Shown here one piece after another: positions 1-64,000 of a stretch of 64,000 nucleotides of DNA. Position numbers and translations under genes: made by a program. Under the pieces are notes generated by a model, which was given only the letters and a program-made list of their open reading frames with translations, did not search any database and was not told the origin of the DNA. Source of the DNA: an uncultured Candidatus Saccharibacteria bacterium. Lineage in GTDB: Bacteria; Patescibacteriota; Doudnabacteria; UBA920; 2-01-FULL-46-14. The stretch is from positions 64,133-128,132 of the forward strand of contig CAZMCQ010000004.1 of NCBI GenBank assembly GCA_964565195.1, read 5' to 3'. Positions within the stretch are counted from its first letter, which is position 1. The number at the start of each line of letters is the position of its first letter.

Positions 1-812
1 GGACACTGAAAAACATCGGCTTCGACCAGGCGTCGTTCTATATGCTCTGCCCGCTGCCGGGATCGCAGGATCACATGCAGATGCAGGCGGCGAAAAAGTG
101 GATGGATCCCGATTTCAACCGGTACGACTCGTTTCAGCCGGCCATGCGCCATCCGCTCATGAGTGCGCAGCAGTGGCAGGAGGCCTACGACAACGCCTGG
201 CGGGAATTCTACACCACGGAGCATCTGGTCTCGGTGCTCTCCCGGGTCAACCCCGGCAACTACTGGGGTGCGATGCGCACCTTTTTGTGGTACCGATGGT
301 CAGCGCTCCGCGAGGGGGTGCACCCGATGCTTGGAGGATTCTACCGACGCCGCTGCCGGCAAGACCGTCGTCCGGGTTTGGAAAAAGAGTCTCGACTGGA
401 ATTTTGGACCAGTGAGCTGCATCGCCACATCCGGTACGTCATTTCTCTTGCGCGCGAGTATTATTTTTTCCAGGATGTCTATTTCCAAACGAGGTGGATG
501 CCGACGATTCGCAAACGCACGGCGCATGTTGCTGACGTGCACCGGCGGCTGCGCATCGCGCGCTTCGTGATGAGGGTCCGTGTCCGGACCTACTCGGCGA
601 GCATTCAGCGATCCACGTGGTTTGGCCGAACGTTTGGGAGAGCAGCACACCGGAACTGGCTCGATTCCTTCTGGAGAGAATACGCGCGGCTCAAGTGGCG
701 CCTCGTCCTGCCTCACAAGTTCCACTGGCATGCGAGGATGCTTAGTTGCGTGCTCGCGGAATGTTGCTACTGGGTGCGGTTTAACGCCGCGCTGTTCCGA
801 GCAAAACTCTAG
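1..812 (+). CDS. 3' part of a gene whose start lies before the window. Hypothetical, possibly the C-terminal region of a B12-binding/radical-SAM-type protein.
   Basis: Open frame runs from position 3 to TAG at 810-812. Contains ...GFDQASFYMLCPLPGSQDH... A rho-independent terminator follows at 834-868. Confidence 0.45.
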   Translation, partial: TLKNIGFDQASFYMLCPLPGSQDHMQMQAAKKWMDPDFNRYDSFQPAMRHPLMSAQQWQEAYDNAWREFYTTEHLVSVLSRVNPGNYWGAMRTFLWYRWSALREGVHPMLGGFYRRRCRQDRRPGLEKESRLEFWTSELHRHIRYVISLAREYYFFQDVYFQTRWMPTIRKRTAHVADVHRRLRIARFVMRVRVRTYSASIQRSTWFGRTFGRAAHRNWLDSFWREYARLKWRLVLPHKFHWHARMLSCVLAECCYWVRFNAALFRAKL

Positions 813-833
813 GCAGTTAGCTTCCAACGCGGG

Positions 834-868
834 GTCGTACAAAGCTTACCTTGTACGACCCTTTTTTA
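834..868 (+). terminator. rho-independent terminator
   Basis: Stem GTCGTACAA / TTGTACGAC followed by TTTTTT. Confidence 0.7.
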
Positions 869-884
869 TGATCAGCGCAAGGAT

Positions 885-913
885 TTGACTAGCACCCGCG
901 AGTTTGCTATCAT
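885..913 (+). promoter_or_regulatory. sigma70-like promoter of the str operon (TTGACT-17nt-TATCAT)
   Basis: -35 TTGACT at 885-890, a 17-nt spacer, and -10 TATCAT at 908-913, upstream of rpsL. Confidence 0.55.
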
Positions 914-1030
914 GTTTTCACACCCACCTACGCTAAAGCTACGGCGGGCAGCAGTACGAGGCTTCGACGTTTGAAACACAGTCAGACGGCGATAATACCG
1001 CGTATTTTTTATTGAAATCATTCATCTAAG

Positions 1031-1447
1031 TTGCCAACAATCAATCAATTGGTCCGCAAGGGCCGCCATAGTCTCAAACGCAAGTCGAAGTCACCCACGC
1101 TTCAGACGGCTTTTAATTTGATCAAAAATCAGCCCGTGGACCTGCCGAAAGGTTCGCCGTTTAAGCGCGGCGTCTGTATCAAGGTGACCACGACCACGCC
1201 GAAGAAACCGAATTCCGCGCTCCGCAAGATCGCCCGCGTTAGATTAACCAACGGCCAGGAAGTGACGGCCTATATCCCGGGCGTGGGGCATAATCTGCAG
1301 GAGCACTCGGTGGTTTTGATCCGCGGCGGCCGCGTTAAGGACCTGCCGGGCGTGCGCTATCATATTGTGCGCGGCAAACTCGATGCCGCCGGCGTGGAGG
1401 CGCGCAAGCGCGGCCGCAGCAAATATGGAGCGAAACGGCCGAAATAA
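1031..1447 (+). CDS. rpsL: 30S ribosomal protein S12
   Basis: [12 protein letters not shown]... with the conserved S12 sequence. TTG start. Confidence 0.95.
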
Positions 1448-1547
1448 AGTGGAAAAAATTTCTATAAATTTCGCGAAGCAAATTTCAGTTATTTCCTGAA
1501 ATAAATAGAAATTCATTGAAACTGGTAGAAACTTATTGTTATAAATC

Positions 1548-2033
1548 ATGCCAAGGAAGTCAAGATTATATAAACGTCATAAGATCGCTCCTGACCCGCG
1601 CTACAACAACGCCAAAGTAGCGAAGTTTATCAACCACATTATGGAGCGCGGCAAAAAGACGGTCGCACAAAGAATCGTTTACAGCGCTTTTGATTACATC
1701 AAAGAGCAGCTCAAAACCGAGCCGCGCCAGATTTTTGATGCGGCCCTCAAAAACGCGAGCCCCATTCTGGAAGTGAAAAGCCGCCGCATCGGCGGCGCCA
1801 ACTACCAGGTGCCGCTGGAGGTTGTCGAGCCGCGCAAAACCACGCTTGGCATGCGCTGGCTGATTGGCGCCGCGAGGAGCAAAAAAGGCAAAGCGATGCA
1901 TTTGAAACTGGCCGAAGAGATCATGGCTGCTGCGAAAAACGAGGGTGGGGCGATTAAAAAGAAAGAAGATACCCATCGCATGGCCGAGGCCAATCGCGCC
2001 TTTGCCCATTTCGCGCGGTTCTCAAGAAGGTAG
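1548..2033 (+). CDS. rpsG: 30S ribosomal protein S7
   Basis: [21 protein letters not shown]... with the S7 signature and ...ANRAFAHF end. Stop TAG at 2031-2033. Confidence 0.95.
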
Positions 2034-2066
2034 TACGAACTACGAACAATTACGAATCTACGAACA
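2034..2066 (+). repeat. TACGAAC tandem repeat element, copy 1 (GTACGAAC-TACGAAC-AAT-TACGAATCTACGAAC)
   Basis: Fills the rpsG stop to fusA ATG spacer exactly. Contains the 10-mer TACGAATCTA shared with 13374-13383 and 54623-54632, and inverted at 54688-54697. Confidence 0.7.
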
Positions 2067-2067
2067 G

Positions 2068-4182
2068 ATGACAAGAGAAATTCCTATCGAACAGACGAGA
2101 AACATCGGGATTATTGCCCACATTGACGCCGGCAAAACTACTGTGACGGAAGGTATTTTGTATAACACTGGTTTGAAGCACACGATTGGCCTGGTGCACG
2201 AGGGCGAGACGACCACGGATTGGATGGAGCAGGAGCGGGAGCGCGGCATCACCATTACGGCCGCGGCCGTAACCTGCTACTGGAACCCTTCGGCGGGCTC
2301 GGGGCAGAAGCACAAGATCAATATCATTGATACGCCCGGCCACGTGGACTTCACAGTCGAGGTCGAGCGCTCCCTGCGCGTGCTCGACGGCGCGGTCGTG
2401 GTTTTCGACGGCAAGATGGGGGTGGAGCCGCAGAGCGAGACAGTCTGGCGGCAGGCCGACAAATACCACGTGCCGCGCTTGTGCTTCATCAACAAGATCA
2501 ACCAGACGGGCGGCGATTTTTATAAAAGCCTGGACTCCATTCACCGCCGGCTTTCAGTCGATGCCTTCCCCATTCAACTGCCGATCGGTTTTGAAAAAGA
2601 TGTCTCGGGCTTTGCGGATCTCGTGCAGATGAAGGCCTATACTTACAAAGATTATACCGATAGAGATTTCACGGTCGGCGAGATTCCAGCTGACCTGAAA
2701 TCTCGCGCCGAAGAGTATCGCCGCAAGCTTTTGGAAAAAGTCGTGGAGAGCGATGACGCTATTTTGGAGAAATATTTGGCTGGTCAGGAGATCTCGGAAG
2801 CGGAATTTCTCACAGCCATCCGCAAGTCGGTGATGGGCGGGAAGTTCTTCCCGGTGCTCGGCGGCGATGGGCGCGGCGTGATCGTGCAGAGTATTCTCGA
2901 CGCCGTCGCCAACTTTTTGCCATCCCCGCTCGATCGCGGCGCGGTGAAAGGCAGCGAGCCGAAAACCGGCGCTGAAATCGAGCGCAAACCCGATGACGGC
3001 GAGCCGTTCTCGGCCCTCGCCTTCAAGATCGCCACTGACCCGTTTGTCGGCAAACTGGCGTTTTTCCGTGTTTATTCTGGCACACTCGCCGCCGGCTCTT
3101 ATGTCTTAAATACCCGCAGCGGCAACAAAGAGCGCGTCGGCCGCATCGTGCGTATGCATGCCAATGACCGCCAGGAAGTGAAGGAGGTCTTTGCCGGCGA
3201 CATTGCCGCGCTGGTTGGTCCGAAGGATACATTTACTGGTGATACGCTTTGCGACGTGGACAAGCCCATAATTTTGGAAACCATTATCTTCCCGGAGCCG
3301 GTCATCTCCCAGGCCATTGAGCCCCGGACCAAGGCCGACCAGGAGAAGATGGGGCTAGCACTTCAGAAACTCGGCGAGGAAGACCCGACGTTCCATATCA
3401 AAACCGACGAGGAGACGGCGCAGACCATCATCTCGGGCATGGGTGAGCTGCACCTGGAGATCATCGTGGACCGCATGAAGCGCGAGTTCAAGGTCGAGGC
3501 CAATGTCGGTGCGCCGCAGGTGGCTTACAAAGAGACGTTCAAAAAGACCGTGGAAGTGGAAGGCAAATACATCCGTCAGACCGGCGGCCGCGGCCAGTAC
3601 GGCCACGTCTGGCTGCGCCTCGAGCCGCAGGAGCGAGGGCGCGGCCGCGAGTTTTTGGATGAGATCGTGGGCGGTATCATCCCGCGCGAATACATTCCGG
3701 CCATTCAAAAGGGTATAATGGAAGCGGCGGACAATGGCGTCATTGCCGGCTTTCCGGTCGTGGATTTCAAAGCCGCCGCCTATGACGGCAGCTACCATGA
3801 GGTGGACTCATCCGAGATCGCCTTCAAGATCGCGGCCAGCAAAGCGTTCCAGGAAGGCATGCGCCGCGCCGCGCCGGTCATCCTCGAGCCGATCATGAAA
3901 ATCGAGGTCAACGTGCCCGAGGAATTTATGGGCGATGTCATCGGCGATATTTCCGCCAAGCGCGGCCAGGTGAGGGAGATGCATGAGCGCGGCCGCGCCA
4001 AGGTGATTGACGCCGAGGTGCCGCTGGGCGAGATGTTCGGCTACGCCACGACGATCCGCTCGATGTCCCAGGGCCAGGCCTCCTACACTATGGAATTCTC
4101 GCACTACGCCGAGGTGCCGAAAAGCATTGCCGAGAAGATCATCGGCGAGGGGCAGAAAATCAGAGTCGGGCAGAATAGATAG
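2068..4182 (+). CDS. fusA: elongation factor G
   Basis: [25 protein letters not shown]... with the G-domain motifs [17 protein letters not shown] and NKID. Confidence 0.95.
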
Positions 4183-4203
4183 CTTATAGGAGATAGCTTA
4201 TAG
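4179..4203 (+). promoter_or_regulatory. two 11-bp direct repeats (ATAGCTTATAG x2) overlapping the RBS and start of the YefM-like gene. Operator-like.
   Basis: ATAGCTTATAG-gag-ATAGCTTATAG-ATG. Includes the SD sequence AGGAG. Confidence 0.4.
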
Positions 4204-4485
4204 ATGAATCAAAACGAGTATCAAAATTTACTAGCGCTTCTAAAAATAACCGGCGGGAAGTATATCCTCGTCGAAGACGGGCAACCCAAGGCGGTTTTGA
4301 TGAGCTATGAGGAATTTTCTGACCTCGCCGTCCCGCGCATTGCCGGCGAGCTCGCGAACCGCGTGGAACAGATTAACCAGGAGATCACGCACGCCCAAGT
4401 TTTGGATCTGCGCGAGGAGGTGATCGCCGAGCCGGATTTACCCGTAGCCGCAGAAATCACCGTGGAGCCGCTTGACCTGCTCTAG
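4204..4485 (+). CDS. small Phd/YefM-like (antitoxin-fold) protein. Orphan, with no partner toxin seen.
   Basis: ...KYILVEDGQPKAVLMSYEEFSDL... resembles the YefM/Phd N-terminal fold. Inserted between fusA and tuf. Confidence 0.4.
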   Translation: MNQNEYQNLLALLKITGGKYILVEDGQPKAVLMSYEEFSDLAVPRIAGELANRVEQINQEITHAQVLDLREEVIAEPDLPVAAEITVEPLDLL

Positions 4486-4546
4486 AGAATCTGTTATATT
4501 ATTTTCACGCCAATTTTTATTAACCAATTAATCCAAAGGAAAAACT

Positions 4547-5731
4547 ATGGCAGTAGGCAAGTTTGAACGCACCAAGCCGCACATCAACGTCGGCACGATC
4601 GGTCACGTGGACCACGGCAAAACGACTTTGACGGCAGCGATTACGCACTTTTTGGCCGGCAAAGGGCTCGCCAAGGAGCGCTCCTATGATTCGATTGACA
4701 ACGCGCCGGAAGAGAAAGAGCGCGGGATCACGATCAACACCTCGCACGTGGAGTACGAAACCGACAAGCGCCACTACGCGCACGTGGACGCGCCGGGACA
4801 CGCGGATTATATCAAAAACATGATCACCGGCGCCGCCCAGATGGATGGCGCAATTCTTGTGGTTTCCGCGGCCGACGGCCCGATGCCGCAGACCCGCGAG
4901 CACATTCTGCTCGCGCGGCAGGTGGGCGTGCCGCACCTCATCGTCTTTTTGAACAAAGTGGACATGGTGGATGACAAGGAGCTCGTTGACCTTGTCGAAG
5001 AGGAGGTCCGCGAACTTTTGAATAAATACGAATACCCGGGCAAAGACATTCCGGTGATCCGCGGCTCGGCTTTGAAAGCCATGGAAAACGACGTGGAAGC
5101 GCTCAAGGGGATTGAAGAGCTGGTGAACAAAATGGATGAGTACTTCCCGGAGCCGGTGCGCGACGTGGACAAGCCGTTCCTGATGCCGATTGAGGACATC
5201 TTCTCGATTGAAGGCCGCGGCACGGTCGTGACCGGCCGCATCGAGCGCGGGATGATCAAAGTCAACGACGAAGTGGAAATTGTCGGCCTCAAGGCAACGG
5301 CCAAAACCGTTGTCACCGGCATCGAGATGTTCAACAAATCGCTTGACGAGGGTCGCGCTGGCGATAATGCCGGCGTGCTCCTGCGCGGCACCAAAAAAGA
5401 AGAAGTGGAGCGCGGCCAGGTTTTGGCCAAACCCGGTTCCATCACGCCGCATGCCGAGTTTGAGGCGGAAGTTTATGTCCTGACCAAAGAGGAAGGTGGC
5501 CGCCACACGGCGTTCTTCACCGGCTACAAACCGCAGTTCTATATCCGTACGACTGACGTGACCGGCGAGGTGACCCTTGCGGCCGGCAAAGAAATGGTGA
5601 TGCCTGGCGACACTGTTTCGGTGACCATCAAACTCATCGCGCCCGTGGCGCTCGAAGAGAAGCAGCGCTTTGCCATCCGCGAGGGCGGCCACACGGTCGG
5701 CGCCGGCGCGGTGACGAAAATCCTCAAATAA
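4547..5731 (+). CDS. tuf: elongation factor Tu
   Basis: [33 protein letters not shown]... with the canonical sequence. Confidence 0.97.
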
Positions 5732-5735
5732 TCGA

Positions 5736-6065
5736 ATGGCCAAAGCAGCGACAGAAGCGCCCTCAACCCGAATCAGGATAAAGATCCGCGCCTATGACCA
5801 CAAACTTATAGACCAAAGCGCGAAGCAAATCGTGGACACCGCCAAGCGCTCGGGCGCGACCATCGCGGGTCCCGTGCCGCTGCCGACCGAGAAGACGAAA
5901 TACACGGTCAATAAATCCACCTTCGTCCACAAGGATTCCCGCGACCAGTTCGAGATGCGCATCCACAAACGGCTCATTGACCTCTCTAACCCTACCCAAA
6001 AAACCATCGATGCCCTGACGAACCTGAATTTACCTGCCGGCGTGGACGTGGAAATTAAGATGTAA
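5736..6065 (+). CDS. rpsJ: 30S ribosomal protein S10
   Basis: ...[30 protein letters not shown]... with the S10 signature. Confidence 0.93.
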
Positions 6066-6070
6066 TAAAT

Positions 6071-6094
6071 AAACCGCCCGCAAGGGCGGTTTTA
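6071..6094 (+). terminator. rho-independent terminator after rpsJ
   Basis: ACCGCCC-gcaa-GGGCGGT followed by TTTT. Confidence 0.75.
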
Positions 6095-6226
6095 AGTTAT
6101 CCACGGCATTAAAACCGCTAGAGCATTTGACTGATAATCATTCGCGCGAATCGGTACATAGCCAGTTTTTGAGCAAAAAATCGAGCGCCGCTGTAAAAGT
6201 CGGCGCTCATTACGGTTTGAGGGTTT

Positions 6227-6255
6227 TTCATCAATTGTCTTCGTTTTGCTATAAT
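6227..6255 (+). promoter_or_regulatory. extended -10 promoter (TGcTATAAT) for the protease cassette
   Basis: TGCTATAAT at 6247-6255 with a weak -35 TTCATC at 17-nt spacing. GGAGG at 6268-6272 lies 5 nt before the ATG at 6278. Confidence 0.5.
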
Positions 6256-6277
6256 ACGAAAAACGACGGAGGTAATT

Positions 6278-6832
6278 ATGAGATATGTTGTCGGTTATGA
6301 CCGGGATTTTGCCACGCAATATTTCAGACGGAGCGTCCTACCCTTGCTCGCGCTGCCGCCATTTAAGGTTATCGCCGATGTGGAGCTGAACTACTTGGCG
6401 AGCAGGTTTGGCGAAGATGTCTGCGTTCCTTTGTATAATGAACTTGCACGCCCCCCGGAGCGGCACGCCATTGAGCTTTTGTTGGATATTAGAAAAGTGA
6501 GAGCGGACCGGCGGCTTAGTCAGATGGCTGAAGGGGCTGCCAACGGACTCCTTTTTTATCAGGGTTTGCCAGCGCGTGGTGGTTTGCGGAAACTTCGTCG
6601 GCTCGACATGAACCGTCGGCAAGTCGCAGTCCTTATCAAGAAACTATACAATCGCGCGGCATTGGCCAAATTTCGTACGAGTGACGAAAAAGGACTTTTC
6701 CACAGACTCAGCGAGCATATCCCCGAGTGGCTCGACCTCTTGTCGCTCATCCCGGGCAACGATTTTGTGGAGGTCCACGAGAGCTCCACGTCGCTACTGT
6801 TCGGGGTATCGCCCTCCACAAAAATCAACTAG
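6278..6832 (+). CDS. hypothetical protein (184 aa), first gene of the cassette inserted into the S10 operon
   Basis: Good SD (GGAGG) and promoter. No recognisable motif. A terminator follows. Confidence 0.55.
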   Translation: MRYVVGYDRDFATQYFRRSVLPLLALPPFKVIADVELNYLASRFGEDVCVPLYNELARPPERHAIELLLDIRKVRADRRLSQMAEGAANGLLFYQGLPARGGLRKLRRLDMNRRQVAVLIKKLYNRAALAKFRTSDEKGLFHRLSEHIPEWLDLLSLIPGNDFVEVHESSTSLLFGVSPSTKIN

Positions 6833-6837
6833 CTTTT

Positions 6838-6890
6838 GACCTTGGACTTTTCGCGCTTTCGGGCGCGGGGAGTCCAGGGTCTCTTTTTTT
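6838..6890 (+). terminator. rho-independent terminator (long GC hairpin + T9)
   Basis: GACCTTGGACT...CGCGC-tttcg-GCGCG...AGTCCAGGGTC followed by TCTTTTTTT. Confidence 0.7.
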
Positions 6891-6915
6891 CAAAAAAGTG
6901 GTAAAATTGATTTAT

Positions 6916-7290
6916 ATGATTATGGACAGACAGGAGTTTGAAAAATTGGTGGGGGAGGCGATTGAGGGGTTGCCGGAGCAGATTCGCGAGAAGATGGACA
7001 ATGTGGCGGTGGTGATTGAGGATTATCCAAAATCCAAACAGGGCGCTCTGCTCGGGCTTTATGAAGGCGTACCTCGGACGAAGCGGGGGCCGGGCTATAC
7101 TCTGGTTTTGCCGGACAAAATTACCATTTTCCAGAAATCCATCGAACAAATCGCCGCTACGCCCGAAGCGATCAGACAACAAGTGCGGCAAACCGTCTGG
7201 CACGAGATCGCGCACCACTTTGGGTTCAGCGAGGAAGGCGTGCAGGATCTCGCCAGGCGAAGGAAGGGCATTTCCCGGGACCGGACTTGA
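6916..7290 (+). CDS. small zincin-like metallopeptidase (HExxH)
   Basis: MDRQEFEKLVGEAIEGLPEQIREKMDNVAVVIEDYP...TVWHEIAHHFGFSEEG, giving a C-terminal HEIAHH motif. The N-terminus is uncertain (ATG at 6916 or 6922). Confidence 0.6.
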   Translation: MIMDRQEFEKLVGEAIEGLPEQIREKMDNVAVVIEDYPKSKQGALLGLYEGVPRTKRGPGYTLVLPDKITIFQKSIEQIAATPEAIRQQVRQTVWHEIAHHFGFSEEGVQDLARRRKGISRDRT

Positions 7291-7350
7291 CATTTTCGCG
7301 CCGCTGCGAGAAAATAGTATTGTAAATAATCATTAAACAAGGAACAAACC

Positions 7351-8118
7351 ATGAAACTTTCCCGAATTTTTGGCATTGCCGCCGTGATGACCCTGCTCGT
7401 CGGCGGTGTGCCGGTGTCTGCCGCTCACTCCTGGGGCAATTATCATTGGGCGCGGACAGCCAATCCCTTCACGCTGAAGCTTGGCGATAATGTTTCTTCT
7501 GCCTGGGATGACCAGTTGGGAGTCGCGTCGGCGGATTGGAGCTTGTCTTCGGTTTTGGATACGCAACTCACCGCCGGGGCAACTAATCCCAAAAACTGCC
7601 GACCGGCGAGCGGACGGGTAGAAGTCTGCAACAGCAAGTACGGCAAAAACGGCTGGCTTGGCGTGGCTTCCATCTGGATTTCCGGCAGCCACATTACCCA
7701 AGGCACGGTGAAGCTTAACGACACCTATTTTAACACGGCCCAATATAACACGCCGGCGTGGAGACAGTTTGTGATGTGTCAGGAGGTTGGCCATACCTTT
7801 GGCCTGGATCATCAGGATGAGAATTTTACCAATGCCAATCTCGGCAGCTGTATGGATTATACTAATGATCCGTCAACCAACCAGCATCCCAACCAGCATG
7901 ACTATGATCAGTTGGAGATAATCTATGAACATTTGGATAGCACCACGACCATTGCCTCCGCCGACCTTTCCAGCCCGGGCAAAGGCAATGATGTCGGTGA
8001 TGATCCGGCAAGCTGGGGGAAAGTTATCAAGCGCTCGGGCGATGGCAAAAGTTCGCTGCATGAAAAAGACCTGGGCCGCGGGGGCAAGGTCTTCACCTTT
8101 GTCATCTGGGCAGAATAA
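7351..8118 (+). CDS. secreted metzincin-like metalloprotease (serralysin/astacin-like motif with a Met-turn)
   Basis: N-terminal signal peptide MKLSRIFGIAAVMTLLVGGVPVSAAHS. The motif QEVGHTFGLDH fits xExxHxxGxxH. The Met-turn-like SCMDY fits SxMxY. Confidence 0.55.
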   Translation: MKLSRIFGIAAVMTLLVGGVPVSAAHSWGNYHWARTANPFTLKLGDNVSSAWDDQLGVASADWSLSSVLDTQLTAGATNPKNCRPASGRVEVCNSKYGKNGWLGVASIWISGSHITQGTVKLNDTYFNTAQYNTPAWRQFVMCQEVGHTFGLDHQDENFTNANLGSCMDYTNDPSTNQHPNQHDYDQLEIIYEHLDSTTTIASADLSSPGKGNDVGDDPASWGKVIKRSGDGKSSLHEKDLGRGGKVFTFVIWAE

Positions 8119-8124
8119 ATCTCT

Positions 8125-8154
8125 AAAAAACCCTGCCAGAGAGCGGGGTTTTTT
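8125..8154 (+). terminator. rho-independent terminator
   Basis: AAAAAA-CCCTGC-cagaga-GCGGGG-TTTTTT. Confidence 0.7.
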
Positions 8155-8160
8155 CAAGGT

Positions 8161-9627
8161 ATGGACATAAAAAAACTTCTCTCGATAGGTATTGTTTTGA
8201 TTTTGGCCGCGGCGGCCTATATCTTTTTGCGACCGGCGAACAACCTCCCGGCGAACAACCTCCTTGGAAAAAACATCGCGATTTACGCCTATACTGTGGC
8301 AGGCAAATCCAATGGGGGAGCGAGCGTGGCCGTGCCCTTTACTATTGACGCTAAGGACAGCGGATTGCTAAATGCCGCGCTTGATTTCAATCACGATGGC
8401 AAAGTCGCGGCAGAAGAATGGGTGGTGCAAAATATCCGGCCGCGTGTCCAGAAAGACGGCCGCAACCTTTTGCATTTTACCCTGCCAGAGGGAATAGCCC
8501 TTGGCGATGACAAGATTGCGGTATTTGTTGCATTGGGGAAAGAGCCACTCACGAATTGGGACGGCACAAAAACAGGCGCGTCTTACCGGCAGACGCGAGC
8601 CAAAATTTCACCAGTCGAGCTGGGCGATGTTCTGGGCTTAAATGTTCCGGGCGCGGGGCCGGATGTGTATCGCGGCAGTAACGGATCGTTTTTGAAGGAA
8701 TTTGCGGGAATCTCCACGGCTCTGGCTGATCCGATTGATGTGCAGTCAGACCTCGAGATCCCGGATTACCCACAGGGCAATATGGAATGCGGCCCGACTT
8801 CGGCCGCGAACAATCTTACTGGACTCGCCGGCGCCAATGGCGCAGGTGATAGATTACCAACCAATCCGCGTGAGATAATTGATGAGCTGAAAACGGATAT
8901 GAATTTCAACAACGGCGTGATTGGGGCTGACAATTTTGTGAATGGCAAAAACGCGTTTACCAGCCGCCACCAGCTGCCGATCACCACGACGGTGATTGAG
9001 CGGCCCTCGGTTCAGGATATCGCGAGCGCCATTCAGAACGGCTGCGCGGTGGAGATGGACCTCGCGTTTGTGGAGGCGGTAAATGGGCGAGCGGGCCGGC
9101 ATGTGGCCAGCCACACGGTCACGGTGACCGGTGTTTACTCTGACGGCGCGGACAAGGCGATTTATGGTGCTGATTCGGCGACGCCTGACGGGGTGGAGAT
9201 CTGGCGCTTCTCTGACCGGGGCCCGAATTTGCAGCTTGGCTATCCTTTATGGGATGGCGCGACTGTGGTGATGCGCATCTTCGTGCAGTGCTGGACGCCG
9301 CCGGCACAACCAGACGAGTCGCGCACCGCGCCGCCGGAAGAACCGGAAGACCAGGCCGGAAGTGGCAAAGCAGTGGAGATGCTCGTGATCAACGGTGTGT
9401 ACTATCCCAAGTACCAATTTCGCGTGGCTAATCCGGATGCATGCGGACAGCCGCATTATCATGCTGCTACGGCTTATGGACTCTCGGGCCGCGATTCGCT
9501 GGAAGTGGTGAGCGCGCCTGATCCCAATCCCAGCGGCTGCGGCTTTGGCGCAGTCGCCGAGGTGCCGGTGGAGACGATTACCATTTCCCACGAACAATCC
9601 CTTGAGCTTGTCAAATACCTCTGGTAG
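8161..9627 (+). CDS. membrane-anchored 488-aa protein with a papain-like (peptidase C39-like) Cys/His domain
   Basis: N-terminal TM segment LLSIGIVLILAAAAYIFL. The segment QGNMECGPTSAANNL resembles the C39 Q....CG.AS catalytic Cys region. The later GRHVASHTVTVTGVY resembles the His block. Confidence 0.4.
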   Translation: MDIKKLLSIGIVLILAAAAYIFLRPANNLPANNLLGKNIAIYAYTVAGKSNGGASVAVPFTIDAKDSGLLNAALDFNHDGKVAAEEWVVQNIRPRVQKDGRNLLHFTLPEGIALGDDKIAVFVALGKEPLTNWDGTKTGASYRQTRAKISPVELGDVLGLNVPGAGPDVYRGSNGSFLKEFAGISTALADPIDVQSDLEIPDYPQGNMECGPTSAANNLTGLAGANGAGDRLPTNPREIIDELKTDMNFNNGVIGADNFVNGKNAFTSRHQLPITTTVIERPSVQDIASAIQNGCAVEMDLAFVEAVNGRAGRHVASHTVTVTGVYSDGADKAIYGADSATPDGVEIWRFSDRGPNLQLGYPLWDGATVVMRIFVQCWTPPAQPDESRTAPPEEPEDQAGSGKAVEMLVINGVYYPKYQFRVANPDACGQPHYHAATAYGLSGRDSLEVVSAPDPNPSGCGFGAVAEVPVETITISHEQSLELVKYLW

Positions 9628-9636
9628 AATACATCC

Positions 9637-9765
9637 ATGATGGGATATGGAAACTTTGGGCAGATGATGGGCGGTGCGGGGTGGTTTGCGGGCCTCACGT
9701 GGCTCGTGGTGCTTATCGACCTCGTGCTGCTTGGCATCTGGCTCTGGAAGCAAATCCAAAAATAA
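9637..9765 (+). CDS. 42-aa Gly-rich hydrophobic peptide MMGYGNFGQMMGG|AGWFAGLTWLVVLIDLVLLGIWLWKQIQK
   Basis: ATG lies 10 nt after the stop of the C39-like gene. There is no SD. It has a double-glycine, then a TM helix, then a KQIQK tail. Below the ORF-track size cutoff. Confidence 0.3.
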   Translation: MMGYGNFGQMMGGAGWFAGLTWLVVLIDLVLLGIWLWKQIQK

Positions 9766-9787
9766 ATTGAGAAAAAATAAATTGAGA
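9761..9787 (+). repeat. 12-bp direct repeat AATAAATTGAGA x2 immediately upstream of the rplC promoter -35
   Basis: Seen directly in the sequence. Confidence 0.5.
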
Positions 9788-9788
9788 T

Positions 9789-9817
9789 TTGACACCCTCC
9801 CCGGGTTGTATTAGAAT
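9789..9817 (+). promoter_or_regulatory. promoter TTGACA-17nt-TAGAAT for rplC and the downstream S10/spc genes
   Basis: -35 at 9789-9794 and -10 at 9812-9817. Confidence 0.55.
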
Positions 9818-9853
9818 TAATCAGGAATTAATTAAATTGTCCTTCGGGACATG

Positions 9854-9919
9854 ATCCGCCGAATCGGCGGATATCGCCGAAGATTCGACTGTATAGCCAG
9901 CGGATCTTGCTGGTTTTTT
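9854..9919 (+). promoter_or_regulatory. structured S10-operon leader: perfect palindrome ATCCGCCG-aat-CGGCGGAT, then hairpin GCCAGC-ggatctt-GCTGG + T6 abutting the rplC start. Attenuator-like.
   Basis: Seen in the sequence. Position analogous to the L4-responsive S10 leader in E. coli. Confidence 0.4.
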
Positions 9920-9926
9920 GTTCAAA

Positions 9927-10544
9927 ATGGCGTTTATATTAGCCAAAAAAGTGAATATGACCCAGGTTTTTACAGACAAAGGAAAAGTCGTTCCCGTGAC
10001 TGTTTTGGCGGCCGGATCAATCAAGGTAAGCGCGGTGAAGACGGCCGAGAAAGACGGCTATAGCGCTGTGCAGGTGAGCTTTGGGAAGAAAAAGCGCGAG
10101 TTTCGCGTGGCTGGCGAGTTTCAGGCCGGGCAGGAGATAAAAGTCTCGGAATTCGCCCCTGGCGAGGTCATTAAAATTTCCGGAGTTTCCAAAGGCCGCG
10201 GCTTTGCGGGCGCGGTGAAGCGGCACGGCTTTCATGGCGCGCCGGCCTCGCACGGACACGATCACCCGCGCGCCGTGGGTTCCATTGGGCACCGCTTCCC
10301 GCAGCACGTGCGGCCCGGCAAGCGCATGGCCGGGCACATGGGCGGGACAGCAGCGACGGTAAAAAATTCCATGATCGTGGCTGTTGATCCGGAGCGCAAC
10401 TTGCTGTTCGTCAAAGGCGGCGTGCCGGGCGCGCCCAACTCGCTGGTCAAGGTGATCACAACCGGGCAGAAAAAAGCTTCGGCCAAGCTGGCAGACTTTG
10501 GCCAAAGCGATGCAAAAAAGGAAAAAACAGATGTCCCAAGTTAA
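9927..10544 (+). CDS. rplC: 50S ribosomal protein L3
   Basis: MAFILAKKVNMTQVFTDKGKVVPVTVL... The TTG at 9918 is an alternative start. Confidence 0.9.
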   Translation: MAFILAKKVNMTQVFTDKGKVVPVTVLAAGSIKVSAVKTAEKDGYSAVQVSFGKKKREFRVAGEFQAGQEIKVSEFAPGEVIKISGVSKGRGFAGAVKRHGFHGAPASHGHDHPRAVGSIGHRFPQHVRPGKRMAGHMGGTAATVKNSMIVAVDPERNLLFVKGGVPGAPNSLVKVITTGQKKASAKLADFGQSDAKKEKTDVPS

Positions 10545-11193
10545 ACTTTATAATTCGGCAGGTGAAGCTATGTCTGAGATAGAGTTAAATCCAAAAATTT
10601 TTGCCGTTGAAAAAGTAAAACCCGAAGTCATTCATCAAGTTGTAGTTGCTAAATTGGCCAACAGGCGCCGCCCGATCGCCTCGACCAAGACGCGCGGGCA
10701 GGTGCGCGGCGGCGGCAAGAAGCCCTGGAAGCAAAAGGGCACGGGCAACGCGCGGGCCGGCTCCATCCGCTCGCCGCTCTGGCGCGGCGGCGGCATTACC
10801 TTTGGCCCGACGAGCGCGCGAAATTTTTCCAAGAAGCTTAACAAAGCCATGATCAAGAGCGCGCTTTTGGCCGCACTCACTGATAAAGCGCAGGGCAACA
10901 AAATTTTTGTCATGGAAGGCCTGGCTCTGCCGAGCGGCAAGACAAAAGAGCTGGCCAGTAAATTGGCCGATCTAGCCAGGAAATTTTCGAGCCCCGGCCG
11001 TACTTTGATCGTCACCGGCCAGCGCGACGAGAAGCTGGAACTCGCCTCGCGAAACCTGCCGGATGCCAAAGTTTGCCTGGCCAGCGGTTTGGATATTTTG
11101 GATATCGTGAACGCCGCCAAGGTTGTTATGACCAAAGACGCGCTACCGGTTTTGGAAAAGGCATACTTAAGAACGCAAGAACCGAAGAACTAA
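10531..11193 (+). CDS. rplD: 50S ribosomal protein L4
   Basis: MSQVKLYNSAGEAMSEIELNPKIF... with AAGGA upstream. The C-terminus ...LRTQEPKN is encoded by AAGAAC repeats. Confidence 0.88.
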   Translation: MSQVKLYNSAGEAMSEIELNPKIFAVEKVKPEVIHQVVVAKLANRRRPIASTKTRGQVRGGGKKPWKQKGTGNARAGSIRSPLWRGGGITFGPTSARNFSKKLNKAMIKSALLAALTDKAQGNKIFVMEGLALPSGKTKELASKLADLARKFSSPGRTLIVTGQRDEKLELASRNLPDAKVCLASGLDILDIVNAAKVVMTKDALPVLEKAYLRTQEPKN

Positions 11194-11198
11194 AGAAC
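11169..11198 (+). repeat. 8-nt periodic tandem repeat (nnAAGAAC)x4 spanning the rplD stop and ending at the rplW ATG
   Basis: TTAAGAAC GCAAGAAC CGAAGAAC TAAAGAAC ATG. Confidence 0.65.
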
Positions 11199-11600
11199 AT
11201 GGGAATTTTTGGTAAGAAAACTAAGCCAGAAGAAACGAAGACAGCGGAAGAGATTAAGCCAGAGGTGAGTCGGTCCGCCTCCGCTTCCACCAAGGCGGAC
11301 AAGAAAGCCAGGACGGGTAAACAGGTTTTGGTGCGGCCGCTTTTGTCGGAAAAAGCCACGCGTCTGGCCGCAGCCGGCCAGTATGTCTTTGCGGTGATGC
11401 GCGGCTCGAACAAACCCGAGATCAAAAAAGACATTGAGCGGCTTTATAGCGTGCATGTGGAAAGTGTCAACATCGTTAACATGCCCGGAAAGAAGCGGCG
11501 TTATGGCAAAAGCCAAGGCAAAACTTCCGAGTGGCGGAAGGCCGTGATCAAAGTCCGCGCGGGCGAGAAGATCCCGGGCATCCTGGAATCGGTTGGATAA
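11199..11600 (+). CDS. rplW: 50S ribosomal protein L23 (with a roughly 40-aa N-terminal Lys/Glu-rich extension)
   Basis: ...VLVRPLLSEKATRLAAAGQYVFAVMRGSNKPEIKKDIERLYSVHVESVNIV... Confidence 0.8.
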   Translation: MGIFGKKTKPEETKTAEEIKPEVSRSASASTKADKKARTGKQVLVRPLLSEKATRLAAAGQYVFAVMRGSNKPEIKKDIERLYSVHVESVNIVNMPGKKRRYGKSQGKTSEWRKAVIKVRAGEKIPGILESVG

Positions 11601-11603
11601 AAT

Positions 11604-12440
11604 ATGCCTATAAAAGTTTACAAACCTACAACGAGTGGACGGCGGAAAATGTCGGTGGTGGATTATGCCGGCGTGGCCCGTAAGCCCAAAGGCCCGCGGG
11701 CGCTGTTTTTGCGTAAGGCCAAGAGCGGCGGCCGTAATGTGCATGGCCGCATCACGGTCCGGCACATTGGCGGCGGAGCCAGGAAAAAACTCCGCCTTAT
11801 TGATAGCAAGCGCGAAAAATATGACATTCCCGCGCGCGTGGAATCTATTGAGTATGACCCAAATCGCACGGCGTTTCTGGCGCTACTTTCCTACCGTGAC
11901 GGCGAGAAGCGCTACATTTTGGCGCCGCAAGGCATAGCTGTGGGACAGACCGTTGTCAGTTCGCGGGGCAAAACGGAGATTGCGGCCGGCAACCGCATGC
12001 CCCTGCAGTATCTCCCGGCAGGGACCCTGGTGCACGACATTGAACTTGCCCCGGGCAGAGGTGGCCAGATTGTCAAAAGCGCCGGCGCCGCGGCGAGCGT
12101 TATGGCCGCTGATGGAGACTTTGCGATTTTGAATCTGTCCTCTTGCGAGTTGCGGCGCGTTTTTACAAAAAGTATGGCGACCGTCGGTCAGATTTCCAAC
12201 GTGGATCACTGGAGTGAGCGCATCGGCAAGGCCGGCCGGATGCGTCTTCGGGGCGTTCGTCCGACCGTGCGCGGCAAGGTGATGAACCCCGTGGATCACC
12301 CGCACGGCGGTGGCGAAGGCCGGAACCCGATTGGTTTGAAATACCCGAAAACGCCGTGGGGCAAGCACGCGCTCGGCGTTAAAACGCGCCGCAAGCACAA
12401 AGCGTCCGATAAATTTATTATGCAGAGAAGGAAGAAATAA
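11604..12440 (+). CDS. rplB: 50S ribosomal protein L2
   Basis: Canonical L2 sequence, including ...[13 protein letters not shown]... Confidence 0.95.
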
Positions 12441-12441
12441 T

Positions 12442-12786
12442 ATGGGAAGATCGCTCAAAAAAGGTCCGTTCATTGACGCGAACCTGCTCAAAAAATTGCA
12501 AAACCGCAAGGCCGGCGCGAAGGATGTCATCAAGACGTGGTCGCGCGACTCGAGCATCACGCCGGAAATGGTCGGCGTGACCTTCGGCGTGCATAACGGC
12601 AAGAATTTTGCGGAAGTGTTTGTGACCGAGGATATGGTGGGCCACAAGCTTGGCGAGTTCTCCTTGACGCGGAAATTCACCCGCCACGGCGGCCGCATGG
12701 CCCGTGAGGAAGCCGCAGCTGCGGCCGAGGTGGAAAAGGCCAAGACCGCCGCGGCGCAAGTCGCCGGTACGGAAGGAAAGAAATAA
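12442..12786 (+). CDS. rpsS: 30S ribosomal protein S19 (C-terminal Ala/Glu-rich extension)
   Basis: [18 protein letters not shown]...HNGKNF... Confidence 0.9.
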
Positions 12787-12787
12787 T

Positions 12788-13354
12788 ATGGCAGACGAGA
12801 AGCAAAAAGAAATCGCCGAGGTCAGGGCCTCCGCCCGGCGGGTGCATATCTCTCCGCGGAAAGCGCGTCTGGTCGCGAACCTGCTCAAAACATTGCCGGT
12901 GGAGCAGGCGCTTTTGGAGCTGCAGTTCCGCGCCTCCCGGGCGACAGTGCCGATCCGGAAACTGGTGACTGCGGCGATTGCCAACGCCGCGCATAATTTT
13001 CAGATTGAGGCCGACCGGCTGTACGTCAAAAATATTACGGTGGACGGCGCCGAAGTCATGATGCGGTATAAACCGGGCGCGCAGGGCCGTGCGGTTGCGG
13101 TGCGGAAACGCCCGAGCCAGACCAACCTGATTGTGGGCGTGCGACCGGGCCTGCCCCAAAAAAAGGCAGCTCCGACCAAAGTCGAAGCAGAGGCAGAGGT
13201 CGGGAAAGAGACCAAGCCCGCGGTAGAGGTAAAGGCAGCGGTGTCAAAGCCAGAACAACCAAAGAGGAGATGGGGCTTCCTGCGCCGCAGACCTCGGCAG
13301 GAATTTACCAAAGGGAAAAAATACACGGGCTTTGACCGCCGCTCGGGGAGTTAG
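12788..13354 (+). CDS. rplV: 50S ribosomal protein L22 (roughly 70-aa C-terminal basic extension)
   Basis: MADEKQKEIAEVRASARRVHISPRKARLVANLLK... Confidence 0.88.
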   Translation: MADEKQKEIAEVRASARRVHISPRKARLVANLLKTLPVEQALLELQFRASRATVPIRKLVTAAIANAAHNFQIEADRLYVKNITVDGAEVMMRYKPGAQGRAVAVRKRPSQTNLIVGVRPGLPQKKAAPTKVEAEAEVGKETKPAVEVKAAVSKPEQPKRRWGFLRRRPRQEFTKGKKYTGFDRRSGS

Positions 13355-13396
13355 AGTACGAACCACGAACATGTACGAATCTACGAATACGAATAA
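13355..13396 (+). repeat. TACGAAC tandem repeat element, copy 2
   Basis: GTACGAAC-CACGAAC-ATG-TACGAATCTACGAA-TACGAA immediately after the rplV stop. Confidence 0.7.
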
Positions 13397-13551
13397 CATG
13401 ATATATTGCAAAGAAACTATTAAGTTCGCAAAAATTGGAGCGGAGCTCGAAGAGCGAGCACGATTTTTGCGAAGAAGGAGTAATCAGTGTGACGGAGCGG
13501 CCCGGATCCGCCTGGGGCGGAGAGGGGACGCGAAGACACACCAATTACGAC

Positions 13552-14226
13552 GTGGGGCATAAAGTTGATCCAAGAAGTTTGAGACTCAAGATTACCGACA
13601 CGTGGAAGTCGCGGTGGTTTGCCCGCGGCCGGAAATTTTCTCAAGGCCTGCGGGAAGACAGCGTTATCCGCGACCTGGTTTGGCAGAAGTATCGAAAAGC
13701 CGGGGTGATCCGGATTGACATCGAACGCACGGGCCAGGAGATCAATGTCATCATCCATTCCACTCGTCCGGGAATGATTATCGGCAAAGGCGGCGGCGGC
13801 GTGGAGGAGCTGAAAAAGGAATTGAAAGCCAGACTTCGCCTGAAGACTGACCTCAAGATCACGATAGAAGAATCGCGTCAGGTCAATCTTGAGGCGCAGG
13901 TTTGGGCGCAGACCCTGGCCGAGCAGATGGAAAAACGGGCGAGCTTTCGCCGCGCGATCAAAACCGCGCTGGAGCAGATTATGGATGCCGGCGCGCTCGG
14001 GGCGAAGATTGCGATCTCGGGGCGCCTGGGCGGGGCGGAAATTGCTCGCACCGAGTGGCTCTACCGCGGCAAACTGCCGTTGCACACGCTGCGGGCGAAC
14101 ATTGATTTTGCCCGCGCGACGGCCTATACGACTTATGGCACCATCGGCGTAAAAGTTTGGATCAATAAAGGCGAGGTATTCGGAAAAACGGAAGAACCAA
14201 AGAACTTAAGAACGAAAGAACGCTGA
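13552..14226 (+). CDS. rpsC: 30S ribosomal protein S3
   Basis: The S3 body begins (V)[23 protein letters not shown]..., with GTG at 13552 as the probable start. The ORF-track ATG at 13435 would add 39 non-S3-like residues. The tail ...[11 protein letters not shown] is encoded by AAGAAC repeats. Confidence 0.8.
14192..14221 (+). repeat. 8-nt periodic tandem repeat (nnAAGAAC)x4 at the 3' end of rpsC
   Basis: GAAGAACC AAAGAACT TAAGAACG AAAGAACG. Paralogous to 11169-11198. Confidence 0.65.
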
Positions 14227-14231
14227 TTTTT

Positions 14232-14648
14232 ATGTTGATTCCAAAAAAGCTCAAGCACAAAAAGCACCATCGCGGCAAAGGCGGGGGCAAGGCCACGGCC
14301 GGTAATTATTTGAGTTTTGGCAACTTTGGCCTGCGCGCGCTATCCAATGGCTGGGTGACCAGCCGTCAGATTGAGGCCGCGCGGCGGGCCATGACGCGCT
14401 ACGTCCAGCGCGGCGGCAAAATCTGGATCCGGGTGTTTCCGGACAAACCAGTAACAGCCAAAGGCAACGAAATTCCGATGGGCGGCGGCAAAGGATCGGT
14501 GGATCATTTTGTGGCCGTGGTCAGAAAAGGCCGGATGCTTTTTGAGATGGATGGCGTGGCTCCCGATCAGGCGCGCGAGGCGATGCGTCTGGCTTCCCGC
14601 AAACTCCCGGTCAAAACCCGTTTTGAGGAGCGGGAGCAACAGCTATGA
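14232..14648 (+). CDS. rplP: 50S ribosomal protein L16
   Basis: [16 protein letters not shown]... Confidence 0.95.
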
Positions 14649-14839
14649 AATCTTCGGAAATCCGGAAAAAATCCAAGGCGGATTTGGAGAGGCAGCTTTT
14701 GGACCTGCGCGAGCAAGCTCGTGATTTGCGTTTCAAAATCGGCAGTCGCGAGATAAAGAACCATCAACTTCTGCGGAAGACCAGAAAGGACATCGCCCGC
14801 ATTTTGACAATTCTTAAGGAAGGGGAGAAACAGTCATGA
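14645..14839 (+). CDS. rpmC: 50S ribosomal protein L29
   Basis: [24 protein letters not shown]... with ATGA overlap with rplP. Confidence 0.85.
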
Positions 14840-15066
14840 TGGCAAGCAGAAAAACTTTGTCCGGCATCGTGATTCGGATGAGTAGAAACAAGACGGCCGT
14901 TGTCAAGGTGAATTTGGAGAAACGTCATCCGCAATATCACAAAAAATATACCGTGGCGAAAAAATACAAGGTTCATGATGAAAATAACACCGCCCAGGTC
15001 GGGGACAAGGTCAGGATTGAGGAAACCCGTCCGCGCTCGCGAGAAAAACACTGGAGAATTGTATGA
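14836..15066 (+). CDS. rpsQ: 30S ribosomal protein S17
   Basis: ...[19 protein letters not shown]... Confidence 0.9.
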
Positions 15067-15434
15067 TTCATCTACGCACCCGCTTAAAAGTCGCTGACAA
15101 TACTGGCGCGAAAGAGATCGCCGTGTTTTCGGTGTCCGGCAAAAACCGTCGCAGACACGTCCGGCTTGGCGATATCGTGGCCGCTTCGGTGAAGACGGCT
15201 GCTCCGACTGGCCAGGTGAAGAAGGGCGACAAGATTTATGCGGTGATCGTTCGGACGCGCAAAGAAACCCGGCGGCCGGACGGTTCCTATATCCGTTTTG
15301 ACGAGAACGCCGCGGTGTTGATTAACAAAGAGACCGGGGAGCCCCGGGGTACGCGCATTTTCGGACCCATTCCGAGGGAACTGCGCGACCGCGGGTTTCC
15401 TAAGATTATTAGTCTTGCGCCGGAGGTTATCTAG
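15063..15434 (+). CDS. rplN: 50S ribosomal protein L14
   Basis: [19 protein letters not shown]... Confidence 0.95.
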
Positions 15435-15435
15435 C

Positions 15436-15747
15436 ATGCATATTCGCAAAGGTGATACAGTAAAAATTTTAACAGGACGCGATCGCGGGCAAACCGGCAA
15501 GGTTTTGGCTGTGGATCCAGGTACTGGCCGCGCGACGGTGGAGGGCCGCAATCTTTTTTTCCGCCACGAGCGGCCGAAAAAACAGGGCCAGAAGGGACAG
15601 CGCGTGCAGCTGCCGGGGAGAATCTCGCTTGGCAAGCTTATGCTCGTCTGTCCCCATTGTAAAAAGGCCGCGCGCGTGGGTCGCGTCACTGATGATAAAG
15701 GGATAAAAACCCGCATTTGTAAAAATTGTGGAAAAAGCATTGCGTAA
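15436..15747 (+). CDS. rplX: 50S ribosomal protein L24 with a C-terminal CxxC...CxxC zinc-ribbon extension
   Basis: MHIRKGDTVKILTGRDRGQTGKV..., then ...CPHCKKAARVGRVTDDKGIKTRICKNCGKSIA. Confidence 0.88.
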   Translation: MHIRKGDTVKILTGRDRGQTGKVLAVDPGTGRATVEGRNLFFRHERPKKQGQKGQRVQLPGRISLGKLMLVCPHCKKAARVGRVTDDKGIKTRICKNCGKSIA

Positions 15748-15751
15748 ATAT

Positions 15752-16294
15752 ATGGCAAGACTTTTGGAACAATACAAGACGAAGATTAGGCCCGCGCTTC
15801 AGGCCGAGCTCAAGGTAGAAAATATGTTGGCCGTGCCGCGCGTTGAAAAGATCGTCGTGAACGCAGGTATTGGCCGGATTTTGCAAACTTCGCCCAAGGC
15901 CCTCGACACGCTCACCGCGAGTTTCGGCAAGATCACCGGACAAAAACCGGTTGCTCGCAAAGCGGCAAAAGCAATCTCCGCTTTCAAGATAAGGCAGGGG
16001 CAGATCGTCGGCCTGTCCGTGACGCTGCGCGGGAAGCGAATGTATGATTTTTTGGATAAACTTATCAATGTGGCGCTGCCCCGGACCCGCGACTTCCGCG
16101 GCGTGTCGAAGCAAGGTTTTGACGGCCACGGCAACTATTCCCTGGGCCTCAAGGAGCATCTCGTTTTTCCGGAAATGGCGCAGGAAGAATCGGAAGTGAG
16201 CTTCGGACTCCAGGTGAACATCATCACGACGGCAAAAGATGATAATTCTGGATATATCTTATTGAAGAAACTTGGTTTTCCTTTTAAGGACTAG
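15752..16294 (+). CDS. rplE: 50S ribosomal protein L5
   Basis: [37 protein letters not shown]... Confidence 0.9.
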
Positions 16295-16295
16295 T

Positions 16296-16481
16296 ATGGC
16301 CAAGAAGAGTCAGATCGCAAAATCTGCCCGAAAACCGAAATACTCGACGCGCGTGGTGCGGCGCTGCTTCCGCTGCGGTCGGAAGCGCGGCTATATGAGG
16401 GATTTTGACCTTTGTCGCATCTGCTTCCGCGAGCTCGCCTCGCGCGGCGAGATCCCGGGAGTAATTAAGGCCAGCTGGTAA
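16296..16481 (+). CDS. rpsZ: 30S ribosomal protein S14 type Z (zinc-binding)
   Basis: [48 protein letters not shown]... Confidence 0.9.
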
Positions 16482-16482
16482 T

Positions 16483-16887
16483 TTGCATATGCCAATGACT
16501 GATCCAATTTCTGACATGTTAACGCGAATTCGCAACGGACTTCAGGCCAAAAAGCCGGAAGTGGTTTTGCCATATTCGCGTCTGAAGGCGAACCTCGCCA
16601 GACTTTTTGCCGAGCAGGGCTGGCTTCTGCAGGTGGAAGAGGCCGAAAGTGATGACGGGAAATTGTTGCGCCTGGTTTTGAAATATGATGCGGGCGGCGC
16701 GCCCGCCATTTCCGGCATTGTCCGCGTGAGCCGGCCCGGGCAGCGCATCTATGCGGCCTCTACCAATATTCCGCGCGTTTCGCATGGCATTGGGGCGACG
16801 ATAGTCTCGACTTCAAAGGGACTGCTTACCGACAAGGAGGCGCGTTCACAAAAAATCGGCGGCGAAGTAATCTGTCAAGTCTGGTAG
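16483..16887 (+). CDS. rpsH: 30S ribosomal protein S8
   Basis: ...MTDPISDMLTRIRNG... The start is possibly the ATG at 16495. Confidence 0.9.
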   Translation: MHMPMTDPISDMLTRIRNGLQAKKPEVVLPYSRLKANLARLFAEQGWLLQVEEAESDDGKLLRLVLKYDAGGAPAISGIVRVSRPGQRIYAASTNIPRVSHGIGATIVSTSKGLLTDKEARSQKIGGEVICQVW

Positions 16888-16896
16888 TGTACGAAC

Positions 16897-17445
16897 ATGA
16901 GTAAGATTGGAAAGAAACAGATCAATATACCGTTAGGCGTTGAGATTTCAGTCAACGGCCTGCTCGTGCAAATCAAGGGGCCGAAAGGGGAGCTGCAAGT
17001 TCGGCTGCATCCGAAAGTTTCCGTATCCGTCGCGGATGGCGCGGCGAGCGTGGCCGTGAAAAACCCGGAAGACAAACGGCAGAGGGCGCTTTGGGGGACA
17101 TTCCGGTCCCTGCTTTCCGGCGCGGTCGCCGGGGTTACCGAGGGCTTTACGAAGCGCCTGGCGATTCAGGGCGTCGGCTACAAGGCCGCGCTTGCCGGCG
17201 ATAAACTCACTTTGCACTTGGGCTACTCGCACCCGATCGAGCTTGTCATTCCGAAAGGACTGGCCGTGACAATTGAAAAAAATATTATTGTGATTACAGG
17301 CATTGACAAACAAATGGTCGGGCAGTTTGCCGCAGTGGTCAGAAGTCGCCGGCCGCCGGAGCCATACAAAGGGAAGGGTGTCCGCTACGAGGATGAAGTG
17401 GTGCGCCGCAAGGCCGGCAAGGTGGTTAAGGCGGTCGGCGGATAA
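16897..17445 (+). CDS. rplF: 50S ribosomal protein L6
   Basis: [21 protein letters not shown]... preceded by GGTAGTGTACGAAC. Confidence 0.9.
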
Positions 17446-17447
17446 TT

Positions 17448-17792
17448 ATGTCTAATAAAAGAGAAAAAAGAATAATGCGACACAAGCGGGTCAGGGCGAA
17501 GCTTTCCGGCACTGCCGAGCGGCCGCGGCTGGCGGCGTTTGCGAGCGGGAAGCACATGCATTTGCAGCTCATAGACGATGTGACTGGAAAAACTCTGGCC
17601 GCCGCTTCTACTTTGGAGGTTAAAGAGAAACTTGGCAAAACGACCAAAGCTGCCGTCGCCGCAAAGCTTCTTGCCGGTAAAGCAGCCAAACTCGGCATCA
17701 AAACCGCCGTTTTTGACCGAGGCGGTTTCCTCTACCATGGCCGCATCAAGGCGGTGGCTGACGCGTTGCGTGAAGCCGGGCTTAAAGTTTAA
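17448..17792 (+). CDS. rplR: 50S ribosomal protein L18
   Basis: ...[34 protein letters not shown]... Confidence 0.85.
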
Positions 17793-17808
17793 TCGTAAAG
17801 GGATTTCT

Positions 17809-18255
17809 ATGCGCGAAGTTATTAAAAAGGATTTACAAACCAAGGTCGTCGAAATTAAGCGCGTGACCCGCGTGGTGGCCGGCGGCAAGCGCATGCGGTT
17901 TCGCGCGCTCGTCGTGGCCGGCGACCGCAAGGGGCGGGTGGGCGTGGGGCTGAAGAAAGGCGCAGACGTGGCCGAGGCCGTGAACAAAGCCACCAATGAG
18001 GCGAAGAAAAACTTGATTACCGTGGCCATCAGCAATGAGACCATTCCGCACGCAGTGAAACTCAAATATAAAGCGGCGTTGATTTTGCTGAAGCCCGCCC
18101 CCTTGGGCAGCGGGATCATTGCCGGCGGGCCCGTGCGCGCGGTCATTGATCTCGCGGGCATCAAAAACATTTCCAGCAAGATGCTGGGCTCGAATAATAA
18201 GGTGAGCAATGTGCGCGCCACTTATGAAGCGCTGAAAAAACTTAAACATGCTTAA
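17809..18255 (+). CDS. rpsE: 30S ribosomal protein S5
   Basis: [39 protein letters not shown]... Confidence 0.9.
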
Positions 18256-18694
18256 TTTATCCAATCTCAAACCGAAAATGAAACGCCGCGGTCGCAAGCG
18301 CGTCGGGCGCGGGACCGGTTCAGGACACGGCGCATATTCCGGGCGCGGCATCAAAGGTCAGAAAGCCAGATCCGGCGGCAGCATTCGCCCGGGCTTCGAA
18401 GGCGGCCGGATGCCGATCATCCGCCAGATTCCCAAAAGCCGCGGTTTTCGCTCCATTCACCCGAAGGCGCAAGCCGTAAATCTCGTGGACATTTCCAATA
18501 AATTCAGCGAGAATGATACTGTGAATCCGCAGCGCCTGCGTGAGGCGGGCCTGATTCGCGCAGTGGCGTTGCCGATAAAAATTCTTGGGACGGAACTGAC
18601 AAAGAAACTAAACTTTCAAGGCGTGGCATTTTCCGTCAAGGCCCGCGCCGCTGTGGCTAAAGCCGGCGGTCGGATATTGGAAACCAATGTTTAA
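18248..18694 (+). CDS. rplO: 50S ribosomal protein L15. It follows S5 directly, so there is no L30 gene.
   Basis: [28 protein letters not shown]... Confidence 0.9.
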
Positions 18695-19970
18695 AAAGCT
18701 CGCGCAAATCTGGAAGCTTCGGGACCTGCGCCATAAGATTTTTATGGTGATGCTGCTTTTGGCCCTCACGCGGGTTTTTGCGGCCGTGCCGATTCCTGGG
18801 GTTAATCTGGCCTCGCTTCGCAGCCTGTTTGCGCAGAACCAGCTGTTTGGCCTGCTCGATATATTTTCCGGCGGCGGCCTTTCCAATTTTTCCATTGCCA
18901 TGCTTGGCGTCGGCCCGTATATCACCGCCTCCATCATCATGCAGCTTTTGGCGATTATCATCCCAAAGTTGGGAGAGCTGCAGAAGGAAGGGGAGCAGGG
19001 CCGCGCCAAAGTCAATCAGTACACGCGTTATCTCACGGTGCCGCTTAGTATTTTGCAGGGCTTTGGCACCATCAATCTGCTTACCCGCGGCGCCGCGACC
19101 GGGACGCGCGTCCTGGGCATTTTATCTCCGGCCGAATGGGTGATAATTTTGCTGTCCATCACAGCCGGGACCATAATTCTGATGTGGCTTGGCGAACTCA
19201 TTACCGAATACGGCATCGGCAACGGCCTTTCGCTTATCATTTTTGCGGGCATCGTGGCGCGCCTGCCTGCCTCCGCCTCGCGCGAAATCGCGATTTTTGA
19301 CCCATCGCGCCTCCCGACCATTCTCGGGTTTCTGGCCATTGGTTTGGTGGTGATCTTCGGCGTGGTCGTCATGACGGAAGCGACGCGCAACATCCCGGTT
19401 TCCTACGCCAAGCGCGTCCGCGGCAACAAACTTTACGGCGGGGTGAACACGCATCTGCCGATTCGGATCAATACCGCCGGCGTGATCCCGATTATCTTTG
19501 CCATTTCTTTTTTGTTGTTTCCCGGGATCATCGCCAATTTTCTGGTTAATGCCAAAACCGCTGTCATTGCCAACTTTGCGCAGGATGTAAATCAGCTTTT
19601 TCAGAACCAGACATTTTACGGGGTTGCTTATTTTCTGCTCGTAGTCGCGTTTACATATTTTTACACAGCCGTGATTTTCAACCCGCAGGATATTGCGGAC
19701 AATCTGCAAAAGCAGGGCGGCTTTGTGCCGGGCCTGCGGCCCGGGCAGCAGACGGCGGATTATCTCTACCGTGTTTTGAATCGCATCACCCTTGCCGGCG
19801 CAGTCTTCCTCGGCCTCATCGCGGTCCTGCCTTTTCTCATGCAGATTGTCACCAAAACCCAGGCCCTCTCCATCGGCGGCACCTCGCTTCTGATCGTGGT
19901 CGCGGTGGTCATCGAAACCGTGAAGCAGATCGACTCGCAGCTCGTGATGCGCGATTATGAAGGGTTCTAA
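18687..19970 (+). CDS. secY: preprotein translocase SecY
   Basis: 10-TM profile with ...[32 protein letters not shown]... Confidence 0.95.
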
Positions 19971-20523
19971 TAATCTCATTATTCTCGGGCCGCAGGGGTC
20001 CGGCAAAGGCACCCAAGGCGAGCTGCTTGCGGATAAATTCGGCTATGTGCTAATTGGCGCTGGAGATTCTCTTCGCGAGATTGCCAAACAGGATACCGAG
20101 CTTGGCCGGCGGGTGCACCAGACCATCAACGTTGAAGGGCGGCTGGTTGAACCCGAGCTCGTGGCCGAGGTTTTTGAAGCGCGCCTCAGCGCGCTGCCGA
20201 AGGAACAAGGCGTTATTATCGAGGGTTTTCCGCGCAGCCTCAAACAATATGAATTGCTGCATAATTTTTGGCCAAAGCTCGGCCGCGGCGATTATCAGGT
20301 AATTTTAATGGAACTTTCGGAAGAGGAAGCGGTCAAGCGGTTATTGCTCCGCAGCCGTGTCGATGACACACCCGAAATGATAAGAGAGCGTTTGGCCCTG
20401 TATAATTCGGAAACTTTGCCGGTGATCGAAGCGCTGGAAGCAGAAGGGAAAATCATTCGAGTGAACGGCGCCCCCTCGATCGAAGAGATTCACGCCGACA
20501 TCGTTAAGCAGCTAAATTTGTGA
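19957..20523 (+). CDS. adk: adenylate kinase
   Basis: P-loop GPQGSGKGTQ. Confidence 0.88.
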   Translation: MKGSNNLIILGPQGSGKGTQGELLADKFGYVLIGAGDSLREIAKQDTELGRRVHQTINVEGRLVEPELVAEVFEARLSALPKEQGVIIEGFPRSLKQYELLHNFWPKLGRGDYQVILMELSEEEAVKRLLLRSRVDDTPEMIRERLALYNSETLPVIEALEAEGKIIRVNGAPSIEEIHADIVKQLNL

Positions 20524-21086
20524 AGAAAAATATCGTTACGATCAGCGGCTTTCCGGGCAGTGGGAAATCGAGCACAGCCAAAGGGGTTGCCCGGATTCTT
20601 GGTTATGAGCATTTTTCTTCCGGCGATTTGTTTCGCGAGATGGCGGCCGCTCGCGGACTCACAGTGGAAGGGATCAACTTCGCCGCCGAAAAACAGAGGG
20701 AGATTGATCTCGAAGTTGATGAACTCCTCAAAAAAATAGGGAAAGAGAAAAATAATCTCGTTATTGATTCGCGGATGGCGTTTCACTGGATCCCGGATGC
20801 GTTTAAGGTCTTTCTCGATCTTGACCCGGAAACCGCGGCGCAGAGGACGTTCGCGCACATTCAAAAAGAGGGCCGGGCCAGCCAGGTCGGCTCGTCGCTA
20901 GAAGAGGTTCGGAAGAACACGCTCAAAAGATTCGAGAGCGAGCGAAGACGTTATAAAGCTTTATACAATGTGGACTTTACCGAAAAATCTCAATTTGACC
21001 TGGTTGTGGACACGGTTGCCAACAATCTCGAAGAGGTAATCAAGATAATCGTCGAAGCGTATAAAAAATGGCATGAGTCTCATTAA
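20520..21086 (+). CDS. cmk: archaeal-type cytidylate kinase-like P-loop kinase
   Basis: MKKNIVTISGFPGSGKSSTAKGVARILGYEHFSSGDLFRE... The secY-adk-cmk order is typical of archaea. Confidence 0.7.
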   Translation: MKKNIVTISGFPGSGKSSTAKGVARILGYEHFSSGDLFREMAAARGLTVEGINFAAEKQREIDLEVDELLKKIGKEKNNLVIDSRMAFHWIPDAFKVFLDLDPETAAQRTFAHIQKEGRASQVGSSLEEVRKNTLKRFESERRRYKALYNVDFTEKSQFDLVVDTVANNLEEVIKIIVEAYKKWHESH

Positions 21087-21837
21087 AACTTCGGAAGAAA
21101 TCGAAAAGTTGAAAACCGGCGGGCAGATCCTGGCCCGCATTTTGTCGGTGGCGGCCAAGCTGGTTAAACCCGGCATTTCGACTTATTTTTTGGAAGAAGT
21201 TGTCCGCGAGGAAATCAGAAAGGCCGGCGTCGAGGCCGCGTTTCGCGGTTATGGCGGCGGGCGGGGAAGGAAGCCATATCCGGCCGCGCTGTGCACCTCC
21301 GTCAATGATGAGGTGGTGCACTGCGTGCCAAATCGGAAAAGAGTGCTTAAGGAAGGGGATATCATTGGTCTTGACCTTGGGATTAAATATGAAGATTTGT
21401 TTACTGATGCTGCCACTACCGTGTCGGTTGGTAAGATTAGCCGCGCTGCGACGCGGCTAATAAATACAACCCGCGAGGCCCTGGTCGCAGGAATTAAACA
21501 AATCAAAGCCGGCAATTACATTGGTGATATTTCGGCGGCGATCGAGGCCGTCGGCCGGCGCGAGCAGCTCAGCGTCATCCGCGATCTCGTCGGGCACGGC
21601 GTGGGGCATGCGGTGCATGAGGAACCGTCGGTGCCAAACACTGGCAAACCCGGGACCTTGGAACAATTAAAGGTTGGCATGGTGCTCGCCATTGAGCCGA
21701 TGTTCACGCTGGGCGATTATAAGATAAATTTTCTTGACGATGGCTGGTCAGTGGTGACTACTGACGGCTCGCTGGCCGCGCATTTTGAGCATACCGTGGC
21801 AGTGAGAGAAAACGGCAGCATAGTTTTGACGAAATAA
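21073..21837 (+). CDS. map: methionine aminopeptidase type I
   Basis: ...DIIGLDLGIKYEDLFTD...HGVGHAVHEEP... Confidence 0.9.
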   Translation: MSLIKTSEEIEKLKTGGQILARILSVAAKLVKPGISTYFLEEVVREEIRKAGVEAAFRGYGGGRGRKPYPAALCTSVNDEVVHCVPNRKRVLKEGDIIGLDLGIKYEDLFTDAATTVSVGKISRAATRLINTTREALVAGIKQIKAGNYIGDISAAIEAVGRREQLSVIRDLVGHGVGHAVHEEPSVPNTGKPGTLEQLKVGMVLAIEPMFTLGDYKINFLDDGWSVVTTDGSLAAHFEHTVAVRENGSIVLTK

Positions 21838-21872
21838 AAACCGGGGTCCCTCGGGCAGTCGAGGGACCCTTT
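21836..21872. terminator. bidirectional rho-independent terminator between map (+) and a small minus-strand gene
   Basis: AAAAA-GGGTCCCTC-gggcagtc-GAGGGACCC-TTT. Confidence 0.7.
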
Positions 21873-21882
21873 GAGATTGCAG

Positions 21883-22074
21883 TCATAGTCCAGCAGCCTT
21901 CAGATCCCGGTCGAGTGCTTGCTCTGCTGTCCAGCCAAGGGCCTCGGCGAGTTTTTGAACCTTGTCCCAGGCAATCGGAGTGGGGGTATGATGCGCGTCT
22001 GCGAGCTGCTTGCATTTTGCCTGTATTTCCGGCGGCTGCATACAAAGTTCCGTATGATTGACGTAATGTGGCAT
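21883..22074 (-). CDS. small hypothetical protein (63 aa) divergent from htrA
   Basis: Strong SD AAGGAGGT 7 nt upstream of the ATG. Protein is MPHYVNHTELCMQPPEIQAKCKQLADAHHTPTPIAWDKVQKLAEALGWTAEQALDRDLKAAGL. The 148-aa ORF in the track starts further upstream without an RBS. Confidence 0.4.
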   Translation of the reverse strand: MPHYVNHTELCMQPPEIQAKCKQLADAHHTPTPIAWDKVQKLAEALGWTAEQALDRDLKAAGL

Positions 22075-22167
22075 AGAATACCTCCTTTTCGCTCCTTGCG
22101 ATTCCATTATACTCCCTTTTGTCAAGTTTTGAAGATGTGGATATTTATGATATAATAAAGCGGCATT

Positions 22168-23349
22168 ATGCAACCTCTCGAAACCAAAAATTCCAGCGAA
22201 AAGACCAGCGCCGTTGCTATTATCGGTTTGCTTGCCGGCCTCGCCGGCGGCGTGATAGGTTCGGTTTATGTCGCGCCATGGTACCAGAAGAATATTTTGA
22301 AAGAAGAGCCAGGCGCGGTAGCAAGACAAACAGTCGTTGACGAAGAGTCAGCGATAATCGCGGCCGTGGAAAAAGTAAATCCGGCGGTTGTCTCGATCAT
22401 CATTTCCAAAGATCTGCCCAAACTCGAGCAGTATGCCTCGCCGTTTGGCGATATCTTTTTCTCTGTACCCTCCGGCGAGCTGGAAAAACAGAAAATCGGC
22501 GCCGGTTCAGGATTTATTATTTCCGCGGACGGTATGATCGTTACCAACAAGCACGTCGTCGCCGATCCGCAGGCGGAATACACGGTGATCACCAAAGACG
22601 GGCAAAAATACGATGCCGACATTCTGGCTACTGATCCGGCTAATGATTTGGCCATCGTCAAAATCGCTGCCAACGATTTGCCCTTTGTCAATCTGGGTGA
22701 TTCCGATCAACTCAAACTCGGCCAGCGCGTGATCGCCATCGGCAATGCGCTCGGCGAATTTCAAAATACCGTTACCACTGGCGTGATTTCCGGAATTAAG
22801 CGCGACGTAACAGCGTCGGGCGGAACGCAGACCGAACGGCTTACCGAGGTTATCCAAACCGATGCCGCAATCAATCCGGGCAACTCCGGGGGCCCGCTTC
22901 TGAATTTATCGGGGGAGGTGATCGGGGTGAACACGGCCGTGAGTTCCGAGGCGCAGCTCATCGGGTTTGCGATTCCCGTGGGGCAGCTCAAAAAAGTGAT
23001 TGACGATGTAAAGCAGTTCGGCAAGGTCAGGCGGCCGTTTTTGGGGGTGCGGTATGTCATCATTACTGAAAGCTACGCGCGGCAGAACAATCTCCCTGTC
23101 AATTATGGCGTGTTAATAGTCTCCGGCGACGCGCTAAACGAACCCGCAGTGATTCCGGGCAGTCCCGCGGCCAAAGCCGGCATAGCGCGGGGAGATATAA
23201 TTCTCGAACTGGACGGACAAAAGATTACTCCGGAAAATCAACTCGCAGAACAGCTGCGCGGCCGCAACCCGGGTGACCAGGTTACTTTGAAGCTCCTGCG
23301 TAATGGCGAGGAGCGCACGGTCAGTGTAACCCTTGGCGAGGCCGAGTAG
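22168..23349 (+). CDS. htrA: HtrA/DegP-family serine protease with a PDZ domain
   Basis: N-terminal TM segment. Catalytic GNSGGPL and a TNKHVV His block. TATAAT at 22151-22156. Confidence 0.85.
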   Translation: MQPLETKNSSEKTSAVAIIGLLAGLAGGVIGSVYVAPWYQKNILKEEPGAVARQTVVDEESAIIAAVEKVNPAVVSIIISKDLPKLEQYASPFGDIFFSVPSGELEKQKIGAGSGFIISADGMIVTNKHVVADPQAEYTVITKDGQKYDADILATDPANDLAIVKIAANDLPFVNLGDSDQLKLGQRVIAIGNALGEFQNTVTTGVISGIKRDVTASGGTQTERLTEVIQTDAAINPGNSGGPLLNLSGEVIGVNTAVSSEAQLIGFAIPVGQLKKVIDDVKQFGKVRRPFLGVRYVIITESYARQNNLPVNYGVLIVSGDALNEPAVIPGSPAAKAGIARGDIILELDGQKITPENQLAEQLRGRNPGDQVTLKLLRNGEERTVSVTLGEAE

Positions 23350-23351
23350 AG

Positions 23352-23720
23352 ATGACCAAAATTTTAGCTCTCGATTATGGGACCAAGCGTATCGGCGTGG
23401 CCATATCTGATGAAACAAAAACCATTGCGGTTCCGAAGCCGTATATCAAAGCAGAAGAAAAAGGTAGAATACTGGAATTGATAAAAGACCAGGAGGTGGA
23501 CGAAATTTTGTTGGGTTTGCCAAAAGCCCTGAAAGGAACGGAGACTATCATGACCCGCGAAGTTCGGAGCTTTGGCGAATGGCTCGAACAAGAAACTAAA
23601 TTGCCGGTTCGATTGATTGATGAACGCTATAGCACGAAAGGGGCGGAAAGGATAACGAAAGACAGAGAGTTAATAGATAGTTTAGTAGCACAAAAAATTT
23701 TAGAAAATTATTTAGAATAA
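23352..23720 (+). CDS. ruvX: Holliday junction resolvase-like RuvX/YqgF
   Basis: MTKILALDYGTKRIGVAISDE... Confidence 0.8.
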   Translation: MTKILALDYGTKRIGVAISDETKTIAVPKPYIKAEEKGRILELIKDQEVDEILLGLPKALKGTETIMTREVRSFGEWLEQETKLPVRLIDERYSTKGAERITKDRELIDSLVAQKILENYLE

Positions 23721-23738
23721 TTAGGTTAATTAGAAATT
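23711..23738 (+). repeat. AT-rich AATTAG box: TTTAGAATAATTAGGTTAATTAGAAATT
   Basis: Shares TTTAGAATAATTAG and AATTAGAAATTT with 29241-29278. An inverted relative lies at 30433-30466. Confidence 0.55.
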
Positions 23739-23739
23739 T

Positions 23740-24255
23740 GTGTTTCGCGTCATTCATCCTAACCGCTGGTTTTTTTACGTTATTGCTTTTCTCGCCGCGA
23801 CGGCTTTGGTCCTGGAAATTTTTATCCTTAAAACCGTCAGTGATCTGGAAAGAACCTCGGATGAACTCGCGCATTCGGAAGTTTTTTGGAAAACATTCCG
23901 CTCCCAGGATTTAGGATTTTCTTTGCGTTATCCGCCCGGTTGGCAGATCGAGCTGGATCGCCTTGAGCCGCGGAGCGTAACTTTGGAGAATCCGCAGAAT
24001 TTCGGGGAGAATATTTCCATTTCAATGACGACGCCAAAGTATGAGGCCATCATCCGAAGTTCTCTCAAAGTTTTTTCAGAGGAAAAGGCGACAGTCGGCG
24101 GCCTGCCGGCTGCTTGGCTCAAGGGCGATCCCCGGGACAGGGCCACGAACAATGTAATTCTGATTCACAAAGACGCCGAGCTTTATTATATTGCCGGTTC
24201 GTCTCCGGTTTTTGACAAGATTATCGAGAGTTTTAAATTTTTACCCGCCAAATGA
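23740..24255 (+). CDS. hypothetical membrane-anchored protein
   Basis: GTG start. N-terminal TM segment WFFYVIAFLAATALVLEIFIL. Confidence 0.45.
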   Translation: MFRVIHPNRWFFYVIAFLAATALVLEIFILKTVSDLERTSDELAHSEVFWKTFRSQDLGFSLRYPPGWQIELDRLEPRSVTLENPQNFGENISISMTTPKYEAIIRSSLKVFSEEKATVGGLPAAWLKGDPRDRATNNVILIHKDAELYYIAGSSPVFDKIIESFKFLPAK

Positions 24256-25247
24256 GCGAGTTTCGCCAGGATATTGTCAATAAAAACTGGGTTTTGATTG
24301 CCGAGGGACGGGGGTCGCGGCCGGATGATTTTAAAAAAAATCAGGCCACGCCGCCCGATTTACCGGAGCGCGAGTTAACCTGCGAATTTTGTCCGGGAAA
24401 TGAACGCTTGACACCGGTTGAGATTGGGCGCTACCCAAAGCAGGGCGAGTGGCAGATTCGTGTAGTACCGAACAAATATGAGGCCGTGGGGCACGCCTTG
24501 GGGAGGGAGTATGAGGAGTTCTATACCAGCCGGCCGGGCAGCGGGGATCATGAGGTCGTGATCAATCGTGAGCATAATAAATATCTGGCCCTGCAGGATA
24601 TCGCCATGATTGATTTAACCCTCCGGGTCTATATTGACCGGATCAATGAACTAAAAAAGCACGAAGAGATACATTATGTGCACATTATCCAAAATCATGG
24701 GCGCCAGGCCGGGGCATCAATCATGCATCCGCACTCCCAGATCCTCGCCATCCCGTTTTTACCGGACCGGCTGCAGGATGAACTTTTGGGCACGCGCCGG
24801 TACTGGAGTGCGCACGGCGAGTGCGTTTTTTGCCAGATGATTGCCTATGAATTGGCACAGGATGAGCGGATCGTGATCGATACCCCCTATTTTCTGGTGC
24901 TTGCGCCGTATGCCTCGAAGATGCCGTTTGAGATGCACATTTTGCCGAAAACCCACCGGTCGTCATTTCAGGACATTCCGGCAGCCGAGCGGCAGGCCCT
25001 GGCCGAGGTGATGAAAGCCGTGTTCTCGCGGCTCAACAACCGCATGCTGAACCCGGCCTATAATTATTATTTTCATACCCTGCCATTCGGAGAGAAGATC
25101 GCAAGTAAATCGTTTGATGACCGGCAGTCTTACCACTGGCACATCGTCATTTTGCCGCGCGTCAATATCTGGGCCGGTTTCGAGCTCGGCACGGAAGTTT
25201 ACGTCAACCCCATGCCGCCGGAGAGGGCCGCGAAATTTTTCCACTGA
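24252..25247 (+). CDS. galT: galactose-1-phosphate uridylyltransferase-like (HIT-superfamily GalT)
   Basis: CEFCPGNERLTP zinc site and HPHSQI (HxHxQ). Confidence 0.65.
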   Translation: MSEFRQDIVNKNWVLIAEGRGSRPDDFKKNQATPPDLPERELTCEFCPGNERLTPVEIGRYPKQGEWQIRVVPNKYEAVGHALGREYEEFYTSRPGSGDHEVVINREHNKYLALQDIAMIDLTLRVYIDRINELKKHEEIHYVHIIQNHGRQAGASIMHPHSQILAIPFLPDRLQDELLGTRRYWSAHGECVFCQMIAYELAQDERIVIDTPYFLVLAPYASKMPFEMHILPKTHRSSFQDIPAAERQALAEVMKAVFSRLNNRMLNPAYNYYFHTLPFGEKIASKSFDDRQSYHWHIVILPRVNIWAGFELGTEVYVNPMPPERAAKFFH

Positions 25248-25254
25248 TACTACG

Positions 25255-25962
25255 ATGAATATTGTTATCGGTAACTGGAAAATGAATCCCGCAACCGTAG
25301 CCGAGGCGAAGAAGCTGGCGGCGAGCGTTGAAAACGGACTGATGGGCGTGGACAAGGGCCGGGTCCGAGTGGTAATTTGTCCGCCGTTCGTGTTTTTACC
25401 GGCCTTGAAACACTCTCTGCATTTCGCCGCCCTTGGGGCGCAGGATGTGGCGCACGAGGAAGAGGGCGCTTTCACCGGTGAAGTTTCAGCCGCGCAGTTA
25501 AAAGAATTCGGCGTCAAGTATGTTATCATTGGCCATTCCGAGCGACGCGCTTTGGGGGAAAGCAATGAACTTATTGCCAAGAAATTAAATATCGCCTTTG
25601 TTCATAAATTGAATATAATCCTCTGTGTCGGTTTTGGCGCGCACAAAGGAGCATCGGCCGAGGAAGTGCGGGCTATTTTGCAAAAGCAACTTGCCGCAAT
25701 CCCACAAGGCGTGGAATTAATCGTTGCCTATGAGCCGGTCTGGGCGATCGGCACAGGCCAGCCGGCGGCAGCCGCGCATGCCAGAGAAATGCTACAATTC
25801 ATAGAGAGCGTAGTGCCGGGCGCGCAGCCCATCTACGGCGGCAGTGTGGACAGGCATAACGCCCGCGAATTTGCCGGAGTCGGTGTTTCCGGAGCCCTGG
25901 TCGGCGGGGCCAGTCTCAAGAGTGATGATTTTTTGGAGATAATTAAAGCGTTTGCTGCATGA
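25255..25962 (+). CDS. tpiA: triosephosphate isomerase
   Basis: MNIVIGNWKMNP..., IIGHSERR and AYEPVWAIGTG. Confidence 0.9.
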   Translation: MNIVIGNWKMNPATVAEAKKLAASVENGLMGVDKGRVRVVICPPFVFLPALKHSLHFAALGAQDVAHEEEGAFTGEVSAAQLKEFGVKYVIIGHSERRALGESNELIAKKLNIAFVHKLNIILCVGFGAHKGASAEEVRAILQKQLAAIPQGVELIVAYEPVWAIGTGQPAAAAHAREMLQFIESVVPGAQPIYGGSVDRHNAREFAGVGVSGALVGGASLKSDDFLEIIKAFAA

Positions 25963-26405
25963 TTTACATTGGCGCGGATCACCGCGGGTTTAAACTCAAA
26001 GAAGCCATAAAAAAGTGGTTTGGCGAGCAAAATATCAATTTTGAAGACTTGGGAGCAAAAGAACTCGACCCCAATGATGATTATCCGATTATTGCGAAGG
26101 CTGTCGCGGAAAAAGTAATTGCCAATGTCGAAAATCGTGGGATTCTCATCTGCGGCTCCGGCGCCGGCGTTTGCATCGTGGCGAACAAGATCAAAGGCAT
26201 CCGCGCGGCCGAGGCCTGGAACCCGGAAATTGCCAAAGCCGCCCGCAACGATGACAATGCGAACGTGCTTTGCCTTTCCGCCGGCGCCCTTTCCCTGGAA
26301 GAGGTTAAATCGATTGCGCGAATTTTTCTGGATACTTCCTTTGGCGGCGCGGAGCGGTACAAACGCCGTCTCCAGCAGATCGAAGATATCGAAAGCGAAA
26401 AATAA
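25959..26405 (+). CDS. rpiB: ribose-5-phosphate isomerase B
   Basis: MIYIGADHRGFKLKE...ILICGSGAGV... Confidence 0.88.
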   Translation: MIYIGADHRGFKLKEAIKKWFGEQNINFEDLGAKELDPNDDYPIIAKAVAEKVIANVENRGILICGSGAGVCIVANKIKGIRAAEAWNPEIAKAARNDDNANVLCLSAGALSLEEVKSIARIFLDTSFGGAERYKRRLQQIEDIESEK

Positions 26406-26407
26406 AA

Positions 26408-27058
26408 ATGGCCATTTTGGTTCCGTCAATTTTGTCGAAAGATCCAGAGGAGATCCGCGGGCGCCTCGAGTTTTTGGAAACTATTCCCGAGGTGCGGGCG
26501 GTACAGCTGGATTTCGCGGACGGAAAATTTGTGCCCAATAGTTTACCCGCGCCGCGCGAAATTGGCGAGCTCGAAACGAAACTGGAGCTTGAGGCACACC
26601 TCATGGTGATGGAGCCGCAGCGCTATCTGCATGACCTGGAAGCCTTGGGAGTAAAAACGGCGTTCATTCATTATGAGAGTTTTTACACGCATGAGGCCCT
26701 GCAGAACACTCTGGAAAATGCCCGCCAAATGGGTTTGCTTGTGGGGCTCGCGATCAATCCACAAACCGATATTTATATTTTTGATTATTTTGACCAATAT
26801 GTGGACGAAGCTCTGCTCATGGGAGTTAATCCGGGTTTTCAGGGGCAGGCCTTTATTCCGGAAACACTTGCCCGGGCACACAATTTAGAAAAAAAACACG
26901 GCCATGTCATAATCGAAGTGGATGGCGGCGTGAAGCTCGAGAATGTGGAGGCCATCGTGGCGCATGGCGCGGATAAAGTCAACGTCGGCTCGGGCATCTG
27001 GCAATCTCCGGATCCCAAAGCGACCATCTATAAATTTCTCGAGAAATTAAAAAAATAA
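26408..27058 (+). CDS. rpe: ribulose-phosphate 3-epimerase
   Basis: ...AVQLDFADGKFVPN...HLMVMEP... Confidence 0.85.
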   Translation: MAILVPSILSKDPEEIRGRLEFLETIPEVRAVQLDFADGKFVPNSLPAPREIGELETKLELEAHLMVMEPQRYLHDLEALGVKTAFIHYESFYTHEALQNTLENARQMGLLVGLAINPQTDIYIFDYFDQYVDEALLMGVNPGFQGQAFIPETLARAHNLEKKHGHVIIEVDGGVKLENVEAIVAHGADKVNVGSGIWQSPDPKATIYKFLEKLKK

Positions 27059-27059
27059 T

Positions 27060-27929
27060 ATGGGCGGCAGCGAAATAACCGAAACAAAGATTAACAGCCT
27101 GCAAAAGATCGCCAACCAAATCCGGCAGGATATTATTAAAGCTCTGGTGAATGCTGGCTCGGGCCACTCGGCCGGGCCACTCGGCATGGCCGATGTCTTT
27201 ACGGTTCTGTATTTTCATATCCTAAATATCCGTCCGAAACAGCCGCGCTGGGCGGAGCGCGACCGGTTTGTGCTTTCCAATGGCCATATCAATCCGGTCT
27301 GGTATGCGACACTGGCGCGGCGCGGATTTTTTCCGACGGGTGAATTTATAAAGAAACTTCGAAAGCTTGGCAGCCGGTTTCCCGGTCACCCGCACAACCT
27401 TACCACGCCGGGCGTGGAAAATTCTGGCGGGCCCTTGGGCCAAGGGCTGTCGCAGGCCATCGGCATGGCGCTGGCCGCGAAACTGGACAAGAAAAAATAT
27501 CAAGTCTATTGCGTGATGTCAGATGGAGAGCTGCAAGAGGGACAAAACTGGGAGGCGCTGATGTTTGCCGGGGCGCGCAAACTCGACAACCTCACCGCCA
27601 TTGTTGATAGAAACAATATTCAGATTGATGGCTTTACGGAGAATGTCGTGCCGCTCGAACCGCTGCGCGCAAAATTGGAGGCCTTTAACTGGCACGTGAT
27701 TGAGATTGACGGACACAATATCAGGCAGATCGTGGAGGCCTGTCGGCAGGCCGTCGCCGTTTACGAAAAGCCGGTGGCGATCCTCGCGCATACGATCCCG
27801 GGCCGCGGCGTGGATTTTATGGAGAGCGATTATCACTGGCACGGCGTGCCGCCAAACAAGGAGCAGGCCAGAGAAGCCCTTGCCGAACTTCGCACCTTGC
27901 ATGGTAGAATTAAGTCGGAACACGAATGA
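27060..27929 (+). CDS. tkt: transketolase, N-terminal (TPP-binding) subunit
   Basis: ...GSGHSAGPLGMADVF... and GPLGQGLSQAIGMALA. Confidence 0.88.
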   Translation: MGGSEITETKINSLQKIANQIRQDIIKALVNAGSGHSAGPLGMADVFTVLYFHILNIRPKQPRWAERDRFVLSNGHINPVWYATLARRGFFPTGEFIKKLRKLGSRFPGHPHNLTTPGVENSGGPLGQGLSQAIGMALAAKLDKKKYQVYCVMSDGELQEGQNWEALMFAGARKLDNLTAIVDRNNIQIDGFTENVVPLEPLRAKLEAFNWHVIEIDGHNIRQIVEACRQAVAVYEKPVAILAHTIPGRGVDFMESDYHWHGVPPNKEQAREALAELRTLHGRIKSEHE

Positions 27930-27945
27930 AAGGGGGTGATAAATA

Positions 27946-28158
27946 GTGGCAAATATGAATCCGCAGAATTTGGCTAATTGGAGCGTGGGTTTGGGTTTTT
28001 TGGGCGTGTTGCTTTACATCATCGCCTTTGTGCTGCTGTGGCAGGGCGGCGGGAACATGCTTCTTGGCCGGTTTGACCAGAAGGACCTTTACTTTGCCGG
28101 CAGCGGCCTGTTATATATCGCGATCTGGATGAAACTGGGCGCGATTTATCACAAATAA
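27946..28158 (+). CDS. small 2-TM membrane protein between the two transketolase halves
   Basis: MANMNPQNLANWSVGLGFLGVLLYIIAFVLLWQGG...LLYIAIWMKLGAIYHK. Confidence 0.4.
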   Translation: MANMNPQNLANWSVGLGFLGVLLYIIAFVLLWQGGGNMLLGRFDQKDLYFAGSGLLYIAIWMKLGAIYHK

Positions 28159-28171
28159 TAAAGTATGATGA

Positions 28172-29206
28172 GTGTGCACGAAACCATTTTGGGAGGCATT
28201 GTTGTTGTCGTCAATGATTAATCCAAAAGCAAAACTTTCAAAAAAAATATTCAAGCCTGACATCGAGATGGCGGCGGCGAGGGATGGGTATGGCAAGGGA
28301 CTCCTTTACCTTGGCGAGCACAATCCTGATGTGGTCGTCTTGTCCGGCGACCTGACCGAATCCACGCGCGCGCATTGGTTTGCCGAGAAATTCCCGGAGC
28401 GGTTCATCCAGGTCGGCGTGGCGGAACAGAATATGATGGGGATTGCCGCGGGACTGGGACTCTCCGGCAAGATTGCCTTTGTTTCGTCTTACGCAACATT
28501 TAATCCCGGGAGGAACTGGGATCAGTTTCGGGTCTCGGTTTGTTATTCGCAGGCCAATGTGAAGGTTGCGGGCGCGCACGCCGGCATTTCCGTGGGGCCA
28601 GACGGCGCGACCCATCAGGGGCTGGAAGATATCGCCATCACGCGTGTGCTTCCCGGCCTGGTTGTGGTCGTTCCGTGTGATGCCATTGAAACGCAAAAAG
28701 CCACGATCGCGCTGGCGCAGGATATCAAAGGGCCGGCCTATATCCGATTCGGCCGCGAGAAGACGCCGGTGTTCACCACAGAAGAAACACCGTTCAAGAT
28801 CGGCCGCGCGGAAGTATTCCGGCAGGGTTCGGCTGTTGCGATTATTGGCAGCGGATTTCTCGTTCATAATGCACTCCTTGCTGCGGAAGACTTAGCCAAA
28901 CAAGGCATTGAATGCATGGTAATCAATAATCACACAATCAAACCGATTGACCGCAGAACCATCGTCGCGGCCGCTGAAACATGCGGGGCTGTGGTCACAG
29001 TCGAGGAGCATCAGATCAACGGTGGAGCCGGCAGCGCGGTGATGGAAGTTCTGGCCGAGGAATACCCGGTGCCAGTCGAGCGGGTTGGTATGCCGGACAC
29101 TTTCGGCCAGTCTGGTTCGGCCTTTGAATTGGTGGAATATTATGGCATGGGCCAGGATGCGATAATAAAAGCTGTGAAAAAGGTATTGAAGAGAAAAAGC
29201 CATTAA
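28172..29206 (+). CDS. tkt: transketolase, C-terminal (pyrimidine-binding) subunit
   Basis: ...GYGKGLLYLGEHNPDVVVLSGDLTEST...GISVGPDGATHQGLEDIA... The start may be the ATG at 28214. Confidence 0.88.
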   Translation: MCTKPFWEALLLSSMINPKAKLSKKIFKPDIEMAAARDGYGKGLLYLGEHNPDVVVLSGDLTESTRAHWFAEKFPERFIQVGVAEQNMMGIAAGLGLSGKIAFVSSYATFNPGRNWDQFRVSVCYSQANVKVAGAHAGISVGPDGATHQGLEDIAITRVLPGLVVVVPCDAIETQKATIALAQDIKGPAYIRFGREKTPVFTTEETPFKIGRAEVFRQGSAVAIIGSGFLVHNALLAAEDLAKQGIECMVINNHTIKPIDRRTIVAAAETCGAVVTVEEHQINGGAGSAVMEVLAEEYPVPVERVGMPDTFGQSGSAFELVEYYGMGQDAIIKAVKKVLKRKSH

Positions 29207-29240
29207 ATTTCTAATGACTAAATTGGGAAATTGGGATTTG

Positions 29241-29278
29241 TTTAGAATAATTAGAGCAATTAGGTCAATTAGAAATTT
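29241..29278 (+). repeat. AT-rich AATTAG box (paralog of 23711-23738)
   Basis: TTTAGAATAATTAGAGCAATTAGGTCAATTAGAAATTT. Confidence 0.55.
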
Positions 29279-29444
29279 CTTTCATTTATGTTATAATAAA
29301 GATGGTTCATTTTGACCTTGAGACCGAACTGAAACCAAAACCAGACAACGCGCAGGCGCGCCGCCATCGGGAAATCATCCTTTTTTGGCAGGTCGCCTTC
29401 GCTGTGGCCGTGATTTTGTTATTAATTTTTGCCTTGAGTTAGAA

Positions 29445-30437
29445 ATGTCAAAGCCGGAATTAGTTTCCATCGGCGATACTACTACGGACGCGTTCATTCG
29501 TCTGCATGACGCATCCGTGCACTGCGACTTAAATCACAAAAATTGCCAGCTCTGCGTCTCCTTCGCTGACAAGGTGCCTTATGAGGACCTGACCGTGGTT
29601 CCGGGCGTGGGCAATTCGGCTAATGTCGCTGTGGGCGCGGCGCGGCTCGGCCACAAGGCACGGTTTATGAGCGCGGTCGGGGACGACCACTATGGCCGCG
29701 AGATTATCGCCCTATTTAGAAAAGAAAAAGTTGATCCGGCTCTGGTCAAAACCAACCGCGGCGCGCCGACGAATTATCATTTTGTCTTGAATTACAGAGG
29801 AGAACGCACGATCCTTATCAAGCACAACCAATACAGATACTACGATGTCAATCGCATCGGCAATCCGGAGTGGCTGTTTTTCTCTTCCACCGGCGAGCAT
29901 ATGCTGCCCTTTCATCACCGACTCGCGCGCTACCTTACAAAACGTCCGAGAATAAAACTGGGTTTTAATCCAGGCACTTTTCAGATGAAGATGGGACGAA
30001 AAAAATTAGCCGGAATTTACCGGCAAACTCATGTGCTGTTTGTAAATCGCGAAGAAGCGGCGCGCGTTTTGGACGCGAAAATCTCTGCTATTAAAAAACT
30101 GATGCGCGGCTTGCACAAACTGGGGCCGAAAATTGTCTGCATTACGGATGGCCCGGACGGGGCATATGCGTCAGAGGACGATACAGTTTATTTTATGCCC
30201 ATCTATCCTGACCCCGCGCCGCCCTTTGAGCGCACCGGCGCGGGCGATGCGTTTTCTTCGGGCTTTATGAGCGCCCTGATGTATGATTTGCCGGTCGCGG
30301 AGGCCATGCGCTGGGCGCCGATTAACTCAATGAATGTGGTGCAATATGTGGGAGCGAGGGAAGGATTGTTAACAAAAAATAAGTTATTGTCCTTATTGAA
30401 ACGCGCGCCGAAAAATTATCGTCCTCGTTTAATTTAG
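29445..30437 (+). CDS. PfkB-family carbohydrate kinase (ribokinase-like)
   Basis: MSKPELVSIGDTTTDAF... and C-terminal GAGDAFSSGFMSAL. Confidence 0.78.
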   Translation: MSKPELVSIGDTTTDAFIRLHDASVHCDLNHKNCQLCVSFADKVPYEDLTVVPGVGNSANVAVGAARLGHKARFMSAVGDDHYGREIIALFRKEKVDPALVKTNRGAPTNYHFVLNYRGERTILIKHNQYRYYDVNRIGNPEWLFFSSTGEHMLPFHHRLARYLTKRPRIKLGFNPGTFQMKMGRKKLAGIYRQTHVLFVNREEAARVLDAKISAIKKLMRGLHKLGPKIVCITDGPDGAYASEDDTVYFMPIYPDPAPPFERTGAGDAFSSGFMSALMYDLPVAEAMRWAPINSMNVVQYVGAREGLLTKNKLLSLLKRAPKNYRPRLI

Positions 30438-30475
30438 ACTGCAAATTACTAATTACTAATTTCTAACAAAAATTT

Positions 30476-31483
30476 ATGGCGAAAATTCGCGTGGCAATCA
30501 ATGGGTTTGGCCGGATCGGGCGGTCAGCTTTCAAGGTAGCTTTAGAAAAGAAAAATCTGGAGGTCGTGGCGATCAATGATCTTACGGACGCAAAAACCCT
30601 CGCGCACCTTTTGAAATACGACACGGCCTACGGTATTTATGAGCGTGAGGTTGCGGCCAGGCTCGGCAAATTGATTGTGGATAAAAAGCCGTACCCGATT
30701 TTTGCAGAAAAAGATCCGTCAAAATTGCCTTGGCGCAAGCTCAAAGTTGACGTGGTCCTCGAGTGCACCGGCGTCTTTACCAAAGACGGCGCGGCCAGAG
30801 TGCACCTCGCGGCCGGCGCGAAACGCGTCATCGTTTCCGCGCCGACGAAAGGCACCGGCGGCATCAAGACCTTTGTGATGGGCGTGAATGAAGATCAGTT
30901 TCGCGGCGACGCCGTGATCTCCAACGCCTCGTGCACGACCAACTGCTTGGGCCCTGTCGCGCAGGTGATTTTGGACAAGTTTGGCATAAAAAAGGCGATG
31001 ATGACCACGGTCCACAGTTATACGCAGGATCAAAACCTCCAGGACGGACCGCACCGGGACCTCCGCCGCGCGCGCGCGGCGGCCGCGAATATCGTGCCGA
31101 CCACAACCGGCGCCGCGATCGCCGCCACGGAAGCCATTCCGGACTTGCGCGGCAAATTCGACGGCATTGCCCTGCGGGTTCCGACGATTACCGGTTCAGT
31201 GACGGATTTCACTTTTCTCGTGAGCCGCCGCGTTTCCGTGGATGCGATCAACGGCGCCTTCCGGGCCGCGGCGCGGCAAAAACGGTACCAAGGGATCCTC
31301 GCCGTAACCGAAGACCCGATCGTTTCCTCGGATATCATTGGCACAACCTATTCCGCGATCGTGGACGTCGGTTTCACTCGCGTCGTGGACGGGGACCTCG
31401 TGAAGGTGCTCGCTTGGTACGACAATGAATGGGGTTATGCCAACCGGCTCGTGGAACAAATTGCATTAGTCAATGCAGCTTAA
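30476..31483 (+). CDS. gap: glyceraldehyde-3-phosphate dehydrogenase
   Basis: INGFGRIGR and SNASCTTNCL. Confidence 0.95.
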   Translation: MAKIRVAINGFGRIGRSAFKVALEKKNLEVVAINDLTDAKTLAHLLKYDTAYGIYEREVAARLGKLIVDKKPYPIFAEKDPSKLPWRKLKVDVVLECTGVFTKDGAARVHLAAGAKRVIVSAPTKGTGGIKTFVMGVNEDQFRGDAVISNASCTTNCLGPVAQVILDKFGIKKAMMTTVHSYTQDQNLQDGPHRDLRRARAAAANIVPTTTGAAIAATEAIPDLRGKFDGIALRVPTITGSVTDFTFLVSRRVSVDAINGAFRAAARQKRYQGILAVTEDPIVSSDIIGTTYSAIVDVGFTRVVDGDLVKVLAWYDNEWGYANRLVEQIALVNAA

Positions 31484-32693
31484 CTCGCTAAAAGAATTTG
31501 AGGTGCGTGATAAATCGGTGCTGCTACGCACTGATTTTAATGTGCCGATGCAGGACGCAGCGATAAGCGATGTTTCCCGTCTCGAAAACGCGCTGCCCAC
31601 GATCGAATATCTCGTAAAGCGCCAAGCCCGGATAATTATTGTCTCGCATTTCGGCCGGCCCGCGGGCTGGGAGGAAAAATTTTCCTTTCGCCCGGTGGCC
31701 GAGCGGCTCGCGGAAATTTTAAACCGCAAATTTGCGACGATTGCCGAAGCGCTGCCGGACTATGATGTCCCCCACGTTTATTTTTTTGGCCAGAATATTG
31801 AACGGGTCAACATCCTGCCGCTCTTGCGCGCGATGCGCGGGGGGGATATTGCGTTTCTGGAGAATTTGCGGTTTTATCCCGGGGAGAAAAACAATGACCC
31901 GCTCTTCGCCCAAAAGCTCGCGAGCCTGGCCGGCGTTTATGTGAACGAAGCTTTTTCCGCAAGTCACAGAGCGCATGCTTCCATGGTCGGCGTGCCGGCA
32001 CTGCTGCCAAGTGCGGCAGGATTGTCTTTGGAAAAAGAGATTCTGAATCTTTCGCGTGTTCTCGACCATCCAAAAAAGCCAGTGGTCGTAATGATGGGCG
32101 GAATAAAATTAGCGGACAAGGCCGGGGCGATCGAAAATTTAGCCCGGGTTAGCGAAGCCATTCTGCTTGGCGGAGGTTTGGCTAATTTATTTCTTAAGAT
32201 GCGCGGGTTTGAGATCGGCAAATCTGTCTGGGGAGGAGAAGAGGAAATAAAATTGGCCCGCCAGCTTTGGCGCGATTACCAGAAGAAAATCAAATTGCCG
32301 CTTGACGCGATTGTTTCGACCAGGCGCGATGGCGCGCCGGAATACGTGAGGATTGACAAGGTAAAAGCGCATCACCTGATTTTGGATATCGGCCCGGAGA
32401 CGATTCGGCACTACAGCAAATTTTTGAAGCTTGGCCAAACGCTCGTTTGGGGTGGGCCGATGGGGTATTACGAGAATAAGTCATTCTCCCACGGGACTTT
32501 TGCTCTGGGCCGTTTGTTTGCGTCCCGCTCAAAGTCTCAAGCCTTCGGCGTGGCCGGAGGCGGCGAGACATTGGACGTGATTGCCAGGCTCGGGATGGGT
32601 AAATACATTGATCATGTTTCCACCGGCGGCGGGGCGATGCTGGAATTTTTGGCCGGCAAATCCCTGCCCGCTCTCGAGGCGCTCAAAAAATAA
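31473..32693 (+). CDS. pgk: phosphoglycerate kinase
   Basis: ...VLLRTDFNVP... and GGGA motifs. Confidence 0.93.
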   Translation: MQLNSLKEFEVRDKSVLLRTDFNVPMQDAAISDVSRLENALPTIEYLVKRQARIIIVSHFGRPAGWEEKFSFRPVAERLAEILNRKFATIAEALPDYDVPHVYFFGQNIERVNILPLLRAMRGGDIAFLENLRFYPGEKNNDPLFAQKLASLAGVYVNEAFSASHRAHASMVGVPALLPSAAGLSLEKEILNLSRVLDHPKKPVVVMMGGIKLADKAGAIENLARVSEAILLGGGLANLFLKMRGFEIGKSVWGGEEEIKLARQLWRDYQKKIKLPLDAIVSTRRDGAPEYVRIDKVKAHHLILDIGPETIRHYSKFLKLGQTLVWGGPMGYYENKSFSHGTFALGRLFASRSKSQAFGVAGGGETLDVIARLGMGKYIDHVSTGGGAMLEFLAGKSLPALEALKK

Positions 32694-32699
32694 AAAGTT

Positions 32700-34316
32700 A
32701 TGCCAAAGTTTAAACAAGTGGTACTGCTCATTCTCGACGGCTTTGGCGTGGCGTCGCCCTCCGAGGGCAATGCCGTCGTAGCCGCCAACCCAAGAAACCT
32801 GAATTATCTGATTAATCACTATCCGGCAACGACTTTGCAGGCCTCGGGTCCATCGGTCGGTCTGCCTTGGGGGGAGCGCGGCAATTCCGAGGTCGGCCAT
32901 TTGAATCTCGGCGCCGGGCGGATCGTGAGCCAGGATCTGCCGCGCATCAGCCAGGCCATTGCCTCGGGCGAGTTTTTCAAAAATCGCGCTTTTCTTTCCG
33001 TCTTGGAGCATGTCCAGAGCAATCAATCCCGGCTGCATCTCGTGGGTTTGGTCTCCTCCGGCGGAGTGCATTCGTCGGACGAACATCTGCACGCGCTCCT
33101 GGCGCTCGCCGCCGAGTACCGGCTGCCGCAGGTTTACGTGCATATGATTACGGACGGCCGCGATACGCCGCCAAAAGCCGCGCTTTCCAGCTTGGAACGG
33201 CTAACGCGGAAATTTCTCGAGCATGGGGTCGGCAAGGTCGCGACCGTTGCCGGCCGGTTTTACGCCATGGATCGTGGCGCGCACTGGGAGGTGACCGAAA
33301 GCGTGTACCGCGCCATGGTCTATGGCGAAGGGGAGCGCGCGATCTCGCCGCGGGACGCAATCGAGCACTATTACGACCAGCAGATCTACGACGAGACCAT
33401 TCCACCGACCGTGATTACTGAAGGCGGGCAGCCGGTCGCGACCGTGGGCGCGGGCGACGGCGTGATTTTTTTCAATTTTCGGCCGGATCGCGCGCTACAG
33501 CTCTTCTCCGCGCTGGCTGATCCGAACTTCGATAAATTTTCCCAAAAGTACGCGCCGCTTGAAAATCTCCTCTGCGCCACCATGACCCTTTACAATAAAA
33601 ATCTCCCGGCCATGGTTGCCTTCCCGCCGCTCGTGCTCGGGATGGGGCTTTCCGAAGTCTTGAGCCGGCAGGGGCTTCACCAATACCATATTGCGGAGAG
33701 TGAAAAGTACGCGCACGTGACCTCCTTTTTCAACGGCGGCCGGGAAGAACCGTTTCCCGGGGAGGAGCGGGAGATAATTTCCAGTCCGAGCGCTTATCAA
33801 AAAAGTTATGAAGATGTACCGGAGATGAGTGTGGATCAGCTCGGAACGAAGATTGTGCAGAGATTGCGTGAGGGAACAGCGTTCATTCTCGCCAACTTTG
33901 CCAATTCCGATATGGTCGGCCATACCGGCAACCGGCGCGCCGCCGAGGCGGCTGTACTCGCCGTGGACAAAAATATTGGCACCATTTTTGAAGCCGCGCA
34001 GGCGGTGGGCGCAGCATTTGTCATTACCGCGGATCATGGCAATATCGAAGAACTCCTGAACGCGAGGAGTGGACAGATCAACAAAGAACACTCACTTAAC
34101 CCCGTGCCGTTGATCATCGCGGGGAAAGGTTTGGAGCGGCAGAAAATTAAAAGCCGCGGCTATCTGGAACTGCCGGCATTAGTCCCGGAAGGCGTTCTTT
34201 CGGATGTGGCGCCGACAGCGCTGGAATTAATGGGGATCGTGCCCCCGCCGGAGATGACGGCGATTTCGCTGCTGCCCGCGCTTGTTTATGAAAAAAGCCT
34301 GGAAACCAAAATTTGA
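32700..34316 (+). CDS. gpmI: 2,3-bisphosphoglycerate-independent phosphoglycerate mutase
   Basis: MPKFKQVVLLILDGFGV... and SEVGHLNLGAGR. Confidence 0.93.
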   Translation: MPKFKQVVLLILDGFGVASPSEGNAVVAANPRNLNYLINHYPATTLQASGPSVGLPWGERGNSEVGHLNLGAGRIVSQDLPRISQAIASGEFFKNRAFLSVLEHVQSNQSRLHLVGLVSSGGVHSSDEHLHALLALAAEYRLPQVYVHMITDGRDTPPKAALSSLERLTRKFLEHGVGKVATVAGRFYAMDRGAHWEVTESVYRAMVYGEGERAISPRDAIEHYYDQQIYDETIPPTVITEGGQPVATVGAGDGVIFFNFRPDRALQLFSALADPNFDKFSQKYAPLENLLCATMTLYNKNLPAMVAFPPLVLGMGLSEVLSRQGLHQYHIAESEKYAHVTSFFNGGREEPFPGEEREIISSPSAYQKSYEDVPEMSVDQLGTKIVQRLREGTAFILANFANSDMVGHTGNRRAAEAAVLAVDKNIGTIFEAAQAVGAAFVITADHGNIEELLNARSGQINKEHSLNPVPLIIAGKGLERQKIKSRGYLELPALVPEGVLSDVAPTALELMGIVPPPEMTAISLLPALVYEKSLETKI

Positions 34317-35949
34317 AGCGGCGGCGGCTGACGTGCCGCTCGTGGCGCGGCTTTTGGCCGCGCGCGGCATAACTGGCGAAGAAGATGCCGCCAGGTTTTT
34401 TGAGCCGCAGTATGAACACGCGCATGACCCACTGCTGCTTGCCGATATGCCAAAGGCGGTAGAGCGTATTCAAGACGCGATCGCGCAGGGAGAGCAGATC
34501 ACGGTTTATGCGGATTATGATGCTGATGCGATTACCGCGGCCGCTGTGCTGCTGCGGTATTTTCAGCAGGTTAATTATAAAAACGTTGATTATTATATTC
34601 CCGATCGGTTTGCCGAAGGTTACGGCATTAACCCGGAGGCGATTCGGGTTTTAATCGCGCGCGGCACCAAGCTCATCATCACCGTGGATTGCGGGATCAA
34701 CGCTTCCGAGGCCGTGGATCTGGCAAACTCGCTCGGGACGGAGGTGATTATCACTGATCACCATCAATTGACGGATGGGATACCTCGCGCTGCGGCAGTT
34801 GTGAATCCCCGCCGACCGGACGATAAGTATCCGTTTAAAGATTTAACCGGCGTCGGTGTGGCGTTTAAACTGGTGCAAGGTTTGGGTGCGGGGGGGTGGG
34901 CAAAGTGGCTGCTCGATCTTGTGGCCATCGGCACAGTCGCGGATTGCCAGTCGCTTTTGGGCGAGAACCGGATTTTCGTAAAGTGGGGGATGCTGGTTTT
35001 AAAAAAAACCCGTTGGATTGGGCTGCAAACCTTGCTGGAAGGGGTCGGCCTTGGCGGGCAGGAACTGGATACTTACAAAATCGGTTTTCTGATCGCGCCG
35101 CGCCTCAATGCCGCGGGCCGCATTGCGCATGGCAATATCGCTTTGGAATTGCTCCTCACGGATGATGGCGACCGGGCGCGGACTCTGGCCGATAAACTGG
35201 AGGAGCTGAATCGGCACCGGCAGGAGCTTACGGAGCAGATTTTAAGCGAAGCGCGCGAGCAGCTTGCGCTCGCGAAGGATAAAAAAGTCCTGCTGGCCCA
35301 AGGGGAGAACTGGCCGCGCGGCATCGTTGGGCTGGTGGCCGGCAAACTGACCGACGAATTTTACCGGCCGGTGCTGGTATTGTCCCGAAGCGAGTCCGAG
35401 GCAGTGGGGTCAGCGCGGAGTGTGTTTGGGTTCAATATCGTGGAGGCCATCGGCCAAAGCCGGGAAATTCTTTTGCGCTACGGCGGGCATGCCCAGGCCG
35501 CGGGCTTTACTTTAACCACCGAGCATATCGAAGTCTTTCACAGGAATTTATTAAGCTACGCGGACGCGGCTTTGCCAGAGGAGTTGTTATCGCCGGTATT
35601 GTACTATGATGCGGAGATAGAACTCTCCGAGGTCAGCGAAGAATTATTGAATAATCTGCAAAAGTTTGAGCCCCACGGCGTCGGCAACCCGCGTCCGAAA
35701 TTTCGAATTAATAATTTGCAAGCAAGAAATGTTAAAAAAATTGGCAATAGTGAAAAGCATTTGAGAATGTATGTTTCGGACGAATCAGAAAATCAGAGAA
35801 TCGGATGTATCGGATTTAATCTCGGCTTCTGGGCGGAAAAATTACAGGAAGGCGCTGTGATCGATATGATTTGCGAGCCGCAATTCAACGAATGGAACGG
35901 GGAAAGAAACATTCAGTTAAAAATTGTCGATTTATGCCAGAGAAACTGA
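34282..35949 (+). CDS. recJ: single-stranded-DNA exonuclease RecJ
   Basis: DHH motifs ...VYADYDADAITAAAVL... and ...IITDHHQ... The exact start is uncertain; it overlaps the end of gpmI. Confidence 0.82.
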   Translation: MFMKKAWKPKFEAAAADVPLVARLLAARGITGEEDAARFFEPQYEHAHDPLLLADMPKAVERIQDAIAQGEQITVYADYDADAITAAAVLLRYFQQVNYKNVDYYIPDRFAEGYGINPEAIRVLIARGTKLIITVDCGINASEAVDLANSLGTEVIITDHHQLTDGIPRAAAVVNPRRPDDKYPFKDLTGVGVAFKLVQGLGAGGWAKWLLDLVAIGTVADCQSLLGENRIFVKWGMLVLKKTRWIGLQTLLEGVGLGGQELDTYKIGFLIAPRLNAAGRIAHGNIALELLLTDDGDRARTLADKLEELNRHRQELTEQILSEAREQLALAKDKKVLLAQGENWPRGIVGLVAGKLTDEFYRPVLVLSRSESEAVGSARSVFGFNIVEAIGQSREILLRYGGHAQAAGFTLTTEHIEVFHRNLLSYADAALPEELLSPVLYYDAEIELSEVSEELLNNLQKFEPHGVGNPRPKFRINNLQARNVKKIGNSEKHLRMYVSDESENQRIGCIGFNLGFWAEKLQEGAVIDMICEPQFNEWNGERNIQLKIVDLCQRN

Positions 35950-36359
35950 TCATCTATACTGACGGTGGGGCGCGCGGCAATCCGGGCCCGGCCGCGGCCG
36001 GTGGCGCCATTTACGCTCGCTCCGGGAAGCTTATCGAGAAATTCAGCAAATATTTAGGCGAGCGCACCAACAATGAGGCCGAGTATGAGGCGATAATCCT
36101 CGCGCTCGAAAAAGCCGCGCGGCAGCGCGCAGCGCAGGTGCGGTTTTATATGGACAGCGAGCTCGTCGCGCGGCAGCTTTCCGGGATCTACCGCGTGCGC
36201 GAGCGGCGCCTTGCCGAACTGCTGCTCAAAGTCAGAAATCTGGAAACCAATTTCCAAAAAGTTTCGTTTACGCACGTGCCGCGCGAAAAAAATAGGGTCG
36301 CCGACCGGCTGGTCAACGAATGTTTAGACGAAAGAGTGTCCCGTCTTCGAGGTAAATAA
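35934..36359 (+). CDS. rnhA: ribonuclease HI
   Basis: MPEKLIIYTDGGARGNPGPAAAG...TNNEAEYEA... Confidence 0.85.
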   Translation: MPEKLIIYTDGGARGNPGPAAAGGAIYARSGKLIEKFSKYLGERTNNEAEYEAIILALEKAARQRAAQVRFYMDSELVARQLSGIYRVRERRLAELLLKVRNLETNFQKVSFTHVPREKNRVADRLVNECLDERVSRLRGK

Positions 36360-37152
36360 GCTCGCGTCCGTTAGGCGAGATGGCAAATTTCGTCTGCAAA
36401 TTTTTGGTCGACAGCAGGTCATAAACATTGGGGACCCCTTCTTTGTCCAGTTCAATGGCTTTGATGGTTCTGCGCACCTGGAAAAACACGTAGTGAGTTT
36501 CTTTGTTCAGAATGGGATTTTCGATCGGCTCCGCGCTGCGCGTGACGAGGAATTTCTCCTCCTTGCCATTGTAACTTCGCCAAAACCAAATTTCATTTTT
36601 TCCCTCAAAGACAATTTTTTCGCTATCCGGGGAAGGGGATTGGGTTGGGGTTTGCCGAGCCGTGCTGGTGGCGAACAGGGTTTTTCCCAATCCGCCGAAT
36701 CGGAATAGGTAGAAATCATCGCCAATGGCCGCGTAGATGTTCTCGCCCTTGACTAGAAAATCTATGGTACTCGTGGCTAAAATAGACGGCGTCGCCTGTC
36801 GGAATAAGACTGGGTTGAGAGAGGCGACGCCCTGGGGATGAAGAGTGATGTGTTTTCGCCAGGGCAGATAGCCGGATTTTTTTATTTCCACTGAGTATTC
36901 GTCCGGCAACAGGAACCGCTTGGTAATGGGTGCGGTTCCGATCGGCGCGCCGTTCAGATAAACGCTGGCGCCGCGCGGATCTGATTTGATAATCAGTGCG
37001 CCGGTTTTAATAAAACGGCGGTTGGCAAAATCATAGCTGTAACCGCGCGCTAACAAAACTATTACCGGGCCCACGAGCAGGAAGATAATGAATCCGGTGA
37101 TGAGTAACATGATGCGGCTTCGCAAGGTCATAGGTAAGGATAATTTTACCAA
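36313..37152 (-). CDS. PEGA-domain membrane-anchored protein
   Basis: N-terminal TM segment and PEGA-like ...IIKSDPRGASVYLNGAPIGTAPI...EYSVEIKKSGYLPW... Confidence 0.65.
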   Translation of the reverse strand: MVKLSLPMTLRSRIMLLITGFIIFLLVGPVIVLLARGYSYDFANRRFIKTGALIIKSDPRGASVYLNGAPIGTAPITKRFLLPDEYSVEIKKSGYLPWRKHITLHPQGVASLNPVLFRQATPSILATSTIDFLVKGENIYAAIGDDFYLFRFGGLGKTLFATSTARQTPTQSPSPDSEKIVFEGKNEIWFWRSYNGKEEKFLVTRSAEPIENPILNKETHYVFFQVRRTIKAIELDKEGVPNVYDLLSTKNLQTKFAISPNGRELIYLEDGTLFRLNIR

Positions 37153-37163
37153 AAACTGCTATA

Positions 37164-38429
37164 ATGGGCCAGCATATGAGCAGATTTGTCGTTTCCGGAG
37201 GGGTAAAATTAGCCGGCGAGATCGCGGTGCAGGGCTCGAAAAACGCGGCCTTTCCGGTGCTGGCCGCATGCCTGCTCGCTTTTGCCGATTGCCGGATTGA
37301 GAATGTTCCGCAGATCAGCGACGTCAATAATTTTTTGGCGATTCTGGAATTCTTGGGCGCGCGGATTGAGCGCGGCGATCATACCCTGACAATAAATTGC
37401 GCTCGTCTTGTGAACAGACCGATTCCGGAGGAGATGATGGGCAAACTGCGCGGGTCAATTCTCTTTGCCGGCGCGCTTTTGGGCCGGTTTGGCAAAGTGG
37501 TCTTCTCGCGCCCCGGGGGGGATTCGATCGGCACGCGACCGATCAATTTTCACCTGGAAGCATTTCAAAAGTTGGGCGCGCGGATTAGCCAGGATCAGGG
37601 GACGGTGCGTGTGGAAGCGGCCAAGCTCGCGGGCGGGAGTATCACCATGGGAGTAACGAGTGTCACCGGGACGGAGAATATTATTCTGGCAGCGGTACTG
37701 GCGGAGGGTACGACCTGGATCAAGATTGCCGCGATGGAGCCGCACGTGCAGGAGCTTTGTCGGTTTTTAAATAAAATGGGCGCGAAAATTTCCGGCATCG
37801 GCACACCGAGTCTCACGATTGAGGGCGTTCCCGCGCTCCGGGGCGCTGCGCACCGGCTTTGCAGCGACGAAATCGAGACCATTACTTTTTGCGTGGCCGC
37901 CGCCGCGACGCGCGGCGAGGTAATTATCAAAGATGTTGATCTAGACCATCTTGATGCGCCATTGGCCGCGCTCGAACGAATGGGAGTCAATCTGGAAGCC
38001 CAAGGGCAAACCATAAGGATTAGAAGTCCGCTTCGGCCTTATCAGGCGACGCGCATTATTACCGGCGTTTATCCGCAGCTTTTGACGGATTACCAGCCGC
38101 TGCTGGGCGTGCTCGCGACGCAGGCTGAAGGCATCTCGCTCGTGCATGACTGGATCTATGAAGGCCGACAGGGGTATCTGGCGGCCCTGCAGACCATGGG
38201 CGCCTCTGTCCAGTTTGATGACGTGCACCGCGCGCGCATCAAGGGGCCCACGCAGCTGCAGGGCGCGGAAATTAAAACGCCGGATATCCGCGCCGGCGCC
38301 TCCATCCTCATTGCCGCGCTCCTTGCCCGGGGCGAGACGCTGATTTATAATGCAGAGATAATTGACCGGGGCTATGAGCGCATTGACGAAAGACTTAATA
38401 ATTTAGGCGCAATGATCCAAAGAGTCTAA
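37164..38429 (+). CDS. murA: UDP-N-acetylglucosamine 1-carboxyvinyltransferase
   Basis: ...VVSGGVKLAGEIAVQGSKNAA... Confidence 0.9.
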   Translation: MGQHMSRFVVSGGVKLAGEIAVQGSKNAAFPVLAACLLAFADCRIENVPQISDVNNFLAILEFLGARIERGDHTLTINCARLVNRPIPEEMMGKLRGSILFAGALLGRFGKVVFSRPGGDSIGTRPINFHLEAFQKLGARISQDQGTVRVEAAKLAGGSITMGVTSVTGTENIILAAVLAEGTTWIKIAAMEPHVQELCRFLNKMGAKISGIGTPSLTIEGVPALRGAAHRLCSDEIETITFCVAAAATRGEVIIKDVDLDHLDAPLAALERMGVNLEAQGQTIRIRSPLRPYQATRIITGVYPQLLTDYQPLLGVLATQAEGISLVHDWIYEGRQGYLAALQTMGASVQFDDVHRARIKGPTQLQGAEIKTPDIRAGASILIAALLARGETLIYNAEIIDRGYERIDERLNNLGAMIQRV

Positions 38430-39445
38430 TGGCTTTGTTCATCAAGAAATTAGGAATAGATCTCGGTACGGCGAACACGTTGGTTTTTGTGCCCGAGAAG
38501 GGAATCGTCATCAATGAGCCGACCGTTGTCGCGATCAGCCTCCTCGACAACAAGGTTTTGGCAGTGGGCGCGGAAGCCAAAGAAATGCTTGGCCGCACAC
38601 CCGAGACGATCGTGGCACATCGGCCCATGAAGGACGGCGTGATCGCGGATTACCGAGTAACCGAGGCGATGCTCCGCTATTTTATTACCAAGGCGATTGG
38701 AAGAGTTTGGCTCTTGCGGCCCGAGGTGATGATCTCTGTCCCCGGCGGCATTACCTCCACAGAAAAGCGCGCCGTGGTGGATGCAGCGCAGAGCGCGGGC
38801 GCGAAAGCCGCTTTTGTCATCAAAGAAACTGTCGCGGCCGCGATCGGTGCCGGCATAGATATCTCGACGCCTTCGGGCAATATGATTATTGATGTCGGCG
38901 GGGGCACGACTGACGTGGCCGTGCTTTCCCTGGGTGGAATTGTTAATTCCACGTCCGTACGCGTGGCCGGAAACAAGATGGATGCCGCGATTGCGGAATA
39001 TATCCGCAAAAAGCATGGCCTCGCCATCGGCGACCGCACGGCCGAGGAGATCAAGATAGAAATCGGTTCGGCCCTGCCGCTGGAGGAAGAAATGGAGATG
39101 GAAATCCGCGGCCGCGACTTGGTGCAGGGCCTGCCGCGCACGATCCGCGTGCGGACCAATGAGGTCGTGGAAGCCATCCAGGAGCCGCTGCGCGAGATTA
39201 TCCAGGCCGTGCGGCACGTGTTGCAGGAAACTCCGCCGGAACTATCATCGGACATCATTGATAAAGGCATGGTTCTGACCGGCGGCGGGGCGAATCTGCG
39301 CAATATTGACCGCCTGATCGCGCAGGCGACCGGCGTGCCGTGCTATGTGGCCGACCAGCCCGAGCTCTGCGTGGCCAAAGGCACGGGCGTGGCTTTGGAA
39401 AATTTGGAGAGTTATAAACGCAGCGTTTTGGCCACAAACCGATAG
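38429..39445 (+). CDS. mreB: rod-shape protein MreB (paralog 1)
   Basis: ...GIDLGTANTLVFV... and ...IIDVGGGTTDVAV... Confidence 0.9.
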   Translation: MALFIKKLGIDLGTANTLVFVPEKGIVINEPTVVAISLLDNKVLAVGAEAKEMLGRTPETIVAHRPMKDGVIADYRVTEAMLRYFITKAIGRVWLLRPEVMISVPGGITSTEKRAVVDAAQSAGAKAAFVIKETVAAAIGAGIDISTPSGNMIIDVGGGTTDVAVLSLGGIVNSTSVRVAGNKMDAAIAEYIRKKHGLAIGDRTAEEIKIEIGSALPLEEEMEMEIRGRDLVQGLPRTIRVRTNEVVEAIQEPLREIIQAVRHVLQETPPELSSDIIDKGMVLTGGGANLRNIDRLIAQATGVPCYVADQPELCVAKGTGVALENLESYKRSVLATNR

Positions 39446-39482
39446 TTTTGACACAATAAACCTCGCAGGCGTATAGTCAAAT

Positions 39483-39650
39483 TATGCTTGTTTATAAATG
39501 TGACTTGTGCAAGAAAATTTTAAAAGACCGAGAAAAAAGCGTAACCGCCGGTTTTGGCTGGGACTCGAAAGTGCTCTGTACTGATTGCGGTAAACCGGTA
39601 GTCAAATTTTTGCTTCAGCAGAAACTTATAGAAAAAGACTCGACATTATG
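39483..39650 (+). CDS. 55-aa zinc-ribbon protein (CxxC...CxxC)
   Basis: MLVYKCDLCKKILKDREKSVTAGFGWDSKVLCTDCGKPVV... The stop overlaps the next ATG (ATGA). Below the ORF-track size cutoff. Confidence 0.35.
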
Positions 39651-39938
39651 ACAAACGATAAAGATCAACCAATAACTTCAAAATACCTTCTGGAATTTAC
39701 GCAGAAGTACATTTTGCCTGAAGTGAGAACGATAGTTAAAGAGGAGAGTAATTCGGCCAAGAATGAAATTCTTACAAGTAACGACAAACTGTCGGTTAAA
39801 CTGGATAAAATTCTCAAGGAACAGGCCGCGCATTCACAGAGTTATCAGCGATTGGAAAAACGGATCAATGTTCTTGAAGAAGTAGTCAAAATTCTTGCGG
39901 AAAAAGCAGGAATTAGTATCGATCTAAGCAAAATTTAG
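39648..39938 (+). CDS. hypothetical coiled-coil protein (96 aa)
   Basis: Heptad-rich, in an AT-rich region. Translationally coupled to its neighbours. Confidence 0.45.
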   Translation: MTNDKDQPITSKYLLEFTQKYILPEVRTIVKEESNSAKNEILTSNDKLSVKLDKILKEQAAHSQSYQRLEKRINVLEEVVKILAEKAGISIDLSKI

Positions 39939-40558
39939 TGCCAGAATCGTCCGAGAAACCAAAATACCTTCCGCCGCAAATCTGGATACCAGTTTTAACG
40001 TCCGCGATCTCCCTCGCGGTTGTTTTCGTTTTGTGGGGCCTAAACCGCGATGCGCTGTATCAGACGCAGAATCAAATTCCCTCTCCAGGTGGTGGAGAGG
40101 GTGAGGGAGAGGTCGCTAACTGGCAAACTTATCGGAATGAGGAGTATGGATTCGAGGTGAAGTATCCGCGTGAATGGTTTTCTTTACTAGATAAGAATAA
40201 TTTACAACTCTGGTCGCCTCAAAATTGGGACGCTCAGAACACTATTAATTCTTATGCCACGTTGCCAAATATAGCGTTTGCGATTCAAGATAATCCTGAA
40301 AAGTTAACTTTCCTTGAGTGGTTTCAGCAAAACTATGGGGAGAAAGATTTTGTTGGAGAAAATCCTAAAAAGGTGACCTTAAGCAATGGAAGTTCGGCTT
40401 ATTTTGTTAGACTGCCGGGTTTAGGAGATGGTGATAGCACTCTTTTTGTTTCCTCCGAGAAGCAGCGAGATTTTATCAAAATTTTTATTCAGAAGCCTTA
40501 TTCTGAACTCGAGAGTTTCGATAACCAAATCCTCTCCACTTTCAAATTCACGAAATAA
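39938..40558 (+). CDS. hypothetical membrane-anchored/exported protein carrying an in-frame palindromic repeat insert
   Basis: GTG start overlapping the previous stop. TM segment LTSAISLAVVFVLW. The PSPGGGEGEGE stretch is encoded by the palindromic repeat at 40077-40115. Confidence 0.5.
   Translation: MPESSEKPKYLPPQIWIPVLTSAISLAVVFVLWGLNRDALYQTQNQIPSPGGGEGEGEVANWQTYRNEEYGFEVKYPREWFSLLDKNNLQLWSPQNWDAQNTINSYATLPNIAFAIQDNPEKLTFLEWFQQNYGEKDFVGENPKKVTLSNGSSAYFVRLPGLGDGDSTLFVSSEKQRDFIKIFIQKPYSELESFDNQILSTFKFTK
40077..40115 (+). repeat. palindromic repeat family 1, copy F (CCCTCTCC-aggtggtg-GGAGAGGG tga GGGAGAGG), in-frame in a CDS
   Basis: Inverted repeat seen in the sequence. Confidence 0.6.
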
Positions 40559-40737
40559 TGTATTGACGTGGAAACCACGGCCGTAGTCTCCGCGTCGATG
40601 AAGAGATTGCAATGTCGGTGGAAAAAAGAGCTAGAATCTATTGTACCAAAATTCTAGCAATTGCGTGATTTTAGGTAGAAAATTTTTTATTTCTTTTCAT
40701 TACATAACTTTACAAGATTGAAAGTCAGCCTTTCTTC

Positions 40738-40768
40738 CAACCTCTCCCCATCGCCCGGGGAGAGGTGT
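40738..40768 (+). repeat. palindromic repeat family 1, copy A (CCTCTCCCC-atcgcc-CGGGGAGAGG), intergenic, followed by TATAAT
   Basis: Perfect 9-bp inverted repeat. Confidence 0.7.
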
Positions 40769-40774
40769 ATAATT

Positions 40775-40890
40775 TACTTGTCATTCCCGCCCCCCGATCG
40801 CAGTCGAGGGCAAGCTTCGCGGGAATATATAATAATGGAACTGGATTCCGGGTCCCTCCAAAGGCGGGCAGGCAGGCCCGGAATGACAGA
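40775..40890 (+). repeat. family 2 hairpin module variants (TGTCATTCCCGC...GCGGGAATATATAAT and GGATTCCGGG...CCCGGAATGACA) upstream of the glycosyltransferase
   Basis: Shares ATTCC(C/G)GC-loop-GC(G/C)GGAAT(GACA) with 42117-42144 and 58278-58302. Confidence 0.6.
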
Positions 40891-40898
40891 TAAAGATT

Positions 40899-42113
40899 AT
40901 GATACTGGGCATTGATGCGAGTCAGGCGAACAGGAAGGTCAGAAGCGGGACGGAGTGGTATGCTTTCCATTTGATAGATGAGTTCAAAACGCTGCTGCGC
41001 GATCGATCTGATGTCCGCGTGGTTTTGTATCTGAAAGACGCGCCGCAGGCAGATTTGGTCAATAACTTGCCCGACAATTTTTCGGTGAAGATATTGCGCT
41101 GGCCATTGAAATATTTTTGGGGACAAATCAGGTTATCATGGGATATCCTGCGAAATACGCCCGATGTATTATTTTGCCCAGCTCATACAATTCCAATCTC
41201 GACCTCTCTCCTAACCTCTCCCCATCACCTGGGGAGACGAAGAATGCGGGTATTTACGACCTTGCATGACATTGGGTTTGAGGATAATCCGGAACTTTAT
41301 GATAAATTGTCGCTTTGGTACCATCGCTGGTCGGCGAAATTTGCGGTGAAACATGCGTATCATATTTTTACGATCTCGGAATTTTCAAGGCAAAGAATTA
41401 TGGAAGTGTATGGGTGTCCGGAGGAGAAGTTGAGTGTCACTTATCTTGGGGTTAACCCCTCTGCCCCTTCGGGGCATCTCCCCTCGCCAGGAGAGAGAAA
41501 AAATGAATATTTATTATTTGTAGGCAGACTCGAGCCAAAGAAGAATATTCTGAACATCGTGAAGGCGTATGAAAAATTTGTGTCATTGCGAGCGCAAGCG
41601 AAGCAATCCCAGGGCGAAACCGAGATTGCTTCGTCGCAAGCTCCTCGCAACGACATTCCGGATCTTATCCTCGCGGGACGCAAAGTCAGGGTTGCCGATG
41701 TTGAAGATTATTTATCCAAAAGGTCTGAGCTTGCCAAACGCGTTAGATTCACGGGCTACATCAGCGAGGGGGAAAAGCAACAGCTTTATCGCGATACCGC
41801 CGTATTTGTTTTCCCCACTTTTTATGAAGGATTTGGGATCCCCATTCTGGAAGCCCAGAGTTTTGGCGTTCCGGTGATTACGTCCAATCGCACAGCTAAC
41901 CCAGAAATAGCGGGCGAGGGCGCGCTGATTGTTAATCCGGAAAGCGTGAATGACATCGCGGCAGCCATTGGGAAACTTTTGGGCGACCAAAGTTTACGTG
42001 AGGAGAAGATTAGATTAGGATTAGAGAATGTGAAGCGATTTAGTTGGGGAGAGACGGCAAAACTGACATTAGCAAAGCTGATGTCATCCCGGACTAGATC
42101 CGGGAACTATTAA
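40899..42113 (+). CDS. GT4-family glycosyltransferase carrying two in-frame palindromic repeat inserts
   Basis: ...YLLFVGRLEPKKNI... and ...FVFPTFYEGFGIPILEAQSFGVPVI... The inserts are TSPHHLGRRR (41205-41245) and PSAPSGHLPSPGER (41455-41500). The C-terminal tail SSRTRSGNY is encoded by hairpin 42087-42105. Confidence 0.85.
   Translation: MILGIDASQANRKVRSGTEWYAFHLIDEFKTLLRDRSDVRVVLYLKDAPQADLVNNLPDNFSVKILRWPLKYFWGQIRLSWDILRNTPDVLFCPAHTIPISTSLLTSPHHLGRRRMRVFTTLHDIGFEDNPELYDKLSLWYHRWSAKFAVKHAYHIFTISEFSRQRIMEVYGCPEEKLSVTYLGVNPSAPSGHLPSPGERKNEYLLFVGRLEPKKNILNIVKAYEKFVSLRAQAKQSQGETEIASSQAPRNDIPDLILAGRKVRVADVEDYLSKRSELAKRVRFTGYISEGEKQQLYRDTAVFVFPTFYEGFGIPILEAQSFGVPVITSNRTANPEIAGEGALIVNPESVNDIAAAIGKLLGDQSLREEKIRLGLENVKRFSWGETAKLTLAKLMSSRTRSGNY
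41205..41245 (+). repeat. palindromic repeat family 1, copy B (AACCTCTCCCC-atcacct-GGGGAGACG) inside the glycosyltransferase ORF
   Basis: Near-identical to copy A. Confidence 0.7.
41455..41500 (+). repeat. palindromic repeat family 1, copy C (CTGCCCC-ttc-GGGGCA; TCTCCCCT-cgcca-GGAGAGAG) inside the glycosyltransferase ORF
   Basis: Imperfect double hairpin. Confidence 0.55.
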
Positions 42114-42165
42114 GAATGGATTCCCGCCTTCGCGGGAATGACAATTTGAGAAAATGCTATAATAT
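42083..42165 (+). repeat. family 2 two-hairpin gene-boundary module: TCCCGGA-ctaga-TCCGGGA, AACTATT, ATTCCCGC-cttc-GCGGGAAT-GACA, then TGcTATAAT
   Basis: The glycosyltransferase stop codon lies inside the module. The -10 at 42158-42163 is 8 nt before the holB ATG. Paralogous to 58226-58308. Confidence 0.7.
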
Positions 42166-42171
42166 GCGCAA

Positions 42172-42951
42172 ATGATCGGACACGAGAAACAAAAAGCGAT
42201 GTTCGAGCGAGCCATAAAGAACGGCCAGCTGTCGCACGCCTATGTTCTGGCCGGGCCAGAGAACATCGGCAAAACAACGTTTGCGATCGAGTTCGCGCGC
42301 GAGCTTGGCTGCCACCCGATCCTCGACACCACGCTATTTGATCTAGAAAACAGTATGACGATCGAACAGGCGCGGGAACTGCAGCATATTTTGAATCTCA
42401 CCTCCGCGACCGGAAAGCACAAAGTCGCGATCATTTCTTACGCCGACCGGATGACCGAGGCAGCGGCCAATGCGATTCTCAAATTTTTGGAAAACCCGCC
42501 CAAGCGTACGATTATTTTTTTGATTACCGCAAATTACTATGCGCTTCTCCCGACGATTGCCTCGCGCGTGGTGCGCGTCAATTTTTCTCGCCTTTCCGAT
42601 GATGAAGTGCGCAAGGCAGTTTCCGATGAGAAAATCGTGGGATTGGCTTGCGGCCGTATCGGTCTAGCTAAACGTCTTGTCGAAAACCCCGAGGAATTGC
42701 AATTTTTTCAGAATGCGTGGCAGCAATACAAAGTTTTGGAAGCCGGAAAGCAGCACGAGCGCCTGCTTGCCGCCGAAAAATTTTATGAGCTGGAAAGTCA
42801 TTTGCTGGCCAAACTTTTTTCTTTCTGGATGCAGGAATGGGCCGAAAAACCAGAAGGTGTCACGCTGGGCCGGCGTCTCCGCACGGCATTTGCGGATCTG
42901 CGCTATAATTTAAATACTAAAATCCTTCTGGATAATTTATTTTTGCCATGA
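42172..42951 (+). CDS. holB: DNA polymerase III delta-prime subunit
   Basis: ...AYVLAGPENIGKTTFA... AAA+ clamp-loader fold. Confidence 0.75.
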   Translation: MIGHEKQKAMFERAIKNGQLSHAYVLAGPENIGKTTFAIEFARELGCHPILDTTLFDLENSMTIEQARELQHILNLTSATGKHKVAIISYADRMTEAAANAILKFLENPPKRTIIFLITANYYALLPTIASRVVRVNFSRLSDDEVRKAVSDEKIVGLACGRIGLAKRLVENPEELQFFQNAWQQYKVLEAGKQHERLLAAEKFYELESHLLAKLFSFWMQEWAEKPEGVTLGRRLRTAFADLRYNLNTKILLDNLFLP

Positions 42952-43994
42952 ACGGAAAAAGTATAGCGAGGGTTGCGCTTGTGATTCTGCCGGTTTTATT
43001 TACGGCCCAGGCCTGTAATTTTCTTTTTGGCGATATTCTGGGCGGCACTGACCAGGGCAGCGGCGTGCGAGGCGTATTCAAAAGCGTGGACGCCGGCGAG
43101 ACGTGGGCCGCGGCAAATGAATCCGCCGGAGAAGTCAAGCTTTCTGACTCGCAGGTTTATCGGCTGTTCATTGAGCGATATAACCCGATCAATATATTGG
43201 CCGCAACCTTGGATGAGGGCGTGTTTGCCAGTTCCAATGAAGCGGAGTCTTGGGGCATCCTTTTACCAAATTTTTCGACCTTTGAAGTTTTTATCAACCC
43301 AAACAACAGCCAGGAAATTTATGTGTCGGGATCGAGCGGCAAACTGGCCACAATCTTCAAAAGTTCCAATCGCGGCGGAACGTGGGAGGAAGTTTACCGG
43401 CAGCCGAATGTCGAGGCCGAGGTGAGCGCCATGGCTTTCGATCCGGTAACGCCCAGCACATTTTATGCCGGGCTTTCTTCGGGCACGCTGCTCAAAACGA
43501 CTGACGGCGGGGAAACGTGGAGAAACCTCGTGGATTTTGGCGACCGCATCAGGCAAATCGAAATCGCGCAAAGCCCCGCGCGGACAATTTATGTGTTGTT
43601 AAAGGGCAAGGGCCTAAAGCAAAGCTCGGACGGCGGCCAGTCCTGGGCCTCGCTGCTGCTGCCTGGCAATCCGGCAAGTTATAATCATTTAGTTTTAAGT
43701 CCCAGCAATCTCGTCTATGTCGCCACAGGGAATGGCCTTTATCAATCTCTTGATAGCGGGAAAACCTGGCGACGGTTCTTGCTTCCCGTGCAGGCGACCA
43801 GCGATGATGTCTCGGCTGTGGCCGTTGACCCGAAAAATTCGCGCTTTATTTACGCTGCCATAAGGTACGTGTTTTTTAAAAGCGCCGACGGCGGCGCGAC
43901 CTGGCAGACAGTATCGTTGCCGACGCGGCGTTTGATCAGCGATATCGTAGTTAATCCTAACGAACCCAACAAGATCTATGTCGGACTTCGCTGA
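42948..43994 (+). CDS. secreted BNR/Asp-box repeat (beta-propeller) protein
   Basis: Signal peptide plus repeated S-x-D-x-G-x-T-W motifs (SVDAGETW, TTDGGETW, SSDGGQSW, SLDSGKTW, SADGGATW). Confidence 0.7.
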   Translation: MNGKSIARVALVILPVLFTAQACNFLFGDILGGTDQGSGVRGVFKSVDAGETWAAANESAGEVKLSDSQVYRLFIERYNPINILAATLDEGVFASSNEAESWGILLPNFSTFEVFINPNNSQEIYVSGSSGKLATIFKSSNRGGTWEEVYRQPNVEAEVSAMAFDPVTPSTFYAGLSSGTLLKTTDGGETWRNLVDFGDRIRQIEIAQSPARTIYVLLKGKGLKQSSDGGQSWASLLLPGNPASYNHLVLSPSNLVYVATGNGLYQSLDSGKTWRRFLLPVQATSDDVSAVAVDPKNSRFIYAAIRYVFFKSADGGATWQTVSLPTRRLISDIVVNPNEPNKIYVGLR

Positions 43995-44517
43995 TTTTGA
44001 AAAAGCAATTGAGTTTTTGAAAGTAGAATTGGGAAAACTACGGACAGGGCGGGCGAATCCCGCGCTCATTGAAGATTTGAAAATTGATTATTATGGCGCG
44101 CCGACGCCAGTCAAGCAAGTCGCGAGCATTTCCGTGCCCGAAGCTCGGCAGCTCCTGGTGCAGCCGTGGGATAAAAATGCCCTCGCTCCTTTGGAAAAAG
44201 GCATCCGTGACGCGGGCCTCGGGCTCAACCCGACAAACGAAGGCGACAAGCTCCGTATCACTTTGCCGGCGCTTAATGAGGAACGCCGCCGTGAGCTTAC
44301 AAAACTCGTTGGCAAGTTTGCCGAAGAAGCGCGCGTGCGTATCCGCAATGCGCGCGAGGAAATTATAAAAGACTTGAAGCGCAAAGAAGAAGCCGGCACA
44401 ATTTCCGAAGACCAAAAGATGCGGGAGCAAAAAAAACTTCAGGACCAGGTGGACGAATTCAATAAAAAAGTCAAAGAAATCGCAGAAACCAAAGAAAAAG
44501 AAATAATGACGGTCTAG
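43978..44517 (+). CDS. frr: ribosome recycling factor
   Basis: ...FEKAIEFLKVELGKLRTGRANPALIEDLKIDYYG... Confidence 0.9.
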   Translation: MSDFADFEKAIEFLKVELGKLRTGRANPALIEDLKIDYYGAPTPVKQVASISVPEARQLLVQPWDKNALAPLEKGIRDAGLGLNPTNEGDKLRITLPALNEERRRELTKLVGKFAEEARVRIRNAREEIIKDLKRKEEAGTISEDQKMREQKKLQDQVDEFNKKVKEIAETKEKEIMTV

Positions 44518-44540
44518 CGGGTCTTGTGGTAGAATAAATT

Positions 44541-45653
44541 ATGATTCTGCTGACTATCCTCGTTTTTATCATCATCCTTGGCCTGCTTGTGTTTGTACAC
44601 GAGTTCGGCCATTTTGTGATGGCGAAGAGGGCCGGCATGCACGTCCAGGAGTTTGGTTTTGGTTTTCCGCCGCGATTGTTTGGCATTCGCCGCGGGGAGA
44701 CGATGTACTCCGTAAACTGGATACCGCTTGGCGGGTTTGTAAAAATCGCAGGCGAAGAGGGGCACTCGGACGACCCGCGCGCATTTGCCAACAAAAGCTT
44801 CGGGCAGCGCCTGGCAACACTCCTGGCCGGCGTGACCATGAACTTTATCCTCGGTTGGTTTTTGATTTTCCTGGGCTTTTTGGCCCTCGGCGCGCCGACT
44901 GACCTCGAGGATAATCCGTATTTGGCAAATGCGAATATTCGCAGTGAAGAAATAGGTATAATCGTGGTTCAAGGCGATTCGCCGGCCGAAGCTGCGGGTT
45001 TTCGCGCCGGCGACGTGATATTGTCAGTGGACGGGCAGAAATTTACCGAGATCATGCCGCTTATTGACTACACCAAAAGCCGCGCTGGCAGCCCGGTGAA
45101 TTATGAACTGAAACGCGGCAAAAAAATTATCAATAAGCAGGTGGTGCCGCGCACTGAAGTTGCCGAAGGAGAAGGGCCGGTCGGATTTGCACCGGCCAAA
45201 ATCGGGATTGTGACTTACCCCACTCTTACCGCTTTAAAGCTTTCGCTTTTTGCCTTTGTGAGCAAAGCTATCCTGATTTTCTCGGCCTTTGGCCTGTTGA
45301 TTAAAAACATCCTTACTACCGGCCACGTTATCGAAGGTTTGTCCGGTCCTGTTGGCATTGCCGTTCTGACGCGCGACTTTACGCAGCTCGGGATAATTTA
45401 CCTCGTGCAGTTCGCGGCCACGCTCTCTATAAATCTTGGGGTGATCAACGCCTTTCCCTTTCCGGCGCTCGACGGCGGCCGCGTGCTGTTCTTATTCGTT
45501 GAAAAGATCCGCGGAAAAAAGAGCATCAAATGGGAACAGTATGCGAACGTTATCGGCTTCGCGCTCCTGATGCTCCTTATGGTTGCCATCACCTTCCGCG
45601 ACGTCGGCAAATTTTCGGAGCAGTTTAAGAATTTGTTTGAGAGGATATTATAA
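44541..45653 (+). CDS. rseP: RseP-like site-2 zinc metalloprotease (M50) with a PDZ domain
   Basis: HEFGHFVMAKRAGM near the N-terminus, then multiple TM segments. Confidence 0.85.
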   Translation: MILLTILVFIIILGLLVFVHEFGHFVMAKRAGMHVQEFGFGFPPRLFGIRRGETMYSVNWIPLGGFVKIAGEEGHSDDPRAFANKSFGQRLATLLAGVTMNFILGWFLIFLGFLALGAPTDLEDNPYLANANIRSEEIGIIVVQGDSPAEAAGFRAGDVILSVDGQKFTEIMPLIDYTKSRAGSPVNYELKRGKKIINKQVVPRTEVAEGEGPVGFAPAKIGIVTYPTLTALKLSLFAFVSKAILIFSAFGLLIKNILTTGHVIEGLSGPVGIAVLTRDFTQLGIIYLVQFAATLSINLGVINAFPFPALDGGRVLFLFVEKIRGKKSIKWEQYANVIGFALLMLLMVAITFRDVGKFSEQFKNLFERIL

Positions 45654-45657
45654 ATCC

Positions 45658-45686
45658 TTGAAAAAGAACCTAGGTTGCTGTATAAT
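45658..45686 (+). promoter_or_regulatory. near-consensus promoter TTGAAA-17nt-TATAAT with the hicB ATG 6 nt downstream (leaderless)
   Basis: -35 at 45658-45663, -10 at 45681-45686, ATG at 45693. Confidence 0.6.
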
Positions 45687-45692
45687 CAGGAC

Positions 45693-45920
45693 ATGAAGCA
45701 CATCATCCAATTTCGCATAACCAAGTACGAAAACTACTATGTGGCCGAAGGGCTGGATCTGGCTATTGTTACCCAGGGTAATACTTTAGACGAGGTGGTG
45801 GCAAATTTGAAAGAAGCGCTCCAGCTTCATCTGGAAGGCGAAAATCTGACATCTCTTGGGCTTGCCCCTGATCTCCACGCCTTAGTTAATTATGAAGTAG
45901 TAGACCTAGTGCGTGCCTAA
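45693..45920 (+). CDS. hicB: HicB-family antitoxin
   Basis: MKHIIQFRITKYENYYVAEGLDLAIVTQGNTLDEVVANLKEALQLHLEGE... (UPF0150/HicB fold). Confidence 0.72.
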   Translation: MKHIIQFRITKYENYYVAEGLDLAIVTQGNTLDEVVANLKEALQLHLEGENLTSLGLAPDLHALVNYEVVDLVRA

Positions 45921-46155
45921 ACTTCGGGTATTGTCAGGGCAGGACTTGGTTAAAATTTTCAATAAGCTCGGATTCGCTGTGGCTGCCCAAAGAGGCAGCC
46001 ACATTAAACTTAGACGAGTTACGGCCGACGGTTCAGTTCAGATTTTGACTATTCCAAGTCACAAGGAAATCAAAACAGGGACGTTAAAGGCAATCTATAA
46101 CCAAGCTTTGCGATTTATTTCGGAAGCAGAATTGAGAAAGGAATTTTATCAATGA
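45913..46155 (+). CDS. hicA: HicA-family mRNA interferase toxin
   Basis: ...LSGQDLVKIFNKLGFAVAAQRGSHIKLRRV...VQILTIPSHKEIKTGTLKAIYNQA... Overlaps hicB by 8 nt. Confidence 0.78.
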   Translation: MPKLRVLSGQDLVKIFNKLGFAVAAQRGSHIKLRRVTADGSVQILTIPSHKEIKTGTLKAIYNQALRFISEAELRKEFYQ

Positions 46156-46303
46156 CCCCCAAAGAAACCAAAATTTTGGCAGGAGTAATCGGTGCGGTCG
46201 TGCTGATCGCAGGGTTTATTTATGCTGAAAAAGTGCGACAACGACAAGCCAATCCGCAGCCGCAGAATCAATCACAATCCATGAGGGGGGAGAAACCTAC
46301 TTA
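46151..46303 (+). CDS. 50-aa single-TM peptide overlapping the hicA stop (ATGA)
   Basis: MTPKETKILAGVIGAVVLIAGFIYAEKVRQRQANPQPQNQSQSMRGEKPT. Below the ORF-track size cutoff. Confidence 0.3.
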
Positions 46304-46306
46304 AGT

Positions 46307-47509
46307 ATGCGCCAATCGCAACTGTTTACAAAAACTTTAAAATCAGTTTCAAAAGATAAGCAGAGTGTGAACGCGCAGCTACTCGAGCGCGGGGGATTTA
46401 TTTTCAAAAATTCCGCGGGGGTTTACACGTTCCTGCCATATGGCTGGCGCGTGATGAAGAAGATCATGAACATCATTCGCGAAGAGATGGACGCGATCGG
46501 CGGCGAAGAGCTGTTTATGCCGGCGCTGGTGGAAAAGAAATATATGGACGCGACTGGCCGGTGGAATACAGATATCGGCTTCAAAATTCAGGACGAGAAC
46601 TTTGTGCTCGGCTGGACGCATGAAGAAGTCCTGACCGCGATAACTTCAAAATTCATCAGTTCCTACAAAGATCTGCCCTTTAGCGCGTATCAGATCCAGA
46701 CCAAGTTTCGCAATGAAGCGCGCGCCAAGTCTGGCCTGCTGCGCGGGCGCGAATTTATGATGAAGGATCTTTACAGCTTCCACGCGAGCGAAGAAGACCT
46801 CTGGAAATACTATGAAGAGGTAAAAAAAGCGTATTTCAAAGTTTTCGAACGCTGTGGCCTGAAAACAGTTTATACGGTTGCCGCCGGCGGAGATTTCACA
46901 GTCAGCAATACCCACGAATTTCAAGTCTTGTCAGAAGTTGGGGAGGATAAAGTGATGGTTTGCTCAAAATGCAGCTATGCCGAGAACGGCGAAATTTCCA
47001 AACTCAAAAGCGGCGACAAATGCCCGCAATGTGGCGGGAAAATTAATGAAAAACGCGGCATTGAGGTGGGCAACATCTTTCCACTTGGCACAAAATATTC
47101 GGACGCTTTTGGATTAAAATTTACTGACGAGGCCGGCCAGCAGCAAGCCGTGGTTATGGGGTCCTATGGCATTGGCCTTGGCCGCGTGATGGGCGCAATA
47201 GTCGAGGTTTCGCATGACGAAAAAGGCATCATCTGGCCGGAAAGCGTGGCGCCGTTTCGGGTTCATCTGCTGGCACTCAATGTTGATGCAGAGAAACAAT
47301 ACGAAACTTTACGGAAGGCCGGGATTGGGGTATTCTATGATGACAGGGAGGTTTCCGCAGGGGTCAAATTCGCGGATGCGGATCTGCTCGGTATCCCTTG
47401 GCGGGCTGTGGTGTCAGAAAAAACTGGAGACAAGGTGGAAATTAAAAAACGAAATGGGAAGAATTCAAAATTAATCTCACTGGAAGAGTTGCTAAAAATC
47501 AAAAATTAA
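46307..47509 (+). CDS. proS: prolyl-tRNA synthetase (short form lacking an editing insertion)
   Basis: Class II aaRS motifs ...FMMKDLYSFH... and ...VVMGSYGIGLGRVMGAIVE... Confidence 0.82.
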   Translation: MRQSQLFTKTLKSVSKDKQSVNAQLLERGGFIFKNSAGVYTFLPYGWRVMKKIMNIIREEMDAIGGEELFMPALVEKKYMDATGRWNTDIGFKIQDENFVLGWTHEEVLTAITSKFISSYKDLPFSAYQIQTKFRNEARAKSGLLRGREFMMKDLYSFHASEEDLWKYYEEVKKAYFKVFERCGLKTVYTVAAGGDFTVSNTHEFQVLSEVGEDKVMVCSKCSYAENGEISKLKSGDKCPQCGGKINEKRGIEVGNIFPLGTKYSDAFGLKFTDEAGQQQAVVMGSYGIGLGRVMGAIVEVSHDEKGIIWPESVAPFRVHLLALNVDAEKQYETLRKAGIGVFYDDREVSAGVKFADADLLGIPWRAVVSEKTGDKVEIKKRNGKNSKLISLEELLKIKN

Positions 47510-47596
47510 ATATTAAAAATAAAAATGACAGGGTAAAATTAGAAAATTTTTAATTTTGCTTTGTCATTTTCCATTTTGATTTTTGCATTTTGAACT

Positions 47597-48655
47597 ATGA
47601 GTTTATCTGACACCATTTTCGGCAAATTTTCCAAAGACATTGGCATTGACCTCGGCACGGCCAACACGCTCGTGTACGTTCGGGGCAAGGGCATCGTGAT
47701 CAACGAGCCCCCTGTGGTTGCCATCAACACAAAGACGACACAGACTCTCGCCATCGGCAACGAGGCGAAAAAAATGGTCGGCCGCACCCCCGGACACATC
47801 GTCGCCACGCGTCCGCTTGTGGATGGCGTCATTTCGGATTTTGAGGTCACCGAGCAGATGCTGCGTTATTTCATCGACAAAGTCCATCAGCAGGCCTTTA
47901 CGTTTCTCTCGCGGCCCCAGGTCGTGATCGGTATTCCCTCGGGCGTGACCGAGGTCGAAAAGCGCGCGGTGCAGGATGCGACGCTTAATGCCGGCGCGCG
48001 CACCGCGTTTCTCATCGAAGAGCCGATGGCTGCCGCAATCGGCGCGCGCCTGCCGGTGCAGGACCCGGCTGGATCGTTCATCGTGGATATCGGCGGCGGG
48101 ACGACCGAGATTGCCGTGATATCCCTGGGAGGAATTGTCGTTTCCAAGAGCATCCGTATCGCCGGCGATGAGATGAACGAGAATATCGTGCAATTCGCCC
48201 GCGATGAATTCAATTTGCTGCTCGGCGAGCGCACGGCCGAGGAAGTGAAAATCAAGATCGGTTCGGCTTACCCGCAGAAAGACCGGATGGAAACCAAAAT
48301 GCGCGGCCGCGATCTGGTCACCGGCCTGCCGAAAGAAGTGACAGTCAACGACGAACAGATCAGGATCGCCCTGTCGCGTTCCGTGCGCACGATAGTCAAT
48401 TCGATCCGTCAGGCGATCGAGGAAACGCCGCCCGAACTCGTGGCGGACATTATGGGCCGCGGCATCATCCTTGCCGGTGGCGGGGCGCTCTTGCGCGGGA
48501 TTGATACTTTGATCGCGCGCGAGACGCAGATGCCGGTGACCATTACCGACGACCCGCTGACGGCGGTGGTGCGGGGGGCGGGCATAGTGCTGGAAGACCT
48601 GGAAACCCTGCGCGAGGTTCTGGTTTTGACCGAGTTTGAGCAGATCTCGCGATGA
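47597..48655 (+). CDS. mreB: rod-shape protein MreB (paralog 2, at the head of mreBCD-pbp2)
   Basis: ...GIDLGTANTLVYV... and ...IVDIGGGTTEIAV... Confidence 0.9.
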   Translation: MSLSDTIFGKFSKDIGIDLGTANTLVYVRGKGIVINEPPVVAINTKTTQTLAIGNEAKKMVGRTPGHIVATRPLVDGVISDFEVTEQMLRYFIDKVHQQAFTFLSRPQVVIGIPSGVTEVEKRAVQDATLNAGARTAFLIEEPMAAAIGARLPVQDPAGSFIVDIGGGTTEIAVISLGGIVVSKSIRIAGDEMNENIVQFARDEFNLLLGERTAEEVKIKIGSAYPQKDRMETKMRGRDLVTGLPKEVTVNDEQIRIALSRSVRTIVNSIRQAIEETPPELVADIMGRGIILAGGGALLRGIDTLIARETQMPVTITDDPLTAVVRGAGIVLEDLETLREVLVLTEFEQISR

Positions 48656-49440
48656 GCGCGCCGGTGCATGTCGTAATCGCTTTTTTGGTCCTCATGGGAC
48701 TCGTGTTGTTAAACTTAGCCGGCGGTTTGCAATTCGTTCAGGATTATGGCCGGAAAGTGGTGGAGTTTTTTGATATTCCTCTGGTTGCCGTTTTTTCGGG
48801 GATCAAAAAGTTCTCGCTCGTGGTCGTACACGTCGACGACTTGTATGATCAGAACATCATTCTGACCGAGCAGGTGCAAGAACTTTCGGCAGAAGTGGCG
48901 ACATTGGAAAAAGCAAGTGCGGAAAATCGGATCCTGCGCGAAGCTTTGGGTTTTGAACAGGGCCGCAGCCTAAATCTGCTTCCGGCCGAGGTAATCACCC
49001 GCGATTTTATGGCGCCCGACCAGAGACTGGTTTTGAACCGTGGTGCCGAAAGTGGGGTCACGCGCGGCGCGGCAGTGATTGTCTCCGGCCGGGTATTGGT
49101 GGGGGTTATTTCTGAAGTTTTTAATGGAACTTCAGAGGTACAGCTTCTCACGGCCTCGGGAGTTTCCGTCAATGCCGAAGATGCCGTGACCGGCGCGACC
49201 GGCATTGTCAAAGGTGAACACGGGCTGGGCCTGCTTCTTGATCTTATTTCCCAGGATGCCACAGTGAACCCCGGCGACCGGCTTGTCACTTCGGGCCTTG
49301 GCGGAACTTTCCCCAAAAATTTGCTGATCGGCAAAATCGGCGATACACGCAGCGGCACGAGTGAGCTGTTTCAGAATGCCAGCGTGATTCCTGCCGCCGA
49401 TCTCTCCGCCTTGAGATTTGTTTTTGTGGTAAAGAGATAA
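48652..49440 (+). CDS. mreC: rod-shape protein MreC
   Basis: N-terminal TM segment and a coiled coil, then a beta-rich domain with GVISEV and GLGG motifs. Confidence 0.7.
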   Translation: MSAPVHVVIAFLVLMGLVLLNLAGGLQFVQDYGRKVVEFFDIPLVAVFSGIKKFSLVVVHVDDLYDQNIILTEQVQELSAEVATLEKASAENRILREALGFEQGRSLNLLPAEVITRDFMAPDQRLVLNRGAESGVTRGAAVIVSGRVLVGVISEVFNGTSEVQLLTASGVSVNAEDAVTGATGIVKGEHGLGLLLDLISQDATVNPGDRLVTSGLGGTFPKNLLIGKIGDTRSGTSELFQNASVIPAADLSALRFVFVVKR

Positions 49441-49454
49441 ATTGATATACAGGG

Positions 49455-49967
49455 ATGAACAAACAAAATTTGTACCAACTGCTTTACCTCTTCTTTCTTT
49501 TTCTGATTTACGTTGCCGGTTTGAAAGTTTTTACCGGTCATCCCTATCTCGTGCCGCAGCTGGTTTTTCTTTCCGTAATAATTTTTGCCGTCCGGGAGAC
49601 TTTTATTGCGACGCTTTGGTATGCCTTCGCCGCCGGATTTTTACTGGAATTTTTTTCCGGGTTTTTTTTCGGCGCCAATCTTCTGGCGATGGTTATCATC
49701 GCGCTGGCCGCTTTTCTTATCACCCGCAATGTCACCTCCCGACGGGTGGTTTTGCCGGCCGCCGCGACGCTCGCGGCGCTGGGGACAGCGATTTTTCCGC
49801 TTGTCGCCTATTTGTATTTGTTGTTAATGGCTGGGCTGAATTTGACCGAGAGCGTGGCGTTTGCCGATTTATTCTCCGTGAACATAATTTGGGCCGCACT
49901 GCTAAATGTGCTGTTTTTTTATCCGGTGAAATATGCGCAACCCGTTTCGACTGAAAAATACAATTGA
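49455..49967 (+). CDS. mreD: rod-shape protein MreD (polytopic membrane protein)
   Basis: Five TM segments. The position between mreC and pbp2 supports the call. Confidence 0.55.
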   Translation: MNKQNLYQLLYLFFLFLIYVAGLKVFTGHPYLVPQLVFLSVIIFAVRETFIATLWYAFAAGFLLEFFSGFFFGANLLAMVIIALAAFLITRNVTSRRVVLPAAATLAALGTAIFPLVAYLYLLLMAGLNLTESVAFADLFSVNIIWAALLNVLFFYPVKYAQPVSTEKYN

Positions 49968-51909
49968 AGCCGGAAGGAGTGTGGAAGGAGGAGCAGGTTC
50001 AGAACTTGCCGTTGAAGAGGTTTTGATTGATCGCGATTCACGGGAGCGCCTGGAACGCGGCGGCGAGGCGCGATTGCCGTCAGTTTTTTTTCGGCTTTTG
50101 CTGCTGGTAGCTTTTGTGGTGGCCTTTGGGCGCCTGTATTATTTGGCGGTCGCCGAACATGAATACTATCGGCAGATTGCTGACGGCAATCGCTTGCGCA
50201 TTGAATACCTGCCAGCGCCGCGTGGGGCGATCTACGACCGTTTTGGAGAGGTCATTGTGGGCAATAAACCCAGTTTTGAGGTTGTGGCGAGCCCTCTGGA
50301 CCTGCCGAAGGATGAGGCAGCCAGGCAAGCGATCATTACTCGCGTCGCCAATATTTTATCATTGCCGGCAGAGGAAATTACCAGTCTGATCGCCGCGGCC
50401 AGCGCGGAGAGCGGGATAAATTCTGTTTTGGTAAAAGAGAATTTAACCCGCGAGGAAGCCCTGGTCTGGAGCGAGCAGGAACGCGAACTGGCTGGTTTTC
50501 ATCTCGCTAAAACCCCGATCCGGGATTATAAGGAAGCCCCAGCTTATGCGCAGCTGGTCGGCTATGTCGGGAAAATCACGGCGGAGCAGTACGAAGAAAA
50601 GTCGGCCGCAGGCTATTTTTATAATGATTCACTCGGCAAGACGGGATTGGAGCAGCAGTATGAACAATTTCTCCGAGGCGAGTTTGGCGAACGGCAGGTT
50701 GAAGTAGACGCGCGTGGCGCGGTCAAGAAAGTTTACGGCGAGAAGCCGGCGGTGACCGGCGAAAGTTTACATCTGAACATCGATGCCCGCCTGCAGGAAA
50801 AACTCTATTCGGTCTTGGAGGCGCAGCTGCGTTCTACTGGGCGTAAAAAAGCGTCGGCCATTGCGGTTGACCCGAGAAGCGGGCAAATTCTCGCGCTCGT
50901 TAACCTACCGTCGTATGACAACAATCTTTTTGCGGGCGGCATCAGCGTCGCAGATTACGCGCGCCTTACCCAGGATAAAAATTTGCCGTTGTTTAACCGC
51001 AGCGTTGCCGGCACTTATCCGCCTGGTTCAACCATAAAGCCCCTTGTGGCTGCGGCTGCCTTGCAGGAGGGTGTGATTACAGAAAAAACGGTCATCAACG
51101 ACCGCGGTTATATTCTGGTGCCTAATCCTTACGGCGGGCCGGATTACTATTTTTACGGTTACCGGAGAGAGGGACTGGGGCCTATGAATGTCCGATCTGC
51201 CATCGCGCTATCGTCTGATATCTATTTCTACACAGCAGGCGGCGGTTGGGACGAGGCAAAGGTTAATGGGCTGGGCATAGACCGCCTCGCGCGGTATTAT
51301 CAGGCATTTTATCTCGACCGGAAACTTGGTATAGATTTGCCGGGTGAGAAAACCGGATTTGTTCCGACGCCGGATTGGAAGAAGGAATATTTCAACAACC
51401 ATCCGATAGATTCGCGCTGGTATCTCGGGGATACATACCATGTGGCGATCGGGCAGGGCGATCTGCTCGCGACGCCGCTGGACGTAGTTTTTTGGACAGC
51501 CAGCATTGCCAATGGCGGGAAGATCTTTCGGCCATGGATTGCAAACCATGTCGAGGATGAGAACGGCAACTGGCTTGCGGAATTTAAGCCAGAGCAGATC
51601 GCTGCGCTGCCTATTGATGCGAAAAATTTGCAGATCGTTCGCGAGGGGATGCGCGCAGTGGTGACTGATGGCACGGCCAAAGCATTGGACACTTTGTCAG
51701 TGGCTGTGGCCGGTAAAACCGGCACTGCGCAGTTTGACGCGCGCAATCGCGCGCGCACACACGCCTGGTTTGCGGGCTTTGCGCCCTACGACGACCCACA
51801 GATCGCAATCGTCGTATTGATAGAAGACGGGGGAGAAGGCTCATCGATGTCTGTCCCCGTGGCCCGTGACGTCTTCGACTGGTGGGCGAAGAATCGGTAT
51901 CAGAAGTAA
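49933..51909 (+). CDS. mrdA: penicillin-binding protein 2 (transpeptidase)
   Basis: ...STIKPLVAAAAL... and KTGTAQ (SxxK, KTG). Confidence 0.85.
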   Translation: MRNPFRLKNTIEAGRSVEGGAGSELAVEEVLIDRDSRERLERGGEARLPSVFFRLLLLVAFVVAFGRLYYLAVAEHEYYRQIADGNRLRIEYLPAPRGAIYDRFGEVIVGNKPSFEVVASPLDLPKDEAARQAIITRVANILSLPAEEITSLIAAASAESGINSVLVKENLTREEALVWSEQERELAGFHLAKTPIRDYKEAPAYAQLVGYVGKITAEQYEEKSAAGYFYNDSLGKTGLEQQYEQFLRGEFGERQVEVDARGAVKKVYGEKPAVTGESLHLNIDARLQEKLYSVLEAQLRSTGRKKASAIAVDPRSGQILALVNLPSYDNNLFAGGISVADYARLTQDKNLPLFNRSVAGTYPPGSTIKPLVAAAALQEGVITEKTVINDRGYILVPNPYGGPDYYFYGYRREGLGPMNVRSAIALSSDIYFYTAGGGWDEAKVNGLGIDRLARYYQAFYLDRKLGIDLPGEKTGFVPTPDWKKEYFNNHPIDSRWYLGDTYHVAIGQGDLLATPLDVVFWTASIANGGKIFRPWIANHVEDENGNWLAEFKPEQIAALPIDAKNLQIVREGMRAVVTDGTAKALDTLSVAVAGKTGTAQFDARNRARTHAWFAGFAPYDDPQIAIVVLIEDGGEGSSMSVPVARDVFDWWAKNRYQK

Positions 51910-52038
51910 ACGGAGGTATTTGTCCACGAGTAGTATACAGATTATAAACAGCATATTCACACTTGATAAAATTTTCCCTTATTTTAGGCACAAGCAGTTT
52001 TTGTTGACGCAAAATAGGGGGTGTTGTAAATTATCTCT

Positions 52039-52249
52039 GTGGGGGGAATCTCTTTGAAAACGTGATTTGAGTGAGAGCGGGAAACCGTTTTCTGCCGAAC
52101 CGCCTGATCAGCGGCTTCGGGCCGGCGCCGACAGGCTCGCGGGGCAACTTGCGGGAACTCGGCTAAGGCGATTGGGTTTCGTTTTCAATCACGATTTTCT
52201 CCACCGATGAAGAAAGGTTCAGTGCGCTTGGCGCCTTGAATCTTTTTTC
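52039..52249 (+). ncRNA. candidate structured RNA of about 210 nt (6S-like sRNA or a cis-acting leader/riboswitch for the downstream gene)
   Basis: Promoter TTGACG-17-TAAATT at 52004-52032. A nested long-range helix joins 52056-52067 to 52186-52198, and GAAACC at 52081-86 to GGTTTC at 52174-79. The core at 52095-52170 is GC-rich with hairpins. The 3' end is a rho-independent terminator. No ORF is present. Confidence 0.45.
52215..52249 (+). terminator. rho-independent terminator closing the RNA/leader
   Basis: AGGTTCA-gt-GCGC-ttg-GCGC-ct-TGAATCT followed by TTTTTT. The RBS GGAGG and ATG at 52290 lie downstream. Confidence 0.65.
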
Positions 52250-52289
52250 ATTTTGTGTTATGCTCGCAGCAAATTTCTTGGAGGAAATC

Positions 52290-53255
52290 ATGGACGTTAA
52301 ACTGGTAAAAATGCCGATCACGGGCTATGCCAAGCCGGCCAATCCGAAACAGTTTTTTCCCTTGGTCAGGTTGGCACAAAACTTCGGGGTGGTGATTCGT
52401 CCAAAGGAGGGACTTCGGGGCGACTCCTATATCAAAATCACGCGGGGAAATTGGGCGGGTGGTAAGCGGACGCGCGTCGAGTCGTCGTACCGAACTTATC
52501 AGGAGGCGATCCGGTCGTTTCGCCACATCATGACCAGCATCATGACCACGTCAGGGGATTATGCCTTTTGGCTTCAGCATTTTTTGGAATTCCACAAGTT
52601 CCTCGCGACCGCTGATCTGAAGTCGTCTGATTCCCAAACCACGGCGCGAGTTCTGCTGAATCGGGCCGAAAAACGGTTCGCCAGGGCGCGCTGCCCCAAT
52701 TGTCTGGTCATCCGCGAAGCAATTTCCGGCGAGGATCTGCGGAAAAAAAGCCTCGCTGAGCTTCTGGAAATAGCGAATCCTAGCGCGGCGCGTGCGAAAA
52801 TTGTCTTTTGCGTGAAGGAGCCGCTGCAGGATGAAACCGAACGGATTAAGGCGCAGGTTAACCGCCTTGTTTTTCTTGAGAGCTTGCTCGGACGCATCTG
52901 GACGCACGAGCTCTATAACTGCTCGCTCGCGTTAAATCGGCTCATCGCTCTTGATGCCTATCTTGAAGATTTTCGGCCCTCGCTTTCTGCACACCAGCGA
53001 GTCATCAATCTTCTCGCATTGACGCTGGAGCTCACCCGACAGATGTTTGACCTGCGCGTACAGTACGCGCACAGACATCTTTTGGCGTTGCGGAAGGTTC
53101 TGCTCGCGTCCATCGGTGGGACGATTCCCAATGAAGCCAAGACGCGCCTGTGTGACGCCATGACCAACTTGGAGCATTATTGGCTCTGGTTGAATCTGGA
53201 GGATTCTAAGGGTCTCACCGGCCGTGAGTTGCAGTCTTTCGGTTGGGTGGCGTGA
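52290..53255 (+). CDS. hypothetical alpha-helical protein (322 aa)
   Basis: GGAGG 6 nt before the ATG at 52290. The ORF-track start at 52236 lies inside the terminator. No recognisable motif. Confidence 0.55.
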   Translation: MDVKLVKMPITGYAKPANPKQFFPLVRLAQNFGVVIRPKEGLRGDSYIKITRGNWAGGKRTRVESSYRTYQEAIRSFRHIMTSIMTTSGDYAFWLQHFLEFHKFLATADLKSSDSQTTARVLLNRAEKRFARARCPNCLVIREAISGEDLRKKSLAELLEIANPSAARAKIVFCVKEPLQDETERIKAQVNRLVFLESLLGRIWTHELYNCSLALNRLIALDAYLEDFRPSLSAHQRVINLLALTLELTRQMFDLRVQYAHRHLLALRKVLLASIGGTIPNEAKTRLCDAMTNLEHYWLWLNLEDSKGLTGRELQSFGWVA

Positions 53256-53273
53256 CGCTGCAGTTTGCCAAAG

Positions 53274-53304
53274 GGGTGGCCCCACATTCGGCCACCCTGT
53301 TTTT
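53274..53304 (+). terminator. rho-independent terminator
   Basis: GGGGTGGCC-loop-GGCCACCC followed by TGTTTTT. TTATACT (-10) for folD lies downstream. Confidence 0.65.
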
Positions 53305-53341
53305 ATTTGTGTTATACTATTCTTTTCTTTATCTCACTTCT

Positions 53342-54142
53342 ATGGCCGCAATTTTGATTGACGGAAAAAAAATAGCACAGGGCATCTTGGATGACCTGAA
53401 AGCACGGGTCGCCAGTCTGCGCAAGTCCGGCAGGCAGCCGCGGCTGGCGGTTTTTTTGATCGGCCACAACCCGGCGTCCGAGTCGTATGTCAATGTCAAG
53501 CGGAAATGCGCGGCCAAAGTCGGCATTGAAGTCGAGATAAAGAACCATCCGGAAGCTACTACTGAAGAGAAATTAATCAGGGAAATCAAACTTGTCAACC
53601 AGCGAGCCGATATTTCCGGCATTTTAGTTCAACTCCCGCTTCCGCCCCATCTTGATAAACAGAGAGTACTCGGCGCGATAGACCCGAAGTTGGATGTAGA
53701 AGCTCATTCCCCGGCCGCTGCCGCGGTCCGCTATATCCTTTCGACTTTACCGATTGATCTCAAGTCAAAGAAAATTCTGATCATCGGTTCCGGAGACCTC
53801 GTGGGCCGGCCACTCGCCGAAATATTAAACAGAGAGAATCTGGATTTGAGAGTGGCAACCAGGCAGACAGAGAATCTTGAGGAAGTTGCCAAAACCGCGG
53901 ACGTGATTGTTACTGGCACGGGGCATGCCGGGCTTGTCCGAGCCGGAATGGTCAAAGCAGGCGCAGTCGTGGTTGATGCCGGCACGACAGGTTCAGAGGA
54001 TGGCAGCGTGGTTGGCGACGTCGATTTTGAAGGCGTTTCCAAAAAAGCCGGCTATCTCTCGCCGGTTCCCGGCGGAGTGGGGCCGGTAACCGTGGCGATG
54101 CTGCTCCGCGCCGTAGTTGACAACACCGAACGCAAACTATAA
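53342..54142 (+). CDS. folD: bifunctional methylenetetrahydrofolate dehydrogenase/cyclohydrolase
   Basis: MAAILIDGKKIAQGILDDLK... and ...PGGVGPVTVAMLL... Confidence 0.9.
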   Translation: MAAILIDGKKIAQGILDDLKARVASLRKSGRQPRLAVFLIGHNPASESYVNVKRKCAAKVGIEVEIKNHPEATTEEKLIREIKLVNQRADISGILVQLPLPPHLDKQRVLGAIDPKLDVEAHSPAAAAVRYILSTLPIDLKSKKILIIGSGDLVGRPLAEILNRENLDLRVATRQTENLEEVAKTADVIVTGTGHAGLVRAGMVKAGAVVVDAGTTGSEDGSVVGDVDFEGVSKKAGYLSPVPGGVGPVTVAMLLRAVVDNTERKL

Positions 54143-54151
54143 AGTATCCAC

Positions 54152-54613
54152 ATGGCAAAAAAACATCTCCTCACACAGGATGGATTGACCAAACTGAAAA
54201 ATGAGCTGGAGACATTAATCAAGGAGCGCCGCAGGGAAGTGATCGAGCGTATTCAGGAGGCGGTCGCGCATGGCGACCTCTCGGAAAACGCGGATTATGC
54301 GCAGGCCAAGGAAGAGCAGGCCTTTATCGAGGGCCGGATTCAGGAGCTTGAGGAGATCATTAAAAACGCGGAGATTATCCGGAGTAATGGCGACAGGAAT
54401 ATCATCTCGGTTGGCTCGACAGTGAAATTGAAGATTAATGGTCAGGAGAAAGTCTACACGATCGTCGGTTCGAATGAGGCGAATCCGGCCGAAGGAAAAA
54501 TCTCCAATGAATCGCTGGTCGGGCAGAGATTGCTCGGCGCGAAGCCCGGGGACAAGGTCGAGGTGACCACTCCCGGTGGCAAAGTACTGTACGAAATCGT
54601 GGAGATTCGCTAA
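54152..54613 (+). CDS. greA: transcription elongation factor GreA
   Basis: ...LTQDGLTKLKNELETLIKERRREVIERIQEAVAHGDLSENADYAQAKEEQAFIEGRI... Confidence 0.9.
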   Translation: MAKKHLLTQDGLTKLKNELETLIKERRREVIERIQEAVAHGDLSENADYAQAKEEQAFIEGRIQELEEIIKNAEIIRSNGDRNIISVGSTVKLKINGQEKVYTIVGSNEANPAEGKISNESLVGQRLLGAKPGDKVEVTTPGGKVLYEIVEIR

Positions 54614-54646
54614 AGCACGAACTACGAATCTATACGAACCTACGAA
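54614..54646 (+). repeat. TACGAAC tandem repeat element, copy 3 (CACGAAC-TACGAATCTA-TACGAAC-CTACGAA)
   Basis: Immediately after the greA stop and before terminator 54645-54670. Confidence 0.7.
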
Positions 54647-54670
54647 AAACTGCCTTCTTGGGCAGTTTTG
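54645..54670 (+). terminator. rho-independent terminator
   Basis: AAAAA-CTGCC-ttctt-GGGCAG-TTTT, then TGtTATAAT at 54671-54679. Confidence 0.65.
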
Positions 54671-54684
54671 TGTTATAATTAAGT

Positions 54685-54702
54685 TTGTAGATTCGTAAAT
54701 CT
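54685..54702 (-). repeat. inverted copy of the TACGAATCTA motif in the lysS leader
   Basis: TAGATTCGTA is the reverse complement of TACGAATCTA. Confidence 0.65.
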
Positions 54703-54718
54703 TAGTAGTTTGTACCCA

Positions 54719-56182
54719 ATGACGGAAAAAGAAGAACAGCTTTACCGGGACCGCCTGAAAAAACTGGAAGGATTGCGCGCCGCTGGCACCGATCCTTATC
54801 CAGCCAAAACGAAACGAACACACAAAGTCAGTGCAGCGCTGGATAATTTTTTTGTGCTTTCCAAAGGCGCCAAGCAGATTTCGCTGGCCGGGCGTATCCG
54901 CGGCCTGCGCGGCCATGGGGCAATAATTTTTGGCCATCTCGAGGACGGCAGCGCTAGCATGCAAATTCTGCTGCGCGGGGATCTGGTCGCGAAAAAAAAA
55001 TTTGATATCTTCAGAAAATATATTGACATCGGCGATTTCATCTCTGCGACCGGCAAGCTCATCCAAACGAAGCGCGGGGAAAAAACTTTGGAGGTTAAGG
55101 ACTATCAAATCCTCACCAAGAGTCTCCGCGCGCTGCCCGAGCAGTGGCATGGCCTGCAGGACATCGAGACGCGCCTGCGGCAGCGGTACTTAGATTTTAT
55201 TTCAAACCCTGAAGCCAAGGAGCTGTTTTTGAAGAAAGCGAAATTCTGGAAAGCTCTCCGGGAAAATTTAGAGAAGGCCGGGTTCATCGAGATTGATACG
55301 CCCGCGCTGGAGGATGTCGCCGGCGGCGCTGACGCGACGCCATTTGTCACGCATCACAACGCGCTTAACCGCGATTTTTATTTGCGGGTCTCTTTGGAAC
55401 TTCCCTTGAAGAAAATCATCATCGGGGGCTTTGAAAAAATATACGAGATCGGCAAAATTTTTCGCAACGAAGGGATTTCGACGGAACATCTGCAGGATTA
55501 TCTCGAGTGCGAATTTTACTGGGCTTACGCGGAGTATGAAGAGCTGATGGGTTTTGTGGAACAGCTTTATAAAGCCATTGTGAAGGAAACCACCGGAGGA
55601 CTAGCGACCGCATTCCAAGAGCAGAAGATAAACTGGGGCAAAAAATGGCCGCGCGTGGATTATTTCCGGCTGATCGAAAAAGAGCTGGACATAGACCTCG
55701 AAAAAATGTCGGATGAGAAGCTGAAAAAATATGCTCTCGGGCATGGCCTGAAAACCGATCCGGCCTGGGGCCGGGGACGGATCATTGATTATATTTTCAA
55801 AAAAAGGGTCAGGCCGAAAATTATCCAGCCGATGTTTCTCATCAATCATCCGATCGAGGTTTCGCCGTTGGCGAAACAGCACCGCCAGCTCGCCGGCCGC
55901 GTGGAGCGGTTCAATGTGATCGCCGCGGGCACAGAACTTGGCAACGGTTTCTCGGAACTGAACGACCCGGTTGATCAGCAAATGCGTTTCCAGGAGCAGA
56001 TGGAGCTGCGCCGCGCCGGAGACCCCGAAGCGCAGATGATGGACGAGTCCTTTGTCGAGGCGCTCGAGTATGGCCTGCCGCCGACGGCCGGTTATGGACT
56101 GTCGGAACGGCTTTTTGCAGTGCTGATGGATAAATCAGTAAGAGAAACGGTGGTTTTCCCGCCAATGAGGGGGAAAGATTAA
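54719..56182 (+). CDS. lysS: lysyl-tRNA synthetase (class II)
   Basis: MTEKEEQLYRDRLKKLEGLRAAGTDPYPAK... with class II motifs. The TTG at 54710 is an alternative start. Confidence 0.9.
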   Translation: MTEKEEQLYRDRLKKLEGLRAAGTDPYPAKTKRTHKVSAALDNFFVLSKGAKQISLAGRIRGLRGHGAIIFGHLEDGSASMQILLRGDLVAKKKFDIFRKYIDIGDFISATGKLIQTKRGEKTLEVKDYQILTKSLRALPEQWHGLQDIETRLRQRYLDFISNPEAKELFLKKAKFWKALRENLEKAGFIEIDTPALEDVAGGADATPFVTHHNALNRDFYLRVSLELPLKKIIIGGFEKIYEIGKIFRNEGISTEHLQDYLECEFYWAYAEYEELMGFVEQLYKAIVKETTGGLATAFQEQKINWGKKWPRVDYFRLIEKELDIDLEKMSDEKLKKYALGHGLKTDPAWGRGRIIDYIFKKRVRPKIIQPMFLINHPIEVSPLAKQHRQLAGRVERFNVIAAGTELGNGFSELNDPVDQQMRFQEQMELRRAGDPEAQMMDESFVEALEYGLPPTAGYGLSERLFAVLMDKSVRETVVFPPMRGKD

Positions 56183-56248
56183 CGGGGATTGCTTCGCTTG
56201 CGCTCGCAATGACAAGTCTTTGCGAGGAGCGAAGCGACGAAGCAATCT
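56183..56248 (+). repeat. long imperfect palindrome carrying CTTCGC...GCAATGACA (family 2 variant), abutting the next ATG
   Basis: GATTGCTTCGCTTGCGCTCGCAA-tgacaagtc-TTTGCGAGGAGCGAAGCGACGAAGCAATC. Confidence 0.55.
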
Positions 56249-56836
56249 ATGAAATTATTATTAGGCACGATGAATCCGGCAAAGGTCGCGGATTATCAGA
56301 AATATTTGGTTCATTCGAAATTAGAAATTGTTACGCTTAAAGATTTACAATTTTTTGAAGAACCGCTTGAGATAGGAGCAACATTTGAGCAAAATGCCCT
56401 GCAGAAAGCGAAATTCTACGCTGAACGTACAGAATATCCGACCCTTGCCGATGACGGCGGATTTGAAGTTGACGCGCTGGATGGACGGCCGGGGATTGAT
56501 TCCAGTCGCTGGCTTGGGCCGAATGCCACAGATGAAGACAAGATAAATAAAATTATCGAGTTATTAAAAGACGTGCCGGAAGAGCAGCGGACCGCTCGAC
56601 TAAGAAATGTGACAGTAATATACTTTCCAGAGGAGCGTGATTATATTATGAGTAAGGGGAAAATGGAAGGCACCATTCCCGAGAAGCCGAGCCCGGTGAG
56701 AGTTTTCGGGTTTCCTTACCGCTCGGCGCTGTTTCTACCGCAGTTCAATAAATATTATGCTGAACTTGACGGTGAGTCGCATAGAAAAGCAGTTTGTAAA
56801 GAGCTATTATTAAAACTGGAGCCCTACCTTAATTGA
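56249..56836 (+). CDS. non-canonical purine NTP pyrophosphatase (RdgB/Ham1 family)
   Basis: MKLLLGTMNPAKV... and ...FEVDALDGRPGIDS... Confidence 0.68.
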   Translation: MKLLLGTMNPAKVADYQKYLVHSKLEIVTLKDLQFFEEPLEIGATFEQNALQKAKFYAERTEYPTLADDGGFEVDALDGRPGIDSSRWLGPNATDEDKINKIIELLKDVPEEQRTARLRNVTVIYFPEERDYIMSKGKMEGTIPEKPSPVRVFGFPYRSALFLPQFNKYYAELDGESHRKAVCKELLLKLEPYLN

Positions 56837-56837
56837 C

Positions 56838-56905
56838 GAAGTCATCCTGAGGACGGGAGTCCGAAGGATCTCACGCGCGAGATTCTTCGCTTCGCTCAGA
56901 ATGAC
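56838..56905 (+). repeat. palindrome CGAAGGATCTCACGCG/CGCGAGATTCTTCG + CTTCGCTCAGAATGACA (family 2 variant) upstream of serS
   Basis: Seen in the sequence. AATGACA lies 14 nt before the serS ATG. Confidence 0.55.
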
Positions 56906-56917
56906 AAAATCCAGAAT

Positions 56918-58252
56918 ATGTTAGATATAAAATATATAAGAGAAAATAAGGAGGCGGTGAAAAAAGCAATCATAGATAAGAGAATTGTTCTCAATTTGGA
57001 CGAGCTTTTGGCATTGGATGAAAAGCGGCGGAAACTCATTGCCGAGATCGATCAGTTGCGCGCGAAGAAAAACGACATTGCCGAAAAAATGCAAAGCGCG
57101 GATGCTTCCACAAAAGAACGCCTGAAAATCGACGGCAAAGAGGTCAAAGAAAAGATAGCGGCGCTCGAAAAAGAACTGACTGATGCGGAGCAGCGTTATA
57201 ACGAGCTCATGCTCCTTGTGCCGAACATCCCATCTAAAGATACGCCTGTCGGCGGCGAGCAGGATTTTAAAGTCATTTCGACCTGGGGCAGGCAGCCGAA
57301 ATTTGATTTTCCGATTAAAGATCATATTGAACTCGGAAAATCACTGGATATTTTGGATCTGGAGAGGGGAGTGAAGACCGCTGGTTTTCGCGGCTATTAC
57401 CTCAAAAACGAAGGCGCGCTTTTGCACCTCGGCGTTTTGATGCTGGCCTTTCAGAAAATGGTAAAAAAAGGCTTTACACCGATGATCCCTCCGACTCTGA
57501 TCAAAGAGTTCGCGCTTATCGGGAGCGGCCACTTTCCGACAGGAAGACAGGAAATATACGAGGTCGAGGAATATGCCCCCTCACCCCACCCTCTCCCGCC
57601 AGGGGAGAGGGATAAAGGGAGAGGGCCAGAAACCAAGTTTCTGGTTGGCACGGCCGAGCCGTCGCTTTTGGCCTATCACGTCGGCGAAACATTGGAGGAA
57701 AAGAATTTACCTGTTAAGCTTGTCGGCATCTCGCCGTCTTACCGGCGCGAAGTCGGTGGTTATGGCAAAGACACCAAAGGCGTTTATCGCACCCATGAGT
57801 TCACAAAAGTGGAGCAAGTGGTTCTGTGTAAGGATCTCCTGGAATCAGAGCATTGGTTTACAGAGATGGCACGGATCGCGCAGGAGCTTTTACAGGACTT
57901 GAAGCTGCCGCATCGCGTCATTCAGATTGCCACCGTGGAGATGGGGGCTGGGAAATACAAAATGTATGACATCGAGACCTGGATGCCCGCGCGCGGCGCC
58001 TATGGCGAGACGCATTCCTGCTCCAACCTCACGGACTGGCAGGCGCGGCGGCTGAATATCAAATACCGCGACAAGGCCGGTAAGACAGAATATGTTCACA
58101 CTTTGAATAATACGGTACTCGCCAGCCCTAGAATTTTGATCGCGATTTTGGAAAATAACCAGCAAAAAGACGGCTCTGTGGAAGTGCCCAAAGATTTGCG
58201 AGATTTTGTGGGGGAAAAGAAATTGACCCCGCAGGGGTCATCCCGCACTTGA
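56918..58252 (+). CDS. serS: seryl-tRNA synthetase carrying an in-frame palindromic repeat insert and a repeat-encoded C-terminal tail
   Basis: MLDIKYIRENKEAVKKAI... The insert YAPSPHPLPPGERDKGRGPETK lies between EIYEVEE and FLVGTAEPSL. The C-terminus ...TPQGSSRT is encoded by hairpin 58226-58260. Confidence 0.9.
   Translation: MLDIKYIRENKEAVKKAIIDKRIVLNLDELLALDEKRRKLIAEIDQLRAKKNDIAEKMQSADASTKERLKIDGKEVKEKIAALEKELTDAEQRYNELMLLVPNIPSKDTPVGGEQDFKVISTWGRQPKFDFPIKDHIELGKSLDILDLERGVKTAGFRGYYLKNEGALLHLGVLMLAFQKMVKKGFTPMIPPTLIKEFALIGSGHFPTGRQEIYEVEEYAPSPHPLPPGERDKGRGPETKFLVGTAEPSLLAYHVGETLEEKNLPVKLVGISPSYRREVGGYGKDTKGVYRTHEFTKVEQVVLCKDLLESEHWFTEMARIAQELLQDLKLPHRVIQIATVEMGAGKYKMYDIETWMPARGAYGETHSCSNLTDWQARRLNIKYRDKAGKTEYVHTLNNTVLASPRILIAILENNQQKDGSVEVPKDLRDFVGEKKLTPQGSSRT
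57577..57625 (+). repeat. palindromic repeat family 1, copy D (CCCTCTCCC-gcca-GGGGAGAGGG) inside serS
   Basis: Perfect 9-10 bp inverted repeat, plus a flanking GGGAGAGGG. Confidence 0.7.
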
Positions 58253-58308
58253 TGCGGGATCCAGAACTATTTGTATAGATTTCCGCTTTCGCGGGAATGA
58301 CATATAAT
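58226..58308 (+). repeat. family 2 two-hairpin gene-boundary module (paralog of 42083-42165): ATCCCGCA-cttga-TGCGGGAT, AACTATT, TTCCGC-tttc-GCGGGAAT-GACA-TATAAT
   Basis: The serS stop TGA lies in the hairpin loop. The -10 at 58303-58308 is 7 nt before the ddl ATG. Confidence 0.7.
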
Positions 58309-58315
58309 TGTGTTT

Positions 58316-59356
58316 ATGGCCAAACGCAAACTTCGTATTGCCCTTATATTTGGCGGGACCTCGCAGGAACGCGAAGTCTCTTTGCGCAGCGCCAAATCAA
58401 TAGCCAAGAATTTAAGTACCAAAAAATATGAGATTTTTCCCGTTGAAATTGATTTGAATGGAAAATGGTTGATTTCAAGTTCCACGATTCATCAAATCGG
58501 CAAAGAAGTAAAAACCCAGAAGGCCACGACGCGCGAGTTAGCCCCGGTCGATGTTCATGACCAGGGTAAGATTGATGTTGCCTTGCTGGCGCTGCACGGC
58601 CCGGGCGGGGAGGATGGAACTATTCAGGGCATGCTGGAACTGCTCAAAATTCCTTATACGTGTTCAGGAGTGCTCGCCTCGGCTCTGGCCATGGACAAAG
58701 CGCGGACAAAGCGGCTTGTGGCTGCGGCCGGTGTGCCTGTGCCGCCGGATGTGGTGATCAAAAAAAACGACTATGACCCCCGCTCGCCTCTCCCCCTCGT
58801 GAGGGGGAGATTGAGAGGGGGTCGTGGAAAATTCGTCATCAAACCCAATAAAATGGGCTCCTCGCTCGGGATTACCATTGTTTCTGGCAATGGCTCAACC
58901 ATTGGTCGAGCCATTGAACGCGCCTTCAAGTTTGACGACGAGATTTTGGTTGAAGCCCATATCGAGGGCCGCGAGATTACGGTACCGGTGCTGGGCAATG
59001 ACCAGGCTGAAGCTTTGCCGACAATTGAGATTTTGCCGTGGAAAAAATCGACTTTCTATGATTATGCGGCGAAGTACGAAGAGGGTGGATCAGAACATAT
59101 CATTCCTGCGCCGCTTACCAAAAAACAAGAACGCGAAGCTCAGGATTATGCGCTCGCCGCTCACCAAACCCTCGGTTGCCGCGGCGTGACGCGTTCTGAT
59201 TTTATCCTGGGCGAAAATGGGCAGTTTTATTTTTTGGAAATCAATACTATTCCGGGCATGACGCCGACCTCGCTTGTGCCGCAATCGGCGCAGGCCGCGG
59301 GCATTAGCTTTACTAAATTCCTTGACCGACTTATTAAACTGGCGCGTGAGCGATGA
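58316..59356 (+). CDS. ddl: D-alanine--D-alanine ligase carrying an in-frame palindromic repeat insert
   Basis: MAKRKLRIALIFGGTSQEREVSL... with ATP-grasp motifs. The insert PRSPLPLVRGRLRGGRG precedes KFVIKPNKMGSSLGI. Confidence 0.85.
   Translation: MAKRKLRIALIFGGTSQEREVSLRSAKSIAKNLSTKKYEIFPVEIDLNGKWLISSSTIHQIGKEVKTQKATTRELAPVDVHDQGKIDVALLALHGPGGEDGTIQGMLELLKIPYTCSGVLASALAMDKARTKRLVAAAGVPVPPDVVIKKNDYDPRSPLPLVRGRLRGGRGKFVIKPNKMGSSLGITIVSGNGSTIGRAIERAFKFDDEILVEAHIEGREITVPVLGNDQAEALPTIEILPWKKSTFYDYAAKYEEGGSEHIIPAPLTKKQEREAQDYALAAHQTLGCRGVTRSDFILGENGQFYFLEINTIPGMTPTSLVPQSAQAAGISFTKFLDRLIKLARER
58776..58822 (+). repeat. palindromic repeat family 1, copy E (CCTCTCCCCCTC-gtga-GGGGGAGAttGAGAGGGGG) inside ddl
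   Basis: Long imperfect hairpin. Confidence 0.7.
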
Positions 59357-60261
59357 GAGACCATGCCAAAGAACCGCGTTTTCGCCGTCCCGAGTTTCAA
59401 CGCAAACTGAAAAAAGCGAGCAGGTACACGCGCCGCGCCGAGTCGCTCGATGGCCCGCGCTTCGCAGTATTTGGTATTTTGCTGCGTTCCCGATTGGCGC
59501 AAGTGTTTGGTATCCTGTTTTTTTTGACCCTTGTTTATTTTCTTGTCGTCTCGCCGCGCTTTCTCGTAAAGAAAGTCTCCCTGACGACGCCGGGCGCGTC
59601 CCCGGAGGCGGTCGCGCAAGTTTTGCTTGCCCTCCGCCGCGAGCGGACTTTTTTGATTCCGCGCAACCATTTGCTGCTTTTGAACTCGAGAAATCTGTTT
59701 GCCGCTTTGCAAAGCGAGCTTCCCGAGATGAAAAGAATAACCTATTTCCGGCGGCACTGGCCGGACTGGATCGAGCTCGGCATTGAACAGCGGGAAGCGC
59801 GGTACGTCTGGCAAAGCGGAAATAATTTCTATTTCATGGATCAGGACGGCATTGTCTTTGCCCGCCTTACCAATTACCTGCCGCAAGATTATAGGCAGGA
59901 TCTTATTGTTGACCGAGGCAGCGGAGGGGTGAAAGTTGGTGAGCAGATCGAGGTGAAAAGACACTTGGAATTTATCAATGAACTCAAAGCCGAGTGGCTG
60001 GCACAAATTGCACAGCCAAAAATAGCGAGTTTTGCTATTCCCGGAGTTTTATCGAGCGATATTTTTGCCAAAACCGCGCTCGGCTTTGAGGTGTATTTTG
60101 ACCAGGAGAGGGATGCGGCCGTGCAGCTGGCCAATCTCAAGCTGCTGCTCAATCAAGAGATTCGCCCCGAGACTTATGACGGCCTTTCGTACATCGACGT
60201 GCGGCTTCCCAATGTGGCATACTATTGCTATAAAGATGCGCCCTGCGCGCAAAATCCATGA
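59353..60261 (+). CDS. ftsQ: cell-division protein FtsQ/DivIB-like (TM + POTRA)
   Basis: N-terminal basic region, TM segment LAQVFGILFFLTLVYFLVV, then a POTRA-like domain. Directly downstream of ddl, as in dcw clusters. Confidence 0.6.
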   Translation: MRDHAKEPRFRRPEFQRKLKKASRYTRRAESLDGPRFAVFGILLRSRLAQVFGILFFLTLVYFLVVSPRFLVKKVSLTTPGASPEAVAQVLLALRRERTFLIPRNHLLLLNSRNLFAALQSELPEMKRITYFRRHWPDWIELGIEQREARYVWQSGNNFYFMDQDGIVFARLTNYLPQDYRQDLIVDRGSGGVKVGEQIEVKRHLEFINELKAEWLAQIAQPKIASFAIPGVLSSDIFAKTALGFEVYFDQERDAAVQLANLKLLLNQEIRPETYDGLSYIDVRLPNVAYYCYKDAPCAQNP

Positions 60262-60878
60262 CTTATGTAATTTCTCTCGGCGGATCCATCATCGTTCCGG
60301 ACGAGATTGACGTGGTTTTTTTAAGAAGATTTATCCGCCGAATTTCGTCAGAAATTCGGCGGGGACATCGCTTATTCATTGTCACCGGCGGGGGAGCGAC
60401 TTGCAGAAAATATCAGAGCGCTCTGAAAGAGATAAGCAAATCTACTTCAGAGAACCTTGACTGGCTTGGCATTGAGACGACTAAGCTTAATGCGCATCTT
60501 ATGCGGTTGGCATTTGGGAATAAGGTAAATATATCCGGCGGGGACAAACCCGGGCGTTCAACCGATTATGAAGCAGTTCGCATGGCCAAGCGGCATGGGG
60601 CGAAAACTGTCATCAATTTGTCTAACATTGATTACGTTTATTCTGCTGATCCGAAGAAGAACAAAAGCGCGAAAAAATTCGAGCAGCTGACTTGGACACA
60701 GTATCTCAAGCAATTCGGCCGCAAATGGAAACCTGGCGCAAATTATCCCTTTGACCCTGTGGCTGCCGCATTAGCCAAAAAGTATAAGATAACAGCCGTC
60801 ATTATGAACGGCCGCAAACTTGAGAATTTAAAAAATCTGTTCGCCAATAAACCTTTCCGTGGCACGATTATTAAATAG
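60258..60878 (+). CDS. pyrH: amino-acid-kinase-family protein, probably an archaeal-type uridylate kinase
   Basis: MTYVISLGGSII... and ...FIVTGGGATCRKY... Confidence 0.65.
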   Translation: MTYVISLGGSIIVPDEIDVVFLRRFIRRISSEIRRGHRLFIVTGGGATCRKYQSALKEISKSTSENLDWLGIETTKLNAHLMRLAFGNKVNISGGDKPGRSTDYEAVRMAKRHGAKTVINLSNIDYVYSADPKKNKSAKKFEQLTWTQYLKQFGRKWKPGANYPFDPVAAALAKKYKITAVIMNGRKLENLKNLFANKPFRGTIIK

Positions 60879-60955
60879 CGGGTAAATCGTTTGTTGAATT
60901 TTCTATACATTTGTATGTATCTTTCAACAAATGAGGTTTGGGGAAAATAAAAAAG

Positions 60956-60997
60956 CAGGGTACTGAAACCGACAGAATGTCGAATAACAGTACCCTG
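60956..60997 (-). terminator. rho-independent terminator for the minus-strand small gene
   Basis: CAGGGTACTG, a 22-nt loop, then CAGTACCCTG, with a T-run on the minus strand. A second palindrome TTTGTTGAA...TTCAACAAA lies at 60890-60945. Confidence 0.55.
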
Positions 60998-61090
60998 GGG
61001 TGGCCATTACACTTCGTAATTATGACGCTTGAGCTTAGCCGCCATAATTTTCCTCTCTAAAACGGCCATTAGAGAAGGAAACTCGAGGTG

Positions 61091-61264
61091 TTATTCTGAC
61101 TTAGTTTCGCTTGCGGAGATTGGGATGCATTCGTTACAGTCACAAAAAATTGGATGGGAATCTTCTGCCGGCGTTAATCTCTGCGCCTTGGCGACAATCT
61201 CCTCGGCCGGAGTTTCCTCAAAGTATTTCTTCACTCTTCCCTGTAACTCATCAAAGGTTTCCAT
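61091..61264 (-). CDS. small hypothetical protein (57 aa) with a CDCNEC motif
   Basis: AGGAGG 8 nt upstream of the ATG. Protein is METFDELQGRVKKYFEETPAEEIVAKAQRLTPAEDSHPIFCDCNECIPISASETKSE. Below the ORF-track size cutoff. Confidence 0.4.
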   Translation of the reverse strand: METFDELQGRVKKYFEETPAEEIVAKAQRLTPAEDSHPIFCDCNECIPISASETKSE

Positions 61265-61306
61265 ATCAAACTTATCCTCCTATTAGCTTTGAACAAATTT
61301 AGTATA

Positions 61307-62170
61307 TCACCCCGGCGTGACCGAGGCAAGGGCCGTGGCGGCGATGATGATGACCACGAGCCCCACGTATTGGTGGGGTTTTAGTTTTTCTTTGTTGAAA
61401 ATGAGGCCGAGAATGGCGGCGAGGGCGATGTAGGATTCAGAAAGACTCGCAGCAATGGCAATCGGAATGTAAACTGTGGCCTGGGCGTAGGCCACCCAAG
61501 CGAGCGTGTCAAACATGCCCATAGTGAGAACGAGCTGCTTATTAGTTTTTATTTCTTCGACAAACCGACTTTTACCCTCGGTCCAGAGCATCCCGACGAG
61601 TCCTGTCAGGCCAAAAAATACGGCCATAAACCAGTTGATGAGCAAGGGGTCGGTCTGCCGCGCGGTGTAGCCGACAAGAAAATTGACTATGCCGAGTCCG
61701 ATCATGGCGAAAAAGGCGAGGAACGCACCTGGTTCAATATGAATTTTCCGGATGCGGTGGAAGCGGTGCACAGCCAGCAGAATTATGCCAAGCATCAGTA
61801 CGCCAGCCAGGATCATCTGGTCTATGGACAGCACCTCCCCGATGACCACGGCCGCAAGGAAAACCGTAATTGGGATTTCAAAGGCGAGAATCGGGGTTAA
61901 GGCAGAAATTTTGCCTCGGCGCAGCGCTTCGAAATAAAGCAGCGAAACGCCGAGGCCGACGCTGGAGGTGATAACGAGCAGGGTGAGATGGTTTTTGGTT
62001 GTGAAGATATCAATGATGCGCTCATAGACAAACGGCAAGAGCACGACAGCGCCGATTGCGCCGATGCCGCCGATCGTGAACCAGACGCCTTTGCGGCGCG
62101 AGGACTTCTGGATGAGAAAATCGCCGGTCCCCCAGCAGAAGAGCGCAATGATGGCAAAGAGAATCCCCAT
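61307..62170 (-). CDS. EamA/DMT-family transporter (10 TM)
   Basis: Duplicated EamA-like hydrophobic repeats. Confidence 0.78.
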   Translation of the reverse strand: MGILFAIIALFCWGTGDFLIQKSSRRKGVWFTIGGIGAIGAVVLLPFVYERIIDIFTTKNHLTLLVITSSVGLGVSLLYFEALRRGKISALTPILAFEIPITVFLAAVVIGEVLSIDQMILAGVLMLGIILLAVHRFHRIRKIHIEPGAFLAFFAMIGLGIVNFLVGYTARQTDPLLINWFMAVFFGLTGLVGMLWTEGKSRFVEEIKTNKQLVLTMGMFDTLAWVAYAQATVYIPIAIAASLSESYIALAAILGLIFNKEKLKPHQYVGLVVIIIAATALASVTPG

Positions 62171-63615
62171 TATTTTACCAGATACTTATCAATAAAGATC
62201 TCCCCTTTGAAACTCGGGGTATCTTTGAAGCGCTGCTCGTCCAGCAGTTTCCAGTTTTTAGGGATGGTTGGTTTGACGCCGCCGAAGCCAGTGGTCCAGA
62301 ACAGCCAGACCGTGCCGCCCGGTTTGGTTTGGGCCAGGCCCAAAACGACGTCCTCGGGTGCATAAAGCGGGACCCGCGATCCGAGCGGTTGGGAAGAGAT
62401 GAGGAGCGGTTTGATGCCGGTTTGATTATAAAACCGAAACGTCAGCAGAACATAACTGGAACCGCCATAGAGCAGCTCGCCGGATTTGGCGTTGGCATTG
62501 ATATAGCTCGCGGCCGCGGCCATGCCGGGCTGGTGTTCGATGTCGAGGTTTTGCCAATTCCTGAAAAAGGCCAGAAGGCTGGCGAGAATCAAGGCGGTAA
62601 TCAGCAGCCAGCGCACGAAAAAACGGGGAATGGACCAGAAGGCCGCGGCAATCAGGATGCTGAAATAAAGCGACACAAAGACAAAATAACGGTCGAGATA
62701 AAGACTGGTCTTCAGGGAAAAAACAATTGCGGCGCTAACGGGGATGAGGATGTTCAGGAAGATCAGCCATTTATGGAAGCTCTGGTTCTTTTTCAGAAAG
62801 TAAGCGGTGAGTACGAGCACGGCGATTGCCGAAATGGCCAGCGTCGCGTGATTGGCGGCGAAATCGCCGAACATGATCTTCCAGAATGTGCCCGGCACTG
62901 ACCAGCGGTCCATGGGCGGGATCCAGTAGCCGCCCTGGACGTTCTGCAAATGGACCAGAAACACGGGCACCCAGGCCAGGTAAAGAAAAAAAATGGAGCA
63001 ATAAGCGAGCGCGCCTTCGAACAAAATTTTGAGCCGGCGCTTCTTCAGAAAATAGCAGAGCAGGTAAAGGGCCTGCGCGCCGACCGAGAACAGCAGATAG
63101 TAATGGGTATAGAGGGCGGCGGTGGAGGCGAGGACAAAGCCGGCCCAGAAGCGAAGTTTTTTCCGTCGCGCTTCGGTCTCGAGCGCGCGAACCAGAAAGA
63201 AGCTCGAGAGCATGATCAAAAACATGCCCAGCGCGTACATCCGCATCTCGAGCGCGTATTGGACCTGGAACGGATTTACAGCCAGCAAAATCGCGGCCAG
63301 CGAAGCGATTTTTTTGTTTTTGAACGCCGCGAGCGCAAACCGGTAGCCGGCCCAGACGGTCAGAATTCCGAAGATGATAGATAATAGCCGGAGGCCAAAC
63401 AGACTTTGCCCGGCGACATAAGCCCAGAGCCGCAGCACGATGTAGTAAAGGGGCGGATGGACATCCAGACTGATCTGGTACAGCATCTCGCGCCAGGGAT
63501 AGCGCAGAAACAGCGCGGAAAACGCCTCGTCGTACCAAAGCGCGACCCCGGTGGCGTGGTAAAATCGCAAGGCCGCGCCGGATAGAAGGGCAAGAATGAG
63601 GAAGATCGTGCTCAT
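62170..63615 (-). CDS. GT39/ArnT-like dolichyl-phosphate-mannose-type membrane glycosyltransferase
   Basis: ...ALWYDEAFSALFL... near the N-terminus and a polytopic membrane topology. Confidence 0.78.
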   Translation of the reverse strand: MSTIFLILALLSGAALRFYHATGVALWYDEAFSALFLRYPWREMLYQISLDVHPPLYYIVLRLWAYVAGQSLFGLRLLSIIFGILTVWAGYRFALAAFKNKKIASLAAILLAVNPFQVQYALEMRMYALGMFLIMLSSFFLVRALETEARRKKLRFWAGFVLASTAALYTHYYLLFSVGAQALYLLCYFLKKRRLKILFEGALAYCSIFFLYLAWVPVFLVHLQNVQGGYWIPPMDRWSVPGTFWKIMFGDFAANHATLAISAIAVLVLTAYFLKKNQSFHKWLIFLNILIPVSAAIVFSLKTSLYLDRYFVFVSLYFSILIAAAFWSIPRFFVRWLLITALILASLLAFFRNWQNLDIEHQPGMAAAASYINANAKSGELLYGGSSYVLLTFRFYNQTGIKPLLISSQPLGSRVPLYAPEDVVLGLAQTKPGGTVWLFWTTGFGGVKPTIPKNWKLLDEQRFKDTPSFKGEIFIDKYLVK

Positions 63616-63992
63616 GGTTGTTCGTAGACGAGTATAATGAGTTCACCAAATTGGTTTTTTTCAGTTTTGACGAGCACGGCCTCGGGATGGGCTTTGGTAA
63701 ATTTAATCCGGTCAAACAGAGTGGATTGCGTAAAAATGACCTGATCGCCGGTTTTTAATTTCACCTCAAAAGTCCGCGCGGGATCAAGGAGGAGATAGGG
63801 CTGCTGCTGTTCCGTAGTTAAATACGCCACGGTCTGGACCGAAAATTCATCAAGAGACAAATAGGTTTTATCTTTTTGATTGCGGCTATTCAAATACTGG
63901 CTTGCGACGGTGAGATCAGAGCGAAAGGCGTAGTAATAGTCCGGCGATAACGCCGCCACCTTGAAATACAGGGTGTAATTATAGAGAAGCAA
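63612..63992 (-). CDS. hypothetical protein (126 aa)
   Basis: ORF only. The ATGA overlap with the downstream gene suggests translational coupling. Confidence 0.4.
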   Translation of the reverse strand: MLLYNYTLYFKVAALSPDYYYAFRSDLTVASQYLNSRNQKDKTYLSLDEFSVQTVAYLTTEQQQPYLLLDPARTFEVKLKTGDQVIFTQSTLFDRIKFTKAHPEAVLVKTEKNQFGELIILVYEQP

Positions 63993-64000
63993 TGAGCTAA

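Follow-up and report, generated by a model that had tools for sequence, protein, structure and literature searches.

What kind of element can lie in frame within several conserved genes of one bacterium, and how it is maintained there, is the question raised by a 64-kb stretch (hereafter the window) of a Candidatus Doudnabacteria genome. An initial annotation had described six copies of a hairpin element in this DNA, five inside otherwise conserved ORFs and one intergenic, and had likened them to Rickettsia palindromic elements (RPEs).

Six structured elements in the window

We found all six copies within a few bases of the starts given for them. Five are indeed in-frame, in the genes for a membrane protein, a family-4 glycosyltransferase (GT4; two copies), SerS and Ddl, and the host ORFs of all five are intact and have the expected Pfam domains. 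The core that had been proposed, CCTCTCCCC-loop-GGGGAGAGG, occurs in perfect form only at 40741–40765; the other copies are variants of it.

The first copy, c1 (40079–40113, plus strand), is a three-arm, triplex-type element, CCCTCTCC-AGGTGGT-GGAGAGGG-TGA-GGGAGAGG(T). It lies in the linker of a 206-aa membrane-anchored protein with a weak PsbP_2-like match (39938–40558, plus strand). Its peptide is IPSPGGGEGEGEV, and not LSPSPGER as had been read at 40077; the other four quoted peptides were right. The intergenic copy, c2 (40727–40766, minus strand), consists of a degenerate outer arm, CCTTTCTTCC, followed by AA and the perfect hairpin CCTCTCCCC-ATCGCCC-GGGGAGAGG, and stands directly 5′ of TGTATAAT. 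It gives a terminator-like match and belongs to the same subfamily as c3 (31 of 40 positions identical). Both c3 (41203–41238; minus strand GTCTCCCC-AGGTGAT-GGGGAGAGG-TTA-GGAGAGAGG) and the degenerate c4 (41458–41497; CCTCTGCCCC-TTC-GGGGCA plus TCTCCCC-TCGCCA-GGAGAGA) reside in the 404-aa GT4 gene (40899–42113, plus strand), at sites R1 and R2, where they encode STSLLTSPHHLGRRR and PSAPSGHLPSPGER, respectively.

The remaining two copies have four arms. c5 (57577–57624), CCCTCACCCC-A-CCCTCTCCC-GCCA(G)-GGGAGAGGG-ATAAA-GGGAGAGGG, lies in serS (seryl-tRNA synthetase, 444 aa; 56918–58252, plus strand), and encodes APSPHPLPPGERDKGRGPE; either strand of it is scored as a triplex motif. c6 (58776–58822), CCCCCGCT-cgc-(C)TCTCCCCCT-cgtg-AGGGGGAGA-ttg-AGAGGGGG(T), lies in ddl (D-alanine–D-alanine ligase, 348 aa; 58310–59356, plus strand) and encodes DPRSPLPLVRGRLRGGRG; its third arm mirrors the second one. 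When the copies were folded as single strands, the z-scores were −4.4 for c1, −3.7 for c2, −2.6 for c3, −3.5 and −3.8 for c5, and −5.7 and −5.9 for c6, while that of c4 (−1.6) was not significant. Both orientations of the element are seen. The copies do use different frames, as had been noticed, but only two: the TCT-frame (40079 and 41203) and the CTC-frame (41458, 57577 and 58776). The description of the host genes as essential does not carry over to the membrane protein and the GT4, as the essentiality of neither is known.

In the window, the exact 9-mer CCTCTCCCC was observed 5 times against 0.38 expected, and none of 100 shuffles reached 5. A three-arm search returned four strong loci (40079–40113, 41203–41238, 57577–57624 and 58776–58822, corresponding to c1, c3, c5 and c6) and one weak match (56155–56187), whereas 30 Markov simulations gave 0.1 per window. 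The search of related genomes that had been proposed was also productive: over 2.03 Mb surveyed, 25 of 167 CPR loci carried the motifs, and 37 of the 58 copies were inside open frames of at least 150 codons.

The elements resemble triplex-motif repeats of proteobacteria

The general layout is a pyrimidine arm, a 4–7 nt loop, the complementary purine arm, a 2–5 nt spacer and a mirror purine arm; a fourth arm, present in some copies, turns the whole element into a long bulged palindrome. The third arm, which identifies the family, had been overlooked in the initial annotation. Judged by architecture and sequence, the elements belong to the BoxC/PIT/TM_ECO G/C-rich triplex-motif repeats. The TM_ECO pattern, CCCTCNCCC-N3-6-GGGNGAGGG-N3-GGGNGAGGG, has 3610 copies across 262 proteobacterial genomes (Holder 2015, PMC4666352). 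Both groups share the order of C-rich arm, loop, G-rich arm, short spacer (often TTA) and second G-rich mirror arm, nearly the same arms (CCCTCTCCC, GGGAGAGGG and GGGTGAGGG), and inverted, 'palindromic' four-arm forms. Both are also dispersed, multi-copy and patchy between related genomes, with no associated transposase. The hrpB–mrcB spacer of E. coli K-12, CCCTCACCCTAACCCTCTCCCTCAAGGGAGAGGGG, is nearly identical to c5, CCCTCACCCCACCCTCTCCCGCCAGGGGAGAGGG, and the exact hairpin is present in >120 IMG/VR contigs, flanked in many by GGGTGAGGGG or CCCCTCACCC.

The match to the strict TM_ECO pattern is not complete: the spacer of c5 has 5 nt instead of 3, the arms of c1 are 8 nt, c3 and c2 are shifted in register, subfamilies with other arms exist here (e.g. 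TCTCCCCCT), and c4 is too degenerate for a confident classification. The hosts differ as well, CPR/Patescibacteria being absent from the lineages named in PMC4666352. Moreover, descriptions of the E. coli members (BoxC, PIT and TM_ECO) place them only in intergenic spacers (Holder 2015, PMC4666352), whereas five of the six window copies and the majority of those in the CPR loci are inside ORFs. In vivo triplex formation has no support even in E. coli (Holder 2015, PMC4666352). We consider it likely that the six elements are copies of one dispersed family of short (∼35–48 nt) structured DNA repeats of the 'intrastrand triplex motif' type, with the origin proposed below.

Inserts occupy recurrent loops of the host proteins

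Presence and absence of the inserts varied among the orthologs of SerS, Ddl, GT4 and aspS. No repeat-type peptide was found at the insert site in 114 of 119 SerS homologs, and most Ddl and most GT4 homologs had no insert. c5 adds 12 aa to SerS relative to the nearest empty orthologs, and c3 likewise adds 12 aa to GT4 at R1. At R2, c4 swaps out a native GT4 segment with no lengthening, and c6 occupies the place of a helix-forming Ddl segment that most orthologs have. In homologs of the membrane protein, the conserved domain begins directly after the c1 site (∼aa 55–60); in the L288 ortholog this linker carries another copy, which differs from c1 and lies on the opposite strand.

The inserts sit between conserved blocks of housekeeping proteins, as had been proposed. 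In the AlphaFold (AF2) model of SerS (pLDDT 90.6) the insert is a coil of pLDDT ∼58–61 placed between strands 214–216 and 240–242, and in that of Ddl (pLDDT 90.9) it has a pLDDT of 55, falling to <50 at model residues 167–169. Both inserts are predicted to be low-confidence surface segments within otherwise confident models.

The inserts had been expected to be lineage-specific. They are absent from most orthologs, but the closest sampled relative shares the serS and ddl copies (orthologous copies of c5 and c6 are carried by L286). The same 34–35 nt subfamily also sits at non-orthologous sites elsewhere. That of c6, subfamily B, was found at four other sites in other genomes: it is identical at 34 of 35 nt between the window ddl and two intergenic sites of L002, and further sites are inside L002 aspS and adjoining a GT4 gene in L206. 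The arm of c4 with its TCGCCA loop recurs at position 11600 of L001, within an alpha/beta-hydrolase gene. Other subfamilies fill exactly the same loops in some orthologs, the SerS loop having four different occupant types, which marks these sites as recurrent hot spots. The term 'lineage-specific' is too simple for this pattern. The earlier view of a DNA-level dispersed repeat, and not a protein motif, is borne out by the two frames, both orientations, the intergenic copy and the non-orthologous sites.

We propose that copies entered protein-coding genes of this Candidatus Doudnabacteria bacterium and of some of its CPR relatives. Those that persist would be in-frame, have no stop codon in the frame used and lie in permissive surface loops or linkers. 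The inserts would be read through as Pro/Ser/Gly/Glu/Arg-rich peptides, and are probably translated and tolerated. A repeat class that is already known would thereby appear in a new lineage and in a coding context new to it, with an RPE-like lifestyle.

The arms are nearly invariant in diverged genes

Between orthologous copies whose host genes are ∼72% identical, 1 of 89 arm positions had changed, compared with 7 of 27 positions in loops and spacers (Fisher P = 1.3e-4). Synonymous third positions were identical in 33 of 33 cases, against 52–55% gene-wide (P = 2.7e-9). Similarly, five serS copies are 88–100% identical in genes that are 70–74% identical. Such near-invariant arms in diverged genes were unexpected and point either to homogenisation against other copies or to a constraint at the nucleic-acid level, which may act on a DNA hairpin or triplex or on an mRNA hairpin. 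Across the five genomes of the serS set the loop has been kept too, a pattern that structural constraint explains no better than homogenisation or repeated re-insertion. This conservation is not universal, as the ddl copies in L292 and L293 have decayed.

The near-invariance of the arms within genes saturated at synonymous sites could also mean that the host keeps the copies for a function of the nucleic-acid structure, such as making a polymerase or ribosome pause, signalling recombination or uptake, or binding a protein, and does not merely tolerate selfish DNA. In addition, the loops and spacers of the window and L286 copies diverge at about the gene-wide rate, indicating that the copies are old, and copies are closer to their ortholog than to paralogous copies in the same genome. 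We nevertheless regard a host function as rather unlikely. Most orthologs do without the inserts, c4 and the L292 and L293 copies have decayed, and other copies of the same subfamily in the genome could have kept the arms alike by homogenisation. The E. coli members had no function in promoter, terminator, polymerase and conjugation assays (Holder 2015, PMC4666352).

Spread of the copies and the remaining alternatives

We saw neither an insertion event nor a target-site duplication, nor any two near-identical strains with a site empty in one and filled in the other, so we infer active mobility from distribution alone. The triplex-motif repeats proposed here may have spread without an element-encoded or nearby transposase, probably via host replication, repair or recombination at hairpin- or triplex-forming DNA; replacement of native residues, and not just addition to them, would fit this route.

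A dispersed multi-copy family with subfamily sequences conserved across genomes, and with varying presence at orthologous sites, could also be produced by classical non-autonomous transposable elements (MITE- or REP/REPIN-like) moved by a transposase encoded elsewhere, e.g. RAYT or an HUH enzyme of the IS200/IS605 type. REP elements are known to be driven by HUH transposases that recognise hairpins. However, none of the 14 window ORFs scanned against Pfam was a transposase, the palindromes have no GTAG or CGTC tag beside them, neither terminal inverted repeats beyond the arms nor target-site duplications were noticed, and elements of 35–48 nt are shorter than known MITEs. Transposase or integrase remnants are also missing near the E. 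coli members (Holder 2015, PMC4666352). We judge this origin improbable.

Far less credible is that the inserts are ordinary low-complexity Pro/Gly/Ser/Glu/Arg linkers under protein-level selection. The DNA palindromy would then arise incidentally, since the codons of Pro (CCN) and Gly (GGN), like those of Leu/Ser (CTC/TCT) and Glu/Arg (GAG/AGA), are reverse complements of each other. Every intragenic copy does encode a peptide rich in these residues in a flexible region, and CCTCTCCCC with one mismatch allowed is weakly enriched (22 versus 13.5). But the intergenic c2 shares its subfamily with the GT4 copy c3, and other genomes have the same 34–35 nt sequence in intergenic DNA, as E. coli does in its spacers, so the linker explanation is already contradicted by intergenic and cross-phylum copies. 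Two frames and both orientations yield unrelated peptides, protein-level selection would not need the synonymous third positions to be kept or explain the mirror third arm of c6, and the segments are missing from most orthologs. That the inserts are artefacts of assembly or binning, for instance chimeras joined at repeats, can practically be dismissed. The related contig L286 starts inside the serS element, which shows that these repeats do interrupt assemblies, but the same insertions are found in independent assemblies (NCBI, ENA, JGI and Logan), every copy is flanked on either side by an intact frame, and the differences between orthologous copies are point changes, as real evolution would produce.

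Comparison with other small repeats

RPEs are ∼150 bp long, and the peptide that they encode is conserved and has tens of residues (Ogata et al. 2000, as given in PMC10969869). Like them, the elements described here are palindromic, lie in-frame in unrelated housekeeping genes of a small, reduced genome without destroying them, add peptide segments that fit the protein fold, and have no known transposase. The in-gene part of the Rickettsia analogy therefore stands. Membership in the RPE family, in contrast, was rejected on size (35–48 nt, or 12–16 codons) and on the triplex-motif architecture and sequence; the likeness is one of lifestyle, and no sequence relationship is claimed. The present elements also differ in belonging to a repeat class found across phyla and in the prominent reuse of one loop by different subfamilies.

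REP/REPIN sequences are likewise short (20–40 nt) GC-rich palindromes in many copies, single or in inverted pairs, but they are extragenic by definition, GTAG/CGTC-tagged and associated with a RAYT gene (Bertels & Rainey 2011; Di Nocera 2013, PMC3733652). None of these three properties was seen here, and the mirror third arm is a feature of the present elements and not of REPs.

The uptake sequences USS (Pasteurellaceae) and DUS (Neisseria) are recognition words of 9–12 nt with known receptor and function. They are repeated genome-wide and are frequent inside coding regions, where they use tolerant frames and the less-conserved parts of proteins, while their nucleotide sequence is conserved. 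The elements studied here share the coding location and the nucleotide conservation, but are longer and structured, and nothing connects them with DNA uptake. Cyanobacterial very small dispersed repeats and MITEs, and the Neisseria Correia/NEMIS elements, are also small and sometimes in or overlapping coding sequence, but differ in sequence and length; for these we found no description, in literature including PMC2759123, of essential enzymes that carry them in frame at recurrent loops. Finally, a second palindromic family, which had also been overlooked, is present in the GT4 gene at 41582–41654.

Six copies of a dispersed hairpin element in one part of the window

Re-reading of the window sequence placed all six copies of the palindromic element where the initial annotation had located them: c1 at 40079–40113, c2 at 40727–40766 (intergenic), c3 at 41203–41238, c4 at 41458–41497, c5 at 57577–57624 and c6 at 58776–58822. 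The four open reading frames that were named as hosts are intact, and a Pfam scan found the expected domains. These are a membrane-anchored protein (39938–40558; weak PsbP_2-like match), which contains c1, a GT4 glycosyltransferase (40899–42113; Glyco_transf_4 and Glycos_transf_1), which contains c3 and c4, SerS (56918–58252; Seryl_tRNA_N and tRNA-synt_2b) with c5, and Ddl (58310–59356; Dala_Dala_lig_N and Dala_Dala_lig_C) with c6. The window belongs to a metagenome-assembled genome of Candidatus Doudnabacteria (CPR/Patescibacteria), and its SerS, Ddl and GT4 proteins are each 100% identical to NCBI entries under that name. The NCBI database copy of the window SerS has a different start and is labelled "partial".

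Translation of the copies bore out the claim that different frames are used; there are two relative to the arm, and both element orientations are found. Four of the five peptides quoted earlier were correct, but the one at 40077 is really IPSPGGGEGEGEV. Likewise, the proposed core-loop-core arrangement exists, but its perfect form occurs just once, at 40741–40765, and the others are not perfect. The exact core, CCTCTCCCC, is present five times in the window versus 0.38 expected, and none of 100 shuffles reached five. When one mismatch was allowed, the core word was weakly enriched (22 versus 13.5 expected), and therefore the case rests on the composite structure. Nearest-neighbour folding of the single strands, which scores hairpin energies and has triplexes outside its model, gave z-values of −3.5 to −5.9 against shuffles for c1, c2, c5 and c6, a moderate value for c3 (z = −2.6) and a non-significant one for c4 (z = −1.6). 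Across the whole window no Rfam family reached its gathering score, and the region 39900–42200 produced chance-level matches only, so the hairpins do not belong to a described RNA family. No tRNAs were found in the window.

All six copies fall at 40–59 kb, and none in the part of the window with the ribosomal-protein, secY, adk and glycolysis genes; stronger purifying selection in highly expressed genes may be the cause of this clustering. The 19-kb stretch to which the triplex-type copies (see below) are confined has a somewhat lower G+C (0.46–0.54; window 1–40000 versus 40000–59000).

The elements have the three-arm architecture of intrastrand triplex motifs

The copies have an extra feature that had gone unremarked: the hairpin is followed (on the other strand, preceded) by a spacer of 2–5 nt and a further arm. 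In this notation c1 reads CCCTCTCC-AGGTGGT-GGAGAGGG-TGA-GGGAGAGG, c3, on the minus strand, GTCTCCCC-AGGTGAT-GGGGAGAGG-TTA-GGAGAGAGG, c5 CCCTCACCCC-A-CCCTCTCCC-GCCAG-GGGAGAGGG-ATAAA-GGGAGAGGG, and c6 CCCCCGCT-cgc-TCTCCCCCT-cgtg-AGGGGGAGA-ttg-AGAGGGGG. In c6, the third arm (AGAGGGGG) mirrors the purine arm (AGGGGGAGA), a relation that would not arise from simple direct repetition and that is the exact requirement of an antiparallel purine-motif triplex. A purpose-written search for a pyrimidine arm followed, after a loop, by its complement and, after a spacer, by a mirror arm (8-nt arms, at most one mismatch) passed c1, c5 and c6 (both strands) and, on the minus strand, c3, plus one weak match, and Markov simulations of the window yielded 0.1 three-arm matches per window. 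c4 fails this search, and c2 has a degenerate outer arm only. The purine strand of c5 (GGGGAGAGGGATAAAGGGAGAGGG, 57602–57625) has four G3 tracts and would also fit the canonical G-quadruplex motif, in the coding strand and the mRNA, as a candidate alternative to the hairpin or triplex fold.

A full-text search with the arm words led to the "intrastrand triplex motifs" of Holder et al. 2015 (PMC4666352), formerly known as BoxC and PIT elements. The published pattern is CCCTCNCCC-N3-6-GGGNGAGGG-N3-GGGNGAGGG, with one stem mismatch permitted; 3610 copies were counted in 262 proteobacterial genomes, and cyanobacteria and Neisseria are also rich in G/C-rich triplex motifs (PMC4666352). Holder et al. 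report a stable in vitro triplex for the single-stranded motif; they found neither promoter nor terminator activity, noted no transposase in the neighbourhood and no known function, and tied the motif to local genome instability (PMC4666352). Compared with this pattern, c5 has all three arms exact and a second spacer (ATAAA) of 5 nt instead of 3. In c1 the spacer TGA fits and each 9-nt arm has one mismatch, in c3 the spacer TTA fits and the arm register is shifted (CCTCTCCCC), and in c6 the arm word differs. We read the E. coli K-12 hrpB–mrcB spacer directly and found CCCTCTCCCTGTGGGAGAGGGCCGGGGTGAGGGC and, inverted, CCCTCACCCTAACCCTCTCCCTCAAGGGAGAGGGG, both unannotated there. The latter is near-identical to CCCTCACCCCACCCTCTCCCGCCAGGGGAGAGGG of c5, with differences essentially confined to the loop and linker. 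In IMG/VR the exact hairpin was present in at least 120 contigs, many of the sites being flanked by GnnAGGGTGAGGGG or CCCCTCACCCnnnC, and therefore the class is widespread well beyond CPR.

The window elements fit the BoxC/PIT/TM_ECO repeats of E. coli in three-block arm architecture and resemble them in arm sequence, with deviating spacer lengths, and they too are dispersed, multi-copy and patchy among relatives, with no transposase among the 14 window ORFs covered by the Pfam scan. The difference lies in location, as the E. coli members are described as extragenic, whereas five of the six window copies are in long open frames; the extragenic habit is, however, a descriptive trait of the E. 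coli members and stands outside the sequence definition.

The parallel with Rickettsia palindromic elements (RPE), drawn in the initial annotation, holds in part. RPE comprise ten Rickettsia families and are recognised by a conserved encoded peptide. The window elements resemble them in lying in-frame in unrelated protein-coding genes without disruption, and AlphaFold2 models of SerS and Ddl predict inserts at the protein surface that are compatible with the fold. The parallel fails on length, since RPE measure ~100–150 bp (about 150 bp) (PMC10969869). At 35–48 nt, the window elements are set apart from them. REP/REPIN elements carry a GTAG/CGTC tag at one palindrome end, are extragenic and have a cognate RAYT gene, whereas no window copy has GTAG/CGTC beside it, most copies are intragenic, and no RAYT was found among the scanned window ORFs. 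MITEs are IS-derived, typically 100–400 bp long (window elements, 35–48 nt), and have terminal inverted repeats and target-site duplications. No such duplications were seen in the flanks of same-subfamily copies, but the empty and filled sites set against each other belong to genes 55–75% protein-identical, in which short ones could be missed.

The same protein loops are occupied in different genomes

Alignment with T. thermophilus SerS leaves a gap of ~19 residues exactly at the element. The loop is short in 114 of 119 non-self homologs (e.g. EVEEYS-TDKEKELK-FLVGT), and PSPLQGEGRGEV occupies it in 5 of the 119, the underlying DNA in these carriers being the hairpin CCCTCTCC-TTTACAA-GGAGAGGG-TA-GGGGTGAGG. 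Further variants at this loop are SPELPPSPPSLTKEGVGG in the CPR locus L126 and TTSPQPSPQKGREP in L195 (52% SerS identity), and the closest sampled relative, L286, has the window's own serS variant (PSPYPLPQGEREKGRGEE). The earlier proposal that the SerS insert is lineage-specific therefore agrees with the short loop of most homologs, but not with the sharing of the variant by L286 and the occupation of the same loop by other variants elsewhere. We rejected a single ancestral insertion, as a neighbour-joining tree sets the window SerS among insert-free orthologs and P0018, a SerS carrying PSSLQGEGKGEV, beside the insert-free P0019 and P0022. The scatter of carriers among insert-free SerS implies either several gains or several precise losses, for the separation of which this rough tree is too crude. 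The L286 contig begins inside the serS triplex-motif copy (L286 1–49), and therefore assemblies break at these repeats; gene calling in CPR MAGs may likewise suffer from them.

In most orthologs the ddl site is a K-rich, helix-type segment (DYKKNPKKYLSKLRGK). The window element takes the place of native residues, with a net gain of ~5 aa; it is common to L286 (75% identity) and has decayed relatives in L292 and L293. Structure modelling by AlphaFold2, suggested together with the initial annotation, placed the inserts of these two proteins in low-pLDDT surface segments. SerS has a mean pLDDT of 90.6, and its insert (217–239) is a coil between strands 214–216 and 240–242 with a pLDDT of ~58–61. 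The mean for Ddl is 90.9, with 55 for the insert and <50 at model residues 167–169, just before the invariant K-P strand. Such low values within confident models point to predicted flexible surface segments of well-folded enzymes. As the frames are intact on both sides, the inserts are presumably translated.

In the GT4 gene, site R1 (c3), after CPAHTIPLIHP, is empty in ~36 of 45 orthologs, and its occupants are unrelated: the window has a subfamily C element (the c3 type), L287 two tandem copies including one of subfamily B (the c6 type), and L288 a further three-arm copy together with a hairpin of another kind. At site R2, c4 takes the place of native sequence. A metagenome scan with GT4 gave three close orthologs, the remainder being at paralog level (33–39% identity); the distant paralogs in L221, L233 and L244 have triplex motifs at about this position between the two domains. 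In the membrane protein, c1 sits in the linker that joins the transmembrane helix to the conserved domain (beginning at ~residue 55–60 in homologs), and this linker of the L288 ortholog holds a different copy in opposite-strand orientation. An in-frame subfamily B copy in aspS of L002 (L002 2200–2245) lengthens the product by ~11 aa relative to those of the window, L001 and L003. In L001 and L002, the alpha/beta-hydrolase encoded beside serS has differing element-derived peptides immediately ahead of its GHSFGG nucleophile motif (copies at L001 11571–11618 and L002 ~9230–9260 and 9700).

The arms are nearly invariant

The ddl genes of the window and L286 are 75% identical in protein, 72% in DNA and 55% at third positions of identical residues; the corresponding values for serS of L001 and L002 are 76, 72 and 52%. 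Across three orthologous element pairs, only 1 of 89 arm positions had changed versus 7 of 27 in loops and spacers (Fisher p = 1.3e-4), and the arm changes are far below the 28% divergence (binomial p = 7e-12). Within the elements, third positions at identical residues were the same in 33 of 33 cases (p = 2.7e-9). Among five genomes in which serS is 70–74% identical, the 34-nt element is 88–100% identical, its loop being conserved too. Exceptions to this conservation are c4 and the ddl copies of L292 and L293, all of which have decayed.

The loops of the window and L286 diverge at about the gene-wide rate, and therefore the copies are old and have not been re-inserted recently. Disordered loops give no protein-level reason for the conservation, so that either the nucleic acid is under constraint or the copies have been homogenised. 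Conversion by unseen same-subfamily copies might still be a source of the conserved arms, whereas we rejected genome-wide gene conversion because the copies resemble their ortholog and not the paralogs in the same locus set. It is also conceivable, if improbable in our judgement, that the intragenic copies are not mere tolerated junk and that their arms are near-invariant because the folded nucleic acid acts in cis. It could do so as a genome-wide structural signal (in replication, repair, recombination or DNA uptake), as a programmed pause in transcription or translation, or in self-propagation by homing to the same protein loops; the fold in question could be a DNA hairpin, a DNA triplex or an mRNA hairpin of −33 to −38 kcal/mol. 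If this were true, a structural DNA code would run through the essential genes of CPR bacteria, and BoxC, an orphan repeat for 30 years, would acquire a function open to testing.

Distribution, subfamilies and a possible mode of spread

Three-arm motifs occurred in 25 of 167 CPR loci (2.03 Mb), and close relatives, L003 and L125 among them, had none. Within the CPR loci, 37 of 58 copies (64%) lie inside open frames of at least 150 codons versus 82% for random positions. Genes are thus mildly avoided, and most copies are intragenic all the same, in contrast to the E. coli repeats, which are described as intergenic.

Within a subfamily, arm and loop alike are retained from one genome or site to another. 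Subfamily B, of the form TCTCCCCCT-CRTG-AGGGGGAGA-nnn-AGAGGGGG, is found in ddl of the window and of L286, in L002 aspS, at two intergenic sites of L002 and beside a GT4 gene of L206; the window copy matches the L002 intergenic copies at 34 of 35 nt. The c4 arm with its TCGCCA loop was seen again in the L001 hydrolase gene, and c2 and c3 form a pair identical at 31 of 40 positions. Judged from sequence, this distribution is typical of a dispersed repeat family that has putative master sequences.

No insertion event or target duplication was seen in the copies compared. Targeting of homopurine tracts by triplex formation is unsupported beyond the SerS site: empty SerS sites have a purine run of 13–14 nt (top 2–6% of gene windows), for which K/E-rich permissive loops account equally well, and the runs at empty Ddl and GT4 sites are unremarkable (12–68%). 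The best-supported mechanism would be that structured repeats of the BoxC/TM type spread without a transposase of their own, presumably through template-switch or repair events at hairpin- or triplex-forming DNA, and would persist in genes only at sites that combine the right frame, no stop codons and a permissive loop. Such events would be consistent with two observations, namely that native residues have often been replaced and that the same loops have been used again.

The BoxC/PIT/TM repeats of E. coli were recognised as long ago as the 1990s, with their function and spread unexplained, and RPE are, to our knowledge, nearly alone among selfish palindromes in having colonised protein-coding genes. 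The present locus unites both, as a triplex-motif repeat with an RPE lifestyle in a CPR bacterium of very small genome. The repeat class is already known, and its intergenic habit is broken here; in the searchable literature we found no description of repeats of this type inside CPR genes or of in-frame BoxC/TM copies. The intragenic copies would represent a second, independent system for repeat-made protein loops in essential enzymes (SerS, Ddl, AspRS and glycosyltransferases). Its main points of interest are the recurrent hot spots and the conserved arms: different subfamilies that struck the same loop in different genomes serve as natural replicates, and invariant arms with free loops are a clean evolutionary signal by which selection on structure becomes directly testable.

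Other hairpin families and neighbouring features

A second palindromic family, F2, is present at 41582–41654 and 56186–56246, with outer arms GTCATTGCGAG...CTCGCAAYGAC and inner arms CGAAGCAATC...GATTGCTTCG. Within GT4, an in-frame copy (SLRAQAKQSQGETEIASSQAPRND) adds ~23 aa relative to empty orthologs and has an RNA fold of −36 kcal/mol (z = −4.75); orthologs have F2 (L287) or a different family (L288) at the same site. One F2 copy fills the aspS–ham1 spacer. The alpha/beta-hydrolase beside serS in the relatives also has repeat-derived N- and C-terminal extensions and an ARNDE-type F2 insert.

Hairpins of a third family, F3, start or end with GTCATYCC / GGGAATGAC and lie at 40780–40826, 40843–40887, 42083–42107, 42118–42142, 58237–58262 and 58279–58301. 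Two of them fit ATTCCC-N8-GGGAAT (2 matches versus 0.24 expected), which we take to be the Neisseria dRS3 consensus. The last codons of GT4 (SSRTRSGNY*) and SerS (GSSRT*) come from two F3 copies. c2, which a scan called terminator-like, and F3 hairpins abut boxes resembling TATAAT that precede the next gene (GAGAGGTGTATAAT, GGGAATATATAAT and GGGAATGACATATAAT; 40760–40773, 40821–40833 and 58292–58307). A promoter consensus scan made no calls at these boxes; their arrangement suggests combined terminator and promoter spacers built of repeats. Finally, in the region 45675–46155 a small ORF with a weak antitoxin-like match sits ahead of a HicA toxin homolog (E = 7e-16); the two probably represent a HicAB toxin–antitoxin pair among housekeeping genes.

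Follow-up and report, generated by a model that had tools for sequence, protein, structure and literature searches.

What are the paired hairpins that stand at two gene boundaries of this locus, between the GT4 glycosyltransferase gene and holB and between serS and ddl, and what do they do to the genes around them? The window, the whole stretch of 64,000 nucleotides analysed here, contains six dimers (12 units) of this type, all within 40.7-58.3 kb. They are listed below with their scores from covariance model R1, which is described further on.

D1, 40779-40888: loops of 28 and 24 nt, tags outward; between the GT4 -10 box and the GT4 ATG (40899).
D1 unit, 40841-40887, minus strand: R1 E = 0.037.
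D2, 41581-41655: in frame inside the GT4 ORF, 75 nt = 25 codons, peptide ...SLRAQAKQSQGETEIASSQAPRND..., stem type ATTGCGAG; unit R1 E = 1.5.
D3, 42082-42143: TGTCAT-hairpin-AACTATTAAGAATGG-hairpin-ATGACA, head-to-head (HH), between GT4 and holB; the GT4 ORF enters it for 32 nt; alignment with D6, fold z = -4.8.
D3 hairpin 1, 42082-42110, plus strand: TGTCATCCCGGACTAGATCCGGGAACTAT, 7-bp stem, 5-nt loop; SRM pattern; R1 E = 0.048.
D3 hairpin 2, 42116-42143, minus strand: TGTCATTCCCGCGAAGGCGGGAATCCAT, 8-bp stem, 4-nt loop, CCA tail; SRM pattern; R1 E = 3e-8.
D4, 56184-56247: TT type (tags inward), ...GCAATGACA A GTCTTTGCGAG..., filling the lysS-ham1 gap; z = -5.1.
D5, 56840-56906: between ham1 and serS, tags outward; stems ATCCT/AGGAT and ATTCT/AGAAT.
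D6, 58236-58302: second copy of the module, between serS and ddl; serS TGA (58250-58252) in the loop of the first hairpin; fold z = -4.1.
D6 unit, 58236-58264, plus strand: GGTCATCCCGCACTTGATGCGGGATCCAG, 8-bp stem, 5-nt loop, CCA tail; R1 E = 8.9e-4.
D6 unit, 58275-58302, minus strand: TGTCATTCCCGCGAAAGCGGAAATCTAT, 8-bp stem with one mismatch; R1 E = 2.6e-6.

D3 and D6 share the architecture (T/G)GTCAT-hairpin-spacer-hairpin-ATGACA, with the hairpins in inverted orientation. Single-strand DNA folding gave two hairpins in each, and 0 of 200 shuffles folded as well. The homology that a sequence-only reading had proposed for regions 42083-42165 and 58226-58308 is borne out, since D3 and D6 can be aligned over about 65 nt with long identical stretches and hairpin 1 shows a compensatory G:C to C:G substitution between them. 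The diverged relatives proposed at 40775-40890, 56183-56248 and 56838-56905 were confirmed as the same paired-unit type. A further dimer, overlooked by that reading, lies at 41581-41655 within the GT4 ORF. Identical bases were found in 56185-56214(-) of D4 and 41581-41610(+) of D2, and D4 ends 1 nt ahead of the ham1 ATG.

A strict dimer script identified 4 dimers in the window, against 0.06 in 100 dinucleotide shuffles, and no further units were found in the ~19 kb flanking the window. Generic scans for GTCAT plus any hairpin gave 25-31 matches against 15-16 in shuffles, a background too high for calling single units; signal could be told from noise only with dimers and with model-based scores. 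The 12-mer GCGGGAATGACA, suggested as a marker of the module, is not enriched alone (13 matches with <=2 mismatches, 8.0 expected). Rfam at gathering thresholds returned no family in the window. The palindrome upstream of mreB2 had also been proposed as a relative; the sequence at 47523-47569 is A/T-rich, has only the ATGACA/TGTCAT hexamers in common with the dimers and lacks flanking G+C hairpin units, for which reason the kinship was rejected. It resembles an ordinary A/T-rich terminator-like hairpin and was dropped. Two assemblies made independently of each other are interrupted at D5 and D6: the NCBI contig stops 14 nt past D5, and the Logan contig L126 terminates inside D6, which hints at more copies elsewhere in the genome.

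Analysis of the 12 units revealed GTC before the stem in all of them, mostly as TGTC, with GGTC or AGTC in three and GTCGT/GTCTT variants in two. Five of the six dimers carry their tags outward (HH), D4 being the TT type, and the two units of a dimer are ~12-18 nt apart. This anatomy is close to that of the CGTC REPs (Di Nocera, De Gregorio and Rocco 2013, PMC3733652), which are defined by a CGTC/TGTC tag, stems of 8-9 bp starting A, T, loops of 4-5 nt and a CCA tail, occur mostly as HH dimers with the tags outside, and include Neisseria dRS3 (CGTC-1) and Rickettsia conorii RPE-6 and RPE-4. The (C/T)GTC tag, the stems starting A, T, the CCA tail, the tags-outside dimers and the heterodimers with different stems are common to both, and the 8-bp stems and 4-5-nt loops recur in the two modules. 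The full definition of stem, loop and tail (8-9 bp, A-T and T-A opening, 4-5-nt loop, approximately CCA) describes 42116(-), 58236(+) and 58275(-, with one mismatch), and 42082(+), with its 7-bp stem, comes close. Unlike the published elements, several units have 5-bp stems or loops of 11-28 nt: D1 combines 8-bp stems with loops of 24-28 nt, and D2, D4 and D5 have closing stems of 5 bp and loops of 11-17 nt. The spacers are also shorter than the 20-100 nt mostly seen there, and the host, a Candidatus Doudnabacteria MAG, belongs to Patescibacteria, outside the five phyla listed in 2013.

A second line of comparison is provided by the NTS and SRM motifs recognised by Ssn nucleases (Chenal et al. 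2025, PMC11893778). The NTS consensus CGTCATTCCCGCGMAVGCGGGAATCYRG, which is that of Neisseria, is matched by 42116-42143(-) at 26/28 positions and by 58275-58302(-) at 25/28; with <=3 mismatches allowed, the window gave 2 matches and shuffles 0.00. The published SRM pattern occurs 3 times against 0.25 expected, two of these matches lying in D3 (42082(+) and 42116(-)). The GTC before the palindrome and the C after it, bases critical for cutting and binding, are also common to the NTS and the units here. Tight ssn-less dimers, in-frame insertions and Patescibacteria (0 mentions) are not described in that paper, and the role in transformation is one shown for Neisseria.

The training set of model R1 consisted of 87 units found beside 80 metagenomic ssn (GIY-YIG nuclease) genes and contained no window sequence; pair counts for these units are partly circular because the units were selected as hairpins. 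The top five R1 matches in the window are the four D3/D6 hairpins and one D1 unit. The ATTGCGAG and ATTCTGAG units (D2, D4, D5) reach R1 E-values of only ~1-3 and fall outside the published SRM pattern. A near-twin of unit 58236-58264(+) was found in the ssn-flanking unit CGTCATCCCGCTACTTGATCGCGGGATCCAGG of L302, and an almost identical counterpart of unit 58275-58302(-) flanks an ssn gene. At the ssn loci, units occur upstream at 63/80, downstream at 56/80 and on both sides at 46/80. Their tags point outward (n = 72; upstream 52 plus and 6 minus, downstream 47 minus and 14 plus), a geometry also found around ssn at the viral loci L017, L056, L057 and L069; the unit-ssn-unit cassette and five of the six window dimers have this tag orientation in common. 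Taken together, these likenesses suggest that the module is probably a head-to-head dimer of CGTC-tagged REPs, of the same kind as Neisseria dRS3/NTS, SRM and Rickettsia RPE-4 and RPE-6, the last two being likened by their published description.

Comparison of orthologous loci indicates that dimers are present at a site in one genome and absent in another. Empty junctions at window dimer sites were seen in L128, L129 and L131: only TAAACACC lies between serS and ddl in L128, the ham1-serS junction (D5 site) is empty in L129 and holds a different dimer in L128, and the D1 site is empty in the ortholog locus L131. The serS-ddl junction of L128 and the ham1-serS junction of L129 measure 0-5 nt and have an operonic layout. 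None of the six dimers shows a visible target-site duplication. The view that a portable pair of hairpins recurs at gene boundaries is supported.

The dimers also alter the reading frames that they enter. The two genes concerned are as follows.

GT4 glycosyltransferase gene, 40899-42113, plus strand: D2 in frame; last 10 codons (SSRTRSGNY, stop) encoded by the element.
serS, 56918-58252, plus strand: final codons (SSRT, stop) encoded by D6.

The earlier proposal that hairpin 1 contains the stop codon of the upstream gene holds for SerS, whose TGA lies in the hairpin-1 loop. It fails for GT4, whose TAA (42111-42113) lies in the spacer; the TAG in the hairpin-1 loop of D3 is out of frame with GT4. 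Similarly, the SSRT ending proposed for both proteins is found in SerS (...GSSRT), while GT4 ends in ...MSSRTRSGNY because its ORF continues past hairpin 1 to the spacer TAA. The more general proposal, that the module encodes C-terminal tails, agrees with the orthologs: an SSRT ending is absent from all 40 SerS orthologs, which close with ...GKKxIxPK, and the GT4 tail is likewise element-encoded. The D2 insert is missing from most GT4 orthologs; in L130 and L131 it sits, to the nucleotide, where it does in the window. Orthologs with the insert are spread over at least 3 clades in a neighbour-joining tree. Both the 25 in-frame codons of GT4 and the new C-termini of GT4 and SerS are element-derived. 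Intragenic inserts of CGTC REPs add 20-30 residues and ~10% lie at ORF ends (PMC3733652), and both kinds of insert occur in the window too. Rickettsia palindromic elements also lie in frame in housekeeping genes with tolerated added peptides (PMC10969869); the classic RPE-1 is ~100-150 bp and Rickettsia-specific.

The sequence-only reading saw in the module a portable terminator-plus-promoter cassette, in which the upstream transcript would end at hairpin 1 and the downstream one would be started by hairpin 2, GACA and TATAAT. The boxes that bear on this are as follows.

GT4 -10 box, 40766-40773: TGTATAAT, native.
holB extended -10 box, 42155-42163, plus strand: TGCTATAAT, 8 nt before the ATG at 42172; native, outside the repeat.
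TATAAT at ddl, 58303-58308, plus strand: abutting D6, 7 nt before the ddl ATG at 58316.

The distance of 7-8 nt from TATAAT to the downstream ATG was correctly described, and it speaks for the cassette, as do the terminal ATGACA, a 5/6 match to TTGACA that stands 16 nt from TAATAT at holB, and the precedent of the Neisseria Correia elements, which are MITEs carrying promoters (PMC10969869). However, the repeat ends at ...ATGACA, the sequence beyond is different in every copy, and TATAAT stands outside the repeat, 0 nt from ATGACA at ddl and 14 nt at holB, and the remaining four dimers have no box behind them. Orthologs that lack a dimer at those positions retain the holB and GT4 boxes: in L131, TGGTATAAT lies 6 nt before the holB ATG and TGTATAAT directly before the GT4 ATG. 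In the window, D1 splits this native GT4 promoter from its start codon. In L130 the holB box is TGCTATAAT, at 11 nt from the ATG. Element-free genes throughout the window have TGnTATAAT or TATAGT within a few nt upstream of the ATG (a leaderless layout). As for termination, the unit tails are CCA, CTA or ACT, a T-run follows none of the units, and the terminator-like hairpins flagged between 40000 and 59000 include none of them. One dimer (D2) lies within an ORF, and the equivalent junctions of relatives are 0-5 nt long and operonic. Neither the supply of promoters nor the terminator function proposed for the module was upheld, and the cassette is very unlikely; at holB alone, the terminal ATGACA and TAATAT (9/12 consensus positions) may form a hybrid promoter. 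A promoter-bearing MITE is also not indicated at the six dimers, as TATAAT lies outside the repeat (the holB and GT4 boxes being native in orthologs) and no target duplication is visible. The dimers have in common with Correia elements that they are small gene-boundary repeats that may alter expression; the terminal inverted repeats, TA target duplication, internal promoters and IHF site of the latter are not seen here.

An RNA-level host role, with the hairpins kept mainly at operon junctions for protection from 3' exonucleases or as RNase III sites and not as selfish DNA, would agree with the folding of both modules as RNA (z = -3.5 each), with the effects of Correia and ERIC elements on mRNA processing (PMC10969869), and with REPs lying mostly downstream of ORFs and being thought in many cases to act as RNA (PMC3733652). 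It is nevertheless unlikely, given that relatives lack dimers at the same junctions, that copies also lie within coding sequence and within a 5' leader, and that the dimer is found in both orientations (D1 versus D3 and D6); furthermore, the action of Ssn on single-stranded DNA depends on the tag and tail bases, and the enzyme shows no RNA binding. Also very unlikely are REPINs mobilised by RAYT, an IS200/IS605-type tyrosine transposase, as are the GTAG REPs of Pseudomonas and E. coli. The overall design, hairpins doubled in inverted orientation and carrying a conserved unpaired tag, is shared (PMC3337134, PMC3733652), but REPINs and BIMEs combine a GTAG tag with a tyrosine (HUH) transposase, whereas the units here carry (C/T)GTC and their associated enzymes are of the GIY-YIG family. 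In the survey of Di Nocera et al. (PMC3733652), no RAYT had CGTC units on its flanks, and tblastn with RAYT and IS200 queries gave no match in the window plus flanks, which is a weak test.

The dimers are thus read as selfish-looking repeat DNA of the CGTC-tagged type, wedged between and even inside genes. In this reading, each unit is an oriented hairpin with an unpaired (C/T)GTC tag, a stem opening with A-T and T-A, a short loop and a C-rich (CCA) tail, and two such units face each other, tags outward, ~12-18 nt apart. In the mechanism proposed here, the dimers would be non-autonomous, MITE/REPIN-like derivatives of the ssn cassette, which may spread or persist via single-stranded DNA hairpins recognised by the small GIY-YIG nuclease Ssn, the predicted cut being a few nt 5' of the tag. 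Landing sites would be the few free nucleotides between operon genes and tolerant protein loops, and changes in expression, whether through hairpins in the mRNA or through displacement of the leaderless start of GT4, would be a by-product. To our knowledge, transposition of such dimers has never been shown.

As no ssn (cd10448 GIY-YIG) gene was found in the window and ~19 kb beyond its ends (~83 kb of the genome), mobilisation by Ssn is an inference; the search used an HMM from 4 Ssn proteins, targeted tblastn queries and the Pfam lists of L125 and L127. No ssn adjacent to ATTGCGAG-type units was found at 120 viral loci, with only one distant pseudogene. The module pattern with AACTATT occurs at 4 loci in 185,579 species genomes; the dimer architecture is complete at two of these, L121 (Cloacimonadales MAG) and L122 (Coxiellaceae MAG). 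The pattern has no match in viral contigs. This spacer similarity was not counted as evidence of transfer because the pattern required AACTATT and such dimers are very numerous. It is possible, and we suggest it tentatively, that ssn-less HH dimers are miniature, non-autonomous unit-ssn-unit cassettes, that Ssn is the missing mobilising enzyme of CGTC REPs (dRS3, RPE-4, RPE-6), and that the system is active, now or recently, in ultra-small Patescibacteria, repeatedly hitting one GT4 nucleotide and operon junctions and remodelling essential proteins as RPEs do in Rickettsia.

The results of this study remove a tempting regulatory reading of these hairpins and extend CGTC-tagged REPs and Ssn-related motifs to Patescibacteria, for which no literature on REPs or MITEs was found in our search. 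They join the 2013 REP classification (PMC3733652), in which no transposase was found for the class, with the 2025 Ssn paper (PMC11893778), which does not cite it. Gene finders and annotators working on the candidate phyla radiation should be prepared for REP dimers that extend ORFs, append C-terminal tails, place 20-30 extra residues in enzymes and interrupt assemblies. If the dimers are indeed mobile miniatures of ssn cassettes, they would represent a GIY-YIG-based class of mobile elements.

Comparative analysis of the two intergenic modules D3 (42082-42143, between GT4 and holB) and D6 (58236-58302, between serS and ddl) revealed a good alignment, in agreement with the homology proposed in the sequence-only reading. 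Each module is a dimer of two oriented hairpin units, mutually inverted, with a GTCAT tag on each outer end, and is laid out as (T/G)GTCAT, hairpin 1, a short A/T-rich spacer, hairpin 2 and ATGACA. Folding as single-stranded DNA gave two hairpins each in D3 (z = -4.8) and D6 (z = -4.1). The same design was found at four further sites in the window:

D1, 40779-40888: dimer
D2, 41581-41655: dimer within the GT4 ORF
D4, 56184-56247: dimer, tags inward
D5, 56840-56906: dimer

All six dimers are confined to 40.7-58.3 kb. Stems vary among units (ATTCCCGC, ATCCCGC, ATCCCGG, ATTCCGGG, ATTGCGAG, ATTCT, ATCCT); all of them keep the tag, begin the stem with A-T and T-A pairs and have a C after it. A strict dimer script found four dimers against 0.06 in shuffles; the repeat is real and non-random, and its recurrence had been rightly noticed. 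The ends of two independent assemblies fall at or within D5 and D6, and dimers of this kind break assemblies. NCBI contig JACQJL010000008 (L125) terminates 9 nt into serS, just past D5, and a Logan contig from this organism (L126) terminates in the D6 spacer.

But for a 7-bp stem in hairpin 1 of D3, D3 and D6 agree point by point with the published description of CGTC-tagged repetitive palindromes (REPs; Di Nocera et al. 2013, PMC3733652): a CGTC or TGTC tag, stems of 8-9 bp beginning A, T, loops of 4-5 nt, a CCA tail, and a predominance of "HH dimers" with tags outside and conserved spacers. Intragenic CGTC REPs are mainly dimers and contribute 20-30 residues each, and some 10% of them lie at ORF ends; CGTC-1 is the dRS3 repeat, and CGTC-1 and CGTC-4 of Rickettsia conorii are the palindromic elements RPE-6 and RPE-4, respectively (PMC3733652). 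The dRS3 repeat is included in the Neisseria hairpin motif NTS (CGTCATTCCCGCGMAVGCGGGAATCYRG) of Chenal et al. 2025, who also defined a more general "Ssn-related motif" (SRM). Small GIY-YIG nucleases (Ssn, cd10448) bind such hairpins solely in single-stranded form; cleavage occurs a few nt to the 5' side of the motif, and the critical bases are GTC ahead of the palindrome and C behind it (PMC11893778). The minus-strand units at 42116-42143 and 58275-58302 agree with NTS at 26/28 and 25/28 positions (shuffles, 0 matches), and the published SRM pattern matches both D3 units. As an independent test, 80 metagenomic loci of the nuclease gene ssn were collected, adjoining hairpins were extracted and 87 of them were aligned into a covariance model containing no window sequence. 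Its top five window matches were the four hairpins of D3 and D6 and one D1 unit (E-values 3e-8, 2.6e-6, 8.9e-4, 0.037 and 0.048); ATTGCGAG and ATTCTGAG units scored weakly (E ~1-3). The modules are an instance of this described repeat class, not a regulatory cassette.

The sequence-only reading had taken them for a portable terminator-plus-promoter cassette. As to termination, no unit carries a T-run or appears among the sites listed as terminator-like. As to a promoter, the repeat stops at ATGACA and the downstream sequence is unlike in every copy. TATAAT lies 0 nt (ddl) and 14 nt (holB) after the dimer and is missing after the other four dimers; the ddl-adjoining TATAAT has no counterpart in the relative L128. 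In two other relatives, holB carries TGGTATAAT 6 nt ahead of ATG without a dimer there (L131) and TGCTATAAT 11 nt ahead of ATG (L130). Upstream of GT4, L131 has a hairpin, TGTATAAT, TATTGA and ATG; in the window, D1 separates the same TGTATAAT box from ATG. Window genes without the element also carry boxes a few nt ahead of ATG. The sole point favouring a promoter is ATGACA-16 nt-TAATAT at holB, with 9/12 consensus positions. The palindrome upstream of mreB is probably no relative of the module either, the ATGACA hexamer being the only shared sequence.

Many window genes have TTGACA-17 nt-TATAGT or TGnTATAAT 2-9 nt before ATG and no Shine-Dalgarno sequence, a pattern suggesting that leaderless mRNAs are common in the host genome. 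Examples of such short-leader boxes are:

39446-39490
29290-29305
1535-1550
54665-54680
42155-42174

The window SerS and GT4 glycosyltransferase are 100% identical to proteins of an NCBI Candidatus Doudnabacteria MAG (Patescibacteria/CPR; GCA_016198105.1), the closest other relatives being only ~67% and ~57% identical, respectively. The stop codon of serS lies in the hairpin-1 loop, as had been proposed, giving the C-terminus ...GSSRT; the SSRT tail occurred in 0/40 orthologs, which end ...GKKxIxPK. The corresponding proposal for GT4 failed: the TAG within the loop is not in the GT4 reading frame, which continues to TAA 42111-42113 in the D3 spacer (...MSSRTRSGNY). GT4 also contains a 25-residue insert after "AYEK/M" that is missing from most orthologs, with palindrome-type inserts at this site in five or six. 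Its left junction (TT/TGTCAT) is the same nucleotide in the window (41581, codon ~228), L130 (1264) and L131 (6748), the latter two proteins being 55-57% identical to that of the window. The stem at the shared site is ATTGCGAG in the window and L130 and ATTCCCGC in L131, and in a rough neighbour-joining tree carriers are scattered over three or more clades. Such scatter would follow either from a hot spot or from many losses of an old insert; the same junction, differing stems and scattered carriers point to a site prone to insertion or to replacement by conversion. Empty junctions were found at ham1/serS in the relative L129 (TAATATG) and at serS/ddl in L128 (TAAACACCATG); the ham1/serS junction of L128 holds a dimer unlike D5.

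L128, the nearest long-contig relative, has tags-outward dimers with other stems at 2225-2310 (HD-ham1; ATTCTGAG/ATCCTGAA) and 2925-2995 (ham1-serS; ATCCTGAA/ATTCCGGC), the second followed by AGGAG and the serS ATG. An HD-domain gene separates the class II tRNA synthetase gene from ham1 in L128 (1602-2156) and L129 (1835-2389); window 56183-56248 is without it, and the tags-inward D4 stands alone in that gap.

Further repeats were observed in the window. A second hairpin family, CCTCTCCC-loop-GGGAGAGG (two exact matches vs 0 expected), has one copy just ahead of the GT4 -10 box, one in-frame within GT4 (LTSPHHLGRR) and one in-frame within serS (PSPHPLPPGERDKGRG); several SerS orthologs carry PSPLQGEGRGE at that loop. 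An A/T-rich palindrome of ~20 pairs (AAATGACAGGG...CTTTGTCATTT), flagged as terminator-like, lies between mreB and a class II tRNA synthetase gene and has a T-rich stretch behind it. Three intergenic regions have the short motif (T)ACGAA(C/T), e.g. AGTACGAACCACGAACATGTACGAATCTACGAATACGAA, repeated in runs immediately 3' of genes.

40741-40765, 41210-41240 and 57590-57610: second hairpin family
47523-47569: A/T-rich palindrome
13355-13400, 16888-16900 and 54614-54650: (T)ACGAA(C/T) runs, intergenic

Analysis of the 80 ssn loci revealed a unit just upstream of the gene in 63, just downstream in 56 and on both sides in 46. These units face their tags outward (upstream, 52 plus vs 6 minus; downstream, 47 minus vs 14 plus; n = 72), an arrangement common to four viral ssn loci too. 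In layout, the window dimers thus correspond to an ssn cassette minus the gene. We infer that they derived from ssn cassettes and were moved by Ssn. No ssn gene was found within the window or ~19 kb past its ends, and no RAYT-like gene in the window and flanks by tblastn, a weak test.

Beyond the window, NTS-type and ATTGCGAG-type units are very common in viral contigs, mostly single among the matches listed. In phage-like contigs (L001-L120, e.g. L034, L036, L049 and L066), lone NTS-type units very often lie ~10 nt 5' of a ribosome-binding site and start codon, in the same-strand order unit...CCAG-N10-AGGAGG-N6-ATG. In a genome-wide scan with the module pattern, AACTATT spacer included, one Cloacimonadales MAG and one Coxiellaceae MAG proved to contain full dimers; the shared spacer is not evidence of transfer, because the pattern itself demanded AACTATT.

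The 2025 Ssn paper (PMC11893778) cites neither the 2013 REP classification nor the RPEs, and hence the link between that classification and Ssn may be useful. This study adds Patescibacteria as a host phylum for CGTC-tagged REPs, very tight dimers, their in-frame and C-terminal consequences for GT4 and SerS, and the occupation of one site by differing stem families.

Follow-up and report, generated by a model that had tools for sequence, protein, structure and literature searches.

A probable gene encoding a structured non-coding RNA from an undescribed family beside pbp2 in Doudnabacteria-like CPR bacteria

The window (the whole stretch of DNA analyzed, 64,000 nucleotides) contains a gap of 380 nt between pbp2 (mrdA), whose stop codon is at position 51909, and the Shine-Dalgarno sequence and ATG codon (52280 and 52290, respectively) of the next gene, called gene X below. 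The NCBI annotation is empty between pbp2 and gene X. An earlier note on this DNA had described the gap as having no ORF and had placed in it a candidate structured RNA, about 210 nt long, at 52039–52249. The gap is real; it does contain short ORFs (47 aa, 52 aa and others), none of them conserved. The RNA itself was supported by our analysis, together with a promoter and a terminator of its own, and its boundaries match the inferred transcription start (52039) and the point where the U-run of the terminator ends. The features of the locus are collected in Table 1.

Table 1. Features of the RNA locus and of the adjoining gene in the window
Feature	Position	Strand	Basis or remark
Conserved upstream element GGAGGTAT-N-TCCACG (in the window GGAGGTATTTGTCCACG)	51913..51929	+	alignment by eye
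Tandem TTRTNAACA-type boxes	51942..51962	+	11–12 bp start to start; candidate operator
Promoter-proximal stretch: TTAAGCCAAAA-like, then A/T tract, UP-element-like	51983..52003	+	kept in relatives
Putative sigma-70-type RNA promoter: -35 TTGACG (52004–52009), 17-nt spacer, -10 TAAATT (52027–52032)	52004..52032	+	promoter scan
RNA body, 166 nt: closing helices P1/P2, four-way junction with P3, P4, P5	52039..52204	+	covariance model, covariation
P1, 5' strand GUGGGGGGAAUC	52039..52050	+	pairs with 52193–52204
P1, 3' strand GAUUUUCUCCAC	52193..52204	+	pairs with 52039–52050
UCUUU segment	52051..52055	+	invariant in 8/8 aligned sequences, paired or not
P2: 5' strand UUGAAAACG, 3' strand CGUUUUCAA (52180–52188)	52054..52062	+	fold, covariation
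Extension helix GAUUUGA/UUGGGUU (52172–52178)	52064..52070	+	predicted in the window, lineage-specific
P3 hairpin, invariant GAAA tetraloop (52081–52084)	52073..52092	+	covariation
P4 hairpin, loop CUGAUCA (52104–52110) inside palindrome CUGAUCAG	52095..52120	+	covariation
P5 arm: P5a, internal loop, P5b, P5c	52121..52169	+	covariation
P5a	52121–52123/52167–52169	+	
P5 conserved purine-rich internal loop GGC/UAA	between P5a and P5b	+	
P5b	52127–52131/52159–52163	+	weak support
P5c hairpin, GNRA loop GCAA (52144–52147)	52136–52155	+	
Intrinsic terminator: GC-rich hairpin extended by A-tract/U-tract; U-run 52243–52248	52209..52249	+	-24.9 kcal/mol, z -5.65
Gene X promoter-like site in the terminator: TTGAAT (52236–52241), 17 nt, TG-n-TATGCT (-10 at 52259–52264)	52236..52264	+	by eye
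Gene X, 321-aa protein, clade-specific family adjoining the RNA gene	52290..53255	+	HMMER, synteny

The loci of relatives were fetched via homologs of protein X alone, and the RNA sequence was not used. A homolog of the RNA was found near gene X at every fetched locus, that is, at 11 of 11 independent loci including the window. The syntenic block consists of mreC-mreD-pbp2, zero to three small genes, gene X and folD-greA-lysS. The RNA is located upstream of X in the window and in L006, L007, L008, L010, L014, L015 and L018; at these eight loci the RNA with its terminator lies 40–50 nt before X (about 70 nt in L006, where the variant L006b takes this place). It is located downstream of X at the three remaining loci (L005, L009 and L011), and in L005 and L009 further structured regions bounded by promoters and terminators lie between the RNA and folD. 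The copies in L010 and L011 are truncated. L006 holds a second, different RNA (L006b), which has in common with the family the promoter and the first ~17 nt (GUGGGGGG..CUCUUUGAA).

The lineages are divergent: identity to the window is 55–63% for PBP2, 43–54% for FolD, 76–79% for GreA and 23–31% for X. The RNAs are 51–83% identical in pairwise comparisons. A synteny search with PBP2 among GTDB representatives gave one relative (60% identity), in which lexA follows pbp2 and the RNA is absent. Scanning the JGI metagenomes and IMG/VR for the RNA pattern gave nine matches and one match, respectively, all of them due to chance, with no promoter, no fold and scores below 16 bits. To judge from the sequences collected so far, the RNA family appears confined to about ten Doudnabacteria-like CPR lineages and to one syntenic block.

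The promoter scan recovered the TTGACG-17-TAAATT promoter named in the earlier note. The RNA copies begin with GUGG(G/A)G, and the G taken as the start in the window lies 7 nt past the -10 element; in the other copies a TTGACN/16–17/TAnAAT promoter is followed by the start after about 7 nt (13 nt in L006b). Upstream of the RNA promoter about 100 bp are conserved, comprising an A/T tract, a TTAAGCC-like element and tandem TTRTNAACA boxes. The TTAAGCCAAAA-like sequence with its A/T stretch is found directly 5' of the -35 element at nearly all homologous loci; it resembles an UP element and may act as one. Sequences related to GGAGGTAT-N-TCCACG, the most distal element, occur at the same relative position in L006b, L008 and L015, and partially in L005, L007, L009 and L014.

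The window contains one exact box (TTATAAACA, 51942–51950) and one variant (ATATTCACA, 51954–51962). At least one TTRTNAACA box near -97/-86 from the start is present in ten of the 11 scanned RNA promoter regions, and eight of the 11 have the tandem pair at a distance of 11 bp. The density of these boxes is 15 per kb upstream of the RNA versus 0.24 per kb elsewhere at the same loci, and they look like an operator to which a DNA-binding regulator of the RNA gene may bind. Since the boxes are DnaA-box-like, a replication origin was considered as well; it was rejected because the GC skew stays positive throughout the 64-kb window with no change of sign, and because the boxes travel with the RNA promoter. 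Taken together, the near-consensus promoter, the A/T tract, the element and the boxes have, at the level of sequence, the layout of a regulated stable-RNA gene.

At the other end, the intrinsic terminator that had been described before the Shine-Dalgarno sequence and start codon of the downstream gene is present. The RNA copies end with a strong hairpin and a U-run; the hairpin begins four nt after P1 in the window and 3–5 nt 3' of P1 in the homologs (directly after P1 in L009), and its upper stem shows compensatory changes among the homologs. A promoter-like site for gene X overlaps the terminator. In the window this site (TTGAAT-17-TATGCT) has eight of 12 hexamer matches and is under the threshold of the scan; equivalent sites above the threshold are found in the same place in L018 (TTGATC-17-TATAGT) and L008 (TTGATC-17-TATTAT). 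Since the 3' arm of the terminator doubles as the -35 element at these two loci, and more weakly in the window, gene X appears to have its own promoter, built into this arm. Read-through of the terminator into gene X may also occur.

The predicted fold of 52039–52249 on the + strand has a minimum free energy (MFE) of -99.4 kcal/mol, versus -71.6 +/- 4.4 kcal/mol for 200 dinucleotide shuffles, none of which was as good (z -6.32); for the reverse strand the z score is -1.70. The same fold is obtained when the region is embedded in 311 or 421 nt of context, and the MFE folds of the individual homologs have the same overall architecture. The RNA was assigned to the + strand because of frequent G-U pairs.

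RNAalifold applied to the unedited MAFFT alignment of nine sequences yielded 45 pairs, 21 of them with compensatory changes. Because MAFFT mis-registers some helices, eight full-length divergent sequences were aligned by hand, helix by helix, and the rows were checked against the genomic sequence. In this alignment helices are kept by compensatory changes in several divergent genomes. The alignment was fitted to the structure, which inflates the pairing statistics, and the shuffles keep the phylogenetic signal; read with this in mind, 91.6% of the cells of the 59 pairs are paired, versus 79.3 +/- 1.2% after shuffling (0/500 as high) and 40–48% when the strands are slid by 1–3 columns, double changes affect 25 of the 59 pairs (14.1 +/- 2.4 shuffled, 3–13 slid), and the covariation score is 0.429 (0.208 shuffled, approximately 0.08–0.14 slid). 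A covariance model built from the eight sequences scored the window copy at 114 bits on the + strand versus 15.5 bits on the - strand and found no second copy in the 64-kb window. It also detected the L009 copy, which is outside the seed, with an E-value of 6e-7, and the truncated copies in L010 and L011 (7e-4 and 2e-3, respectively).

At the core of the RNA, a four-way junction bears two hairpins capped by invariant GNRA loops. The closing helices P1 and P2 together amount to 21–28 bp across the homologs; they are conserved in sequence, yet show five double changes. All 12 pairs of P1 are kept, two of them with double changes (A-U/U-A and U-A/C-G), and P2 changes in relatives from A-U to C-G, from C-G to G-C and from G-C to C-G. 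The UCUUU segment is partly contained in an internal loop opposite UCAC in the window, while other lineages have it completely base-paired to GAAGG. The extension helix that follows P2 is not kept in the other sequences except L006a, whose segments can pair alike but whose MFE fold differs. In P3 all eight pairs are double-changed, and 93.7% of the cells are paired; the corresponding numbers are two pairs and 96.5% for P4, and two of three pairs and 100% for P5a. Six of the eight pairs of P5c are double-changed. P5b is paired in 67.5% of the cells and is flanked by recurrent G.A and A.A oppositions, which suggests that this region may form a non-canonical motif instead of a regular helix.

The helices that the earlier note had proposed by eye agree with this structure in part. 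The hairpin with the CTGATCA loop is real and corresponds to P4, but its 3' arm is GCGG-C-TTCGG and not GGCGgcTTCGG. For the long-range helix between GAAAACGTGATT (52056–52067) and AATCACGATTTTC the complementarity exists, with the second segment at 52187–52199, one base off the position originally given; it competes with the helices of this fold and, unlike P1–P5, which are kept with compensatory changes in the orthologous intergenic regions, is not kept in relatives. The pairing of GAAACC with GGTTTC likewise competes with this fold and is not kept either, and the GAAA of the former is the tetraloop of a local hairpin.

The RNAs fall into two subtypes of four sequences each. The subtype of the window combines the internal loop opposite UCU with the palindromic CUGAUCA(G) loop of P4; in the other subtype a fully paired CCUCUUU/GAAGG helix goes along with an A-rich P4 loop, which replaces CUGAUCA. 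This co-variation of the P4 loop and the UCU pairing hints that the P4 loop may dock near the UCUUU/closing-helix site, with four sequences per type to judge from. The four sequences with the palindromic loop gave no support for a tertiary contact between this loop and the internal loop.

To see whether the region could encode a small protein, as the earlier note had considered, a conserved small ORF over the RNA was sought by comparing stop-free frames among the homologs. No ORF conserved in strand or frame was found: the longest stop-free frames vary in strand and frame from homolog to homolog, and peptide similarity is patchy in every frame, matching plain nucleotide conservation. A small-protein gene at the position of the RNA was therefore ruled out. 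In L005 a 70-aa gene has been called on top of the RNA copy. Given the variable frames and the patchy similarity, this call is probably spurious, so that the annotation of at least one relative would be corrected by recognition of the RNA.

The RNA was compared with known families at several levels of stringency. Rfam 15 (4227 families) gave no match at the gathering score in the whole 64-kb window and no known family at the ten homologous loci. With relaxed filters (E<=10) the region 51900–52320 gave one noise match (E=5), and relaxed searches of the window region and of the RNA-rich gaps of L009 and L005 yielded noise only (mir-90, ctRNA at the terminator, PYLIS). No match to raiA, OLE, ROOL, GOLLD, HEARO or other orphan RNAs of Rfam was obtained in the window or at the ten homologous loci. 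ARAGORN found no tRNA or tmRNA in the 64-kb window, and the housekeeping RNAs (tmRNA, SRP RNA and RNase P RNA) were rejected on negative ARAGORN and Rfam results. The ends of the RNA (GGGG...CUCCACC) recall a tmRNA or tRNA-like end; this candidate was dismissed, since the RNA lacks both a CCA and a T-arm, ARAGORN gave a negative result and P1 includes the AC among its paired bases. A description of such an RNA was not found in a literature search. Since the Rfam, literature and pattern scans were all without a match, we class the RNA as a stand-alone structured ncRNA of a new family, and a stand-alone structured RNA gene is, from the comparative sequence data, very probably what the locus contains.

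The earlier note had also compared the RNA with 6S RNA, a closed rod with a GC-rich center. A 6S-like RNA would imitate an open promoter and thereby sequester the RNA polymerase holoenzyme, and the RNA described here resembles 6S RNA (ssrS, RF00013) in its size (approximately 170–210 nt), in having a long closing stem formed by its two ends and in being a stand-alone, probably highly expressed gene with a strong promoter; moreover, no 6S RNA was detected elsewhere in the 64-kb window, which is a part of the genome. The 6S models (RF00013 and related), however, gave no match in the window, in 51900–52320 with relaxed filters at E<=10 or at the ten loci, and nothing points to a polymerase-binding role. 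6S RNA is defined by its large two-stranded central bubble, whereas here three hairpins, all of them covarying, meet in a four-way junction at the center, and conserved sequence is found in the closing stem and the loops and not around a bubble. We consider a 6S-like RNA extremely unlikely.

A terminator shortly before a gene had led the earlier note to suggest a terminator-type riboswitch or attenuator, in which an aptamer (for example, one for a folate- or lysine-related ligand) would set the read-through into X-folD-greA-lysS. The likeness to terminator-type riboswitches (THF, ZTP, lysine) extends to a P1-closed domain, a terminator at most 5 nt further on and, mostly, a gene with folD and lysS beyond: eight of the 11 loci have the RNA with its terminator upstream of X, and folD-greA-lysS beyond. 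The complex fold with GNRA loops and conserved internal loops is aptamer-like, too. Against this, no known riboswitch or other aptamer matches the RNA even at E<=10. We also predicted the MFE fold of each of eight homologs up to the terminator loop, before the 3' arm, and the 5' arm of the terminator makes zero pairs with the RNA body in all eight, so that no antiterminator is predicted. The P1 stems of switchable riboswitches are far less stable than 21–28 bp, the combined length of P1 and P2 here. In addition, the position of the RNA varies: L005, L009 and L011 carry it downstream of X, and in L005 and L009 it is cut off from folD by the further promoters and terminators. The promoter-like site of X inside the terminator (L018 and L008, weaker in the window) and the near-consensus RNA promoter with its conserved upstream boxes also differ from what a riboswitch would show. 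We conclude with high confidence that the RNA is not a riboswitch or attenuator, and regard ligand-controlled read-through into X-folD-greA-lysS as very unlikely.

The sole constant companion of the RNA is X, a protein family with no match to a known domain or fold. Protein X occurs verbatim in GCA_016198105.1, a Candidatus Doudnabacteria MAG (CPR). A word-indexed protein search returned only X itself, and its profile version returned two proteins; 13 remote homologs of about 300–320 aa with 23–33% identity emerged when 1.84 billion representatives were searched exhaustively with HMMER. The alignment of the family contains no conserved 7–10-mer. Annotation of the downstream protein, suggested in the earlier note, was carried out and gave no consistent sequence match in Pfam, NCBIfam, PADLOC, PHROG or the PDB: no Pfam family turns up repeatedly among the 14 members. 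X shows no recognizable domain for RNA or DNA binding, HTH_37 (E 0.17) in the window protein being the sole hint. AlphaFold modeled X with confidence from the 14-sequence alignment, with a pLDDT of 87.6 and a pTM of 0.80 (single-sequence AF2 pLDDT 45). The predicted structure combines a small alpha/beta unit at the N terminus with a long helical bundle, and a Foldseek search with it against PDB and BFVD gave no significant match. The guide-RNA systems TIGR-Tas, retron, bridge-RNA and omega-RNA were rejected, as none of Pfam, PADLOC and Foldseek pointed to a reverse transcriptase, nuclease, recombinase or Nop domain in X.

The adjacency of RNA and X at 11 of 11 loci would fit a protein-binding autoregulatory leader in the style of ribosomal-protein leaders, with X binding the RNA in its own mRNA and controlling read-through or translation. 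In most lineages the RNA is immediately 5' of X, and some 40 nt separate its terminator from the Shine-Dalgarno sequence. This order is reversed in three lineages, however, X seemingly has its own promoter, and the near-consensus promoter of the RNA, its UP-like tract and its operator-like array together exceed the needs of a leader. The RNA is also conserved far better than X. We therefore hold an autoregulatory leader to be improbable. A functional link of any kind between the RNA and X, be it as the RNA partner or as the regulator at the upstream boxes, is possible but doubtful. The adjacency could reflect gene order passed on by descent instead of a functional connection, because the family is confined to a single syntenic block (mreCD-pbp2 ... 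folD-greA-lysS) of one CPR clade.

The invariant UCUUU, conserved whether paired or unpaired, could alternatively belong to a base-pairing sRNA, the CCUCUUU stretch being anti-Shine-Dalgarno-like (cf. the end of 16S rRNA) and targeting purine-rich ribosome-binding sites in trans. The first ~17 nt and the promoter common to L006b and the family recall sibling sRNAs that share a seed. Yet the pyrimidine stretch is buried in the 21–28-bp closing helix in every homolog, the elaborate covarying core would be needless for an antisense regulator and no target was identified, and we rate the probability of such an sRNA as quite low.

In the reading that we prefer, 52039–52249 on the + strand is likely a self-contained gene for a trans-acting structured ncRNA of an undescribed family, which would probably be bound by protein. 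Its transcription would start at the G of GUGGGG, 7 nt past the sigma-70 promoter, under the control of the upstream region with its operator-like tandem TTRTNAACA boxes, and would end at the intrinsic terminator, so that the RNA would be about 210 nt long. This RNA is predicted from the covariation to fold into the 21–28-bp closing helix, the four-way junction, the two GNRA hairpins and purine-rich internal loops. Because the gene is bounded and conserved, and because the RNA has a junction fold, GNRA loops, purine loops and a sequence-conserved closing helix, we infer that it acts in trans as a compact, tertiary-folded particle and not as a switch or a linear antisense RNA. Most plausibly it would function while bound to a protein. 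X would be the prime candidate for the partner; alternatively, X may be a transcriptional regulator acting at the boxes. The more specific proposal that RNA and X form an undescribed ribonucleoprotein of the Doudnabacteria-like CPR clade, with self-association through the CUGAUCAG loop in some lineages and box-controlled synthesis, is speculative and rather unlikely to hold in full.

In kind, the RNA is comparable to the orphan RNAs raiA and OLE, and it is a member of neither. The raiA motif RNA of Firmicutes and Actinobacteria has about 200 nt, a multi-stem junction and its own transcription unit beside a conserved protein gene; its nucleotides are highly conserved and, to our knowledge, it has no established function. 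The RNA described here is similar to raiA in size, in forming its own unit, in having a protein gene as a neighbor and in its junction fold. It differs from raiA in the phylum (CPR), in its neighbors and in the long sequence-conserved closing helix, and Rfam gives no raiA match. OLE RNA is a clade-restricted structured ncRNA of Firmicutes of about 600 nt, located beside the genes for its Oap protein partners, and OLE with the Oap proteins can serve as a model for the putative relationship of the RNA and X. Here, by comparison, the RNA has about 170 nt and no OLE match, and a partnership with X is suggested by adjacency alone.

CPR/Patescibacteria have tiny genomes that are almost unexplored for ncRNA. 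An RNA kept across lineages whose FolD proteins are only about 45% identical to that of the window is unlikely to be dispensable, and together with X it provides a concrete pair for new RNA biology in organisms not yet grown alone. If the proposed ribonucleoprotein and its setting are real, several undescribed structured RNAs would be clustered in a hotspot between pbp2 and folD in these reduced genomes.

The site between gene X, which encodes the 321-aa protein X, or the RNA (the proposed structured non-coding RNA gene adjoining it) and folD looks like a hotspot of RNAs not described before. Among the loci of relatives fetched through protein X homologs, each of which carries an RNA homolog, four (L005, L009, L014 and L018) have additional folded regions at this site, listed together with the other features in the table. 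The fold z-scores of the three regions shorter than 400 nt (L005, L014 and L018) range from -4.4 to -7.1; the L009 region is about 550 nt long. Judged from sequence, all four seem to be flanked by stretches resembling promoters and terminators. None of them had a match in Rfam, and mutual alignment failed except for a short common 3' end, GCAGCCCTTAT, in L014 and in L006b, the second RNA-like unit of locus L006. Across the 64-kb window, no Rfam family was found at threshold and ARAGORN identified no tRNA or tmRNA.

L006b and the first L006 RNA have the promoter, the boxes upstream of it and the initial ~17 nt (GUGGGGGG..CUCUUUGAA) in common. The body of L006b is a different one and is longer (~326 nt), and the unit ends in its own terminator. 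It was not detected by the covariance model built from eight full-length RNA sequences, and it has the look of a partial duplication joined to a different RNA.

In L005, the 70-aa gene of the public assembly lies wholly over the RNA homolog, has no conserved frame among the relatives and is probably a spurious call. The FolD call of L005 (356 aa) has an N-terminal extension of ~70 aa, which takes in both a promoter-like site and a structured segment immediately 5' of the usual folD start; Rfam gave nothing above noise for this segment, which may be an unrecognised leader.

Features of the window and of the relatives' loci, with their coordinates
Feature	Sequence	Position	Remark
GGAGGTAT-N-TCCACG element	window	51913-51929	immediately 3' of pbp2 stop
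Tandem TTRTNAACA boxes	window	51942-51962	~97 and 86 bp upstream of RNA start, 11 bp apart
Gene X	window	52290-53255	
70-aa gene call	L005	4418-4630	
Additional GC-rich, strongly folding region	L005	4695-4925	
FolD call, extension	L005	4930-5100 region	
Second RNA-like unit (L006b)	L006	854-1179	directly 3' of first RNA
Additional GC-rich, strongly folding region	L009	5085-5645	
Additional GC-rich, strongly folding region	L014	2805-3030	
Additional GC-rich, strongly folding region	L018	4985-5222	

The TTRTNAACA boxes occupy an equivalent relative position in L006-L009, L011, L014, L015 and L018. Of the 11 RNA promoters, 10 have at least one box and eight have the 11-bp pair. Upstream of the RNA the boxes are approximately 60-fold enriched compared with the remainder of the loci; by sequence, the tandem boxes look like a candidate operator array. 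Despite the similarity of the boxes to DnaA boxes, a replication origin was ruled out by the GC skew, which is positive over the entire window (1-64000). In the 40-61 kb interval, the + strand carries nearly all of the large ORFs. The GGAGGTAT-N-TCCACG element recurs 5' of RNA promoters in several relatives, one instance lying past the terminator of the first RNA in L006.

Protein X, a supposed orphan, is one of 14 known members of a family of ~300-320 aa, and all members with enough context are located inside the pbp2...folD block. No recurring Pfam, PADLOC or PHROG match was found in the family, and the AF2 model of X, which is confident (pLDDT 87.6), had no fold match in PDB or BFVD. The conserved motifs of the family include GVRCxN and WGAACCK.
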